44,095 nucleotides of DNA, taken from positions 1 through 44,095 of the forward strand of contig JANNTO010000066.1 of NCBI GenBank assembly GCA_031403675.1. The letters are read 5' to 3'. This document shows positions 1 to 44,095 of the stretch, piece by piece. The notes below the pieces were generated by a model. It worked only from the letters and a program-made list of their open reading frames with translations, was not told the DNA's origin and did no database searches. This DNA is from Gammaproteobacteria bacterium (GTDB lineage: Bacteria > Pseudomonadota > Gammaproteobacteria > Steroidobacterales > Steroidobacteraceae). Both the position numbers and the translations under genes were made by a program. Positions within the stretch are counted from its first letter, which is position 1. Each line of letters opens with the position of its first letter.

Positions 1-4
1 TCCT

Positions 5-1039
5 TCATCTGGCCCGCCTCGGTGAAGTCCGGCTGTAACGCCCGCCGGCCAGCGACTCGACCCGACCTTCGAGCTCGAGCAGTTGCAGCTTCGAGATGAT
101 GGATGCGGCTGCAAGGCCCGTTCTTTCAACGAGTCTGTCGAGATCCGTCGGCCCGAAACCGAGCGCATTCAACAGTATTTCTGCGCCGCTGTCCAACCGG
201 CCGCCAGGAGTTTCCACGCCATCAGGTGCTTGTGCGCCGGAATTGGTGTGCATTGTGAGCATCGGCAGCCCCAAAGTTTCGAGCACGTCTTCCACCGTTT
301 CGACCAGCGCCGCGCCATCCTTGATCAGGCGATGGCAGCCGCGTGCGAGAACATTATGTATGGATCCTGGCACTGCCATCACGTCGCGCCCCTGTTCGCC
401 GGCGAGTCGCGCGGTGATCAGCGATCCGGAACGCGCCGCCGCCTCGATCACGAGCACCCCGCGCGCGAGCCCCGACATCAGGCGATTGCGGCGCGGGAAG
501 TTGTGTGCGTGAGGCGGTGTGCCGGTCGGAAACTCGGAAACCAGCGCACCGCTCGCCGCGATCTGCTCCGCCAGCGCCTGATGCTCGGACGGGTAGACGC
601 GATCGAGCCCGGTGCCGCAGACCGCAATCGTGACACCCCCCGCTTGCAGCGCACCGCGGTGCGCAGCGGCGTCGATGCCGACCGCAAGGCCGCTGGTGAT
701 CGCGAGTCCGGTGGCCGCGAGCCGGGCGCCGAACTCGAATGCGGTCTCACGGCCCGCGGCGGTGGCTCTGCGGCTGCCGACGATCGCGACCTGAGGATCG
801 GCAAGTACCGCCGGATTGCCCCAGACGAAGAGCGCGGGCGGACTGCCCGGAATCGCGGCCAGTTGCGGCGGAAAGCGCGGATCGTGGGCGGTCAGGAGCA
901 TGCGTCCGGGCGCCTCGAGCCAGCGCAGGTCGCGTTCGATCCCGGCCCGGTCCTGGTTGCCGGGGGCGCGCAGGCGTTGCAGCCAGCCGGTCGGGTCATC
1001 GGGGCATGCCGCGGTCGTCACCCGCCGATCTTCCGGCAT
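5..1039 (-). CDS. dprA: DNA-processing protein DprA (Smf)
   Basis: The ORF 5..1300(-) translation contains the DprA core (VAIVGSRRATAAGRE, GLAVGIDAAAHRGAL, VCGTGLDRVYPSEH, NFPRRNRLMSG). Start trimmed to the ATG at 1039 (MPEDRR) because the upstream part overlaps the 3' end of the neighbouring gene. Classic synteny with LysM-def-fmt-rsmB. Confidence 0.9.
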   Translation of the reverse strand: MPEDRRVTTAACPDDPTGWLQRLRAPGNQDRAGIERDLRWLEAPGRMLLTAHDPRFPPQLAAIPGSPPALFVWGNPAVLADPQVAIVGSRRATAAGRETAFEFGARLAATGLAITSGLAVGIDAAAHRGALQAGGVTIAVCGTGLDRVYPSEHQALAEQIAASGALVSEFPTGTPPHAHNFPRRNRLMSGLARGVLVIEAAARSGSLITARLAGEQGRDVMAVPGSIHNVLARGCHRLIKDGAALVETVEDVLETLGLPMLTMHTNSGAQAPDGVETPGGRLDSGAEILLNALGFGPTDLDRLVERTGLAAASIISKLQLLELEGRVESLAGGRYSRTSPRRAR

Positions 1040-1124
1040 GCCGGGGCGGGCGGACGCCAGCAAAAAACGACCTGAAACGGCAGATTTCCGGGGCGACGTC
1101 CGCTCTGGCGGGCCCGGACCGGCG

Positions 1125-2336
1125 TCAGGGTGGCGGCAACGGGTACTTGAGGCCGCTCGCGCAGTTGAACAGCACGGCCGTTTCACTGGCGCCGACCTGC
1201 CCTGCGGCAAGCGCTGCGCGCCACGCGGCATAGGTCGCAGCGCCCTCCGGGCATAGCAGCAAGCCTTCGACCCTGGCGACTTCGGCCAGCGCTTCCGCAA
1301 TCGCGGCGTCGTCCACGGCGATCGCGAATCCGCGGCTTTCGCGCAGCGCGCGCAGGATCAGGAAATCGCCGATCGCGGCCGGCACGCGGATCCCGGCAGC
1401 ATAGGTGTGCGCGTCCCGCCATGGTTCGGCGTGATCCACACCCTGCAGGAAGGCGCGCACGATCGGCGCGCAGCCGGTGGCCTGCACCGCGACCATGCGC
1501 GGCCGCTTCGAATCGATGAACCCGATGGACTCGAGTTCGTCAAAGGCCTTCCACATGCCGATCAGGCCGGTGCCGCCGCCGGTCGGGTAGAAGATGACGT
1601 CCGGGAGGCGCCAGCCGAGTTGTTCGGCGAGTTCGTAGCCCATCGTCTTCTTGCCCTCGATGCGATACGGCTCCTTGAGTGTCGAGACGTCGAACCAGCC
1701 CATGCGCTCGCGGCCTTCAGCGACACGATTGCCACAGTCGTTGATCAGGCCGTCCACCAGCGTGACATGCGCACCCGCGAGCGCGATTTCGCGCACATTG
1801 ATTTCCGGCGTGTCCGCCGGACAGAAGACAAAGGTCTCGATGCCGGCGCGCGTGGCATAGGCCGCAAGCGCCGCGCCGGCATTGCCATTGGTCGGCATCG
1901 CCATGCGCGTGACTCCGAGCGCCTTTGCCATCGAGACCGCGAGTGCAAGACCGCGCGCCTTGAATGAACCCGTGGGCAGACGGCCCTCGTCCTTGACCAG
2001 CAGTTGCTTCGCACCATGACGCTGGGCGGTCGCGTCGAAGCTGACGAGCGGCGTTACGACTTCACCGAGACTGACGACATCGGCGCTGTTCCGCACCGGC
2101 AGGAACTCGCGATAACGCCAGAACCCGCCCGCGCTGCGCGCTGCCAGCATCTCGCGCGTGACCGCGCTCTTCATGGCCTCCAGGTCATACCGCACCAGCA
2201 ACGGCTTGCCCGCATCCGACAACCCGCGCAGTTCATCAGGCGCGTACCGGGCACCGGTTGCACTGCACTCAAGATACGTCGTGAACGTCGGGAACTCCTG
2301 CATGCCGCGCAGATTAGCAGCCTGCCGGCCCGGCAT
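1125..2336 (-). CDS. Threonine synthase-like PLP-dependent enzyme (Trp-synthase beta superfamily)
   Basis: 403-aa ORF with the PLP-lysine motif (PTGSFKARG), NGNAG and a GGGTGL glycine loop. An alternative ATG at 2303 (MQEFPTF) is equally plausible. No clear SD for either start. Confidence 0.75.
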   Translation of the reverse strand: MPGRQAANLRGMQEFPTFTTYLECSATGARYAPDELRGLSDAGKPLLVRYDLEAMKSAVTREMLAARSAGGFWRYREFLPVRNSADVVSLGEVVTPLVSFDATAQRHGAKQLLVKDEGRLPTGSFKARGLALAVSMAKALGVTRMAMPTNGNAGAALAAYATRAGIETFVFCPADTPEINVREIALAGAHVTLVDGLINDCGNRVAEGRERMGWFDVSTLKEPYRIEGKKTMGYELAEQLGWRLPDVIFYPTGGGTGLIGMWKAFDELESIGFIDSKRPRMVAVQATGCAPIVRAFLQGVDHAEPWRDAHTYAAGIRVPAAIGDFLILRALRESRGFAIAVDDAAIAEALAEVARVEGLLLCPEGAATYAAWRAALAAGQVGASETAVLFNCASGLKYPLPPP

Positions 2337-2540
2337 GACATGTGTCGACGCTGCCGCCGCGCACCGGTCGCGCGGGATCCCTCGCTCGTTCGCTCAGCCC
2401 GAACTTATTCGCTCACTCGCGAGGATCCCGCGCCACTCGCGCGCGCCGGCTGCTGCGCCGCCACTGGTGCGCGCGGGGCGGGTGGGAGTACCGCCCGCCA
2501 GGCGTGCGCGCACGAAAGACGACGAATCGACCTGCTGACC

Positions 2541-2573
2541 CCGAAACGAAAACGCCGGCCTCGTGGCCGGCGT
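2541..2573 (-). terminator. Rho-independent terminator downstream of the LysM gene
   Basis: Minus strand reads ACGCCGGCC-acga-GGCCGGCGT (9-bp GC stem, 2552-2573) followed by TTTCGTTTCGG (2541-2551). It lies about 25 nt after the LysM-protein stop at 2598. Confidence 0.6.
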
Positions 2574-2597
2574 CTGCGTGCAATCGATCGAGTGCGT

Positions 2598-3695
2598 TCA
2601 GGGCGTGCGGACGACATCTCCGACGTGGATCTCACGGTCCGACTCCAGCGCCAGCCCGTAGCTCAGCCGGTCGAAAGTCTTGAACACCATGAACAGACCG
2701 GTACGTTCCGCCGGTGTTTCCATGTCGCGACTGACCGCATTGTCGGTCACGTCGCGAACCTCTTCGCCGGCCTGCCAGATCGTCAGCACGTGGCCGGGTT
2801 CGAGGCCGTGGCGCGAGCCGCGATTGATGATGATGATATCGTGCTGCGCGACGATCGTACGATCGTCGATGACCGACATGATCGTGCCATCGACGCTCGA
2901 GCTCGGCGCGCGTGGGATGAAATCCATTTTCGGATCGCCCGCGAGCGGCAGCAGAATGTCGCCTTCGAGCGTCTCGCGCGCGGAATCGACCACCCGCATG
3001 GTCGACGGATCGCCGTAGCGCTTGAGGTCGGCTTCGCCAGTAAATATGCCCTGATAGCCCAGCACGTCGCCATCGTCAGGATCTTTCAGTTCGTCGCCGA
3101 CGTGAAAGATGGCGTAACGGCTGCCGGCCTGCGGGCTCGAAAGTCGGCGCACATAGATGTCGTTGCCAACCGAAGAGATCAGCCGGTCGTCGCGTCCGTA
3201 TGCGACATACGGTGCGCCCTTGACCTGATCGGCCGACAGCACGCCCGGCCGCGACATGAATGCCGCGACGCGATCGTACGGAATGGCGCGGATCGCATCT
3301 GTCAGCGCGTTCTCGCGCACGCGCGGCGACATGCGCGTCGCGCCGCCGCTTGCCAGCGTCACGCGCGGTTGGCCTGCCACCCAGGTCAGCGCGAGCGTGT
3401 CGCCCGGATAGATAAGATGCGGATTCGCGACCTGCGGATTGATGTGCCAGATCTCCGGCCAGTACCAGGGATCGGTCAGGAATTTCGCGGAGATGTCCCA
3501 CAGCGTGTCGCCGGTTTGCACGACGTAACTGGATGGCGCATCGGGCGCGACCGGAATGACGCCGCGGTCGATGCCCTGTTCCTGCCCGGTGGCGACGCCG
3601 ACTGGAACAGCGACTGCGAGCGCGAGCGCAGTGATGGCGACGGCCGCCAGGCTGCGGGCGGGGTTGAGTGACCTGATCTTCAGGAACGATGCCAT
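2598..3695 (-). CDS. LysM peptidoglycan-binding domain protein (TsaP-like by synteny)
   Basis: Signal peptide (MASFLKIRSLNPARSLAAVAITALALAVAV). LysM motif (YVVQTGDTLWDISAKFLTDPWYWPEIW). ATG at 3695 preceded by GGAG. Its position between dprA and def matches the TsaP locus of Pseudomonas and Neisseria. Confidence 0.8.
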   Translation of the reverse strand: MASFLKIRSLNPARSLAAVAITALALAVAVPVGVATGQEQGIDRGVIPVAPDAPSSYVVQTGDTLWDISAKFLTDPWYWPEIWHINPQVANPHLIYPGDTLALTWVAGQPRVTLASGGATRMSPRVRENALTDAIRAIPYDRVAAFMSRPGVLSADQVKGAPYVAYGRDDRLISSVGNDIYVRRLSSPQAGSRYAIFHVGDELKDPDDGDVLGYQGIFTGEADLKRYGDPSTMRVVDSARETLEGDILLPLAGDPKMDFIPRAPSSSVDGTIMSVIDDRTIVAQHDIIIINRGSRHGLEPGHVLTIWQAGEEVRDVTDNAVSRDMETPAERTGLFMVFKTFDRLSYGLALESDREIHVGDVVRTP

Positions 3696-3831
3696 GCGAG
3701 GTGCTCCATTACTGCCGGGCGGCCCGAACGGCCGTATACTTCCGGACATGCGGATTCAGACGTAAGTCCATGCTTCGACGAACTTTAGCAGCATTCCCCG
3801 GTCAGATACACGCATCCACGGCCCTGCTCCC

Positions 3832-4374
3832 ATGACGCGCCTCACAATCCTGGAGTATCCGGACCCCCGGCTGCGTACCCGGGCTGTCCCGGTCGACGTT
3901 GTGGACGCCCGATTGCGTGAACTGATCGACGACTTGCTGGAAACCATGTACGCGGCCAATGGCGTCGGTCTGGCGGCCACCCAGGTCGACGTGCACCGGC
4001 GCCTGCTGGTCGCCGACGTCAGTGAATCGCGCAACGAGCCGCGCGTCTTCATCAATCCGGAAATCCTTTCCAGGGATGGCGCGGCGACCTCGCAGGAGGG
4101 TTGCCTGTCGGTGCCCGGGTACTACGACGCGGTGGAACGCGCGGAGCGCATCCGCGTGCGTGCGCAGGGTCGCGACGGCCAGCCGTTCGAAGCCGATCTC
4201 GATGGCCTGCTCGCGATTTGCGTGCAGCACGAAATCGATCACCTCGAAGGGAAGCTGTTCGTGGATTACCTGTCGGAACTGAAACGCCAGCGCGTGCGCA
4301 AGAAGATCGAGAAGGACCGGCGGCTGCGCGCAGAAGGCCGGGCGCCCCTGCCTGCCGGCGCCCCCGCGATCTGA
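3832..4374 (+). CDS. def: Peptide deformylase
   Basis: Motifs [17 protein letters not shown] and HEIDHLEG. 180 aa. Confidence 0.95.
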
Positions 4375-4388
4375 CCGGAAGCTCCGCC

Positions 4389-5330
4389 ATGGACCAGAGC
4401 CTGGCGGTCGCATTCGCCGGAACCCCCGACTTCGCGTTGCCGGCGCTCGATGCGATCGCGTCATCGCGTCACCGCCTGGTAGTCGTCTACTCGCAACCAG
4501 ATCGTCCCGCTGGTCGCGGCCGCAGGGTCGCAACGAGTCCGGTCAAGGAGCGTGCGCTTGCACTCGGCCTGACCGTGCGCCAGCCGGAAAGCCTGCGCGA
4601 GGCGGCGGCAGCCGCAGAACTGGCGGCATTCGCACCGGACGTGCTGGTCGTCGTTGCGTACGGGCTGCTGTTGCCGCCGACACTGCTGGATGTGCCGCGC
4701 CTCGGTTGCCTGAATATTCACGCATCGCTGCTGCCGCGTTGGCGGGGTGCCGCGCCCGTCGCGCGCGCGATCATGGCGGGCGATGCGAAGACCGGCGTCT
4801 GCATCATGCGGCTGGAGGCCGGGCTCGACACCGGACCGGTAATGATGCGCCAGGAAGTCGAAATCGCAGCGCACGAAACTGCGGGGGATTTGCAGGCGCG
4901 ACTGGCGCTGCTGGGTGCACCGCTCATCGTCGCCGAGCTCGACCTGCTGGCCACGGGCCGCGCAACCTTTGCAGCGCAGGATGCTCGGCAGGCGACCTAT
5001 GCGAAGAAGCTGGAGAAATCCGAGGCGCGCCTTGCGTGGGGCGAATCCGCGCGCGTCCTCGCGCGGCAGGTCCGCGCAATGAATCCCTGGCCGATCGCCG
5101 AAACGACGCTCGACGGCGCCCAGCTTCGTATCTTCGAGGCCGAGGTCGTTGCGCAGGATTCCGTCGGTGCCGTGCCAGGCACGATTCTGCGCGCGGGTGC
5201 GGAAGGAATCGTGGTGCTGACCGGGGACCAGGCACTCGCCATCCGGCGCCTGCAACTGCCGGGCCGGCGCGCCGTGCCGGCGGCGGATTTCGCCAATGCG
5301 CGCCGGCTCGCGGGCCTGGTGCTGGCCTGA
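4389..5330 (+). CDS. fmt: Methionyl-tRNA formyltransferase
   Basis: Starts at ATG 4389 (MDQSLAVAFAGTPDFALPAL). Motifs SQPDRPAGRG and LNIHASLLPRWRGAAP. The upstream part of ORF 4101..5330 overlaps def and was dropped. Confidence 0.93.
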   Translation: MDQSLAVAFAGTPDFALPALDAIASSRHRLVVVYSQPDRPAGRGRRVATSPVKERALALGLTVRQPESLREAAAAAELAAFAPDVLVVVAYGLLLPPTLLDVPRLGCLNIHASLLPRWRGAAPVARAIMAGDAKTGVCIMRLEAGLDTGPVMMRQEVEIAAHETAGDLQARLALLGAPLIVAELDLLATGRATFAAQDARQATYAKKLEKSEARLAWGESARVLARQVRAMNPWPIAETTLDGAQLRIFEAEVVAQDSVGAVPGTILRAGAEGIVVLTGDQALAIRRLQLPGRRAVPAADFANARRLAGLVLA

Positions 5331-6658
5331 GCACGCCCGAGGCCGCTGCGATCCGCGCTGCCGCGGCACGCACCGTAGTCGCGGTCGTAGCCGGCGGGCG
5401 ACGCCTGGAATCGGCGCTCGCGGAATTCGCGCTGGACCCCGCGTCCCGCCCGGCGACCCAGTCGATCGCATTCGGCACGGTGCGCTGGTTCTTCGAGCTC
5501 GAGGCCATGCTGGCACTGCTGCTCGACCGTCCCGCTGCCGCGCTCGATCATGAGATTCGCGCGCTCGCGCTGGTCGGTCTTTATCAGCTGGCGCATGGCG
5601 CGACACCCGAACATGCCGCCGTCTCCGAGACGGTCGAGGCGACGCGCGCGCTCGGCCAGCCGCGTGCGGCAGGCTTCGTCAATGCATTGCTGCGGCGTTT
5701 CCAACGCGAGCGCGCGGCGATCACTGCCGCGGCGCACCGCGAGCCGGCCGCGGCACACGCGCATCCACAGTGGTTGCTCGACGCCTTCGAACACGACTGG
5801 CCGGCGCAATGGCAGTCGATCGCCGCCGCGGGCAACGGCGAGCCGCCGTTGTGGCTGCGCGTCAACGCCTTGCGGTGCGGGCGCGATGCATACCGTGCGC
5901 GGCTTGCGGCGGCCGGCATGGAATCCGCAGCCTGCGAATTTGCACCACACGCGCTGCGGCTTGCAAAACCGGTGGATGTCGCTTCACTGCCGGGTTTCGC
6001 GGACGGCGATGTATCGGTGCAGGACGCGGCTGCGCAGCTGGCGACTTACTTTCTTGCAGCGCAGCCTGGGATGCGCGCGCTCGATGCCTGTGCGGCGCCC
6101 GGCGGCAAGGCCTGCCACCTGCTCGAACTGGTGCCCGGCCTCGCCGAACTCGTCGCACTCGATATCGATCCGGCGCGCACCGTACGCATCGCGTCGAATC
6201 TGGCGCGGCTCGGCCTGGTCGCGACGCTGGTCACCGGGGACGCCGCCAGGCCGGACCTCTGGTGGGACGGCCGGCCCTTCGATCGCATCCTGCTCGACGT
6301 GCCGTGTTCGGGCTCTGGCGTGATCCGCCGTCATCCCGATATCAAGGTGTTACGGCGGTCCGACGACATCCCGCGTTTTGCCACGCAGCAGCGGGCCCTG
6401 CTGGATGCATGCTTTGCGCTGCTCGCACCGGGTGGCCGGCTGCTGTACGCGAGTTGTTCGGTGCTGCGGGCGGAGAATGCCGCAGTGATCGGCGGGTTCC
6501 TGCAAGCGGTGCCCCTGGCAGCGGATGTGACCGAATCTGCTAGGCTTTTGTTGCCCGGCGCAGCGCCGGTGCAGGATGCGGGGCCGGGTTGCGCGCTTCC
6601 AAGCGGGGCAGCCGACGCCGATGGCTTCTATTACGCCTGCCTCGAGAAGCGGGCCTGA
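5327..6658 (+). CDS. rsmB: 16S rRNA (cytosine967-C5)-methyltransferase RsmB
   Basis: N-terminal NusB-like region, then the SAM methyltransferase core (DACAAPGGK, DRILLDVPCSGSGVIRRHPD, YASCS). The start is unresolved: no in-frame ATG/GTG/TTG lies between the fmt stop and the conserved N-terminus. CTG at 5327, overlapping the fmt stop, is given provisionally. Confidence 0.85.
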   Translation: MSTPEAAAIRAAAARTVVAVVAGGRRLESALAEFALDPASRPATQSIAFGTVRWFFELEAMLALLLDRPAAALDHEIRALALVGLYQLAHGATPEHAAVSETVEATRALGQPRAAGFVNALLRRFQRERAAITAAAHREPAAAHAHPQWLLDAFEHDWPAQWQSIAAAGNGEPPLWLRVNALRCGRDAYRARLAAAGMESAACEFAPHALRLAKPVDVASLPGFADGDVSVQDAAAQLATYFLAAQPGMRALDACAAPGGKACHLLELVPGLAELVALDIDPARTVRIASNLARLGLVATLVTGDAARPDLWWDGRPFDRILLDVPCSGSGVIRRHPDIKVLRRSDDIPRFATQQRALLDACFALLAPGGRLLYASCSVLRAENAAVIGGFLQAVPLAADVTESARLLLPGAAPVQDAGPGCALPSGAADADGFYYACLEKRA

Positions 6659-6667
6659 GTAACCGGC

Positions 6668-7246
6668 GTGCAGTCAATGCGGTGGCGACATCCCTGGCTG
6701 GTCTGCATTGCAGCGCTCCTGTGCGCGGCGGCATTTGCGAGCGCGCAAGCCCAGGATGATGACCGTTTCGAGATCAGGAACGCCTTCGTCGAGCTGAAGG
6801 ACGGCGTCTGGCAGCTCGACGTGCGTCTCGACCTCGCGCTCGCCGCCGCGGCACAGCAGGCTCTTGATGAAGGTGTACCGCTCACCCTCGAACTGGAGGC
6901 CGTGGCGAGCGTCGCCCGCCGTTTGCTGCCGGATGAGACCGTCGTTGTGCTGACCCGCCAGTGGCAGCTCACCCATGACGCGATCGCCGAACGCTTTGTG
7001 GTGACCGATACGGCGAGCGGCGCACACACCAGCTATCCGTCGCAGGCGGAAGCGCTCGAGGCGCTCGCGCGGGTCAGCGCGTTGAACATTGCCGACAACG
7101 CGACCTTGCCGCCGGCCGCGCGTTTCGACATGCGCGTGCGCGCCTCGATTGAGATCGGCGACCTGCCAACGGCAGTCAAGATTCTGCTGTTCTGGAAGAG
7201 CTGGTCGCGCAGCACCGACTGGTATCTCTGGAGCGTGCGGCCATGA
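6668..7246 (+). CDS. DUF4390 domain protein (periplasmic, precedes the NtrY-like kinase)
   Basis: Signal peptide (WLVCIAALLCAAAFASAQA). About 190 aa. Conserved position between rsmB and the NtrY-like kinase. GTG 6668 or ATG 6677. Its stop overlaps the kinase ATG (ATGATG at 7243). Confidence 0.7.
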   Translation: MQSMRWRHPWLVCIAALLCAAAFASAQAQDDDRFEIRNAFVELKDGVWQLDVRLDLALAAAAQQALDEGVPLTLELEAVASVARRLLPDETVVVLTRQWQLTHDAIAERFVVTDTASGAHTSYPSQAEALEALARVSALNIADNATLPPAARFDMRVRASIEIGDLPTAVKILLFWKSWSRSTDWYLWSVRP

Positions 7247-9423
7247 TGCGTCGCTGGCTCCCGATCGTGATCGGTATCGGCATCGTCGTGTGGGTTGCTG
7301 CACTCGCCCTGCTCGCGGTGACCGCCGACGGCTCGCAACGCTTCGGGCAATTGCAGCCGTGGATCCTGCTGATCAACATCGCGGGCGTCGTGGTGCTGCT
7401 GGCGCTGATCGGCGGCCGGCTCGCCGAATTCATCCGCGACTGGCGTCGCCATGTGCCCGGCTCGCGGCTGCGCGGCCGCACGATCCTGATGTTCGGCGGG
7501 CTCGCGATCGCACCGCTGCTGCTGGTGTTCGCGTTTTCGGTGCTGTTCCTGACCCGTGGGATCGACAGCTGGTTTCACGCAGAGATCCGCGCGGGACTCA
7601 CCGACGCGCTCGGGCTGTCGCGCGCGGCGCTCGACCTGCGCATGCGCGAATACCTGGACCGCACCGGTACCATGGCGGACCAGCTTGCGGGCCTTTCCGG
7701 CGGGCCGCTGTATGTGGTGCTCGACGATCAGCTGCGGTCGTCCGGCGCGGATGAATTGATTGTCACCAGTGCCGGCGGCCAGCCCGAGGCCTACAGCAGC
7801 GCCGGCATGCAGCACGGCCTGCCCGGCGTGCCGGCAGCAGAGTTGCTGTTGCAGCTGCGGCAGGGGCGCCCATTTGTCGGTCTCGAACCTGTGGCGGGAG
7901 GCGGTTACCTGATCAGGGCGGCGACGCAGATTGGCGCCGAGCCCGGTCTGCAGTCCGCACGACTGCTGGTTGCAACCTATCCGGTGCCGCAGCGGCTCGC
8001 CGATCTGGCAGCAACCGTGCAGCAGGCCTACCAGGAGTACGGCCGTCTCTCGTTCTTGCGCGAACCATTGAAACTTTCTTTCGTGCTGACCCTGTCGCTG
8101 GTGTTGCTGATGGCGTTGCTTGCGGCGCTGTACGGCGCGCTGTATTTCTCACAAAAACTGGTGCGACCGGTGCAGGACCTGATCGCCGGCACGCGTGCGG
8201 TCGCCAAAGGCGATTTCGACACGCGCCTGTCGCGTCCGTCCCACGACGAGATCGGATTCCTCGTCACCTCATTCAATGACATGACCAAGAAACTCGCGCG
8301 CGCGCGCGAAGAGACCGAACGCAGCCAGGCCGCGGTCGAGGCCGAGCGCGCGGCGCTCGAGGTGATCCTGGCGCGCCTGACCAGCGGTGTGCTCTCGCTC
8401 GAGCCGGATCTGCGGGTACGGGTCGCAAACGAGGCGGCCGGCAACATTCTCGGCGTGGATTTCACCGGCAGCACGGGGCGGCCGCTCGCCGAGATCGCTG
8501 CGGAACATCCCTTGCTCGCGCAGCTCTACACCGTGATGCGGCAGCATGTGGACGCCGGTGAGACCGAATGGCGTGAACAGGTGACGCTGAAGCACGAATC
8601 CGGGCGTCGCGAGCTGGTCTGCGCCTCGACCGCCCTGCCTGGCGATGCGGGTTCCACCGCCGGCCTGGTGCTGGTATTCGACGAGATCACGCAACTGTTG
8701 CAGGCCCAGCGCCAAGCCGCCTGGGGCGAGGTTGCGCGGCGTCTCGCACATGAAATACGCAACCCACTGACGCCGATCCAGCTCTCTGCCGAGCGCATGC
8801 GGCGCAAGCTGATGCACGGGCTCGCGCCGGCCGATGCCGAACTGCTTGACCGCGGCACGCACACGATCGTGCAGCAGGTCGAGGCGATGAAGCAGATGGT
8901 CGCGGCATTCTCGGAGTACGCGAAGACGCCCACGTTGCATCTCAGCGAGATCGACCTCGGCGCGCTGGTCCGGCAGGTGTCCGATCTCTATCACGCGCAG
9001 GATCCGCGCGTGGCCTTCGGCCTTTCGCTCGACCCGCGGGCCTCAGCTTTGGAAGCCGATCAGGGCCGTATCCGTCAGTTGCTGAACAACCTGCTGACCA
9101 ATTCGCTCGAGGCGCTCGACGGGCGGGATAATCCTGTCATCATGATCGAAACGAAGCGCATGGGTGACCAGATTGTGCTGACCGTCATCGACAATGGTCC
9201 TGGATTCCAGGGCAGCCTGCTCGAGCAGGCCTTCGATCCTTACGTCACCACCAAGCCGAAAGGCACCGGGCTCGGACTCGCAATCGTGCGCCGAATCGTC
9301 GAGGAACACGGCGGCCAGGTCGAGGTGGACAACGCGCCGCAGGGCGGCGCGCGCATCCGTGTCACGTTGCCGGCGGCGCTGCATGAGGCGCGCCGCGCCG
9401 AGGCCAGGAGAGAGAAAGTATGA
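7243..9423 (+). CDS. NtrY-like sensor histidine kinase (TM-HAMP-PAS-HisKA-HATPase)
   Basis: N-terminal TM helices, a HAMP region (VAKGDFDTRL..DEIGFLVTSFNDM), H-box HEIRNPLTPIQLSAE, N-box LLNNLLTNSLEA and G-boxes DNGPGF / GTGLGLAIV. Confidence 0.85.
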   Translation: MMRRWLPIVIGIGIVVWVAALALLAVTADGSQRFGQLQPWILLINIAGVVVLLALIGGRLAEFIRDWRRHVPGSRLRGRTILMFGGLAIAPLLLVFAFSVLFLTRGIDSWFHAEIRAGLTDALGLSRAALDLRMREYLDRTGTMADQLAGLSGGPLYVVLDDQLRSSGADELIVTSAGGQPEAYSSAGMQHGLPGVPAAELLLQLRQGRPFVGLEPVAGGGYLIRAATQIGAEPGLQSARLLVATYPVPQRLADLAATVQQAYQEYGRLSFLREPLKLSFVLTLSLVLLMALLAALYGALYFSQKLVRPVQDLIAGTRAVAKGDFDTRLSRPSHDEIGFLVTSFNDMTKKLARAREETERSQAAVEAERAALEVILARLTSGVLSLEPDLRVRVANEAAGNILGVDFTGSTGRPLAEIAAEHPLLAQLYTVMRQHVDAGETEWREQVTLKHESGRRELVCASTALPGDAGSTAGLVLVFDEITQLLQAQRQAAWGEVARRLAHEIRNPLTPIQLSAERMRRKLMHGLAPADAELLDRGTHTIVQQVEAMKQMVAAFSEYAKTPTLHLSEIDLGALVRQVSDLYHAQDPRVAFGLSLDPRASALEADQGRIRQLLNNLLTNSLEALDGRDNPVIMIETKRMGDQIVLTVIDNGPGFQGSLLEQAFDPYVTTKPKGTGLGLAIVRRIVEEHGGQVEVDNAPQGGARIRVTLPAALHEARRAEARREKV

Positions 9424-10781
9424 CTTCGCCGAGAATACTCGTCGTTGACGATGAAGCCGATATTCGCCGGCTGCTCTCGGAAATCCTCGTGGAGGAGGGT
9501 TTCGAGGTGGAGATGGCAGCCGACGCCGCCGCCGCGAAGCGCGCCTGCGCGCGGCAGGAACCTGACCTCGTGCTGCTCGACATCTGGATGCCCGACATGG
9601 ATGGCATCACGCTGTTGCGCGAATGGTCCGAGAAGCATTCGTTGCGCTGCCCGGTCGTGATGCTGTCTGGTCACGGCACCGTCGAAACCGCGGTCGAGGC
9701 GACCCGGCTTGGCGCATTCGATTTCGTCGAGAAGCCTTTGTCGATTGCCAAGCTCCTGCGCACCGTCGAGCGCGCACTCGAGGCGGGGCGCAGACGCCGG
9801 CAGGCGCAGCGCACACTGATTCCGCCGCTGGTCGCGCCGGTCGGCAAGAGCCGGCTGATGCAGAAGCTGCGCGAACAGGTGCAACAAGTAGCGGGGCATG
9901 ATGCCCCCGTCCTTCTGGTCGGCGAGGCTGGCACCGGGCGCGAGGCATTTGCGCGCTATATGCACATGATGGGGCCACGTGCGACGGGCCCGTTCGTGGC
10001 AGTGACCTGTGCAAGTCTTGACGATGCAACCGCCGCTCTGAAACTGCGCGGCAGCGTCACGGAAGGCAAGGTCCAGAGCGGTTACTACGAGCAGGCTGGC
10101 GGTGGCACGCTGTTTCTGGGCGGCATCGAGGATTTGTCAGCGGCGGCGCAACGGCTGCTGCTGGCCGATCTGGAGCAGGGCGGCTGGCAGCGCGAAGGCA
10201 GTGGCGGCGAGCGTACGCCATTCAACCTGCGCATCGTCGCGGGCGCCGGACCCGGCCACGAAAACGCAGCGATTGGCCTGCGTCGCGATCTGCTCGCGCA
10301 TCTCGAAGTCATCTCGATCCGGATTCCGCCGCTGCGCGAATACACCGAAGACGTTTCCGATCTGCTACGCCACTACGTGGACCGGCTGGTGGACGAAGAG
10401 GGCATGCCGTTCCGTCGTTTCTCGGTCGCGGCGCAGAATCGCCTGCGCAACTATCCGTGGCCGGGCAATGTGCGCGAACTGCGCAACCTCGTGCAACGCC
10501 TGCTGATCATCGGCGGGCCCGAGGAGATCGGGCTCGCCGAGATCGAGCAGCAGCTGGTAACGCAACAAGCGCCGGATGAGCCACTGGTCAAGCAGGATCT
10601 GCTGGCTTTGCCGCTGCGCGAAGCGCGCGAACAGTTCGAACGCGCCTACCTGTTGCAGCAGTTGATGCTTTGCAATGGCAAGGTGGGGCTGCTCGCCAAG
10701 CGCGTCGGCATGGAACGTACCCATTTGTACCGCAAGCTGCGCTCGCTCGGCGTCGATTTCCGCCAGATCACCGAAGACTAA
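9420..10781 (+). CDS. NtrX-like response regulator (REC + degenerate sigma54-type AAA+ + Fis HTH)
   Basis: REC domain (ILVVDDE, LVLLDIWMPDMDG, KP). The central domain keeps PPLREYTEDV and WPGNVRELRN, but Walker A is GEAGTGRE, Walker B is LFLGGIEDL and there is no GAFTGA. C-terminal HTH (GLLAKRVGMERTHLYRKL). The start overlaps the kinase stop. Confidence 0.85.
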   Translation: MTSPRILVVDDEADIRRLLSEILVEEGFEVEMAADAAAAKRACARQEPDLVLLDIWMPDMDGITLLREWSEKHSLRCPVVMLSGHGTVETAVEATRLGAFDFVEKPLSIAKLLRTVERALEAGRRRRQAQRTLIPPLVAPVGKSRLMQKLREQVQQVAGHDAPVLLVGEAGTGREAFARYMHMMGPRATGPFVAVTCASLDDATAALKLRGSVTEGKVQSGYYEQAGGGTLFLGGIEDLSAAAQRLLLADLEQGGWQREGSGGERTPFNLRIVAGAGPGHENAAIGLRRDLLAHLEVISIRIPPLREYTEDVSDLLRHYVDRLVDEEGMPFRRFSVAAQNRLRNYPWPGNVRELRNLVQRLLIIGGPEEIGLAEIEQQLVTQQAPDEPLVKQDLLALPLREAREQFERAYLLQQLMLCNGKVGLLAKRVGMERTHLYRKLRSLGVDFRQITED

Positions 10782-10853
10782 AAGGGGACTGTCCCCTTTT
10801 TCCGCAGGGAAAAGGCGGACTGTCCCCTCTGCAATGGGATGCGTCCCCTTCTA
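10779..10853. repeat. Nested-palindrome intergenic element, subtype A (fills the whole ntrX-like/SPOR convergent spacer)
   Basis: TA-AAA-GGGGACTGTCCCC-TTTTTCC-gca-GGGAAAAGG-CGGACTGTCCCC ... GGGATGCGTCCCC-TTC-TA. The terminal TA dinucleotides belong to the TAA (10779-81) and TAG (10851-53, minus strand) stop codons. Confidence 0.85.
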
Positions 10854-11399
10854 GTCGACAACTTTGATGACGAGCACGTCCATTTCGGCCTCGCGCAGCC
10901 GCTCGCGCACGCGGTTGAGTTCCTTGAGGTCCGTGATTGGGCCGACGCGCACGCGGTGCCTGGTGTCGTTGTCGATAGAGACACGTTGTACCTTCGAAAC
11001 GATGCCCTGCAGCGCAAGCTGGGCCCGCACGCGGTCGGCGTCCTCGAATTTCCCGTACGAACCGACCTGTAGCACATAGGAACCTGCGCGTTCTACCGGC
11101 GCGGCCGGCGCAGTCGGCGCGTCACGCCGCACCACCGCCTCGCTCTCCGGCACGATGACCTCTGAATTTTTCAGCATGGCCGGGTAGTCGTACTCTTCCG
11201 CCGGCCCGGCGCCGGTGGGTTCGTGAATCGAAGCCGGTTGCGCATCCAGCGCCTCGCCCGCGGCTGGCGGCGTGCGGGGATCGAAGATATAGAGCGCAAG
11301 CCCGACCCCGAGGCCGGTAACCAGGCCGATGAACAGGCCGGTCCAGCCGGAGAACGGCTCGCGCCGCACCTTGCTCCGTTTGTAGTCGCGTGACACCAC
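10851..11399 (-). CDS. SPOR domain protein (septal peptidoglycan binding)
   Basis: N-terminal TM segment (GWTGLFIGLVTGLGVGLALYIF) and a C-terminal SPOR domain (YVLQVGSYGKFEDADRVRAQLALQG...HRVRVGP). The GTG start overlaps the argS TAG by 1 nt. Confidence 0.8.
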   Translation of the reverse strand: MVSRDYKRSKVRREPFSGWTGLFIGLVTGLGVGLALYIFDPRTPPAAGEALDAQPASIHEPTGAGPAEEYDYPAMLKNSEVIVPESEAVVRRDAPTAPAAPVERAGSYVLQVGSYGKFEDADRVRAQLALQGIVSKVQRVSIDNDTRHRVRVGPITDLKELNRVRERLREAEMDVLVIKVVD

Positions 11400-13165
11400 T
11401 ACATTGCCTCCGGCGCCGAAACGCCAAGCAGCCTGAGTGCATTCTGCAACACCTGCTGGGCCGAGGCGATCAGCGCGAGCCTTGCATTCCGCAGCTTCGC
11501 GTCATCGACGATGAAGGGCAGCGACGCATAGCAGGCATGAAACGAAGCCGCGAGTTCGCGCAGGTAGTGCACCACCATGTGCGGCGCCCGCAGTTCTGCC
11601 GACTGGTGCACGATCTCCGGCCAGCGCGAGATCTCGCGCATCAGCGCCAGTTCCGGTTCGCCGTCCAGCAGCGCGAGTTCGGCAAGACCGGTCGCGCGAT
11701 CGAATGGCAGGCCACGTTCGGCGGCCTGCTTCAGTACGCTTGCGATGCGCGCGTGCGCGTACTGGATGTAATACACCGGGTTGTCATTGCTGCGCGACTT
11801 CGCAAGCTCGAGGTCGAAGTCGAGGTGCTGGTCGTTCGAGCGCATCACATAGAAGAGTCGCGCTGCGTCATTGCCAACCTCGGCGCGCAGCGCCCGGAGC
11901 GTAACGAACTCGCCGGAGCGCGTGGACATCTGCACTTTCTCGCCGCCACGAAACAACGCTACGAACTGGATCAGCCGCACGTCGAGGCAGTCGCCGGGCT
12001 CGCCCATCGCGATCAGCCCGGCGCGCACCCGCGCGATGTAGCCGTGATGATCGGCGCCGAGGATCGTTACCAGCAGTTCGAAACCACGCTCGCGCTTCTC
12101 CAGGTGATAGGCGATATCGGACGCGAAGTAGGTCTTCTGCCCGTTGGCGCGCACCACGACGCGGTCCTTCTCATCGCCGAATCCGGTCGCGCGCAGCCAC
12201 AATGCGCCCGCCTGCTGGTAGACATGGTCGTGCTCGCGCAGCCGCTGGATGGCACGGGCGATCGGGCCGCCATCGGTACCGTCGCCGAGATCGCGTTCCG
12301 AGTACCAGCGGTCGAAGCGCACGCCGAAGCCATCGAGGTCAGCGCGGATGTCGGCCAGGATCTCGTTGAGTCCGGCATCGAACACGGTCTGGAAAGCAGT
12401 CGGGCCCAGCAGCTCTTTCGCGCGTGCGATCAGCGCGTCGATATAGAGATCCTTGTCGCCGCCCTCCGGTTCGTCGGGCGGCAGGCCCGCGAACACGGCG
12501 GCGCCGGAACTGCGCAGCGTGTCGCCGTGCCGGCCATGCAATGCGGCCGAAATCGGGCGGAGGTAATCACCGCGATAGGCGTTGGCCGGAAAACGGATGC
12601 TCTCACCGCAGATCTCGAGATAACGCAGCCACACGCTGGCCGCAAGAATGTCCATTTGCCGGCCTGCGTCGTTCACGTAGTACTCGCGATACACCTGCCA
12701 GCCGTCGGTCTCGAGCAGGTTCGCGACGGTCGCGCCGTAGGCCGCATGCCGGCCGTGACCGACATGCAATGGTCCGGTGGGATTGGCCGAGACGAACTCG
12801 ACGATCGCCTTACGGCCGCCACCAGCATTGCCGCGGCCATAGCTCGCGGCCGCCGAGTGTACCCGCGCGATCTCCGCCTGCCAGGCTGCCGGCGTCATGA
12901 AGAAATTGATGAACCCGGGTCCCGCGATCTCGGTTTTCACGATCAGTTCGTTCGCCGGCAGGGCCTTGATGATCGCCGTCGCGAGCGCGCGCGGATTGGT
13001 GCGCGCGGCCTTGGCGAGACGCATCGCGATGCTGCACGCAAAATCGCCGTGCGTCAGGTCGCGGCTGCGTTCGACCTCCGGTACCGGCGGCGCAACATCG
13101 CCAAGCGTCCCCGGCGGCAACGCCGCGAGCGCCTGCGTCACGAGCTTTTCGATCAGGTTCTTCAA
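11399..13165 (-). CDS. argS: Arginine--tRNA ligase
   Basis: HIGH-type motif (ANPTGPLHVGHGRH), the MSTRSG region and a DALR anticodon-binding C-terminus. Start set at TTG 13165 (MKNLIEKLVTQAL, a typical ArgS N-terminus). The longer ORF to 13246 runs into priA. Confidence 0.92.
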   Translation of the reverse strand: MKNLIEKLVTQALAALPPGTLGDVAPPVPEVERSRDLTHGDFACSIAMRLAKAARTNPRALATAIIKALPANELIVKTEIAGPGFINFFMTPAAWQAEIARVHSAAASYGRGNAGGGRKAIVEFVSANPTGPLHVGHGRHAAYGATVANLLETDGWQVYREYYVNDAGRQMDILAASVWLRYLEICGESIRFPANAYRGDYLRPISAALHGRHGDTLRSSGAAVFAGLPPDEPEGGDKDLYIDALIARAKELLGPTAFQTVFDAGLNEILADIRADLDGFGVRFDRWYSERDLGDGTDGGPIARAIQRLREHDHVYQQAGALWLRATGFGDEKDRVVVRANGQKTYFASDIAYHLEKRERGFELLVTILGADHHGYIARVRAGLIAMGEPGDCLDVRLIQFVALFRGGEKVQMSTRSGEFVTLRALRAEVGNDAARLFYVMRSNDQHLDFDLELAKSRSNDNPVYYIQYAHARIASVLKQAAERGLPFDRATGLAELALLDGEPELALMREISRWPEIVHQSAELRAPHMVVHYLRELAASFHACYASLPFIVDDAKLRNARLALIASAQQVLQNALRLLGVSAPEAM

Positions 13166-13178
13166 GTTCGCAATTCTA

Positions 13179-15365
<2,187 letters not shown>

Positions 15366-15469
15366 AACGTGTTCTTAATCAACTAGTTACGCAAATGTTC
15401 CGGGTGGCGTCAACGCCCCTCCCGCGGTCCACGTTATAGCACCGTGGCGAGGCTTCGAGTCGCACGCTG

Positions 15470-16093
15470 ATGCCGGAGGAGCCATTGATCCGATCTGCTA
15501 CGCTTTCGCTGCCCCTGTCGCTTGGCGGTGGGCGCGTCACAGCGCGGGAGACCTTGGTGGACCAGGAGCGGGCACTCGATCGATTCCTGGCCGGGATTGA
15601 GCGCAGGGCGTTGCGCATCGCGCGCATCGCGCTGCGCGATCATGCGGAGGCACAAGATGCCGTGCAGGACGCGATGATTCGCCTGGTGCGTAGTTATGGA
15701 CAGCGTCCGGAAGCAGAGTGGCGGCCACTCTTCTACCGGATCCTGCGGAACCGCATCACCGACAGCCAGCGACGGCAGAAAGTTCGTGGCGCTGTGATGG
15801 CCTGGTGGCCCGCGCGCGATGCGGACCAGACCGCGCTGGATCCGATTGAGTCGGCAGTCGATCCTGCTGGCAGCCCGGATCAGCAGCTGGAGGGCGCCGA
15901 ATTGCTCGAGCGCATCGAAACGGCGCTCGCCGGATTGAGCAGCCGCCAGCGCGAGGCTTTCCTGCTCAGGAATTTCGAAGGACTGGATGTCGCGCAGACG
16001 GCGGTGGCGATGGGTTGTTCGGAAGGCAGTGTCAAGACGCATTACTTCCGCGCGCTGCAGGCGCTGCAACAGGTATTGGGGGAACTGAAATGA
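15470..16093 (+). CDS. ECF-type RNA polymerase sigma factor
   Basis: Region 2 (DAVQDAMIRLV...FYRILRNRITD) and region 4 HTH (QREAFLLRNFEGLDVAQTAVAMGCSEGSVKTHYFRALQAL). The stop overlaps the next ATG (ATGA at 16090-93). Confidence 0.88.
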   Translation: MPEEPLIRSATLSLPLSLGGGRVTARETLVDQERALDRFLAGIERRALRIARIALRDHAEAQDAVQDAMIRLVRSYGQRPEAEWRPLFYRILRNRITDSQRRQKVRGAVMAWWPARDADQTALDPIESAVDPAGSPDQQLEGAELLERIETALAGLSSRQREAFLLRNFEGLDVAQTAVAMGCSEGSVKTHYFRALQALQQVLGELK

Positions 16094-16458
16094 CCGACGA
16101 ACGCATGCGGGAACTGGAACTGAAGAGCCGCGCGGCATTTGACGAGAGCGTCGCATCGCTCGATGCGGCGACGCGCTCGCGGCTCGCCCGTGCGCGGGCG
16201 CAAGCGCTCGAGGAATTGCGGCAGCGGCGCATGTCCTGGTCTTCGAACTGGGTGCCGGTGGGTGCCGCTGCGGCGGCGGCGCTGGTGGCCGTACTGCTGT
16301 GGCAGGGCGACGAGAGCGGCCAGCCGGCGAGCGAGCCCGCGCTCGCGGCGCTTGAGGACCTCGACATAGTCGCTGGCGGCGAGGATCTCGACATGTTTGA
16401 GGCGGACGACGGTTTCTATGCCTGGGCGGCCGATGAAGTGTCGGACGGCATGGGTTGA
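16090..16458 (+). CDS. DUF3619-like single-pass membrane protein (putative anti-sigma factor)
   Basis: 122 aa. N-terminus ELKSRAAFDESVASLDAATRSRLARARAQAL, one TM helix (VPVGAAAAAALVAVLLW) and an acidic C-terminal tail. Translationally coupled to the ECF sigma gene. Confidence 0.65.
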   Translation: MTDERMRELELKSRAAFDESVASLDAATRSRLARARAQALEELRQRRMSWSSNWVPVGAAAAAALVAVLLWQGDESGQPASEPALAALEDLDIVAGGEDLDMFEADDGFYAWAADEVSDGMG

Positions 16459-16461
16459 CAG

Positions 16462-16677
16462 GTGGGTCGCAGGAGTTTCATGGCGGCCTGTCTTCTCGCC
16501 TGGCCGGCGGTGGCTGCAGATGCGCCCGTGGTGCCGCTGGACCCGGAGTTCCTGGAGTTCCTGGGAGAAATGACCGACGAAGATGCGGAATTCGTCGAAT
16601 ACATGGAATCGGGCAAGGGCGAACGCGACTTGAAGCGCGCCGAGAAAGAGGCTTCGAAGGAAGACGACGATGAATAA
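16462..16677 (+). CDS. Small secreted acidic protein (hypothetical)
   Basis: 71-aa ORF with a GTG start (ATG alternative at 16480). Short signal-like N-terminus (MAACLLAWPAVAADA), then an extremely acidic sequence. Sits 4 nt after the previous stop and overlaps the next gene by 8 nt. No family recognised. Confidence 0.45.
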   Translation: MGRRSFMAACLLAWPAVAADAPVVPLDPEFLEFLGEMTDEDAEFVEYMESGKGERDLKRAEKEASKEDDDE

Positions 16678-17191
16678 GCTGGCATGGATTCTGGTGGCAT
16701 GGCTCGCATTCGGCACCGCGTCGGCGGTGGCTGAAGAGCAGGGTCAGGAACAGGAACAGTTGTCCGGCATGGCCTGGGAAGAACTCGACGAATCGCAGCA
16801 GGAGCTGCTCGCCGGCCAGAAGGACAACTGGAATTCGTTGCCGCCCAACCGTCAGCACGCGATGGCCGAGGGTGCCGAACGCTGGCTGTCGATGGACTCC
16901 GAACAGCGCGCGACCGCACAGGATCGCTGGAAGAAATGGCGCAAGCTCTCGCCGGAACAGCGCAAGCGCCTGCGCGAACGTTGGCGGCAGTTCCATGAAC
17001 TGACGCCGGAACAAAAAGAAGCGCTGCGCGAAAACTATCGCCGCTTCCAGTCCCTGTCCGAGGAACAACGCGCACACCTGCGGGATCGCTGGAACCGGAT
17101 GACGCCGGCAGAGCGCCAGCGCGCGATCCAGCGTCGCCAGCAACACCCACGGCCCGCGCCGCCGCCGTCGAACCGCCGACCCCCGGGTTGA
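16670..17191 (+). CDS. DUF3106 domain protein with seven 18-residue repeats
   Basis: Signal peptide (WILVAWLAFGTASAVA). Repeated W/F-x2-L-[ST]-x-E-Q-R units (LSPEQRKRLRERW, LTPEQKEALRENY, LSEEQRAHLRDRW). This is the usual partner of ECF sigma/DUF3619 operons. Confidence 0.75.
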   Translation: MNKLAWILVAWLAFGTASAVAEEQGQEQEQLSGMAWEELDESQQELLAGQKDNWNSLPPNRQHAMAEGAERWLSMDSEQRATAQDRWKKWRKLSPEQRKRLRERWRQFHELTPEQKEALRENYRRFQSLSEEQRAHLRDRWNRMTPAERQRAIQRRQQHPRPAPPPSNRRPPG

Positions 17192-17266
17192 AGCCGCGAC
17201 ACTCGCATCCGGCCCGGCTCCGTGGGAGGATGATCCGCTGTCATCCATCCCATTCCGGGGGTCGCG

Positions 17267-17461
17267 ATGCCGAACACGAAACTGAAGCGTTCCAATGACC
17301 GGATGATCGCCGGTGTCTGCGGCGGTCTCGCCGAATGGCTCGGCTGGAAAGCCGACCGGGTCCGCGTCGCCTACGTCATCCTCTCGATCCTGAGCGTCGC
17401 GTTTCCCGGCATCATCGTTTACCTGCTGCTGTGGCTGCTGATGCCCGACGCCGACACATGA
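17267..17461 (+). CDS. PspC domain-containing membrane protein
   Basis: 64 aa with LKRSNDRMIAGVCGGLAEWLGWKADRVRVAYVILSIL plus a TM helix, the typical PspC N-terminal domain. Confidence 0.85.
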   Translation: MPNTKLKRSNDRMIAGVCGGLAEWLGWKADRVRVAYVILSILSVAFPGIIVYLLLWLLMPDADT

Positions 17462-17497
17462 AGGGGACTGTCCCCTTTTAGGGGACTGTCCCCTCTT
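17461..17497. repeat. Nested-palindrome element, subtype A (two tandem GGGGACTGTCCCC cores)
   Basis: AAGGGGACTGTCCCCTTTTA-GGGGACTGTCCCCTCTT. It begins on the last base of the PspC-domain gene's TGA stop and ends 6 nt (the second core 10 nt) before the next gene's ATG (17504). Confidence 0.8.
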
Positions 17498-17503
17498 CAC
17501 ACC

Positions 17504-18367
17504 ATGGACCGCAAGTTCGTCCAGCTCTACGACGAATTCACGCACGGCACGATGCCGCGCCGTGAATTCCTGCGCCGCCTCGCGCGCATTGCCGGCGGTG
17601 CCGCGGCCGCCGCCGCGTCGTTGCCGCTGCTCGAGAGCCGCTACGCCAGCGCGGCGACCGTCGCGCCGAACGATCCGTCGATCATGGCTGGCCGCGAGCG
17701 CTTCGACGGCCCGGCTGGCTCGGTAAATGCCTATGTCGCATGGCCGACGAAAGTGCCCGGACGGCGTGGCGCCGTGGTCGTCATCCACGAGAACCGCGGG
17801 CTCAATGCGCACATCGAGGACGTTGCGCGCCGTCTGGCAAAAGCCGGGTTCGCGGTCGTCGCGCCGGATGCGCTTTCGGGTACCGGCGGCACGCCGGCGA
17901 ACGAGGACGAGGCGCGAAAACTGATCGGCGAACTCGACCGCGAGACTGCGCTCGGCATCTATCTCGCCGCCGTGCGTCACGCGGCAGCCCATCCGCATGG
18001 CCAGGGCAAGGTCGGCTGCGTCGGGTTCTGCTGGGGCGGCGGCATGGCCGGACGGCTTGCTGCGAACTCGAAAGAACTGAATGCAGCGGTCGTTTTCTAC
18101 GGCATGCCGCCGGCGGCGGACGAAGCCGCGCGCGTGCGCGTGCCTCTGCTGCTGAACTACGCCGGCCGCGACGAGCGCATCAATGCCGCCGTGCCGGCTT
18201 TCGAACAAGCACTGAAAGCCGCTGTTGCCCGCTTCGAACTTCACACCTACCCCGACGTCGACCACGCCTTCCACAACGACACCAACGCTGCCCGCTATAA
18301 CGCTGCGGCCGCCGAACTGGCATGGAAACGCACGGTGGAATTCCTCACGCGCGAACTCGATGGCTGA
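17504..18367 (+). CDS. Dienelactone hydrolase family protein (Tat-signal)
   Basis: Twin-arginine-like leader (PRREFLRRLARIAGGAAAAAASLPLL) and a DLH fold (VVVIHENRGLNAHIEDVARRLA, GCVGFCWGGG, DHAFHND). Confidence 0.85.
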   Translation: MDRKFVQLYDEFTHGTMPRREFLRRLARIAGGAAAAAASLPLLESRYASAATVAPNDPSIMAGRERFDGPAGSVNAYVAWPTKVPGRRGAVVVIHENRGLNAHIEDVARRLAKAGFAVVAPDALSGTGGTPANEDEARKLIGELDRETALGIYLAAVRHAAAHPHGQGKVGCVGFCWGGGMAGRLAANSKELNAAVVFYGMPPAADEAARVRVPLLLNYAGRDERINAAVPAFEQALKAAVARFELHTYPDVDHAFHNDTNAARYNAAAAELAWKRTVEFLTRELDG

Positions 18368-18483
18368 ACTCGTTCGATTCGCGCGCGCCGTTGGCGCGCC
18401 GGGCTGGCTCGCGCGCTCAGAAGAACGGACATTCGCTTGCTCGCCCGCCGGGCCGTTGCGGGCGGCGGCGTGTGACTGGCGCG

Positions 18484-19908
18484 CTAACCGGCCGCTTTGA
18501 CAGCGTGAATGAGCTCGCCCGCGACTTTCTGCGCATCGCCGTACACCATGCGCGTGTTGTCGAGATAGAACAGGTGATTCTCGATGCCCGAGAACCCGGC
18601 GCCCTGACCGCGCTTGATGACCAGCACATTCTTCGCCTTGTCGGCATTCAGGATCGGCATGCCGTAGATCGGGCTGCCCTTGTCGGTGCGCGCGACCGGG
18701 TTGACCACGTCATTCGCGCCGATCACGAGCGCAACGTCCGCGGTCTCGAACTCGGCGTTGATCTCGTCGAGATCCGCGATCAGGTCGTAAGGAACGCCGG
18801 CCTCGGCCAGCAACACATTCATATGGCCCGGCATGCGCCCCGCGACCGGGTGGATCGCGAAGCGCACCTGCACGCCCTTGTCGATCAGCAGTTGGCACAG
18901 CTCCCAGACCTTGTGCTGCGCCTGTGCGACCGCCATGCCGTAGCCCGGGATCACGATCACCTTCTGCGCGAAAGCCATCATCACGCCCGCGTCCGACGCC
19001 TCGATCGGCTTGAGTGCGCCGCTCACGCCTTCGGCGGCGGCGGCTTCGCCTTCGCCGAAGCCCGAGAACAGCACGTTGCCGAGCGAGCGGTTCATCGCTT
19101 TTGCCATCAGCTGCGTCAGCAGCGTGCCGGCGGAACCCACCACGATGCCCGCGATGATCATCGCGGCGTTCTCGAGCACGAAGCCCTCGAACGCGACCGC
19201 AAGGCCGGTGAAGGCGTTGTACAGCGAAATCACGACCGGCATGTCGGCGCCGCCGATCGGCAGTGTCATTGTCACGCCGAGCAGGAGTGCGAGCCCGAAG
19301 AACAGGATCACCATCTGCATGGTCGGGTGATCGGTGATGACGAGCGAGGCGCCGAGCGCGAGCGTTGCCGCGACGATCGCGAGGTTGAATGCCTGCTGGC
19401 CCTTGAAGCGCAGGCTGCGCTTGATCAGGCCCTGCAGCTTGCCGAAGGCGATCAGCGAACCGGAGAAGCTGACCGCGCCGATGAAAGCACCGGCCGCGGC
19501 CAGCGCAGTCACGACCGGACCATGTTCTGCCACCGCGCCTGGGTCCGCGGACGCCATGCGCAGCAGTTCGACCGCGGCGATCGCCGCCGCCGCGCCACCG
19601 CCCATGCCGTTGTAGAGCGCGATCATCTGCGGCATATCGGTCATCGCGACGATGCGCCCGGACCACCAGGCGAGCCCGCCCCCGATCGCGATCGCGGCCA
19701 GCATCAGCGCGAAATTCCCCATGCCGGGATAGAGAAAGCTCATTACCGTGCCGATCAGCATGCCGAAGCCCGCGACGACGATGCCGCGCCGCGCCGTGAC
19801 CGGCGAACTCATGGCCTTGAGGCCCATGATGAAAAGGAATGCCACCAGCAGGTAGCTGAAGTCGATCGCAAGCGTCGCGACGCGGTCGGGGAGCAGGCCC
19901 TGCATCAC
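18484..19908 (-). CDS. pntB: NAD(P) transhydrogenase subunit beta
   Basis: 474 aa. N-terminal membrane domain plus the dIII NADP(H) domain (VIVIPGYGMAVAQAQH, FAIHPVAGRMPGHMNVLLAEA, IGANDVVNP). Confidence 0.95.
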   Translation of the reverse strand: MMQGLLPDRVATLAIDFSYLLVAFLFIMGLKAMSSPVTARRGIVVAGFGMLIGTVMSFLYPGMGNFALMLAAIAIGGGLAWWSGRIVAMTDMPQMIALYNGMGGGAAAAIAAVELLRMASADPGAVAEHGPVVTALAAAGAFIGAVSFSGSLIAFGKLQGLIKRSLRFKGQQAFNLAIVAATLALGASLVITDHPTMQMVILFFGLALLLGVTMTLPIGGADMPVVISLYNAFTGLAVAFEGFVLENAAMIIAGIVVGSAGTLLTQLMAKAMNRSLGNVLFSGFGEGEAAAAEGVSGALKPIEASDAGVMMAFAQKVIVIPGYGMAVAQAQHKVWELCQLLIDKGVQVRFAIHPVAGRMPGHMNVLLAEAGVPYDLIADLDEINAEFETADVALVIGANDVVNPVARTDKGSPIYGMPILNADKAKNVLVIKRGQGAGFSGIENHLFYLDNTRMVYGDAQKVAGELIHAVKAAG

Positions 19909-20207
19909 GCGGACTCCTTCTTCTTTTTCTGGCCGCTCGCCTTGAACATCTGCAGCATCCGCTCGGTCACGACATAGCCGCCGACCGCGTTACCGGCGCC
20001 GAGCACGACACCGATGAAGCCGATGACCTGCTCGAGTACCGTGTCGGCGCGGCCGAGTGCCACCATCGCACCGACCAGCACGATGCCGTGCACGAAGTTC
20101 GATCCGGACATCAGCGGCGTGTGCAGGATCACCGGTACCTTCGCGATGACTTCGTAGCCGGCGAATGCCGCCAGCATCACGATATAGAGTGCGATCACGC
20201 CTTCCAT
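19905..20207 (-). CDS. pntAB: NAD(P) transhydrogenase subunit alpha part 2 (membrane)
   Basis: 100-aa hydrophobic protein (HTPLMSGSNFVHGIVLVGA). Overlaps pntB by 4 nt and pntAA by 1 nt. Confidence 0.9.
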   Translation of the reverse strand: MEGVIALYIVMLAAFAGYEVIAKVPVILHTPLMSGSNFVHGIVLVGAMVALGRADTVLEQVIGFIGVVLGAGNAVGGYVVTERMLQMFKASGQKKKKESA

Positions 20208-21334
20208 TACGCGGCCTCCACGGTCTTGCGGGTGGGTTCGTGGCGGATGCTGCCCTCGTGCGTGACGCAGGACGCCGCGAATACTTCGTCGTTCCAGTCG
20301 ATGGCCAGCGCGCCGTCCTTGAACGCAGGCCGGATGAAGTTCAGGAGATTGCGCGCATACATGTCGCTCGCGTGATAGGCGACGGTTGCCGGCAGGTTGA
20401 TCGGTCCGATGATGCGCACGCCCTGGTGCTCGACGGTTTCACCCGCTTTGGTCAGTTCGCAGTTGCCGCCGCCCTCGGCGAGCAGGTCCACGATCACTGC
20501 GCCCTGCTTCATGCGTTCGACCGCGGCCCGCGAGATGATGCGCGGCGCCGGCCGACCCGGGACACCGGCGGTCGAGATCACGCAATCGGCTGCGGCAATA
20601 CGCGAATCCAGCACTTCCTGCTGCTTTGCTTTTTCCTCGGCGGTCAGCTCGCGTGCGTAACCGCCGGCACCTTCTGCCACGACGCCGGTCTCGACAAATT
20701 TCGCGCCGAGCGAACGGATCTGCTCGCGCGTCGCGCTGCGGACGTCGTAGGCCTCGACCACCGCGCCGAGCCGGCGGGCTGTTGCAATGGCCTGCAGACC
20801 GGCGACACCGGCGCCGATCACGAGCACGGTGGCGGGGCGGATCGTGCCGGCCGCGGTGGTCAGCATCGGGAAGAACTTGTCGAGTGCGCTGGCTGCAAGC
20901 AGTACGGCCTTGTAGCCGGAAACGGCCGCTTGTGAGGACAGCGCATCCATGGATTGGGCACGCGAGATGCGTGGCACCAGTTCCATCGCGAAACTCGTGA
21001 TCCGGCGCTCCTTCAGCACACGCACCAGCGCGGCCTGCGCATGGGGCGCGAGGAAGCCGATGAGCACGGAACCCGGTTTCAGGCGCTCCGCGACCTCCGA
21101 AGTGGGGGGCTGGACCGTCAGCAGCAGGTCGGAGGCCGCGAGCACGGCTTCCGCGCCGTCGGCAAACGCGACATCCTGGTATTGTGGGTCCGGAAAGCGG
21201 GCCGCCTGGCCGGCGCCGCGTTCGATCAATAGACGCGCCCCGAGGGCGGAAAGGCGGGTGGCGACCTCCGGGACGACCGCCACGCGGTTTTCGCCCCGCA
21301 CGGTCTCCTTCAGCACGCCGATCGTGACTGGCAT
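20207..21334 (-). CDS. pntAA: NAD(P) transhydrogenase subunit alpha part 1 (dI, NAD(H)-binding)
   Basis: ATG at 21334 (MPVTIGVLKETVRGENRVA) and a Rossmann motif (VLVIGAGVAGLQAIATARRLGA). The 5' extension of ORF 20207..22099 is antisense to the HNH gene and was rejected. Confidence 0.93.
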   Translation of the reverse strand: MPVTIGVLKETVRGENRVAVVPEVATRLSALGARLLIERGAGQAARFPDPQYQDVAFADGAEAVLAASDLLLTVQPPTSEVAERLKPGSVLIGFLAPHAQAALVRVLKERRITSFAMELVPRISRAQSMDALSSQAAVSGYKAVLLAASALDKFFPMLTTAAGTIRPATVLVIGAGVAGLQAIATARRLGAVVEAYDVRSATREQIRSLGAKFVETGVVAEGAGGYARELTAEEKAKQQEVLDSRIAAADCVISTAGVPGRPAPRIISRAAVERMKQGAVIVDLLAEGGGNCELTKAGETVEHQGVRIIGPINLPATVAYHASDMYARNLLNFIRPAFKDGALAIDWNDEVFAASCVTHEGSIRHEPTRKTVEAA

Positions 21335-21433
21335 CCAAATCCTCCCCGGAATTGCCCACCGAGCGGCGGCGCGTTGGAAAATATCATAATCGTGGCTTAA
21401 TGTTTCAGGGTTTCGGGCCTGGGGAATGGGGTT

Positions 21434-22087
21434 GTGAGCACGGATTTGGGCAAGGCAAGGGTTCAGGTCGAGGCGGACAGCCTGGAATTCCGGCTGTCGC
21501 AGCAGGTGCTGCGCACGGATGCCTCCGGCATGCCGCTTGAATGGATCGACTATAAGGAGGCGGTGCGCCTGCACTGTCTGGGCCAGGTGGCCTATGCGTT
21601 CGGCAGCCGCCTGTACGCGCTGCATGGCGGCACCAATGCGCGCACCGGCCGCCAGACCGTCATCGAAGTGAATTCGATGATGGCGACGCAGGGTTCCTCC
21701 GGCAATCCGGGCAGCCTGCGCGGCGATTACGTGCCGCCGCTCAACAACGAGACGCTGTTTCGCCGCGATGCCAACCTGTGCATGTACTGCGGCGGCCGCT
21801 TCACCGCGCACCAGCTGTCGCGCGATCACGTGCGTCCGTTCTGCCAGGGCGGCCGGGATGTCTGGAACAATGTGGTCGCGGCCTGCCGCCGCTGCAACAA
21901 CGCCAAGGCCTCGCGCACGCCGGAGCAGGCGCACATGCAACTGCTCGCCGTGCCGTTCACGCCGACCTATGCCGAGTACATCTACCTGAAAGGCCGGCGC
22001 GTGCTGGCCGACCAGATGGAATACCTGCTCGCGCACTTTCCGCGAACCAGCCCGCTGCACGCGCGCATCCAGCGATTCAGGCAGTGA
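21434..22087 (+). CDS. HNH endonuclease
   Basis: HNH/zinc motif CMYCGG..LSRDHVRPFCQGGRDVWNNVVAACRRCNNAKA (about nt 21779-21907). The start is uncertain: GTG 21434, or GTG 21506 just before the conserved DASGMPLEWI. The stop overlaps the next gene's GTG. Confidence 0.8.
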   Translation: MSTDLGKARVQVEADSLEFRLSQQVLRTDASGMPLEWIDYKEAVRLHCLGQVAYAFGSRLYALHGGTNARTGRQTVIEVNSMMATQGSSGNPGSLRGDYVPPLNNETLFRRDANLCMYCGGRFTAHQLSRDHVRPFCQGGRDVWNNVVAACRRCNNAKASRTPEQAHMQLLAVPFTPTYAEYIYLKGRRVLADQMEYLLAHFPRTSPLHARIQRFRQ

Positions 22088-22986
22088 AGCGCGCACCAAG
22101 CGAGCCCGTCCACCTGATCGACGCGAGCTTCTTCGTGTTCCGTGCCTACTACTCGGTGGGCCTCGAGATGACCGACGTCGATGACCAGCCGGTCAACGCG
22201 CTGTACGGCTTCGGGCGCTTTCTCGGCGATCTGCTCGAGGAGGCGAAACCGGCGCACATCGCGGTGGCATTCGACGAAAGCCTGTCGAGCTCGTTCCGGA
22301 ACGAGATCTTTCCAGCCTACAAGGCGAATCGCGAACCCGCGCCGCCGGAACTGAAACGCCAGTTCGCACTGTGCCGGCAGCTCTGCCGCCTGCTCGGCAT
22401 CGCCGAGTTCAGCAGCCCCACACACGAGGCCGACGACATCATCGGCACCCTCGCGACGCGGTTTCGCGAACGCGGGCACAACTCAGTGCTGGTCACGCGC
22501 GACAAGGACCTTGCGCAACTGATCCGCGACGGCGACGCGTACTGGGATTACGCGGGCGAGCGCCGTTACGGCTATGCCGACATCGAAGGGCAATTCGGCG
22601 TGCGCCCGGAGCGCATGGCGGATTTCCTGGCGCTGACCGGCGACACGGTGGACAACATCCCGGGCATCCCGGGTGTCGGGCCGAAGACTGCGGCCGTGCT
22701 GTTACGCGAATTCGCCTCGTTGGAAGAAATCTACGCGGGCCTCGAAAAAGTGCCTGGACTGCCGATCCGTGGCGCCGGCAAGTTGCCAGCGCGTCTGCGC
22801 GAACATCGCGATGCCGCCTTCTTCGCGCGCCGGCTGACCACGATCGCCTGTGACATGCCGATCGACGCGACGGCCGAGAGCCTGACGCGCCGCGCACCCG
22901 ATCTTGAGGCACTCGGGATATTCTACGATCAGGCCCGCTTTGGCCAGGCGCTGCGCCGGCAGGCGGAGCGCCTCGCCAGGGTGTAA
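22084..22986 (+). CDS. 5'-3' exonuclease / flap endonuclease (Xni/ExoIX-like, PIN-like + H3TH)
   Basis: GTG 22084 ([23 protein letters not shown]). Motifs [31 protein letters not shown] and H3[22 protein letters not shown]. The longer ORF from 21778 overlaps the HNH gene. Confidence 0.88.
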
Positions 22987-23054
22987 AAGGGGACGTTACC
23001 CTTTTCCTCTTGTCCTTCGGGAAAAGGGTAGGAAAAGGGTAACGTCCCCTTTTA
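22984..23054. repeat. Nested-palindrome element, subtype B
   Basis: TA-AAAGGGGACGTTACCCTTTTCC-(loop with an extra GGAAAAGGGTA)-GGAAAAGGGTAACGTCCCCTTT-TA. The arms pair perfectly over about 22 nt. The left TA is part of the exonuclease TAA stop. Confidence 0.9.
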
Positions 23055-23065
23055 CGACTGGTGCT

Positions 23066-23737
23066 GTGTTGGAACGCAGACTGATTCCGTTGCCTGGCTA
23101 CGTGGAATATCCACCGGACGAAATGCTCGCCCGTGCGCGTGGCTTTGCCGACGAAGTGCAGCGCCGCAGAACGGTGCGCGATTTCTCCGATCGGCCGGTG
23201 CCGCGGGCGCTGATCGAGCAATGTCTGCGCAGCGCCGGGTCCGCACCGTCGGGCGCCAATCAGCAGCCCTGGCATTTCGTCGCGGTTTCTGATCCGCTCA
23301 CCAAGCACCGGATCCGAACCGCGGCCGAAGCCGAAGAGCGCGAGTTTTACCAACACCGCGCGCCGCCCGAATGGCTGGAGGTCCTGCAGCCGCTCGGCAC
23401 CGATGCGAGCAAACCATTTCTGGAGATCGCGCCCTGGCTGATCGCGGTCTTCATCCGCCGCTTTGAGCGGCTGCCGGACGGCAGCAAGCGCAAGCACTAC
23501 TACACCGACGAATCGGTCGGACTCGCAACCGGGCTGCTGCTCGCGGCCATTCACCACGCGGGCCTCGTGTCGCTGACCCACACGCCAAGCCCGATGAAGT
23601 TCCTGAATAAAATCCTCGACCGCCCGAAGGACATCGAACGGCCGTTCCTGCTGTTGGTCGTCGGCTATCCGGCGGCGCGCGCGATGGTTCCCGACATCGG
23701 GCGCAAACCGCTCACGGAAATCGCGACGTTCAAATAA
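23066..23737 (+). CDS. Nitroreductase family protein
   Basis: [13 protein letters not shown]...[14 protein letters not shown] plus a C-terminal LLVVGYP. Start GTG 23066 or TTG 23069. The upstream part of ORF 22904..23737 merely translates the repeat. Confidence 0.85.
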
Positions 23738-23795
23738 AAGGGGACGTTACCCCTTTTCCTTCGATCCTTCGGGAAAAGGGTAACGTCCCCTTTTA
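23735..23795. repeat. Nested-palindrome element, subtype B (between convergent genes)
   Basis: TA-AAAGGGGACGTTACCCCTTTTCC-ttcgatccttcg-GGAAAAGGGTAACGTCCCCTTT-TA. Both terminal TAs are inside the TAA stop codons of the flanking genes (23735-37 plus strand, 23793-95 minus strand). Confidence 0.9.
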
Positions 23796-25688
23796 AGAGG
23801 TCAGCGCGGCGGCGACGATGCGGCGCAGGAGCCGCTCGCGTAAGCCGCGCGGCGCAGCAAGCCCCATCCGTGCGAGCAGCAGGGTGATAGCCGGATCGCG
23901 CGACAGCGGTCGCGCAAGACGGGCGGCGATGGCGAGCTTGCCGCGCCAGGTTTGGGCGCGCCCTTGCAGGCGCCGCAGCGCGCGGCCGAGCGCTATCTCC
24001 GCGGCCGTCAGATCGGTGCCATAGGGCAGTTCTCCGAACCGCCCGGCCGCGCGATGCGGCGCGAGCGCGCGCGTGAGCGTCTCGGGCAGATTGCTGCGGT
24101 ACTCCGCGCGGATGCGGTAGTCGGCCGGCAACTTGCCCGCGCGTTGCGTCTCGGCGAGCAGCTCCGGCTGGAAGCGCGAGTCGGTGATGTCGAGCATGGC
24201 GGCCGCGACTTCCGCATCGCTCTTGCCCCGGAGATCCGCAATGCCGTACTCGGTCAGCACGATATCGCGCAGATGCCGCGGGATGGTCGCGTGGCCGTAG
24301 CTGAAGCGGATATTGGATTCGAGCCTGCCGTGGTTGTCGCGCGTGGTGCGCAGCGCAATGAGCGACCGGCCGCCGGGCAGCGCATGCGCCTGCGCGACGA
24401 AATTGTACTGGCCGCCGACGCCACTGACGACGCGGCCGTCTGCCAGACCGTCCGAGATCATCGCACCACCCAGCGTCGCCATCATCGCGCTGTTGATGAA
24501 GCGCGCATCGCGGCGCTCAGCGATCTTCCGTTCCCAGTCCGGGCCGAGCAGGTCGTTGGTGAAGCTGACCGGCATCATCCGGAACAAGGCGCGTTCGGCA
24601 TCCGGCATGGCACGCAACTCCTCGTAGAACGCGCGCGGTCCCAGCATGAAAGCGCCATGCAGCAGGGCGCCGTCCGGTTCGGCGCGCCGTTTCAATATGC
24701 CTTCCCGATACAGGTCGAGGAATCCGTCCACGAACATCTCGGTGACGGCATAGAGCCCCTGTTCGAATGGCCCGGCGCCGCCGAGCGCGGCTTGCAGTGC
24801 GCCAAAACGCGGCGCAAGCCGGAGGTCCGTCAGCGCGCGGCGCCACAGCGCATTCTGGCGATGCCGCAGGGTCATGGCGTATACGATCGCATCGCCTAGT
24901 TCGCCGATCCCGATCTGAATCGTGCCTCCGTCCCGGATCAACATGCTGGCTGCGAGCGCGATCGCATGGTCGGCGGTCGAAATCGGCAGGTTGGGCGGGC
25001 AGAAGAGTTCGTGATAGTCGCGCGCGTCGTCGACGATGAAATCGAATGTGCCGGCAGGCACGTCGGCTGCGCCAAACATGAACGGCATGTGGTCGTTGAC
25101 CTGACCAATCACAACGACCGTCTGGCCCGCACGGCGCCGCTCATTGAGCATTGGCAGGAGGTCCACGGTGACATCGGGGTTGGTCCCGAGGCTGACGCGG
25201 CCGCCTGCGGCATCGGGACGCAGCGCAATCTGCTGCGTGATGACATTGGCTCCGGCCGCGGCGACGGTTCGCGCGACATGCGTGTAGTTGATGCTCGCGT
25301 AGGATTGCTGCGCGAGCGGCGCGCCGAGCCAGGCACCGGGCTCCATGAAGAACTCGCGCACCTGGATGTTTTGCGGCAGAGCGCCGGCATGGAGCGGCGC
25401 AAGCCATGCGGGGTCCGGCCCCGCGCCGAACACGCGTGCCGCCAGCGGCTCGACCAGGCGCCGTTCCAGTTCGCTCTTGCCGCGCGGCCGGGCCAGCGTG
25501 AGCCCGGTCAGTATCGTCAGGTCGATGGTGGGGTCGGCCGCCGCGCGCCGGTAAAACTCGTTGAGCAGCGCCACCGGCTTGCCGGCTCCGATCGGCGCGC
25601 ACAGGACCACACGCGAACCGACGCGCGACAGAGTCTGTTCGACGCAGCCCACCACGTCGGCAAAGTAGCGCGGCAAACGCTCGTTCAT
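23793..25688 (-). CDS. Acetyl-CoA hydrolase/transferase family protein
   Basis: 631 aa with a CoA-transferase-like C-terminal region (SGVGGQYNFVAQAH...SLIALRTT, YGHATIPRHLRDIVLTEYGIADLRGK). Family call from overall similarity only. Confidence 0.6.
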   Translation of the reverse strand: MNERLPRYFADVVGCVEQTLSRVGSRVVLCAPIGAGKPVALLNEFYRRAAADPTIDLTILTGLTLARPRGKSELERRLVEPLAARVFGAGPDPAWLAPLHAGALPQNIQVREFFMEPGAWLGAPLAQQSYASINYTHVARTVAAAGANVITQQIALRPDAAGGRVSLGTNPDVTVDLLPMLNERRRAGQTVVVIGQVNDHMPFMFGAADVPAGTFDFIVDDARDYHELFCPPNLPISTADHAIALAASMLIRDGGTIQIGIGELGDAIVYAMTLRHRQNALWRRALTDLRLAPRFGALQAALGGAGPFEQGLYAVTEMFVDGFLDLYREGILKRRAEPDGALLHGAFMLGPRAFYEELRAMPDAERALFRMMPVSFTNDLLGPDWERKIAERRDARFINSAMMATLGGAMISDGLADGRVVSGVGGQYNFVAQAHALPGGRSLIALRTTRDNHGRLESNIRFSYGHATIPRHLRDIVLTEYGIADLRGKSDAEVAAAMLDITDSRFQPELLAETQRAGKLPADYRIRAEYRSNLPETLTRALAPHRAAGRFGELPYGTDLTAAEIALGRALRRLQGRAQTWRGKLAIAARLARPLSRDPAITLLLARMGLAAPRGLRERLLRRIVAAALTS

Positions 25689-25730
25689 CGGCGAGACTCT
25701 AGCGTATAGTTGCGTAATCCCGAGGGAATC

Positions 25731-26513
25731 ATGCTTGAAAGCAACCCGCGCACCGGGGTCGTCGTGAACGAAGCGGGAAGCAATTCCACACCGATCCGCC
25801 TGAATCCGGGCCTGGATCCGCAGCTCATCTCACGCGTGTACCGCGCGACCGGCAGGGTGCACATACCGGATTTCTTTGAACCGACGACGGCCGCGCGTAT
25901 TCATCACTGCATTGCCAATGAGACACCCTGGCAGTACGTGCTGTTCGACGGCAAGGAAAATCTGGAGATGACGGTGGCATCGCTGGCGGAACTCGCCGAA
26001 ACCGATCGGGCGCGTGTGCTGACGGCGACCGATCGTGTGGCGACCCGGGATTTCTCCTACCGTTACGCCAATTTCCGCATCTTCGAGAACTGGGAGCGCG
26101 GATTGCACGGCGATTCTTTCCTGATGCGTGTGCTCGAGTTTCTCAATGGACCGGAATTCATCGCACTGATGCGCGGGGTCACCGGGGACGCCACGATCGA
26201 CTATGCCGATGCGCAGGCGACCCTGTATCGCTCCGGCGATTTCCTGAGCTGTCACAACGACAACGTCGCGGGCAAGAACCGGCGCGTTGCCTACGTGCTG
26301 AATTTCACCCCGGAATGGCGGCCCGACTGGGGCGGGCTGCTGGCGTTCCCGGATCGTTTCGGGCATCTCTCCGAAGCGTATACGCCGGCATTCAACGCAC
26401 TGAATCTGTTTCGCGTGCCGATGCTGCACTCGGTGACCCAACTTTCAAGTTTTGCTGCGGCCCCGCGCTACAGCATCACGGGTTGGCTGCGGCATCGGCC
26501 GGCACCAGCCTGA
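25731..26513 (+). CDS. 2OG-Fe(II) oxygenase family protein (prolyl-hydroxylase-like)
   Basis: H-x-D (LSCHNDN), distal His (MLHSV) and RVAYVLNF. ATG 25731 is preceded by GAGGGA. A TTG at 25710 is also possible. Confidence 0.7.
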   Translation: MLESNPRTGVVVNEAGSNSTPIRLNPGLDPQLISRVYRATGRVHIPDFFEPTTAARIHHCIANETPWQYVLFDGKENLEMTVASLAELAETDRARVLTATDRVATRDFSYRYANFRIFENWERGLHGDSFLMRVLEFLNGPEFIALMRGVTGDATIDYADAQATLYRSGDFLSCHNDNVAGKNRRVAYVLNFTPEWRPDWGGLLAFPDRFGHLSEAYTPAFNALNLFRVPMLHSVTQLSSFAAAPRYSITGWLRHRPAPA

Positions 26514-27057
26514 GATCGAACCGGACGCCGACCTCGTCGCCGATCCATTCGGTAGCAGACCATTCGCCCTGGCCGATGCCGAACTCGAGACGGCGCAGAT
26601 CCGCCGTGCCTTTCATGGTCAGGCGCTTCGCGGCGGGTTTCAGTTCAAATCGCACGGTGGCCGGCCGGGTCACGCCACGCATCGTGAGGTCCCCGCTGGC
26701 GCGCCAGCCCTTGCCGTTTGGCTCGAATCGAGCGGCGTGAAAGACTGCCTCGGGAAAAGCCTCGATCCAGAAGAAATCGCGGCTGCGCAGTATCTCGTCG
26801 CGGTCTGCATCCTGGGTATTGACGCTGGCGATCGGCACCGTCACGTCGAGCTTGCCGCGGGCCGGATCCTTTGCATCGAATTCGAACCGGACCTTGAAGC
26901 GCTGGAACGCGCCGGTGAAGGTCGCGCCGGCCTGGGTCGCGGTGAACTTCAGGCTGCCGGCGCGCTGATCGCCCTGCCACGTACCCGCCAGGGCCACACC
27001 CGCATGGCAGCAGGCGATGCCCGCAAGCAGCAGGCGCGGGATCAGGACGGTCGCCAA
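26476..27057 (-). CDS. YceI family periplasmic protein
   Basis: Signal peptide plus the YceI lipocalin-like domain (GSLKFTATQAGATFTGAFQRF, VNTQDADRDEILRS.DFF, GDLTMRGVTRP). TTG start at 27057 overlaps the cytochrome b561 3' end. Confidence 0.85.
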   Translation of the reverse strand: MATVLIPRLLLAGIACCHAGVALAGTWQGDQRAGSLKFTATQAGATFTGAFQRFKVRFEFDAKDPARGKLDVTVPIASVNTQDADRDEILRSRDFFWIEAFPEAVFHAARFEPNGKGWRASGDLTMRGVTRPATVRFELKPAAKRLTMKGTADLRRLEFGIGQGEWSATEWIGDEVGVRFDLRLVPADAAANP

Positions 27058-27590
27058 GGCAGCATGCGTCTGAGCAATCCGTCGCGATCGATGAACTGGT
27101 GCTTCAACGCGGCGACGATGTGCAGGATCGTGAGCGCGATCAGCACATTCACAAGTGTCTCGTGAACCTCTTCCAGCAAGTGCTTGAACTCCCGGTCAGG
27201 AGCCACGAGATCGGGCAGCTGCGCCAGGCCGAACCAGCTGACGGGATAATTGGCCGCCGAGGACATCAGCCAGCCACTGATTGGCAGTGCGAACAGCAGC
27301 ACATAGAACGCAGCATGGGTCAGGCGGGACGCGAGAAGCTGCCAGTTCGGCATCGGCATCGGTGCCGGCAGCCGGTCGATCAGCCGCCAGGTGAGGCGTA
27401 TGACCGCGAGCGCGAGAATCGTGATGCCGACCGACTTGTGTCGGGCCAGCATGGCCAGCTTGTCCAGCCCGAGCGGGAGGTCATCGGCAACCTTGCCGAG
27501 CGTGACCTGTACGATCAGCAGGCCGACGATGACCCAGTGCAGGCTTTGCGCCACGAAACCGTAACGCACGGCGGAGTTTCGTGCAGGCAT
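27042..27590 (-). CDS. Cytochrome b561 family protein
   Basis: ATG 27590 (MPARNSAVRYGFVAQSLHWVIVGLLI). Four TM helices with conserved His (LHW, ARHKSVG, LTHAAFY, VHETLVN). The rest of ORF 27042..28190 is antisense to the next gene. Confidence 0.85.
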   Translation of the reverse strand: MPARNSAVRYGFVAQSLHWVIVGLLIVQVTLGKVADDLPLGLDKLAMLARHKSVGITILALAVIRLTWRLIDRLPAPMPMPNWQLLASRLTHAAFYVLLFALPISGWLMSSAANYPVSWFGLAQLPDLVAPDREFKHLLEEVHETLVNVLIALTILHIVAALKHQFIDRDGLLRRMLPWRPS

Positions 27591-27611
27591 GATGTGTTGG
27601 AGAATACCGCG

Positions 27612-28292
27612 ATGCGCAAGTTCCTGTTGCCGATTGTCGTGCTGGTGGCCGGCTGTGCCGCGCCGCCGCAGGTGCCGCCGTCCGCGGTGCCGCCGGCTAC
27701 GCCGGTGGCCGCCGCGGCGCCGTTCGAAGCCTGGGAAGTCGTGACGTCCCGGATCGAAGTGCGAATCTACCGCGACGGGCCGATGCAGAAACTCGGGCAC
27801 AACCACCTGATTACTTCGAATGCGCTCGCTGGCGTCATCGAGCTGCGCGAGCCGCGGACCGCAAGCGGATTCACGCTGCAACTGCCGCTTGATTCGCTGG
27901 TGGTGGACGATTCTGCGGCGCGGGCGCTGGCCGGCCCCGATTTTGCCAACCCGGTTCCTGAGAATGACCGCAATGCAACCAGGCGCAACATGCTGGGTGA
28001 GGCGGTGCTGGACGCAGCACGCCAGGCGCTGTTGCGATTGACGGTGGACAGCCTCACCGGCGGACCCGTGAATTTCGAGGCGCGCGTGCGCGTCGGTCTG
28101 CGCGGCGAGGAACGCCTGATCACCCTGCCACTGACCGTGAACTTCGACGGCGACCGCATGCAGGTCCAGGCGAACGTGCACCTGCGTCATGCCGATCTCG
28201 GTCTCGCGCCATTCACCGCGGCGCTCGGCGCACTGCGCGTGCGCGACGATTTCGAGGTCGAATGCCGGCTCGAGGCGAGGCGCAGCACGTGA
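27612..28292 (+). CDS. YceI-like lipoprotein
   Basis: Lipobox LVAGC. The YceI-like core is weaker than in the neighbouring gene (IEVRIYRDGPMQKLGHNHLI, RNATRRNMLGEAVLD, LPLTVNFDGD). Divergent from cytochrome b561. Confidence 0.65.
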   Translation: MRKFLLPIVVLVAGCAAPPQVPPSAVPPATPVAAAAPFEAWEVVTSRIEVRIYRDGPMQKLGHNHLITSNALAGVIELREPRTASGFTLQLPLDSLVVDDSAARALAGPDFANPVPENDRNATRRNMLGEAVLDAARQALLRLTVDSLTGGPVNFEARVRVGLRGEERLITLPLTVNFDGDRMQVQANVHLRHADLGLAPFTAALGALRVRDDFEVECRLEARRST

Positions 28293-28948
28293 CTGCGATC
28301 CGCTTCCACGATCCGGAAGTCCGGATCTCCACGGCGCTCGCGGCGGCGCAGGTGGCGGTGCGCAATCCCGAGGTGACGTTGCGCGAGCTGTTTGCGCTGC
28401 TCGGCGAGCAGGGCCTGTTGGTCTTCTGTGGCGTGCTCGCGGCGCCGTTCCTGCTGCCGGTGACGCTGCCGACGATGAGCACGGTGTTCGGCACGCCGAT
28501 GCTGCTGATCGGCTTCGCCGTGATGGTGAGTCGCGTGCCCTGGCTGCCGGCGCGGCTGCTCGATTACAAGATGCCGGCGGCGACCGTGCGGCAGGTTCTG
28601 GAGAAGGTCCGCGGCTGGGCGCTGCGCTTCGAGCACCTGGTGCGGCCGCGGCTGCTGGGCCTGACCGCCAACCCGACCATCAACGTGGTCAACGGCGCGT
28701 TGATCATCCTGGACGTGCCGCTGCTGATGGCGCCGCTGCCGCTGGTTCCGTTCGTCAACGCGGTGCCGGCGCTTGCGATCATCCTGCTGTGCTTTGGCAT
28801 GGCCGAGCGCGATGGAGTCGTCATAGCGCTCGGCTATTTGGTGACGTTGCTATCGGCAGCCTATGTCGGTGGCCTGCTCGTGCTGGTGTTTTACGCGGGC
28901 ATGCACTACGAGCAGGTGCTGGACATCGTGCGCGGCTGGTTCACTTAG
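28289..28948 (+). CDS. ExoD family exopolysaccharide-synthesis membrane protein
   Basis: Multi-TM protein (LGEQGLLVFCGVLAAPFLLP...GTPMLLIGFAVM...PWLPARLL). GTG 28289 overlaps the upstream TGA (GTGA). ATG 28262 is the longer alternative. Confidence 0.65.
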   Translation: MTAIRFHDPEVRISTALAAAQVAVRNPEVTLRELFALLGEQGLLVFCGVLAAPFLLPVTLPTMSTVFGTPMLLIGFAVMVSRVPWLPARLLDYKMPAATVRQVLEKVRGWALRFEHLVRPRLLGLTANPTINVVNGALIILDVPLLMAPLPLVPFVNAVPALAIILLCFGMAERDGVVIALGYLVTLLSAAYVGGLLVLVFYAGMHYEQVLDIVRGWFT

Positions 28949-31010
28949 CATTGATTTCCGCGAGCAGCGCCTTCCCGTCGTAGATCTTCTCGAGCGCAGT
29001 CCGGATGAAGGCCGGGTGCACGCCGATCGTGCGGTTCATCCGCTCGTCGAACCAGTAGCTGCCCGAGATCGAGTGGATGTTGCCATCGAATGCCAGGCCG
29101 ACTATTTCGCCTTTGGCATTGAGCATCGGGCTGCCGGAATTTCCGCCGACGATGTCGTTGTTGGTGGTGAAGTTCGCCGGCGTCGTCATGTCGAGGCGGT
29201 CCTGCGCCGCCATCCAGCGCGCCGGGATCCTGAACGGCGGCTCGCCGGTTGCGCGCTCGAAGGCGCGTGACAGCTCGGTCCAAGGCCGCACTTCCTGGCC
29301 CTTCTCCGGCCAGCCCATCATCGCCCCGTAAGACAGACGCAACGTAAAGGTAGCGTCCGGATAGATGCTCGTGCCATACACGGCAAACCGCGCCTTCGCG
29401 ATCGCTTCCTGACCGCGCTGCACCGGACCCTCGACCTGGTCCTCGAACTGCTTGCGCAAGTCGCGCGCATCCGGATCCACGACCGCGGCGAGGCGGATCA
29501 TCGGATCCTGGCTCGCATCGATCGCGGTCTGGCCGCCCTCGAAGAGCGCGACGCGTGCCGCAGGATCCGCGAGCAAGCTGCCGCGGATCAGCTTCGACGC
29601 CAGCGCATCCGGCGAATCGTTGCCGAATACCTTGCGCACCAGCGCATCGTCGGGACCGAGCCATTCGCGCATGCGCTCGAGGGCAAACGACAGGCGCAGG
29701 ACCTCGAAGTCCGGGTAGATCGGCGCCGCAGCCTGCAGGCCCTGCCGCACTGCGGGCAGGCGCGCATCGGTGAACTCGGCGAGACGCGCCTCGTTCGGCT
29801 TGGCGCGCTCGGTCGCCGCGCGCACCAGCGTGCGCGCATAGCCGAACAGCATGCTGTTGAATGCGGCGCCGCCCTCGATGAACGTGTGCGGCACGAGAAT
29901 GTCGCGCCACTTGCGCTGCGCGTCTGCGATCTCCTGCCACGCGCCGGCAGAAGTGGCGAGCGCCGGGTTCGCGGCGACCGCATCCCTGAGGGCTTGCTCC
30001 CTGGCGGTGGCGGCTTCGAGCAGGGCCGGATCGAGCAGCGCGTCGAACTGCTTGCGCCGCACCTTGATCGAGTTCTCGACCGAGTTCAGGTAGGCCTCGG
30101 CCGTGCGCCGCGGCTCCTCGCCGGTCTTGGAATATTGCAGCATCCGCCCGCGCAGTTCCGAGAACCGCATCAGCCAGAACGGCATGAACGTGGTGCGCTG
30201 CGTTTCGAGTTGCGCCCCGGTCAGCAGCCGGTCGGTGTTGCCGGGGTGGCCGGAGACGAACACGGCGTCGCCCGGATCCGCGCCGTCCCAGTCGAAGCGC
30301 AGGCGATTCGGCGTTTTCGCCGGCTTGCCATTCTCATAGACGCGCAGGATGGACATGTCGAGGCACCAGCGCGGGAACTGGAAATTGTCCGGGTCGCCCC
30401 CGAACGACGCGATGTCCTTGTCGGGCGCGAACACCAGGCGCACGTCTTCATAGCGCCGGTACTTGTAGAGCCAGTACTGGCCGCCCTGGTAGAGCGACAC
30501 GCGCTCGCACTTCAATGCACCACCCTTCGATTTCGCCGCAGCCTCTTCGCAGGCCTGCTCGAGCTTCGTCAACTCGCGCCGGCGCGCCTCGACCGCCGCG
30601 TCCGCCGCGAGCCCTGCGGTCGCTGCCACGACCCTGGCAGTCACGTCCTCGGTGCCGAGCAGCACCGAAATGGAATCTTCCTGGCAGCGAAGTTCCGCCT
30701 CGCGCGAGCCCGCAAGAAAGCCGTTGCCGAGCAGGTCGGTCTCGGGCGTGGAGTTCTGCGCGATGCAGTCCTCGGCGCAGTGGTGATTGGTCAGGATCAG
30801 GCCTTCGCCGGAGATGAACGAACCGGTGCAGCCGCCGTCCAGGCGTACAGTCCCCAGGCGCACTCGGTCGAGCCAGGAGGAATCGAGCGTGACGCCGTAT
30901 TTTTCGGCGATGGCCACGCGCGGCGGATTGTCGAAGGTCCACATGCCCTCGTCAGCCGCGGCCGCAAACGACGCCAGAGCGGCCAGGGCCGCAATAGAAA
31001 CACGCTTCAT
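28941..31010 (-). CDS. S46 family dipeptidyl-peptidase (DPP7/DPP11-like serine protease)
   Basis: ATG 31010 (MKRVSIAALAALASFAAAADEGMW). Motifs GCTGSFISGEGLILTNHHC and C-terminal DIVGGNSGSPMLN. The 3' end overlaps ExoD convergently by 8 nt. Confidence 0.88.
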   Translation of the reverse strand: MKRVSIAALAALASFAAAADEGMWTFDNPPRVAIAEKYGVTLDSSWLDRVRLGTVRLDGGCTGSFISGEGLILTNHHCAEDCIAQNSTPETDLLGNGFLAGSREAELRCQEDSISVLLGTEDVTARVVAATAGLAADAAVEARRRELTKLEQACEEAAAKSKGGALKCERVSLYQGGQYWLYKYRRYEDVRLVFAPDKDIASFGGDPDNFQFPRWCLDMSILRVYENGKPAKTPNRLRFDWDGADPGDAVFVSGHPGNTDRLLTGAQLETQRTTFMPFWLMRFSELRGRMLQYSKTGEEPRRTAEAYLNSVENSIKVRRKQFDALLDPALLEAATAREQALRDAVAANPALATSAGAWQEIADAQRKWRDILVPHTFIEGGAAFNSMLFGYARTLVRAATERAKPNEARLAEFTDARLPAVRQGLQAAAPIYPDFEVLRLSFALERMREWLGPDDALVRKVFGNDSPDALASKLIRGSLLADPAARVALFEGGQTAIDASQDPMIRLAAVVDPDARDLRKQFEDQVEGPVQRGQEAIAKARFAVYGTSIYPDATFTLRLSYGAMMGWPEKGQEVRPWTELSRAFERATGEPPFRIPARWMAAQDRLDMTTPANFTTNNDIVGGNSGSPMLNAKGEIVGLAFDGNIHSISGSYWFDERMNRTIGVHPAFIRTALEKIYDGKALLAEINAK

Positions 31011-31160
31011 TCGGAACTCCCGTGCATCCGCAGGACCGCCAGGGGCGGCGAAGCGCGTATGGTACCGGTTAGACGGCGCTCGCGGACAGCGTGACCCACG
31101 GGTCGGCGCAACGGAAGGGCTGTTCATCGTGCCGCGTCACCCGCGGCTGCAGGGCGCGAT

Positions 31161-31880
31161 TCAGTCGACCGTGGTCAGCAGCAGTTGCGTGCCTTCGGGT
31201 GCGATCAGCAGGCGATGCCGCGCGGGATCGAGATTGCCAGGCGGCCTGCGTGCGAACTCGATGCCGGCTTTCGCGAGATTCGCGATGCGTTCCGGCATCG
31301 CGGGGTCCGTGAACAGCAGCGACGGGCGCTGCATTGCACCCGTCTGCAACAGCGCGATGTTCAGTGAATCGCTGGTCAGGCCGACATGCGGATACGGCTC
31401 GTCGCCTTCCTCGGCCGGCACGAACCCGAGCTGCTCCCAGAACTTCACCGCCTGTTGGACGTCGGCGACCGGCAATGCGAATTCCTCGAACCAGCCGAGC
31501 CGCGAGGTTTCGCCCGGCGCGCGCTGCGATGGAGAATAGGTGCGCGCCTCGAGCAGGCGGATCATCTGTCCACCCGGAGTCTCGAGACTTGCTTCGTTGA
31601 AGACGTCGCTGCCAAGGCGGCGCTCGTGGATGTCGATGCCAAGGCCTTCGATCTCGGGCAGGTGCCGCCGCAGGTCTGGCAGCACGAATGCGGGCAGCGG
31701 CGACTGCAGCAGCTCGCGCTGGTGCAGGCCGATCGCCAGCCGGCCGTCGGTGACGACGGCGTAGGGATAAGGCCAGGCCTCGCCCGTCGTGACCTGCGTG
31801 AAACCGAGCTGCTCGTAGAACGCGAGCGACGCAAGCACATCGGGCGCATGCACGCTGATCTCGTGGAAGCGCCCGATCAT
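31161..31880 (-). CDS. VOC (glyoxalase/bleomycin-resistance/dioxygenase) family protein, two-domain
   Basis: Two beta-alpha-beta-beta-beta modules (FHEISVHAPDVLASLAFYEQLGF and EFALPVADVQQAVKFWEQLGF). The ATG overlaps the hemH stop (ATGA). Confidence 0.8.
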   Translation of the reverse strand: MIGRFHEISVHAPDVLASLAFYEQLGFTQVTTGEAWPYPYAVVTDGRLAIGLHQRELLQSPLPAFVLPDLRRHLPEIEGLGIDIHERRLGSDVFNEASLETPGGQMIRLLEARTYSPSQRAPGETSRLGWFEEFALPVADVQQAVKFWEQLGFVPAEEGDEPYPHVGLTSDSLNIALLQTGAMQRPSLLFTDPAMPERIANLAKAGIEFARRPPGNLDPARHRLLIAPEGTQLLLTTVD

Positions 31881-32863
31881 CGCGTATTCGCCGTCGCGGC
31901 GCGGCCGGCGACGAGCCGCGCCAGGCCATCGGCATATGCGGCGCTGTCATTGAGCGCGGGGACGTAATCGAAACGCTCACCGCCGGCGGCGAGGAAAGTG
32001 TCGCGGCCGCGCATCGCGATCTCTTCCAGCGTTTCGAGGCAATCTACGGCAAAGCCCGGGCAGGCGACGACCAGGTGGCGCACGCCCTGTGCGGCCAGTT
32101 CAGAGAGCCGCTCCTCGGTGTAAGGCCTGAGCCAGCGCTCGCCTCCGACCCGCGACTGGAAGGAAAGCGACCAATCCTGCGCCCGCAATCCGAGCCGCTC
32201 CACGACGCGGCCCGCGGTGGTCCGGCACTGCGACTCATAGGGATCGCCCGCATCGACGTAGCGCTGCGGCAGGCCGTGGAACGAGAACAGCAGGTGTGCG
32301 CCGGTCCCGCCGAGATGCGGGGCGATGGAATCGGCCACGGTGGCGATGTGGTTGGCGTCGTCGTGGTAGTTGTCGATGCGGAGTTGTTCCGGCTTCCAGT
32401 CCAGGGCCTTGAGCGCCGCCTCGACGCGGTCGAATACCGATGCGGTTGTAGTCGCCGAATATTGCGGATAAAGCGGCAGCACGATCACGCGTTGCACGCC
32501 CGCGGAACGGAGTTGCTGCAACGCCGTAGCGATGGAGGGCTTTCCGTAGGTCATCCCGATGGCGACCGCAGCAGGATCCGGAAGCAGTTCGCCGAGCCGG
32601 CGTTCGAGCGCGGCGGCGAGCGAGCGCGTGTTGACCAGGAGCGGCGAGCCCGCGGCAGTCCAGATCTCGCGATAGGCGCGTGCGCTCCGCCTGGGGCGGA
32701 TCTGCAGGATCACGCCGTAAAGGATCGGCAGCCACAACAGGCGCGGCAGGTCCACCACGCGCGGATCCGACAGGAACTCAGCCAGGAAACGCCGCACGGC
32801 CGCGGGTGTCGCGGCATCCGGCGTGCCGAGATTGGCGACCAGGACACCTGTTGTTACGGCCAT
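31877..32863 (-). CDS. hemH: Ferrochelatase
   Basis: ATG 32863 (MAVTTGVLVANLGTPDAATPAAVRRFLAEFLSDPRVV). Motifs PLYPQYS, LLFSFHGLP and CLETLEEI. Confidence 0.93.
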   Translation of the reverse strand: MAVTTGVLVANLGTPDAATPAAVRRFLAEFLSDPRVVDLPRLLWLPILYGVILQIRPRRSARAYREIWTAAGSPLLVNTRSLAAALERRLGELLPDPAAVAIGMTYGKPSIATALQQLRSAGVQRVIVLPLYPQYSATTTASVFDRVEAALKALDWKPEQLRIDNYHDDANHIATVADSIAPHLGGTGAHLLFSFHGLPQRYVDAGDPYESQCRTTAGRVVERLGLRAQDWSLSFQSRVGGERWLRPYTEERLSELAAQGVRHLVVACPGFAVDCLETLEEIAMRGRDTFLAAGGERFDYVPALNDSAAYADGLARLVAGRAATANTR

Positions 32864-32888
32864 GCCGCGACGATACCCGACGTCCCAC

Positions 32889-32944
32889 AAAAAGGGGACG
32901 TTACCCTTTTCTCATACAGGAAAAGGGTAACGTCCCCATTAAAA
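32889..32944. repeat. Nested-palindrome element, subtype B
   Basis: AAAAAGGGGACGTTACCCTTTTC-tcatacag-GAAAAGGGTAACGTCCCCATTAAAAG. Lies between the hemH start (25 nt away) and the OMP gene stop (about 58 nt away). Confidence 0.88.
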
Positions 32945-33001
32945 GAAACGGCGGCCGGAGGATGGACCACCGGCCGCCGAATCACGCATCGATCGTCAGA
33001 A

Positions 33002-33565
33002 TCAGAACGCGAAACGCACGCCCGCCAGGATGGTGTTGGCGTCGTCGGCCATCTCGTACTCGGCTCCCACGGCGAAGTTCTCCGTGAAGAAGTAACGACC
33101 ACCAACCGCGACCGAGGTGTCGTCGGATCCGCCGCCGAAATCGCGGTGAATCACGTGGCCTTCGAGTTCGAAGCCATCGGCCACGCGGCCACGGATGCCC
33201 GCGGACACGAGATAGCCGTCGTCGTCGATGGAAAACCCGCCGGATGAAGCATCGGCCTGGATGTAGCCGGCACGGCCGACCAGATCGACGTTCTCGGAAA
33301 TGCCGAAACGTCCACCGAGGCCGACCGCGTACTGATCGACGTCGACGCCAGAGACCTGCTGATTCGAGTATTCGGCGAATGCAAAGAAGTTCTCAGCAAA
33401 GCCGATCGAGCCGCGCAGGCCGAAACCGTCGGCGGTTGGGCCGTTGTCGATGTCGGTGCTGAGCCAGCCGAGGTCGACATACGAATAGCTCATGTCCTCG
33501 GCCTGGGCCGCGAGCGGAGCTGCCGCCAGCAGCAGGGTGCCAACCATGGCATTCACGATCTTCAT
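33002..33565 (-). CDS. Small outer-membrane beta-barrel protein
   Basis: ATG 33565 preceded by AAGGAAA. Signal peptide (MKIVNAMVGTLLLAAAPLAAQA), alternating beta-strand pattern and terminal aromatic (GVRFAF). Confidence 0.8.
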   Translation of the reverse strand: MKIVNAMVGTLLLAAAPLAAQAEDMSYSYVDLGWLSTDIDNGPTADGFGLRGSIGFAENFFAFAEYSNQQVSGVDVDQYAVGLGGRFGISENVDLVGRAGYIQADASSGGFSIDDDGYLVSAGIRGRVADGFELEGHVIHRDFGGGSDDTSVAVGGRYFFTENFAVGAEYEMADDANTILAGVRFAF

Positions 33566-33699
33566 GATCTGATTTCCTTTGTAAGTGAGGGATCCTGATG
33601 CACGCACGGCTGCCTCTGGGGGAGGTTGCCGCTGACGTGTAGAGAGGGGTCCACAAGCCATGCGTGCAGTTGTCAGACCGCGCCATTGTGGACGAGTTC

Positions 33700-33830
33700 C
33701 GGCCAGATTAGAAGCGCTATCAGGTCACAGAAAAGCAATATAAAACAAATACTTAATAGATATTGCAATCACAAAAAATTTGTGGTTTTTTTGCACTGCA
33801 CTTTTTGTTGTTGGATAACACTGGTCGGGC
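33700..33830 (-). promoter_or_regulatory. AT-rich island upstream of the OMP gene; candidate sigma70 promoter
   Basis: Locally very low GC within high-GC DNA. On the minus strand, TTGCAA (33763-68), a 17-nt spacer, then TTTTAT (33740-45). Also a CACAAAAAATTTGTG palindrome followed by a T-run (33770-33791). Confidence 0.3.
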
Positions 33831-33859
33831 AGCGGAGCAATCGACGGCCGCGAATGGCG

Positions 33860-35317
33860 CTATGAAACTCCGCCGACGCAGACGTACTTGATCTCGGTGT
33901 AGTCGAGCAGCCCGTACTTCGAGCCTTCGCGGCCAGTGCCCGATTCCTTGACGCCGCCGAACGGCGCGACTTCGGTCGAGATGATCCCGGTATTGAGCCC
34001 GACGATGCCGCACTCGAGCGCCTCCGACACGCGCCAGGAGCGCGCGAGGTCGCGTGTGTAGACATAGGCTGCCAGCCCATACTCCGTGTCATTCGCCATA
34101 GCGATGGCTTCTGGCTCCGAATTGAAACGGAAACAAGCCGCGACCGGCCCAAAGGTTTCCTCACGCGCGACCATCATGGCGGTCGTGACGCCGGTCAGCA
34201 CGGTCGGCTCGAAGAACGTGCCGCCGAGCGCGTGACGATGGCCGCCGGTCACGACCACAGCACCTTTCGAGGTCGCATCGGCGACATGTTCTTCGACCTT
34301 TTTCAGTGCGGCTGCATCGATCAGCGGTCCCAGATCGGTCGCACCGGCGAGACCGTCGCCAACGCGAAGCTTCGAAACGGCGGCCACCAGCTTCTGCGTG
34401 AAGGCTTCGTAGACACTCTCCTGCACCAGCAGCCGGTTCGCGCAGACGCAGGTCTGGCCGGTATTGCGGTACTTGGAGGCGATCGCGCCCGCAACCGCGG
34501 CATCGAGATCGGCGTCCTCGAACACGATGAACGGCGCGTTGCCACCAAGTTCGAGCGACACCTTCTTCATCGTTTTCGCGCACTGTGCCATCAACAGTTT
34601 GCCGATCTCGGTCGAGCCGGTGAACGAGAGCTTGCGCACGCGCGCATCGCCGGTCAGCACGCCGCCAATCTCGCGCGCGGGACCGGTGATCACGTTCAGC
34701 ACGCCCGGTGGGATGCCGGCACGATGTGCGAGTTCGGCGAGCGCGAGCGCGGAGTAGGGCGTCTGTGTCGCCGGCTTGCAGATCACGGTACAGCCGGCGG
34801 CGATGGCCGGCGCTACCTTGCGTGTGATCATCGCCGCGGGGAAATTCCACGGCGTGATCGCGGCGACCACACCGACCGGCTGGCGCAGCACCAGGATGCG
34901 CTTGTCGGCCTGGTGGCCTGGAATGATGTCGCCATAGACACGCTTAGCTTCCTCGCCAAACCATTCGACGAAGGACGCGGCATAGGCTATCTCGCTGCGC
35001 GATTCCGCGAGCGGCTTGCCTTGCTCGGCGGTCATCAACACGGCGAGGTCATCCTGGTTTGCCATGATGAGTTCAAACCAGCGGCGCAGGATGGCGCTGC
35101 GTTCCTTCGCGGTCTTCGCGGCCCAGGCCGGAAATGCCTGGTATGCGGCGGCGACAGCGGCCCCGGCGCCCGCCGCATTGATCGCGGGGATCGTGCCGAG
35201 TTGCTGGCCCGTTGCAGGATTGGTCACGGGAAGCTTCGCGCTGCCCGCGGCATCCACCCACGCGCCATTGACGTAGCACTGCTGGCGGAAGAGCGAAGGA
35301 TCCTTGAGTTTCATCAT
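33860..35317 (-). CDS. gabD: NAD(P)-dependent succinate-semialdehyde dehydrogenase
   Basis: 485-aa ALDH (ITPWNFP, LELGGNAP, catalytic QTCVCANR, EETFGP). The N-terminus (FRQQCYVNGAWVDA) is typical of GabD. Confidence 0.85.
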   Translation of the reverse strand: MMKLKDPSLFRQQCYVNGAWVDAAGSAKLPVTNPATGQQLGTIPAINAAGAGAAVAAAYQAFPAWAAKTAKERSAILRRWFELIMANQDDLAVLMTAEQGKPLAESRSEIAYAASFVEWFGEEAKRVYGDIIPGHQADKRILVLRQPVGVVAAITPWNFPAAMITRKVAPAIAAGCTVICKPATQTPYSALALAELAHRAGIPPGVLNVITGPAREIGGVLTGDARVRKLSFTGSTEIGKLLMAQCAKTMKKVSLELGGNAPFIVFEDADLDAAVAGAIASKYRNTGQTCVCANRLLVQESVYEAFTQKLVAAVSKLRVGDGLAGATDLGPLIDAAALKKVEEHVADATSKGAVVVTGGHRHALGGTFFEPTVLTGVTTAMMVAREETFGPVAACFRFNSEPEAIAMANDTEYGLAAYVYTRDLARSWRVSEALECGIVGLNTGIISTEVAPFGGVKESGTGREGSKYGLLDYTEIKYVCVGGVS

Positions 35318-36294
35318 GTCGCCTTCACGACGCGCTGATCGATTGCGCCGAAGATGGAAGCGCCGCCGGCATCGAACATCTCGATGCGCACGCGATCGCC
35401 GAACGAAAGAAAGGGTGTCACCGGCCGGCCCTGGTCGAGTGTTTCCAGCATGCGCCGCTCCGCGAGGCAGGTCGAGCCTTGCGCGCGGTCGCGATTCGAG
35501 ACCGTGCCCGAGCCGACGATCGCACCGGCGCGGAGGCGGCGGGTCTTCGCCGCGTGTGCAATCAGTTGCCCGAAATCGAAGGTCATGTCGACACCGGCGT
35601 TCGGTCGGCCAAAGAGTTCGTCATTCAAGTGCACTGTGAGCGGCAGGTGAACTTTGGCATCGTGCCACGCACCGCCCAGTTCATCGGGCGTCACGGCGAC
35701 TGGCGAAAACGCGGTCGCTGGCTTCGACTGATAGAAACCGAAACCCTTGGCGAGCTCGTTCGGGATCAGGTTCCTGAGCGACCAGTCGTTCACCAGCATC
35801 ACCAGCACAATGTGGCGACGCGCCGCGGCTGCATCCGCTCCCATCGGTACGTCGTCGGTAACGACTGCGACCTCGCCCTCAAGGTCGATGCCCCAGTCTT
35901 CGCTGCCGAACGGCACATCGGCAGTTGGCGGCAGCAGGTCGTCGGAGCCGCCCTGGTAGACCAACGGATCGGTCCAGAAGGATTCGGGCAGCGTCGCGCC
36001 GCGCGCCTTGCGCACCAGTTCGACGTGATTGACATAGGCGCTGCCGTCCACCCAATGAAAACTCCGTGGTAGCGGCGCAAGAACCGCCGCAGGATCGAAC
36101 GCGAAATCCTGCGCGCGCCCGGCCTCGAGCTCACGCGCAAGTGCCGCAAGCGCAGGCGCGACCCGGGCCCAGTCGTCGAGTGCCGCCTGCAGTGTCGGCG
36201 CGACCGCCGCTGCCAAGGCGGCCCGGTGCAGATCGCGGCTGACGACTACCAACCGCCCGTCGCGGCTGCCGTCGGCCTGCGTCGCAAGTTTCAT
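35314..36294 (-). CDS. Fumarylacetoacetate hydrolase (FAH) family protein
   Basis: ATG 36294 (MKLATQADGSRDGRLVVVSRDL) and a C-terminal FAH fold (DLEGEVAVV, VMLVNDWSLR, GSGTVSN). 4-nt overlaps with both neighbours. Confidence 0.8.
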   Translation of the reverse strand: MKLATQADGSRDGRLVVVSRDLHRAALAAAVAPTLQAALDDWARVAPALAALARELEAGRAQDFAFDPAAVLAPLPRSFHWVDGSAYVNHVELVRKARGATLPESFWTDPLVYQGGSDDLLPPTADVPFGSEDWGIDLEGEVAVVTDDVPMGADAAAARRHIVLVMLVNDWSLRNLIPNELAKGFGFYQSKPATAFSPVAVTPDELGGAWHDAKVHLPLTVHLNDELFGRPNAGVDMTFDFGQLIAHAAKTRRLRAGAIVGSGTVSNRDRAQGSTCLAERRMLETLDQGRPVTPFLSFGDRVRIEMFDAGGASIFGAIDQRVVKAT

Positions 36295-37421
36295 TTTGCG
36301 GCGCCTTTCCAGCTGTCCACGTAGCCCGCCCATTCCACCTGCGCGGCGGCGGGATCAATCTCGAGGGCGTCGCGCGTATCCACCATCACCGCGTACTCAT
36401 CGGTCGCGGGTTTGGACTGCACCAGCATGCGCGCCAACGCCTTCGGATGCGGGCCGTGCGTGAAACCGGCGGGATGCAGCGTCACCATGCCCGGATGGAT
36501 ACTGTCGCGGCTGAAGAAATCGCCCGCGTGGTAGAAGATGGCTTCGTCGTAGTCGTCGTTGTTGTGGAAGAACGGGATCTTGATCGCGCCCGAATCGGTC
36601 TCGAACGGCCGCGGCACAAAGGTGCAGACTACAAAGCGGTTGCCGACGAAAGTCGTGTGCGCCGACGGCGGCAGGTGATAGCGATGGCTCATCAGCGGGC
36701 GGATGTCACGCACATTGATGCGGCATACCGACAGCTCGCCGTGCCAGCCGATCGCATCGAGCGGGTTGTACGGAAACGTGACGGTTGAAACGGCATTGCG
36801 GCGCTTGATCGCGACTCGCCAGGCCTTCTCATCCTGCTGTGCCAGGAAAGCCTCGTCCACGCGCGGCGCGTCCAGCATCGCCGGATCAAAGATCGCCTGC
36901 CCGCCGAGCAGGCCCTTGTCCGGCAGCAGGTAGGAGGCGTTGGTCGCCTCGACCATCAGGATTGCCGTGGGCTCCGCGCATTCCAGCCGCCACATCGTGC
37001 CGCGCGGCAGCACGATGTAATCGCCCGCCTCGAATGCCAGGTGTCCGAAATCGCAGAACAGCTCGCCATGCCCCTGGTGCACGAACAAGAGCTCGTCGCC
37101 GTCGGCATTGCGAGCGAGGGCATCCATCTTTCCTGCGACGCGCCAGAAGCGGATCCGGCAATGCGCGTTGTGCATGACCGCGGCGGCAGACCACGGGTGC
37201 GCCGTGACCGCATCGAGTCTGGTCAGGTCGAAGGCATGGGGTGAGAGCGGTCCTTCAAAGGACGACCAACCGGTCGGCGGGTGGCGGTGGTGAAAGAACG
37301 CCGCCGGGCCGAAGAATCCTTCCTTGCTCATTTCGCGCTCAAAGGTGCCGGGCGGCAGGTCGCAGTGCGCCTGACGGGACGCGGTACCCTCAATGCGGGA
37401 GTGGCCTATATAGCGTTTCAT
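36291..37421 (-). CDS. Homogentisate 1,2-dioxygenase family (cupin) protein, short form
   Basis: 376 aa, with FVHQGHGELFCDFG..GDYIVLPRGTMWR and FFHNNDDYDEAIFYHAGDFFSR...HPAGFTHGPHP. Family-level call only. Substrate unknown. Confidence 0.6.
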   Translation of the reverse strand: MKRYIGHSRIEGTASRQAHCDLPPGTFEREMSKEGFFGPAAFFHHRHPPTGWSSFEGPLSPHAFDLTRLDAVTAHPWSAAAVMHNAHCRIRFWRVAGKMDALARNADGDELLFVHQGHGELFCDFGHLAFEAGDYIVLPRGTMWRLECAEPTAILMVEATNASYLLPDKGLLGGQAIFDPAMLDAPRVDEAFLAQQDEKAWRVAIKRRNAVSTVTFPYNPLDAIGWHGELSVCRINVRDIRPLMSHRYHLPPSAHTTFVGNRFVVCTFVPRPFETDSGAIKIPFFHNNDDYDEAIFYHAGDFFSRDSIHPGMVTLHPAGFTHGPHPKALARMLVQSKPATDEYAVMVDTRDALEIDPAAAQVEWAGYVDSWKGAAK

Positions 37422-38809
37422 CTGCTCAATTTAGTTTCATCTGCAACTAATAGCAAGTTGGGAGCAAGTTGGGGACTGTCCCCATTTCCGCGCAGCGAAA
37501 AAGGGGACAGGCCCCACTTAGCCAGCCACGATGATCGTTCCATGATGGCCGTCACGCCCATGCCGCCCGCGGTGCACACCGAGATCAGGCCGCGGCCCGA
37601 GCCACGTTCCGCCAGCAGCTTGGCGAGCGTCGCGACGATGCGTGCGCCAGTCGCCGCGAATGGGTGACCGACTGCGACCGAACCGCCCTTGACGTTGAGC
37701 TTGGCACGTTCGATCGAGCCGAGTGGCGCGGAAAGTCCGAGCCGCTCGCGGCAGAACTGCGGCGATTCCCAGGCTTTGAGCGTGCACAGCACCTGCGCCG
37801 CAAAGGCCTCGTGGATCTCGTAGAAATCGAAGTCCTGCAGGCGCAGCCCGGCATCGGCCAGCATCCGTGGCACGGCGTAGGCGGGCGCCATCAGCAGGCC
37901 CTCGCCGCCGACGAAATCGACTGCCGCCGCTTTGCCATAGGTCATATACGCCTGAATCGGCAGTCCACGCGAATTCGCCCAGTCCTCGCTCGCGAGCAGC
38001 ACGCTCGCGGAGCCGTCGGTCATCGGCGTGCTGTTGCCGGCGGTCAGCGTCCCATCCGCGGCAAACGAGGGCTTGAGTTTCGCGAGCTTCTCGAGGCTGG
38101 TGTCGGCGCGGACATTGTTATCGGCCGCAACACCGAGATACGGCACGACCAGATCCGACATGAATCCTTCGGCCCAGGCGCGGGCCGCGCGCTGGTGGCT
38201 CTGGAAGGCCAGTTCATCCTGTTCGGCACGCGTGATTTTCCAGGTGCGTGCCATCTGTTCGGCGTGCTGGCCCATCGACAGCCCGGTGCGTGGCTCGCCG
38301 GTGCCCGGATACGAGGGCTTGAAATGGCGCGGCCGCAGGCCGAGAAAGGGCTTGATGCGCTCGCCGAAACTGCGTGCGCGGAACACCCGCAGCATCAGTT
38401 GCTGATACTCGCGCCCGAACACGATCGGTGGGTCGCTGACCGTGTCCACGCCGCCGGCGATGCCGGCGTCAATCTGGCCGAGCGCGATCTTGTTGGCGAT
38501 TGCGATCGCGGCCTCGATGCTGGTGCCGCACGCGCGTTGCACGTCGAGTCCCGGCGTCTCGGGCGACAGGCCGGAATCAAGTAGCGCTTCGCGCGCGAGA
38601 TTCCACTGGCTCGAATGCTTCATCACCGCGCCGGCGATGACATCGCCGAGCCGCACGCCCTTGAGCGAAAACCGGTCCACCACGGCCTTGAGCGAGGTCG
38701 TGAGCATCTGCTGGTTACCGACGCTCGCATAGGCGCCGTGGGCGCGCGCGAACGGAATGCGTGCGCCGCCGATGACAGCGACACGACGGGGTACTGATCC
38801 GACCAGCAT
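37418..38809 (-). CDS. Acetyl-CoA C-acyltransferase (thiolase) with a repeat-encoded C-terminal extension
   Basis: ATG 38809 preceded by GGAGAA. Active-site regions (VQRACGTSIEA, NVKGGSVAVGHPFAATG, SVCTAGGMGVTAIMER). About 38 residues follow the usual ..IMER end and translate the repeat. The stop overlaps the next ATG. Confidence 0.85.
   Translation of the reverse strand: MLVGSVPRRVAVIGGARIPFARAHGAYASVGNQQMLTTSLKAVVDRFSLKGVRLGDVIAGAVMKHSSQWNLAREALLDSGLSPETPGLDVQRACGTSIEAAIAIANKIALGQIDAGIAGGVDTVSDPPIVFGREYQQLMLRVFRARSFGERIKPFLGLRPRHFKPSYPGTGEPRTGLSMGQHAEQMARTWKITRAEQDELAFQSHQRAARAWAEGFMSDLVVPYLGVAADNNVRADTSLEKLAKLKPSFAADGTLTAGNSTPMTDGSASVLLASEDWANSRGLPIQAYMTYGKAAAVDFVGGEGLLMAPAYAVPRMLADAGLRLQDFDFYEIHEAFAAQVLCTLKAWESPQFCRERLGLSAPLGSIERAKLNVKGGSVAVGHPFAATGARIVATLAKLLAERGSGRGLISVCTAGGMGVTAIMERSSWLAKWGLSPFSLRGNGDSPQLAPNLLLVADETKLSR
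37471..37520. repeat. Nested-palindrome element, subtype A (degenerate right arm), lying inside the 3' tail of the thiolase ORF
   Basis: GGGGACTGTCCCCATTTCC-gcgcagc-GAAAAAGGGGACAGGCCCC-ac-TTA. On the minus strand it is preceded by TAA-GT, the same offset as at other gene ends but out of frame. Confidence 0.8.
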
Positions 38810-38900
38810 GGGGGTTCTCCGGTGAAGGCGGGACTGGGTTGCGTTCCGGTAGAATGCCAGCATCCACACGGGCCCGCCACGGCGCGCCACCCGGTGCCTC

Positions 38901-40265
38901 ATGAGCGAACCCGGCAGCTTCCGCAAGGCTTTTCCAGTTGATTCGCGCGCGATCCTGCGGCTCGCGGGGCCGCTCGTCGTCAACAACCTGGTGCTGGCCG
39001 GCATGATGCTGACCAACACCGTCGTGGCGGGCCGGCTCGGGCCGGAACCGCTCGCCGGTGTCGCGGTCGGCGGCAGTTACTACCAGGCGTTCTGGCTGTT
39101 CGGACTGGGCGTGCTGATGTCCATTTCGCCGTTGGCCGCGCATGCCTACGGCGCGGGGCGGGATATCGAAGTCGGGCGGCGATTCCGCCAGGGCATCTGG
39201 CTCGCGCTGATGCTCGCGGTGCCGCTGGTAGGCGGGCTCGCCTGCGTCGAGCCGCTGCTGCGCTGGTTCGGCACCGATGCGCGCGCGATTCCGCACGCGG
39301 CCGGCTATGTCTATGCGATGTGCTTCGGCATGCCGGCGATGCTGGTGTTCCTCGCACACCGCTACACCAGCGAGGGCATCGGCTGGACCCGGCCGGTGAT
39401 CTACACTGCGCTGGTCGGCCTCACGACCAACATCACGGCCAACTGGCTGTTCACGTTGGGCGGCCTCGGCATTCCGTCGCAGGGTGCGACCGGTTGTGGC
39501 ATCGCGACCGCGCTCGCCTGCTGGGCCATGCTGATGACCATGCACCTCTATCAGCGCCGCCACGCGATTTACCGGCGCTTCGGCCTGTTCGAGCGCTTCG
39601 AGCGGCCGGACCCGGCGGCGTTGCGGGAAATACTGTCGCTCGGCCTGCCGATCGCCGGCTCGGTCGTGTCGGAAGGTGCGCTGTTCGTGGTGGCGGCGCT
39701 GCTGATGAGCACGCTCGGCACTGAGATCGTCGCGGCGCACCAGATCGCGATCAGCTATGCCTCGCTGATGTTCATGATTCCACTGTCGCTGCACTCGGCA
39801 ACGACCATCCATGTCGGCCACCAGGTCGGCCGTGGCAACATTACCGCCGGACGCGATGCGGGCTGGAACGGCATCGTGATGTGCGGCATTATCATGGCGC
39901 TGTCCTCGCTCGTGCTCCTGGTCGCGCGCGACGGCATTGCCGCGGCTTTTACCTCGGACCCGGAGGTGCGCGCGCTGGCTGCATGGCTGCTGCTGTTCGT
40001 GGCCGTGTTCCAGATTCCGGACGGTCTGCAAGTCGGCGCGGCGGGAGCGCTGCGCGGCTTCAAGGATGCGCACGTGCCGATGGCATTGAACTTCACTGCT
40101 TACTGGCTGATCGGATTTCCTGCTGCGTGGTGGTTTGGCATTCACGAGGGAGTCGGACCGTCGGGAATCTGGGCCGGACTGATCGCAGGGCTGGTCGTGT
40201 GCGCGGTGTTCCTGATCTGGCGCTACCAGCGCGTCTCGCATCCGCGCGCCTCCGCTCTGCCATAG
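38901..40265 (+). CDS. MATE family efflux transporter
   Basis: 454 aa, 12-TM pattern. N-terminus ILRLAGPLVVNNLVLAGMMLTNTVVAGRLG is typical of the NorM/MATE family. Confidence 0.88.
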   Translation: MSEPGSFRKAFPVDSRAILRLAGPLVVNNLVLAGMMLTNTVVAGRLGPEPLAGVAVGGSYYQAFWLFGLGVLMSISPLAAHAYGAGRDIEVGRRFRQGIWLALMLAVPLVGGLACVEPLLRWFGTDARAIPHAAGYVYAMCFGMPAMLVFLAHRYTSEGIGWTRPVIYTALVGLTTNITANWLFTLGGLGIPSQGATGCGIATALACWAMLMTMHLYQRRHAIYRRFGLFERFERPDPAALREILSLGLPIAGSVVSEGALFVVAALLMSTLGTEIVAAHQIAISYASLMFMIPLSLHSATTIHVGHQVGRGNITAGRDAGWNGIVMCGIIMALSSLVLLVARDGIAAAFTSDPEVRALAAWLLLFVAVFQIPDGLQVGAAGALRGFKDAHVPMALNFTAYWLIGFPAAWWFGIHEGVGPSGIWAGLIAGLVVCAVFLIWRYQRVSHPRASALP

Positions 40266-40272
40266 GACGAAC

Positions 40273-42048
40273 GTGCGGAACATTCCCAGACTGCTGCTGG
40301 TCACGACGCTGCTGTTGGGCAGCTGCACGCCATTGCCGCCACCCGCAACACCGGCGGCGCAACTCGAGCGCCTGGTCGAGGCGTACTTCGACGAGTATCT
40401 GGCGCTGAATCCGACCACGGCGACCGACATCGGCGACTACCGCTTTGACGAGCGGCTCGAACTGTCGGCGACACCGGAATACGAATCTGCCTCGATCGCG
40501 CTCGAGAACCGCTATCGCGATGCGGTCGCCGCGATCGATCCGGAATCGCTCGATGCGGCCTCGAGCCTGACCCGCGAGATGTTCCTGTACAACCGCAATC
40601 GGGAAGGCGAGCGCAATGGCTTTCCGCGACGGCTGTTGCCGATCAGCCAGTTCGATGGCGGCATGGCGACCGGACTCGCTTTTTATGGCGCCGGCACCGG
40701 TTCGCAACCCTTTGCGACGGTCGCAAACTACGACCGCTGGCTCACGCGTGCTGCGCAGTTCCCGCAATGGGTCGACACGGCGATCGCCGCGATGCGGGAA
40801 GGCATGGAGCAGGGCGTCGTGCATCCGCGCATCGTGATGGCGAAAGTCGTGCCGCAACTCGATGCCCTGATCGCGATTGAGACGGAGAAAAGTATCTTCT
40901 ACGGTCCGGTCGGGTTGATGCCGCAGGACTGGCCAGAGGCGGAGCGTACGCGGCTGGAATCCGCGCTCACGCGCCTCATCGTGGATCAGCTCAATCCAGC
41001 ATATCGCAAGCTCCGCGATTTCATCCGCGACGAATACCTGCCAGCCTGCCGCGACACGGTCGGCTGGTCGGGCCTGCCGGACGGCGCTGCCTGGTACGCA
41101 AGCGAAGTGCGCCGCCAGACGACGACCCGCCTTACACCCGCGGAAATCCACGACCTCGGACTCGCCGAAGTTGCGCGCATTCGCAGCGAGATGGCAGGCG
41201 TGATGCGCGAGGTCGGATTCAAGGACACGCTCGCGGATTTTTTCCGCTATGTGCAGGAGGAACCGGCGTTCCATTTTCAGCGCTCCGCGGACCTGCTGGC
41301 CGCGTTCCGCCGCGTCAAGAAGCAGATCGACGCCGAACTGCCGCGGCTCTTTGCCGTAATGCCGAAAGCGGACTACGAAGTCCGCGTGGTCGAGGCGTTT
41401 CGCGCGGCGTCCGCCGCCGGCGGCTCGTATCAGGGACCGTCGGCCGACGGCAGCCGTCCCGGCATCTTCTTCGTCAACACCTACAACCTGAACGCACAGC
41501 CGATCTACGGCATCGAAACACTGTCGCTGCATGAGGCCGCGCCGGGGCATCACTTCCAGGTGTCGATCCAGCAGGAACTCATCGGCATGCCGCGTTTCCG
41601 GCGCTTCGAGGGCAATGTCGCCTACAGCGAAGGCTGGGCGCTTTATTCGGAATCGCTCGGCCGCGAACTCGGGCTCTTCGCCGATCCGATGCAATGGTAC
41701 GGGCGCCTGTCCGACGAGATGCTGCGCGCGATGCGCCTGGTCGTGGACACGGGAATGCATGCGCAAGGCTGGAGCCGCGAACGTGCGATGCGCTACATGC
41801 GGGACAATAGCTCGCTCGCCGACAGCGACATCGAAGCCGAGGTGGAACGCTACATCGTCTATCCGGCCCAGGCGCTCGGCTACAAGATCGGGGATCTGCG
41901 CATCCAGGCGATGCGTCGCGAGGCAGAAGCGGATCTTGGCAACCATTTCGACGTGCGCGCATTCCACGCACAGGTGCTGATGGACGGATCATTGCCGCTC
42001 GACGTGCTGGAAGCGAAGATCGACCGCTGGATCGAGACCCAGCGCTGA
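40273..42048 (+). CDS. DUF885 domain lipoprotein (putative metallopeptidase-like)
   Basis: GTG start, lipobox LLLGSC and the conserved HEAAPGHHFQ, EGWALYSE and RYIVYPAQALGYKIG motifs characteristic of DUF885. Confidence 0.8.
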   Translation: MRNIPRLLLVTTLLLGSCTPLPPPATPAAQLERLVEAYFDEYLALNPTTATDIGDYRFDERLELSATPEYESASIALENRYRDAVAAIDPESLDAASSLTREMFLYNRNREGERNGFPRRLLPISQFDGGMATGLAFYGAGTGSQPFATVANYDRWLTRAAQFPQWVDTAIAAMREGMEQGVVHPRIVMAKVVPQLDALIAIETEKSIFYGPVGLMPQDWPEAERTRLESALTRLIVDQLNPAYRKLRDFIRDEYLPACRDTVGWSGLPDGAAWYASEVRRQTTTRLTPAEIHDLGLAEVARIRSEMAGVMREVGFKDTLADFFRYVQEEPAFHFQRSADLLAAFRRVKKQIDAELPRLFAVMPKADYEVRVVEAFRAASAAGGSYQGPSADGSRPGIFFVNTYNLNAQPIYGIETLSLHEAAPGHHFQVSIQQELIGMPRFRRFEGNVAYSEGWALYSESLGRELGLFADPMQWYGRLSDEMLRAMRLVVDTGMHAQGWSRERAMRYMRDNSSLADSDIEAEVERYIVYPAQALGYKIGDLRIQAMRREAEADLGNHFDVRAFHAQVLMDGSLPLDVLEAKIDRWIETQR

Positions 42049-42054
42049 GCATCC

Positions 42055-42576
42055 TCAGAGTTCGAGCAGAAAATGCTGGTCGCAGCCGCGGTGGCCGCTC
42101 GTGCCGAGCGGCCCGCACAGTTTCGTGAAACCTACCTTCAGATAGAGCTTCCGCGCGTCATCCATGCCGGTGAGTGTTTCGAGGTAGCAGCGCCGGTAGC
42201 CGCGTCCGCGCGCCGCGTCGAGGCAGCGCCGCAACATCTGCTCGCCGTAACCACGTCCGCGCGCCACGGGCAGCAGATACATCTTGCGCAGTTCGCAGAC
42301 CTCGGCTCCCGCGCCCGCGAGCGGGGCGATTCCGCCGCAGCCCTGGACCTGGCCGTCGACATCGAGCACGAAGTAGGCGGAGCGCACGCCGTCATAGGCC
42401 GCGGACATGGCGGCCACTTCAGGATCGCTGCTGGAATAACCTGAACCGCTCGCGCCGAAACTCGCCATGACCTCGCGGATGATGACCGCAACTGCGGCAT
42501 CGTCGGCGGCGCGTATCGGGCGTATCAGCGGTTCAGTCACCCGGGGAATAGTAGCCGTGGCCGAGCGTCTCGACAT
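42055..42576 (-). CDS. GNAT family N-acetyltransferase
   Basis: Acetyl-CoA motif (LRKMYLLPVARGRGYGEQMLRRCLDAARGRGY). The start may instead be GTG 42540 (VTEPLIRPIR), which gives a shorter overlap with the upstream gene. Confidence 0.85.
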   Translation of the reverse strand: MSRRSATATIPRVTEPLIRPIRAADDAAVAVIIREVMASFGASGSGYSSSDPEVAAMSAAYDGVRSAYFVLDVDGQVQGCGGIAPLAGAGAEVCELRKMYLLPVARGRGYGEQMLRRCLDAARGRGYRRCYLETLTGMDDARKLYLKVGFTKLCGPLGTSGHRGCDQHFLLEL

Positions 42577-42892
42577 CGACCAGCAGGCCGTCCTCGAACT
42601 TGAGCCGGCGCATCAGCTTGTTGGGGCCGAGGTTGTAGGTCCAGTACTCGACCGGAATCGGCACCGGCTCATAGGAAGTGTAATAAGGGCGGCCCCGATA
42701 CCAGCGGATCGGCCGCTGCATCACTTCGCTGCGCCGAACCGAACTCGGCGCGCCGCAAAGTGCCTCGACCTTGTCGGTGCTGTCGCCGTCGGTGACGAGT
42801 TTGCTGCCGCAGCGAAACGAATCGGCGGCCGCGCCGTCGGCCCAGAGCAGGGCGGCGGCCAGCATCAGAATCGTGGCGGTCTTGCTCTGCAT
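42533..42892 (-). CDS. DUF2845-like small periplasmic protein
   Basis: 119 aa. Signal peptide (ATILMLAAALLWADGAAA), a Cys pair (FRCGSKLVTDGDSTDKVEALCGAP) and C-terminal LKFEDGLLVDVETLGHG. Confidence 0.6.
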   Translation of the reverse strand: MQSKTATILMLAAALLWADGAAADSFRCGSKLVTDGDSTDKVEALCGAPSSVRRSEVMQRPIRWYRGRPYYTSYEPVPIPVEYWTYNLGPNKLMRRLKFEDGLLVDVETLGHGYYSPGD

Positions 42893-43021
42893 GGCTCCAA
42901 CATGCCTTGCGGCAGGTGAATGGCGGCTGAAAGTCCCGGCACCTCCAATTTACGCCCGCTGTGCCTTCGGACCAAGCCAACTCGACTTAAGTTTGCCCGC
43001 GGCCGCAGAATGGCCCGACTG

Positions 43022-44095
43022 ATGCCTACGCCACATCTTGATCGCCAGTTCGAACGCCGTCTCGCAGGGCTGGTCAATGCCCGCGAGCGCGGTGTGCTGA
43101 CCGGCGGACTCAAGGGGGTCGAGCGCGAGGCGCTGCGGGTCACGCCGGAGGGCCGCATTGCGCAGTCGCCACATCCGTCGACGCTTGGTTCGGCGCTGAC
43201 CCACCCGCATATCACCACCGATTACTCGGAAGCGCTGATCGAGCTCGTGACGCCGCCATTCGAGCAGGCCTGGGAGCTGTCGCAGTATCTCTGCGACATC
43301 CATCAGTTCGTCTATCGTCATCTCGGCGACGAACTGTTGTGGGTCACGAGCATGCCCTGCGTGCTGGGTGGCGACCCCGAGATTCCGATCGCGCGCTTCG
43401 GCAGTTCGAACATCGGGCGGATGAAGCACGTGTATCGCGTCGGTCTGGGCCTGCGCTACGGGCGCGTGATGCAGGCGATCTCGGGCGTGCATTTCAATTA
43501 CTCGTTCCCGCAAAAATTCTGGCCGGTGTTGCAGGCGGTCGAGGAATCGAAGCTGACCGGCCGGCCCTTCGTGGACGATGCCTATTTCGCGCTGCTGCGG
43601 AATTACCGCCGTTTCGGCTGGCTGATCCTTTATCTGTTCGGCATTTCACCGGCCGTGTGCCGCTCGTTCTTTGCGGGCCGCGACGTGCCGGCCGGTCTCG
43701 AGCCGCTCGGCAAGGGAACGCTGGTCGCGCCACATGCCACCTCGCTGCGCATGAGCGATCTCGGTTATCGCAATACGAACCAGGCAGGCGTGGAGATCTC
43801 GGTCAACAGCCTCGATGAGTACCTGCGTGATCTGAGCCGTGCCGTGAACATTCCGCATCCCGACTATGAACGTATCGGCGTGAAAGTCGATGGCGAATAC
43901 CGGCAGCTCAATACCAATCTGCTGCAGATCGAGAATGAGTACTACAGCTTCATCCGGCCGAAACGCGTCGCGCGTTCGGGCGAACGGCCATCCCAGGCAC
44001 TGGCGAGGGGAGGCGTGCAGTACGTCGAGGTTCGCGCCCTCGACGTCAGCGCGTTCGATCCGGTAGGCGTCAACGAGAGCAAGCTGCGCTTTCTG
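43022..44095 (+). CDS. gshA: Glutamate--cysteine ligase (5' partial, runs off the window)
   Basis: My own translation from ATG 43022: MPTPHLDRQFERRLAGLV...GLKGVEREALRV...HPHITTDYSEALIELVTPP...ISGVHFNYSFP...ENEYYSFIRPKR...YVEVRALD. It is open to the window end (358 codons), which is why it is missing from the ORF track. An in-frame ATG at 43010 is an alternative start. Confidence 0.92.
   Translation, partial: MPTPHLDRQFERRLAGLVNARERGVLTGGLKGVEREALRVTPEGRIAQSPHPSTLGSALTHPHITTDYSEALIELVTPPFEQAWELSQYLCDIHQFVYRHLGDELLWVTSMPCVLGGDPEIPIARFGSSNIGRMKHVYRVGLGLRYGRVMQAISGVHFNYSFPQKFWPVLQAVEESKLTGRPFVDDAYFALLRNYRRFGWLILYLFGISPAVCRSFFAGRDVPAGLEPLGKGTLVAPHATSLRMSDLGYRNTNQAGVEISVNSLDEYLRDLSRAVNIPHPDYERIGVKVDGEYRQLNTNLLQIENEYYSFIRPKRVARSGERPSQALARGGVQYVEVRALDVSAFDPVGVNESKLRFL

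Follow-up and report, generated by a model that had tools for sequence, protein, structure and literature searches.

The closest described counterparts of the elements considered here are the repeats associated with TIRYT transposases, viz. the TIRtrons and the families of TIR repeats (Di Nocera et al., 2013, BMC Genomics 14:522). The repeats that flank TIRYT genes share the motif GGGGWSAS and form dispersed families, some of which are self-complementary and which often occur as dimers (PMC3733652; PMC6006769). TIRYT transposases are equivalent to subclass 2.1 of TnpA_Y1 (Quentin et al., 2018) and to Group 1 of the RAYTs (Bertels et al., 2017); REP-like sequences were not found near subclass 2.1 genes (Quentin et al., 2018; PMC6006769) and Bertels et al. 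(2017) obtained only low 16-mer counts for Group 1. The class is known but poorly studied, and it is present in many bacterial phyla. Sequence-conserved terminator hairpins, in which a recognisable repeat lies downstream of many genes, include the paired DUS of Neisseria and USS of Haemophilus, and the mycobacterial TRIT motif (Gardner et al., 2011) is reportedly another such hairpin; to our knowledge, none of these is associated with a neighbouring transposase gene. The elements described below resemble them in that a repeated sequence forms a terminator-like hairpin downstream of many genes, whereas DUS, USS, and TRIT are tied to DNA uptake or lineage-restricted, and their sequences are unrelated.

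The window analysed in the present work, a 44-kb stretch of DNA (44,095 nt) from a Steroidobacteraceae-like gammaproteobacterium, holds six loci at the coordinates that a first-pass annotation had given them. These loci contain 13 repeat units, all of which are intergenic and adjoin stop codons, and we consider it likely that they are REP/REPIN-type non-autonomous palindromic repeats of the family that flanks TIRYT genes. The six loci are:

Locus 1, 10779..10853, no strand assigned: between convergent genes for a sigma-54 response regulator (+) and a SPOR-domain protein (-); unit A1 AAAAGGGGACTGTCCCCTTTTT at 10780-10801, a loop, and unit A2 GGGAAAAGGCGGACTGTCCCCTCT at 10807-10830, with an orphan B-type arm GGGATGCGTCCCC at 10836-10848
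Locus 2, 17461..17497, + strand: tandem subtype A units at 17463-17475 and 17481-17493
Locus 3, 22983..23055, no strand assigned: subtype B inverted doublet with CCTTCGGG within its spacer
Locus 4, 23735..23795, no strand assigned: subtype B inverted doublet with arms 23735-23759 and 23771-23795
Locus 5, 32891..32940, - strand: subtype B inverted doublet with arms 32891-32911 and 32920-32940
Locus 6, 37470..37516, - strand: degenerate subtype A doublet of GGGGACTGTCCCC (37471-83) and GGGGACAGGCCCC (37503-15)

The repeat unit appears to be a hairpin with GGGGAC...GTCCCC ends that is set within an A-run and a T-run, and at most loci two units or arms would jointly form a longer hairpin. Subtype A (GGGGACTGTCCCC) is found at 10784-10796, 17463-17475, 17481-17493, and 37471-37483, with the degenerate partner forms GGCGGACTGTCCCC at 10814-27 and, at locus 6, GGGGACAGGCCCC. 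Subtype B is the pair GGGGACGTTACCC / GGGTAACGTCCCC, which forms the inverted arms of loci 3, 4, and 5; these arms are complementary over 26 nt at locus 3 (22983-23008 and 23030-23055, 100%), 25 nt at locus 4 (92%), and 21 nt at locus 5 (95%), and the subtype A doublet of locus 6 (37470-91 and 37495-516) reaches 86% over 22 nt. The first-pass annotation attributed one shared architecture to all six loci; inverted units are paired across a short spacer at loci 1, 3, 4, 5, and 6, but locus 2 consists of two tandem units, and locus 1 carries the orphan arm in addition. The outer A-run and T-run flanks that it described are clean at loci 1, 3, and 4, partial at locus 5 (right flank CCCCATTAAAAG), and missing from the outer edges of locus 6.

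Locus 1 takes up the entire gap from the stop codon at 10779-81 to that at 10851-53(-), and locus 4 is the exact gap between the convergent stop codons of a nitroreductase gene (+) and an acetyl-CoA hydrolase/transferase gene (-). The spacer that holds locus 2 measures 42 nt, from a PspC-domain gene (stop TGA 17459-61) to a dienelactone hydrolase gene (ATG 17504), and locus 3 lies between the co-directional genes for a 5'-3' exonuclease (stop TAA 22984-86) and the nitroreductase. The neighbours of locus 5 are genes for an OMP beta-barrel protein and a ferrochelatase, both on the - strand; locus 5 lies directly downstream of an ordinary GC hairpin with a T-rich tail (32949-32972), and on the - strand TTTTTG comes after its own hairpin. 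Locus 6 is neighboured by a thiolase gene and an HgmA-like dioxygenase gene, both also on the - strand. The thiolase reading frame continues through locus 6.

The claim that the elements are a dispersed, REP/BIME-like family of nested palindromes, intergenic only, and far more frequent than chance would allow is upheld by these data. The pattern GGGGACNNNCCC has 9 matches in the window against 0.42 expected, and a search with relaxed 18-20-mers returned copies at the six known loci only, compared with about 0.2 in shuffles; this search of the window yielded no further copies and none within core coding sequence.

Canonical REP, BIME, and REPIN elements and their RAYT (TnpA_REP) transposases, as found in E. 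coli and Pseudomonas, share several of these features, viz. short extragenic palindromes whose inverted doublets form a long hairpin, several subtypes per genome, placement in convergent and co-directional gene spacers, ends that touch or supply stop codons, and suggested functions in termination and mRNA stabilisation. The canonical RAYT gene is moreover a Y1 transposase gene, present in single copy, with its own repeats on both sides, and such bracketing is seen for the present repeats in other genomes. However, the present repeats differ in being without the unpaired 5' GT[AG]G tetranucleotide (TnpA_REP subclasses 2.2, 2.4, 2.5, 2.7, and 2.8), neither GTAG nor GTGG occurring at either foot of the 13 units checked; their conserved ends are the paired hexamers GGGGAC/GTCCCC, which are located within the stem, the repeat includes the A and T runs, and the enzyme clade linked to them is a different one.

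Predicted RNA folds of the hairpins have energies of -27.7 to -52.2 kcal/mol (z -4.6 to -11), with the paired loci between -39 and -52 kcal/mol. The individual values are -40.9 kcal/mol on one strand and -40.7 kcal/mol on the other for locus 1 (z -5.4 and -4.8), -27.7 kcal/mol for locus 2 (z -4.6), -52.2 and -51.0 kcal/mol for locus 3 (z -8.5 and -11.0), -40.8 and -39.9 kcal/mol for locus 4, and -39.6 kcal/mol for locus 6; locus 5 folded together with the neighbouring GC hairpin gives -64.5 kcal/mol. All six loci combine a GC-rich hairpin with a position downstream of a gene. The T runs are mostly of 4-5 and are in part paired with the A run, and a strict scan for a hairpin followed by 5 T was passed only by locus 5(-), the sole locus to pass it fully, and by part of locus 4(-). 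The strong hairpins, their A/T-run borders, and their start 0-3 nt past stop codons suggest that the repeats probably double as transcription terminators, often in both directions, and/or as stabilisers of mRNA 3' ends, and the bidirectional terminator-like design proposed in the first-pass annotation agrees with these predictions.

The loci might be no different from ordinary intrinsic, partly bidirectional terminators that are inherited vertically and owe their similarity to selection for an A-run, a GC hairpin, and a T-run, with no mobility and no transposase. We consider this explanation unlikely, although it accommodates the location of all window copies at gene 3' ends in contact with stop codons, the strong hairpins, which have T runs of 4-5 on one or both strands, the usual occupancy of orthologous spacers in relatives, and the gene-end bias across phyla. 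The same spacers in 8 syntenic relatives carry hairpins with constant GGGGAC/GTCCCC ends and a subtype-specific interior that is mirrored in both arms: as inverted repeats the arms are identical at 14-18 of 18 nt, and it is positions 7-11 that vary between subtypes. The window and the 8 syntenic Steroidobacteraceae loci together hold 30 clusters in 204 kb, which are distributed over convergent (11), co-directional (15), and divergent (4) spacers, with 0 within core coding sequence. The same subtype recurs at unrelated spacers of one genome (GTTACCC three times in the window, GCATCCC twice in L121, and GTTCACC three times in L131), whereas at orthologous spacers the subtype differs between genomes. 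This combination is unexpected under independent vertical evolution; also against ordinary terminators are the four related copies that sit in a divergent promoter spacer, where a terminator is unneeded, and the composite GG(C/T)GGACTGTCCCCTC, which recurs across non-homologous loci.

Contrary to the occupancy pattern that the first-pass annotation had named as refuting a dispersed or mobile family, orthologous sites in the relatives are not all occupied, and empty sites exist alongside remnants. The nitroreductase and AcCoA-hydrolase genes overlap without an element in L126, the PspC and DLH genes share an ATGA overlap in L128, a 15-nt spacer in L131 contains no hairpin, and remnants of 12-20 nt are kept in L127 and L128; in the PspC spacer, orthologous to that of locus 2, the number of units in relatives is 0, 2, 3, or 4. 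Because of the subtype pattern, the empty and remnant sites, and the four copies in a divergent promoter spacer, comparison of these sequences indicates a turning-over dispersed family and not only inherited terminators. The uniformity within genomes could stem from gene conversion instead of transposition, and the signs of turnover at orthologous sites fit both processes alike.

The core AAAGGGGACTGTCCCCTTT is carried by 86 assemblies spanning about 12 phyla, and most of its occurrences lie at the 3' ends of genes; across phyla, an ORF of 100 aa or more ends within 60 nt of 75 of 97 sites, compared with 120 of 550 random positions. Among metagenome matches to the hairpin pattern AAAGGGG-N2-T-N2-CCCCTTT, which has 256 possible cores, two cores take 54%, and the ACTGT core makes up 1 of 129 in viral contigs. 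Stability alone does not explain this skew, a further point against ordinary terminators.

The search for a RAYT, to which the first-pass annotation had pointed, proved key: the same repeat cores bracket genes for RAYT-like (TIRYT) Y1 HUH tyrosine transposases as inverted copies at 9 loci in other genomes, a linkage that also speaks against ordinary terminators. Six of the nine (L088, L004, L009, L108, L291, and L287) came from searching for the motif itself and are a biased sample, the only unbiased ones being the three homologues fetched by protein alone, all of which are bracketed (L374, L375, and L376). B-type repeats bracket the TIRYT genes of L088 and L376, those of L088 (GGGGACGGTACCC / GGGTACCGTCCCC) being one base off subtype B of the window, and the GGGGACAGGCCCC variant of locus 6 also flanks the TIRYT gene of L291. 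The transposases match Pfam PF01797 (E = 5e-15) and NCBIfam REP_Tyr_transpos (E = 1e-17 to 1e-25), carry NH[VIFY]H, Y[IVM]E.NP, and a C-terminal tail ending in GRP(R/K)K, and are 37-57% identical over their full length to published TIRYTs, whereas their identity to canonical RAYTs is 24-33% over part of the length.

The repeats likewise agree with published TIR families, some of which are self-complementary, arranged as dimers or clusters, and dispersed in the genome. Subtype A, read on one strand as GGGGACAG, and the related metagenome core GGGGTCAG both fit the flanking motif GGGGWSAS exactly, whereas subtype B (GGGGACGT) matches it at 7 of 8 positions and deviates at position 7. The present repeats differ from the published ones, which were described as "moderately abundant" in a few species and whose subclass 2.1 genes were reported without REP-like neighbours, in forming a 13-nt near-perfect palindrome within A/T runs, in their frequency of about one per 7 kb in Steroidobacteraceae, and in their presence in about 12 phyla.

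As the first-pass annotation had noted for the window, no Y1 transposase was found in the 44 kb nor in the 8 syntenic loci, and the presence in this genome of a cognate TIRYT is for that reason an assumption. Such an enzyme, encoded elsewhere in the genome by a single-copy gene, would recognise the hairpins on single-stranded DNA and would cut and rejoin them, and would thereby spread or replace copies in trans, leaving no target-site duplication. Copies would persist only where they are harmless, i.e., in the few bases between genes, and their effect on the host would probably be intrinsic, often two-way, termination and/or stabilisation of mRNA 3' ends.

It is quite improbable that the repeats are instead sites bound or recognised by a host factor with no part in transposition, such as a nucleoid protein, an RNA-binding protein, or a signal for uptake or recombination, and are kept uniform by co-evolution with it. 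The conservation of the GGGGAC/GTCCCC half-sites across subtypes and phyla and the uniformity of subtypes within a genome would suit such a factor, but 2 or 3 subtypes coexist in one genome, no candidate factor is known, the orientation of the centre base is unlinked to gene strand (43 vs 55) or GC skew (91 vs 83), and the direct linkage to TIRYT genes provides a simpler explanation.

The loci are best read as REP/REPIN-type repeats, probably terminators too, in preference to TA-duplicating MITEs. Mobilisation by an IS630/Tc1-mariner transposase, which the first-pass annotation had proposed from symmetric TA flanks at three copies, would suit the inverted-repeat architecture and the TA at either end of loci 1, 3, and 4, but it is scarcely credible and was rejected because these TAs belong to TAA/TAG stop codons of neighbouring genes (10779-81, 10851-53(-), 22984-86, 23735-37, and 23793-95(-)); loci 2, 5, and 6 have no TA flanks, the element in relatives directly abuts TAG, TGA, or TAA (gagTAG or cacctGA followed at once by GGGGAC) with no conserved TA pair, no DDE transposase was seen in the window, and the only transposase physically linked to the repeats is a Y1 HUH enzyme, a type that leaves no target-site duplication.

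Our analyses indicate that the six repeat loci in the window are best explained, on the sequence comparisons reported here, as non-autonomous repeats of REP/REPIN type that belong to the TIRYT (GGGGWSAS) kind, a TIRYT being a RAYT-like Y1 HUH tyrosine transposase of TnpA_Y1 subclass 2.1 (RAYT Group 1). Direct reading of each locus bore out the sequences and coordinates assigned to the family in the first-pass annotation. Two unit types with GGGGAC..GTCCCC ends are distinguished by their hairpin interior, viz. subtype A, with the core GGGGACTGTCCCC, and subtype B, in which GGGGACGTTACCC is paired with GGGTAACGTCCCC.

Repeat loci of the window, with their units and gene context.
10779-10853, locus 1, between convergent genes: subtype A core at 10784-96, degenerate partner GGCGGACTGTCCCC at 10814-27, orphan B-type arm at 10836-48
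17461-17497, locus 2, between co-directional genes: subtype A core at 17463-75 and 17481-93
22983-23055, locus 3, between co-directional genes: subtype B, inverted arms 22983-23008 and 23030-23055 (26 nt, 100% complementarity)
23735-23795, locus 4, between convergent genes: subtype B, inverted arms 23735-59 and 23771-95 (25 nt, 92% complementarity)
32891-32940, locus 5, between co-directional genes: subtype B, inverted arms 32891-911 and 32920-40 (21 nt, 95% complementarity)
37470-37516, locus 6, between co-directional genes: subtype A core at 37471-83, degenerate partner GGGGACAGGCCCC at 37503-15, inverted arms 37470-91 and 37495-516 (22 nt, 86% complementarity)

The frequency of the family is above chance, as had been claimed, with 9 matches to GGGGACNNNCCC in the window (G+C 62-70%) against 0.42 expected. 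Relaxed 18-20-mers (up to 4-5 mismatches) match at the six loci only (shuffles, about 0.2), and the window family is therefore complete at 13 units, counting the orphan arm. The intergenic placement also held at 6/6 loci, where the flanking genes were named by Pfam and the distance from stop codon to element start is 0-3 nt. At Rfam gathering thresholds there was no match anywhere in the window, and a literature search with the repeat sequence itself recovered unrelated eukaryotic primers only. For the response regulator encoded in the window, no database record with an identical protein was found.

The predicted RNA folds agree with the strong hairpins initially described: the transcribed strand or strands of each locus fold at -27.7 to -52.2 kcal/mol (z -4.6 to -11), and 0/200 shuffled controls fold as well as the real loci. 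In these predictions the stems are lengthened by pairing of the A-run with the T-run, and the T runs of the window loci, mostly 4-5 long, are taken up by the stem. A strict scan for a hairpin followed by five T residues passes the minus strand of locus 5 and part of locus 4 and no others; a simple terminator scanner under-calls these elements, since their T run is base-paired to the A run. The hairpin core looks like a ready-made bidirectional terminator, and on the modelled folds the hairpin and A/T runs would probably make the copies terminators and/or 3'-end stabilisers. In subtype B the spacer contains CCTTCGG(G), with a UUCG-type tip, which is kept in relatives, and since CCTTCGG is kept across genomes and subtypes this spacer belongs to the repeat rather than being free sequence. 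The motif is doubled (UUCG-type loop, plus strand) at 23008-23030 and 23760-23770 of the window, and likewise in the syntenic contigs L121 (9950-9965), L122 (9965-9980) and L127 (12737-12750). Genes elsewhere in the window end in unrelated GC hairpins (e.g. 32949-72 and around 2540-70), and the repeat family is thus one among several 3'-end hairpin types here. The former (32949-32972, minus strand) is a GC-rich hairpin of the ordinary kind, CGGTGGTCC..CCGGCCGCCG with TTTCTTTT after it, and lies immediately before locus 5 in the direction of transcription, so that the end of the OMP gene has two strong hairpins in tandem.

Plain terminators are a minor rival for the origin of the loci, though not for their effect, and the pattern in related genomes stands against them. 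The nitroreductase gene at 23063-23737 has hundreds of orthologues (80-96% identity), several of them labelled Steroidobacteraceae, and eight contigs syntenic with the window (L121-L133) were used as the comparison set. Nearly all of the orthologous spacers in these eight contigs hold hairpins with 5' GGGGAC and 3' GTCCCC that abut stop codons.

Hairpin interiors in the window and in syntenic contigs.
Window: GTTACCC / GGGTAAC
L121: GCATCCC / GGGATGC
L122: GCACCC / GGGTGC
L122, L127 and L129: GCACACC / GGTGTGC
L126 and L129: GGGACAGACAC / GTGTCTGTCCC

In the window and its eight relatives there are 30 clusters in 204 kb (about 1 per 7 kb), which by gene calls are co-directional in 15 cases, convergent in 11 and divergent in 4, with 0 within core coding sequence. 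The arms of one element, as inverted repeats, are identical at 14-18 of 18 nt, and arm positions 7-11 differ among subtypes but are mirrored every time. One subtype is repeated at unrelated spacers of one genome (GTTACCC at loci 3, 4 and 5 of the window; GCATCCC at both spacers flanking the nitroreductase in L121; GTTCACC three times in L131), while the orthologous spacer of another genome holds another subtype. Empty and remnant sites, as anticipated for a dispersed family, are present in the related genomes: the nitroreductase / AcCoA-hydrolase junction of L126 is a gene overlap, the PspC / DLH junction of L128 is an ATGA overlap, the spacer in L131 is 15 nt long and lacks a hairpin, and L127 and L128 keep remnants of 12-20 nt. 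The number of units in the PspC / DLH spacer is 0, 2, 3 or 4. The divergent AcCoA-hydrolase / SSF spacer, in which a terminator is unneeded, is empty in the window and occupied in L122, L126, L127 and L129, each time with a different subtype. Judged from these alignments, the subtype pattern, the empty and remnant sites and the occupied divergent spacer are the signature of a population of repeats turning over by transposition or conversion, and not of independently inherited terminators.

A candidate enzyme for such turnover is provided by transposase genes that are bracketed by similar repeats. In L088, a contig of Candidatus Thioglobus, a 223-aa ORF is preceded, 28 nt upstream, by a B-like arm AAAAGGGGACGGTACCCTTTT, and the inverted arm GGGTACCGTCCCC overlaps its stop codon; by its Pfam match (PF01797, E = 5e-15) the product is a Y1 HUH transposase. 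The right repeat arm of L088 encodes the last TIRYT residues (..PKKGTVPS), and a 109-bp tandem duplication (20-128 vs 129-237) covers the left repeat arm and the first 19 TIRYT codons. Homologues of this protein were found by tblastn among the loci gathered here in L004 (Planctomycetota), L009 (Nitrospira), L108 (Gammaproteobacteria), L287 and L291. Because these loci had been obtained via the motif, three more homologues (L374, L375 and L376) were picked by protein alone, and 3/3 are bracketed by GGGGAC-type inverted repeats.

Repeats flanking the transposase genes.
L004, L009 and L108: GGGGAC(T/A)GTCCCC
L291: GGGGACAGGCCCC / GGGGCCTGTCCCC, the same variant as in window locus 6
L287: GGGGTCAGACCCC, upstream only, with no matching arm downstream of the gene
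L374 and L375: GGGGACAGACCACGGTTT, close to the L126/L129 subtype
L376: AAAGGGGACGCGCCCCTTT / AAAAGGGCGCGTCCCCTTT, B-type

L108 also has GGGGACGCATCCCC, the L121 subtype. Since B-type arms bracket transposase genes, the subtype B element of the window appears as the left end of the gene cassette, a short spacer and the right end, and its relationship to the cassette is, as far as can be read from the arms, that of a REPIN or MITE. A protein-first scan of viral contigs identified an alphaproteobacterial-type TIRYT (ORF 1501-2178) in prophage-like IMG/VR contigs (L383-L392), with the repeats AATTACGGTGACAGTGCAC / GTGCACTGTCACCGTAATT, sometimes doubled, about 40-70 nt on each side of the ORF; these represent a GGTGACAG variant of the GGGGWSAS theme. 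No TIRYT labelled Steroidobacteraceae is present among the best 120 homologues.

RAYT-like genes with terminal inverted repeats in place of GTAG REPs have been described as "TIRtrons" encoding "TIRYTs"; their repeats have GGGGWSAS in common, some of them are self-complementary and make up dispersed families of moderate abundance, frequently in dimeric form (Di Nocera et al. 2013, PMC3733652). Of 26 TIRYTs, 20 fall in TnpA_Y1 subclass 2.1 (Bertels' RAYT Group 1), which has a median of 238 aa, the HuH motif NHVH or NH[YF]H, the Y motif YIELNP or Y[IV]HLNP, and the widest taxonomic spread; no REP-like sequences adjoining its genes were found (Quentin et al. 2018, PMC6006769), and counts of flanking 16-mers in Group 1 were only low (Bertels et al. 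2017). Within the literature searched, the term TIRYT is used only by Di Nocera et al. 2013 and Quentin et al. 2018. The enzymes identified here have the subclass 2.1 motifs (NCBIfam REP_Tyr_transpos, E = 1e-17 to 1e-25) and are 37-57% identical over their full length to the published TIRYTs psu2716, dau2153, gbm2474, pca3049, gsu2396 and sml1152, against only 24-33%, over part of the length, to canonical RAYTs. GGGGWSAS is fitted by GGGGACAG and GGGGTCAG. On the best-supported reading the copies would be spread or replaced in trans by a Y1 HUH transposase whose gene lies elsewhere in the genome and which, as with TnpA_REP of E. coli and IS608, would recognise the hairpins on single-stranded DNA with no target duplication, and copies would be kept only in tiny intergenic spaces. 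The original proposal of a MITE with TA target-site duplication (IS630/Tc1-mariner) is rejected, the TA flanks being stop codons of the neighbouring genes (TAA 10779-81, CTA 10851-53, TAA 22984-86, TAA 23735-37 and TTA 23793-95), and a concrete, testable assignment to TIRYT-kind REP/REPINs takes the place of that speculative account. The CGTC-tagged REP super-family of Di Nocera, a candidate since subtype B contains ACGTCCCC, is ruled out because it differs in having an unpaired CGTC tag, stems of 8-9 bp starting with A-T pairs and no linked transposase.

The core extends well beyond this lineage. A scan with AAGGGGACKKTMCCCTTT over one-genome-per-species contigs (at least 120 rows) found it, among the matches listed, in at least 86 assemblies (counted by accession prefix) from about 12 phylum-level groups, viz. 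Actinomycetota including Coriobacteriia, Pseudomonadota, Myxococcota, Planctomycetota, Acidobacteriota including Aminicenantes, Nitrospirota, Bacteroidota, Bacillota, Omnitrophota, Bdellovibrionota, SAR324 and Binatia. Among these same matches local G+C ranges from 27% to 74%, the exact palindrome variant with the 5-nt interior ACTGT accounts for 124/141, and the core always lies either at the tip or at the base of a longer palindrome that is specific to its lineage. At 75/97 of the listed sites an ORF of 100 aa or more ends within 60 nt on at least one side, compared with 120/550 random positions, and most distances from ORF end to core are 0-12 nt.

A general preference for strong small hairpins fails to explain this core. 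With the pattern AAAGGGG-NN-T-NN-CCCCTTT, for which 1 in 256 is expected per core, ACTGT makes up 1/129 matches in viral contigs, which use many other loops, whereas a metagenome sample concentrates on ACTGT (44/142; 33/120 contigs) and TCTGA (32/142; 28/120 contigs), jointly 54% of pattern matches. No special triloop stability bonus is known for CUG. The central base of ACTGT, in composites and on either side of TIRYT genes, is mostly T on the same strand (loci 1 and 2, the PspC spacers of L121-L133, and the L004 and L009 TIRYT flanks), and the units are therefore direct, not inverted, as to this base. This would fit strand-specific hairpin recognition, yet the central T has no polarity relative to the upstream gene strand among the matches listed (43 vs 55) or to GC skew as a lagging-strand-template proxy (91 vs 83), the latter being weak evidence because the 8-kb skew measure is noisy.

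TIRYTs are the most widespread RAYT-like clade and have so far been thought to lack REP-like partners or to have sparse ones only; TIRYT-kind repeats are known but poorly studied, and the DNA partners of these enzymes are barely described. Our results suggest that the partner is a hairpin core, very short and easy to search for, that is common at gene ends across many phyla; more widely, the long-missing pan-bacterial partner of this commonest clade may be GGGG-W-CWG-W-CCCC hairpins. It is quite possible, if a little short of probable, that these hairpins in their A/T runs constitute one pan-bacterial REP-like superfamily, serviced by TIRYTs, from which many phyla would draw a large share of their minimal two-way terminator hairpins at gene ends. 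If this is confirmed, a simple marker would be at hand with which to annotate such repeats in metagenome-assembled genomes, TIRYT biochemistry would gain a model substrate, and there would be an example of selfish repeats providing 3'-end signals across bacteria.

Some other features of the window were observed. At 37418-37530 (minus strand) the frame of the FadA2/FadI-like thiolase gene has no stop at the canonical C-terminus (..TAIME) and continues for another 39 codons through locus 6 (..WGLSPFSLRGNGDSPQ..) to a TGA overlapping the ATG of the next gene (ATGA); either the REP encodes a C-terminal extension or the assembly contains a frameshift. The intergenic stretch 33662-33859, which precedes the OMP beta-barrel gene and follows the next minus-strand gene, is unusually A+T-rich and has A/T palindromes (ATCACAAAAAATTTGTGGTTTTTTTGCAC). 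Another dispersed repeat, about 55 nt long and unrelated to the first (GGCGGGG..CCCTCGCTCG.GCCGCCGGAACTTACGCGCTCGCTCGGGACCCCGCC), often in inverted pairs, is present at about 2375-2445 and probably at 18368-18483, and in the Steroidobacteraceae relatives mostly in the convergent DLH / PNTB spacer (L121 5350; L122 5285/5369; L126 5250/5399; L127 5425; L129 5236/5386/19238; L133 4388/4576).

Follow-up and report, generated by a model that had tools for sequence, protein, structure and literature searches.

The window, i.e., the entire 44,095-nt stretch of DNA that was analyzed, carries housekeeping genes whose synteny is conserved across the seven Steroidobacteraceae genomes used for comparison, and it harbors six loci of a short palindromic element with a GGGGAC core. 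At five gene ends, the stop codon is followed by AA and GGGGAC: ntrX (TAA, 10779-81), the SPOR gene (TAG, 10851-53, minus strand), the exonuclease gene (TAA, 22984-86), the nitroreductase gene (TAA, 23735-37), and the acetyl-CoA hydrolase gene (TAA, 23793-95, minus strand). The PspC gene ends in TGA (17459-61), followed by a single A and GGGGAC. These six junctions had been singled out in a sequence-only reading of the window, and all were confirmed by direct reading and an exhaustive scan, with Pfam assignments in agreement with the gene identities. Among all stop-to-stop ORFs of at least 70 codons (n = 340), 7 have GGGGAC 0-2 nt past the stop compared to 0.28 expected by chance (Poisson P about 2e-8), the seventh being a spurious antisense ORF whose stop lies at the far end of copy C (TTA, 23052-54). 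Equally well founded was the observation that the element fills the complete spacer between two pairs of convergent genes, at 10779-10853 and 23735-23795. A search pattern for the arms of the element matched 13 times in the window and not at all in shuffled sequences, and the element hairpins represent 4 of the 5 longest local inverted repeats of the window. An Rfam scan of the window matched no family, and an exact-protein look-up with its NtrX matched no record.

The six copies, designated A to F, differ in composition and genomic context. Copy A (10779-10853), which lies between ntrX and the SPOR gene, is composite, joining a singlet palindrome (AAAAGGGGACTGTCCCCTTTT) to a second unit that is degenerate and to a GGGATGCGTCCCC arm, with predicted RNA folds of -42.6 kcal/mol on the plus strand and -42.3 kcal/mol on the minus strand (z -5.1 and -3.9). 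Copy B (17459-17499, plus strand) consists of two singlets in tandem (GGGGACTGTCCCC) with symmetric ends (TGAAG...CTTCA) and a predicted fold of -27.7 kcal/mol (z -5.8); it extends from the PspC stop codon almost to the ATG of the DLH gene at 17504. Copy C (22984-23054) is a doublet with perfect 26-nt arms (GTAAAAGGGGACGTTACCCTTTTCCT, 100% complementary) and a predicted fold of -58.1 kcal/mol (z -9.8); its left TAA is the exonuclease stop codon, while its right TTA (23052-54) is used by no real gene. Copy D (23735-23795), a doublet as well, fills the convergent nitroreductase/acetyl-CoA hydrolase spacer, and its predicted fold pairs the stop codon at the base of the stem. The predicted folds lie between -28 and -58 kcal/mol (z between -3.9 and -9.8). 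The two remaining copies are positioned differently. Copy E (32889-32940), a doublet of the same subtype, is not located at a stop codon; it follows the T-run of the canonical terminator of an OMP gene and lies upstream of the ferrochelatase gene, 26 nt away from its ATG (32863). Downstream of the thiolase gene lies copy F (37468-37520, minus strand), likewise a doublet (GGGGCCTGTCCCC...GGGGACAGTCCCC). It does carry a TAA (37518-20) 2 nt from its core, yet a 14-nt insert (37521-37534) shifts this triplet out of frame, and the thiolase ORF therefore continues for 38 codons through the element. Copies A and D occupy convergent spacers and copies B, C, E, and F co-directional ones; none is found between divergent genes.

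The element occurs as singlets of roughly 21 nt and doublets of 40-75 nt, with outer ends that read (T/TG/GG)-A4-5-GGGGAC. The 6-7 nt after GGGGAC vary by genome, their complement always being present in the partner arm, and are followed inward by TTTTCC and a short, sometimes conserved loop (CCTTCGRTCCTTCGG), the sequence of which is kept across differing arm subtypes. The arms of copies C, D, E, and F measure 21-26 nt with 86-100% complementarity. Arm subtypes are genome-specific. The exact 19-mer arm is present in 106 metagenome contigs, and arms were found in all sets of related loci except one, the 9-kb L238. Nested and tandem copies exist, with the nested shells of L187 reading G-TA-...-TA-C. 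The upstream consensus is (G)G-AAAA-GGGGAC, the base before the A-run being G in 136 of 205 arms and T in 51 (25%). No unpaired GTAG or CGTC tag was found in this upstream consensus; CGTC was seen solely inside the GTTACCC-subtype arm (AACGTCCCC). Complementarity extends 2-3 nt outside the A/T runs, with variable bases, and is indistinguishable from background past 3 nt. Given this background level and the tiny sample, we do not claim that the inverted repeat reaches the last sense codons of both convergent genes. At junction A, these codons read GAC/GAC, GAT/GAT, and GAC/GAC, and L161 has TTC on both sides.

Comparison with the relatives revealed that copies of the element are gained and lost among close relatives. 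The clearest case is junction D in two genomes that are 94% identical: L230 is empty, whereas in L122, an element of 67 nt is placed precisely within the CTAG where the stop codons overlap (CTC-TA-[AGGGGAC...GTCCCCT]-TA-ATA), and deletion of the element together with one TA restores both stops exactly. L121 is empty at this junction as well, the hydrolase and nitroreductase stops again overlapping as CTAG, and L231, like L122, contains an element different from that of the window. It should be noted that removal of copy D from the window itself would leave TAT in place of the hydrolase stop, and later substitutions must therefore be assumed. At junction B, the element lies 0-1 nt past the PspC stop in five relatives, while L235 and L232 are empty and have the stop and start codons overlapping as ATGA. 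L122 contains a second doublet directly at its PspC stop; an apparent inverted copy of the terminal PspC codons beside this doublet was rejected, as the match is mostly to the element's own CCCCTCTTC flank. Other arm subtypes are present at junction A in L233, L234, and L235, and at junction E, only the window is occupied, the element being missing in L236/L121, L237, and L232. By-eye counts in the junction sequences gave TA at either end for 9 complete Steroidobacteraceae copies out of about 16. One case (L122, junction D) cleanly fits a TA duplication, and the PspC junction as well as most metagenome copies are without TA. An all-against-all BLAST search for target-site duplications among metagenome contig pairs returned complex rearrangements only and no clean filled/empty pair.

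The sequence-only reading had proposed comparing C-termini with those of orthologs, in order to see whether insertion had replaced or truncated native ends. In NtrX orthologs, the final D occupies the same position in 119 of 120 sequences, 95 of which end in ...DFRQITED; nitroreductase and PspC C-termini are of equal length with the element present or absent; and those of the exonuclease and the SPOR protein vary by one residue among occupied genomes. As judged from this sequence comparison, the stop positions are ancestral, and native protein ends are neither truncated nor replaced by the element.

The earlier suggestion that stop codons sit at a fixed offset from the core could not be upheld, since 2 nt holds for the copies of this contig alone and copies E and F break the rule. 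At the same junctions in the relatives, the offset is -1, 0, 1, 2, or 3 nt, and in the 106 metagenome contigs, it ranges from -1 to 5 nt, plus a tail. Of the gene ends that have a core no more than 60 nt away (n = 34), 23 show an offset of at most 5 nt. Based on heuristic ORF calls, 28 of 89 metagenome arms with a gene end at -45 to +70 nt have an offset of -1 to 5 nt, and among 53 with an offset above 5 nt, 21 have another shell that begins no more than 6 nt from the stop. Spacers of 13-18 nt are found in L236 and L234. At junctions B and C, contact (0-3 nt) is kept in every occupied genome, although arm subtype and stop codon differ. Furthermore, stop codon usage is shifted next to the element: in a set of 214 gene ends from 8 genomes, TAA accounts for 12 of 23 element-adjacent ends (52%) compared to 20 of 179 elsewhere (11%; P 1.4e-5, with the ends being orthologous and hence not independent), while TGA accounts for 6 of 23 and 134 of 179, respectively.

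These observations are probably best explained, in our judgment, by a REP/REPIN-like family of short extragenic palindromes, or a family of very small MITEs, that enters stop codons neutrally and is subject to a selective filter. Random insertion would fill larger spacers most, and the bias toward stops therefore needs either a target preference or selection. The genomes are so compact that convergent genes share their stops (CTAG) and tandem genes overlap as ATGA, and therefore only an insertion inside or right after the stop would spare both genes. The ends of the element read A... whichever strand is considered, and a T or TG ahead of the A-run is often part of the palindrome; thus, what remains of the old stop, TA (or TG), could be extended to TAA (or TGA) on each strand. 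Entry at the central TA of CTAG would remake TAA on each strand, with both proteins retaining their native ends, whereas copies that fail to restore a stop would lead to ORFs reading through the element and would be expected to be removed by selection. The outcome would be a stop codon, 0-3 nt, and GGGGAC. Both the mechanism of mobility and the selective filter are what we infer from this pattern. The sequence-only reading had already proposed neutral insertion into stop codons with regeneration of TAA by the A-run; this is largely borne out by the empty CTAG sites, the exact restoration in L122, and the local TAA surplus, but its assumption of TA as a constant feature is not, given a T before the A-run in only a quarter of the arms and TGA-N-GGGGAC at the PspC junction. 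A further-reaching version appears very unlikely to us. It envisages a mobile cassette ("double stop plus hairpin") with a stop triplet at each stem end, which a putative transposase or a hairpin-apex/template-switch mechanism would direct specifically to palindromic stop junctions (CTAG, TTAA, and earlier hairpin centers). Insertion would prise overlapping genes apart and add an RNA hairpin, the formation of which would be gated by the terminating ribosome, and arm subtypes would be homogenized per genome while positions persist.

Alternatively, the contact itself might be functional, with selection for a hairpin that starts at the stop and serves as an intrinsic terminator in both directions, a block to 3'-exonucleases, or a structure unwound by terminating ribosomes. 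The last of these resembles E. coli, where Liang, Rudd, and Deutscher reportedly found in 2015 that REPs no more than about 15 nt away from a stop cause stalling and trans-translation. The A-run, GC hairpin, and T-run on both strands, the pairing of the stop in the stem base, and the absence of divergent copies would fit such a role, and the persistence of contact at junctions B and C through turnover of arm subtype and stop codon could equally reflect selection for contact. However, relatives function with empty CTAG and ATGA sites, one insertion separates a translationally coupled ATGA pair, and copy E follows a canonical terminator that is itself perfectly adequate. Moreover, intrinsic terminators combine a GC-rich stem-loop with a U-tract of about 5 or more, and the T-runs here span only 4-5 nt and are partly paired with the A-run; a consensus terminator scan flags only one arm with no excess of sites over shuffled sequences, and the offset varies up to the 13-18-nt spacers mentioned above. 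We regard selection for contact as unlikely to explain the pattern; a role of the RNA as bidirectional terminator or 3'-end stabilizer is plausible. To a similarly limited degree, we would credit an origin as miniature derivatives of IS630/Tc1-mariner elements, with insertion strictly at TA, palindromic CTAG or GTAC being preferred, and with duplication of that TA, for which stop codons would be the main neutral source of TA in a genome of 66% GC. Such insertion and duplication are established for the IS630 family by ISY100 biochemistry (PMC2170065), and they would account for the L122/L230 pair, the nested shells of L187, and the TA on both sides, even where no gene end is faced, of copies A, C, and D as well as the elements found at junction C in L121, L230, and L122. 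Against this stand the preponderance of G before the A-run, the TGA-N-GGGGAC copies at the PspC junction, the 2-3 nt of variable yet complementary bases outside the A/T runs, which target duplication does not predict, and a size of 40-75 nt, far below that of known TA-MITEs; furthermore, the retrieved loci showed no IS ending in AAAGGGGAC.

That the copies are immobile, ordinary intrinsic terminators, which evolved independently at each gene end and are alike as a common solution, is disfavored and seems extremely improbable. The bare palindrome AAAAGGGGACWGTCCCCTTTT is indeed present in many phyla, and it gave 3 matches in viral contigs compared to 26 and 14 for control palindromes, but against independent origins stand arms of 19-26 nt that recur identically, together with a conserved loop, at unrelated loci and across 106 contigs, genome-specific subtypes, clean presence/absence between 94% identical genomes, and nested and tandem copies. 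The matches listed from a degenerate-pattern scan of genome contigs likewise span many phyla; those of use here were L064, L036, L072, and L097. The idea of AAAAGGGGACWGTCCCCTTTT as a universal motif was nevertheless dropped, since control palindromes are as common or commoner in viral contigs. Integron attC sites, imperfect inverted repeats with R''/R' core sites behind each promoterless cassette ORF of an array beside intI, were also rejected, as the flanking genes are housekeeping genes with synteny conserved across 7 genomes and the GTTRRRY/RYYYAAC cores are absent. Metagenome contig L134 represents the sole cassette-like context.

The closest known counterparts are the GTAG/CGTC REP super-families, including SMAG of Stenotrophomonas, which are characterized by an unpaired 5' tetranucleotide tag (GTAG or CGTC), and for which it has been described that GTAG termini provide TAG stop codons and that REPs between convergent genes are separated from either ORF by <20 bp (Di Nocera, De Gregorio, and Rocco 2013, PMC3733652). 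This contradicts the earlier assertion that ordinary REPs never touch stops. Both groups comprise short, high-copy palindromes, either singlets or head-to-head dimers, found near ORF 3' ends in convergent and co-directional spacers, with genome-specific families and some copies within ORFs; REPs are in general imperfect, GC-rich, and 20-40 bp long. The GGGGAC element, however, lacks the unpaired tag and a CCA tail, has fully paired ends of A-run and GGGGAC, and supplies mostly TAA (or TGA) via the A-run, symmetrically at both ends. With the REPIN-RAYT system (Bertels and Rainey, bioRxiv 10.1101/2021.07.10.451892), it shares the arrangement of two inverted REP-like units as one long hairpin as well as extragenic location, vertical persistence, and lineage-specific sequence, but the cognate single-copy RAYT (Y1 transposase) gene flanked by the repeat, which marks that system, or any other transposase was not seen in the sequence covered, which amounts to about 44 kb from the source genome and pieces of 20 kb from the relatives. 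TA-MITEs such as RUP of pneumococcus (107 bp) and Correia/NEMIS of Neisseria (107 and 155 bp; PMC2229807) resemble it in their terminal inverted repeats, in a transcribed hairpin that may affect mRNA, and in the TA on both sides of many Steroidobacteraceae copies, one filled/empty pair of which fits TA duplication. Unlike these, the GGGGAC elements are much smaller, mostly without flanking TA, palindromic across their entire length, and without a known parent IS. Finally, inverted DUS/USS pairs, with motifs of 10-12 nt, terminate transcription behind genes of Neisseria and Pasteurellaceae. They have in common with the GGGGAC element a short conserved motif, inverted pairs, and terminator-like hairpins at gene 3' ends, but its arms are conserved well past 10-12 nt, insertion/deletion polymorphism is seen, and no competence-linked uptake bias is evident.

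Taken together, the pattern is real, but it has already been published for bacterial REP-type repeats: the family appears to be new, the phenomenon is not. As stop codons derived from REP termini were reported in 2013, no new mechanism is opened. Our analysis rather adds to the REP/REPIN/MITE class an apparently undescribed family of A-run/GGGGAC-ended palindromes from uncultured Steroidobacteraceae and related sediment bacteria, and the filled/empty pair shows the entry of an element into overlapping convergent stops (CTAG) with both proteins unchanged. For genome annotation, the family accounts for the local surplus of TAA in a TGA-dominated genome, and it serves as a warning that ORFs running through these hairpins, such as that of the thiolase, are probably frameshift or stop-loss artifacts.

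All six gene ends at which the sequence-only reading had placed a stop codon against the GGGGAC core are present exactly as stated. Direct reading of the sequence gives a stop followed by AA and GGGGAC for the ntrX gene (TAA 10779-81), the SPOR gene (TAG 10851-53, minus strand), the exonuclease gene (TAA 22984-86), the nitroreductase gene (TAA 23735-37) and the acetyl-CoA hydrolase gene (TAA 23793-95, minus strand), and TGA followed by A and GGGGAC for the PspC gene (TGA 17459-61); the gene identities were borne out by Pfam. In an exhaustive scan of all 340 stop-to-stop ORFs of at least 70 codons in the window, GGGGAC was found 0-2 nt past the stop of 7 ORFs vs 0.28 expected (P 2e-8), 6 of them being the same junctions and the seventh a spurious ORF on the antisense strand, whose stop lies at the other extremity of element copy C. 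GGGGAC by itself showed no excess in the window (24 matches vs 21 in shuffles), and the arm pattern GGGGACKKTMCCCYTTT had 13 matches vs 0 in shuffles. The window contains 6 element copies, 4 of which had been used before (A, 10779-10853; B, 17459-17499; C, 22984-23054; D, 23735-23795).

The singlet form of the element is a perfect palindrome, AAAAGGGGAC(T/A)GTCCCCTTTT, while the doublet form reads AAAAGGGGAC-GTTACCC-TTTTCC-loop-GGAAAA-GGGTAAC-GTCCCCTTTT, with arms of 21-26 nt and a complementarity of 86-100%. RNA folds of the copies range from -28 to -58 kcal/mol (z -3.9 to -9.8), and in the fold of copy D the stop codon itself is paired at the stem base. An Rfam scan of the window matched no family, and a simple terminator scan flagged one arm only, with no excess of terminator-like sites. 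The 13-nt loop CCTTCGRTCCTTCGG is kept across copies with different arms. The loop CCTTCG(A/G)TCCTTCGG, a mini-hairpin in its own right, likewise recurs across differing arm subtypes (window 23757-23772 and 23008-23024; related locus L235 at about 1690; L125, L153, L157 and L161).

Left-right complementarity of the flanks extends 2-3 nt past the A/T runs (0.72, 0.54 and 0.41 vs nulls of 0.53, 0.33 and 0.27) and is at background further out. The most frequent flank pairs are GG..CC, TG..CA, GT..AC and AT..AT; stop triplets are thus symmetric at both element ends, even with a gene on one side only, as at copy C. A palindrome that includes the stop fits these flank data better than a simple TA duplication, although TA stands on either side of copies A, C and D, as it does with the elements at the exonuclease junction in three relatives.

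By its protein homologues the window, which is an entire 44-kb metagenome contig, belongs to uncultured Steroidobacteraceae, a family of Gammaproteobacteria. The syntenic loci of seven related genomes were compared with the window, with d denoting the nucleotides from stop codon to core. At the hydrolase/nitroreductase junction, no element is present in L121 and L230, where the stop codons of the two genes overlap in CTAG. In L122 (94% identity to L230), this junction has a different element, of 67 nt, CTC-TA-[ AGGGGACGCACACC...GGTGTGCGTCCCCT ]-TA-ATA, and both stops are regained once the element and one TA are taken out; L231 has a nested element of the L122 subtype, and the window one of the GTTACCC subtype. 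The exonuclease stop is occupied in 6/6 genomes by five arm subtypes, always 0-3 nt away. The PspC stop is occupied in five genomes (d = 0-1; TGA, TGA, TAG, TAA and TGA); in L235 and L232 it has no element, and stop and start overlap as ATGA. The ntrX/SPOR junction is occupied in 4/4 genomes examined, with d of 2/2, -1/2, 13/0 and 3/2. Comparison of the C-termini with orthologues, as the sequence-only reading had suggested, revealed no truncation or extension: the final D of NtrX lies at the same position in 119/120 orthologues, 95 of which read ...DFRQITED, nitroreductase length is identical across genomes with empty and filled junctions, and the hydrolase end varies by 0-2 residues among 120 orthologues. 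On this evidence, the stops are at ancestral positions, where the element was added. At the ntrX/SPOR junction, the last sense codons of the convergent genes match and seem to co-vary (GAC/GAC, GAT/GAT and GAC/GAC; window 10776-10781 / 10851-10856, L233 and L234), and the two stop types also tend to agree; the agreement is a hint of a possible extension of the inverted repeat into the final codon, in a sample too small for a claim.

Stop usage was determined for 214 distinct gene ends from eight genomes, with an element within 5 nt (n = 23), at 6-60 nt (n = 11, several doubtful) or absent (n = 180). TAA made up 12/23 element-adjacent ends vs 20/179 of the rest (P 1.4e-5) and TGA 6/23 vs 134/179 (P 7e-6), the ends being orthologous and not independent. 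The direction of the TAA bias is that expected if the A-run completes TA to TAA. A wider sample, including a metagenome set of 106 contigs with an exact 19-mer arm, comprised 205 flank-deduplicated arms from metagenome and related loci, with the upstream consensus (G)G-A4-5-GGGGAC; the base preceding the A-run was G in 136, T in 51 and C in 18. A coding-like ORF end lay -45 to +70 nt from the core in 89 arms, with a spacer of -1 to 5 nt in 28 (peak 2-3), and 21 of the 53 arms with spacers above 5 nt have another arm or shell starting within 6 nt of the stop. In the metagenome set, the ORF filter overlooked small low-GC genes, such as three toxin-antitoxin minigenes on contig L134, each ending in TAA, 1 nt and GGGGAC. 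This contig has a cassette-like array of BrnT/BrnA-like and HigA-like toxin-antitoxin minigenes (L134 2015-4100; also L149, L174 and L207), each ending in TAA, 1 nt and GGGGACGTTACCC; the next 56 nt or more are common to the two copies compared. Given these variable spacers, and d of -1 to 13 at the ntrX/SPOR junction, elements tend strongly to abut the stop, and the proposed fixed 2-nt offset does not hold.

Arm subtypes are genome-specific, while occupied positions are common to genomes: GTTACCC occurs in the window only, GCACACC in GCA_973520805 and L122, AGACAC in the L122/L230 lineage, GGACAC in L235 and GGTCAC in L232. Together with the shared loop, nested shells (e.g., L187) and filled/empty pairs, this speaks for a family that replicates, with turnover or concerted evolution, rather than for independently evolved terminators. 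The bare palindrome is present in many phyla, to which we give no significance, because control palindromes are equally frequent in viral contigs. One of these, AAAGGGGTCTGACCCCTTT, has at least 7 copies in a single phage contig (IMGVR_UViG_2596583602_000001; L268, L272, L273 and L276), and genome-specific A-run/G4-hairpin/T-run families are therefore not confined to the Steroidobacteraceae lineage. L122 (3354-3452) also has an unrelated palindromic insert of 99 nt, AACGCGCTCGCCGGG...CCCGGCGAGCGCGTT, directly past the peptidase S46 stop; it is missing from L230 and appears to represent a second family of mobile palindromes in these genomes. A MITE-like insert of 187 nt, bounded by ~22-nt terminal inverted repeats (GGAACCTCTGATWTACCCGCGC), separates the argS start from the priA stop in L234 (13794-13980) and is missing from L233, L235 and the window.

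Copy F (37468-37520) follows the thiolase gene, where a 14-nt insert (37521-37534, minus-strand TCATCGTGGCTGGC) between the last conserved codon (...AIMER) and TAA 37518-20 puts this stop out of frame. The ORF (37418-39019, minus strand) thus continues for 38 further codons through the element to a TGA overlapping the ATG of the next, HgmA-like gene. Nearly all of 120 orthologue matches have 425-427 aa, and of 16 orthologue ends read, all have ...AIMER near the C-terminus and 11 stop directly past it. The insert reflects either a genuine frameshift or a misassembly of the MAG; copy F shows the price of not rebuilding an in-frame stop, an ORF through the hairpin. In L238 (about 1570-1623), the thiolase stop is lost too, with 16 additional codons to the same ATGA, and CGG|TGGGACCCCGAC resembles a scar left by an element whose deletion also removed the TAG. 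At 39211-39286 (plus strand), within a MatE-like coding region, ARAGORN called a tRNA-Ala(TGC), probably a false positive, since this site has no tRNA match in the Rfam gathering scan.

The best-supported account is that a REP/REPIN-like (or minimal MITE-like) palindrome would enter, or survive only at, gene 3' boundaries. Because the pre-insertion spacer in these compact genomes is zero or negative (CTAG, ATGA), the sole harmless site would lie in or adjoining the stop, which the two-fold symmetric, A-rich ends would rebuild on both strands. The element may be moved by an IS630-like TA integrase or by a RAYT, or through the targeting of hairpin centres. A further role of the hairpin in termination or 3' stabilisation would be compatible with the persistent contact at the PspC and exonuclease junctions and with the confinement of elements to convergent and tandem spacers. 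However, empty sites are functional, one insertion lies between two translationally coupled genes, and copy E (32889-32940) sits behind a canonical terminator, all of which speaks against the need for such a function. Downstream of the OMP and LysM genes are canonical intrinsic terminators (GGCGGCCGG...CCGGCCGCC plus T-run; about 32941-32980 and 2546-2579, respectively, both minus strand), the OMP one being kept in five relatives; the organism therefore uses ordinary terminators besides the repeats.

The premise that REPs do not adjoin stop codons was incorrect, as REPs are located mainly between convergent and co-directional ORFs, the convergent ones less than 20 bp from either 3' end, and TAG stop codons are furnished by the ends of GTAG REPs (Di Nocera et al. 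2013, PMC3733652). Since the GTAG and CGTC tags are both absent, the GGGGAC family falls outside the REP super-families of these names, and its elements are far smaller than known TA-MITEs (PMC2229807, PMC2170065). We file it in the REP/REPIN-like class as a newly added family. Stop contact has thus been known since the 2013 report; what appears new is the family, and its significance is modest.
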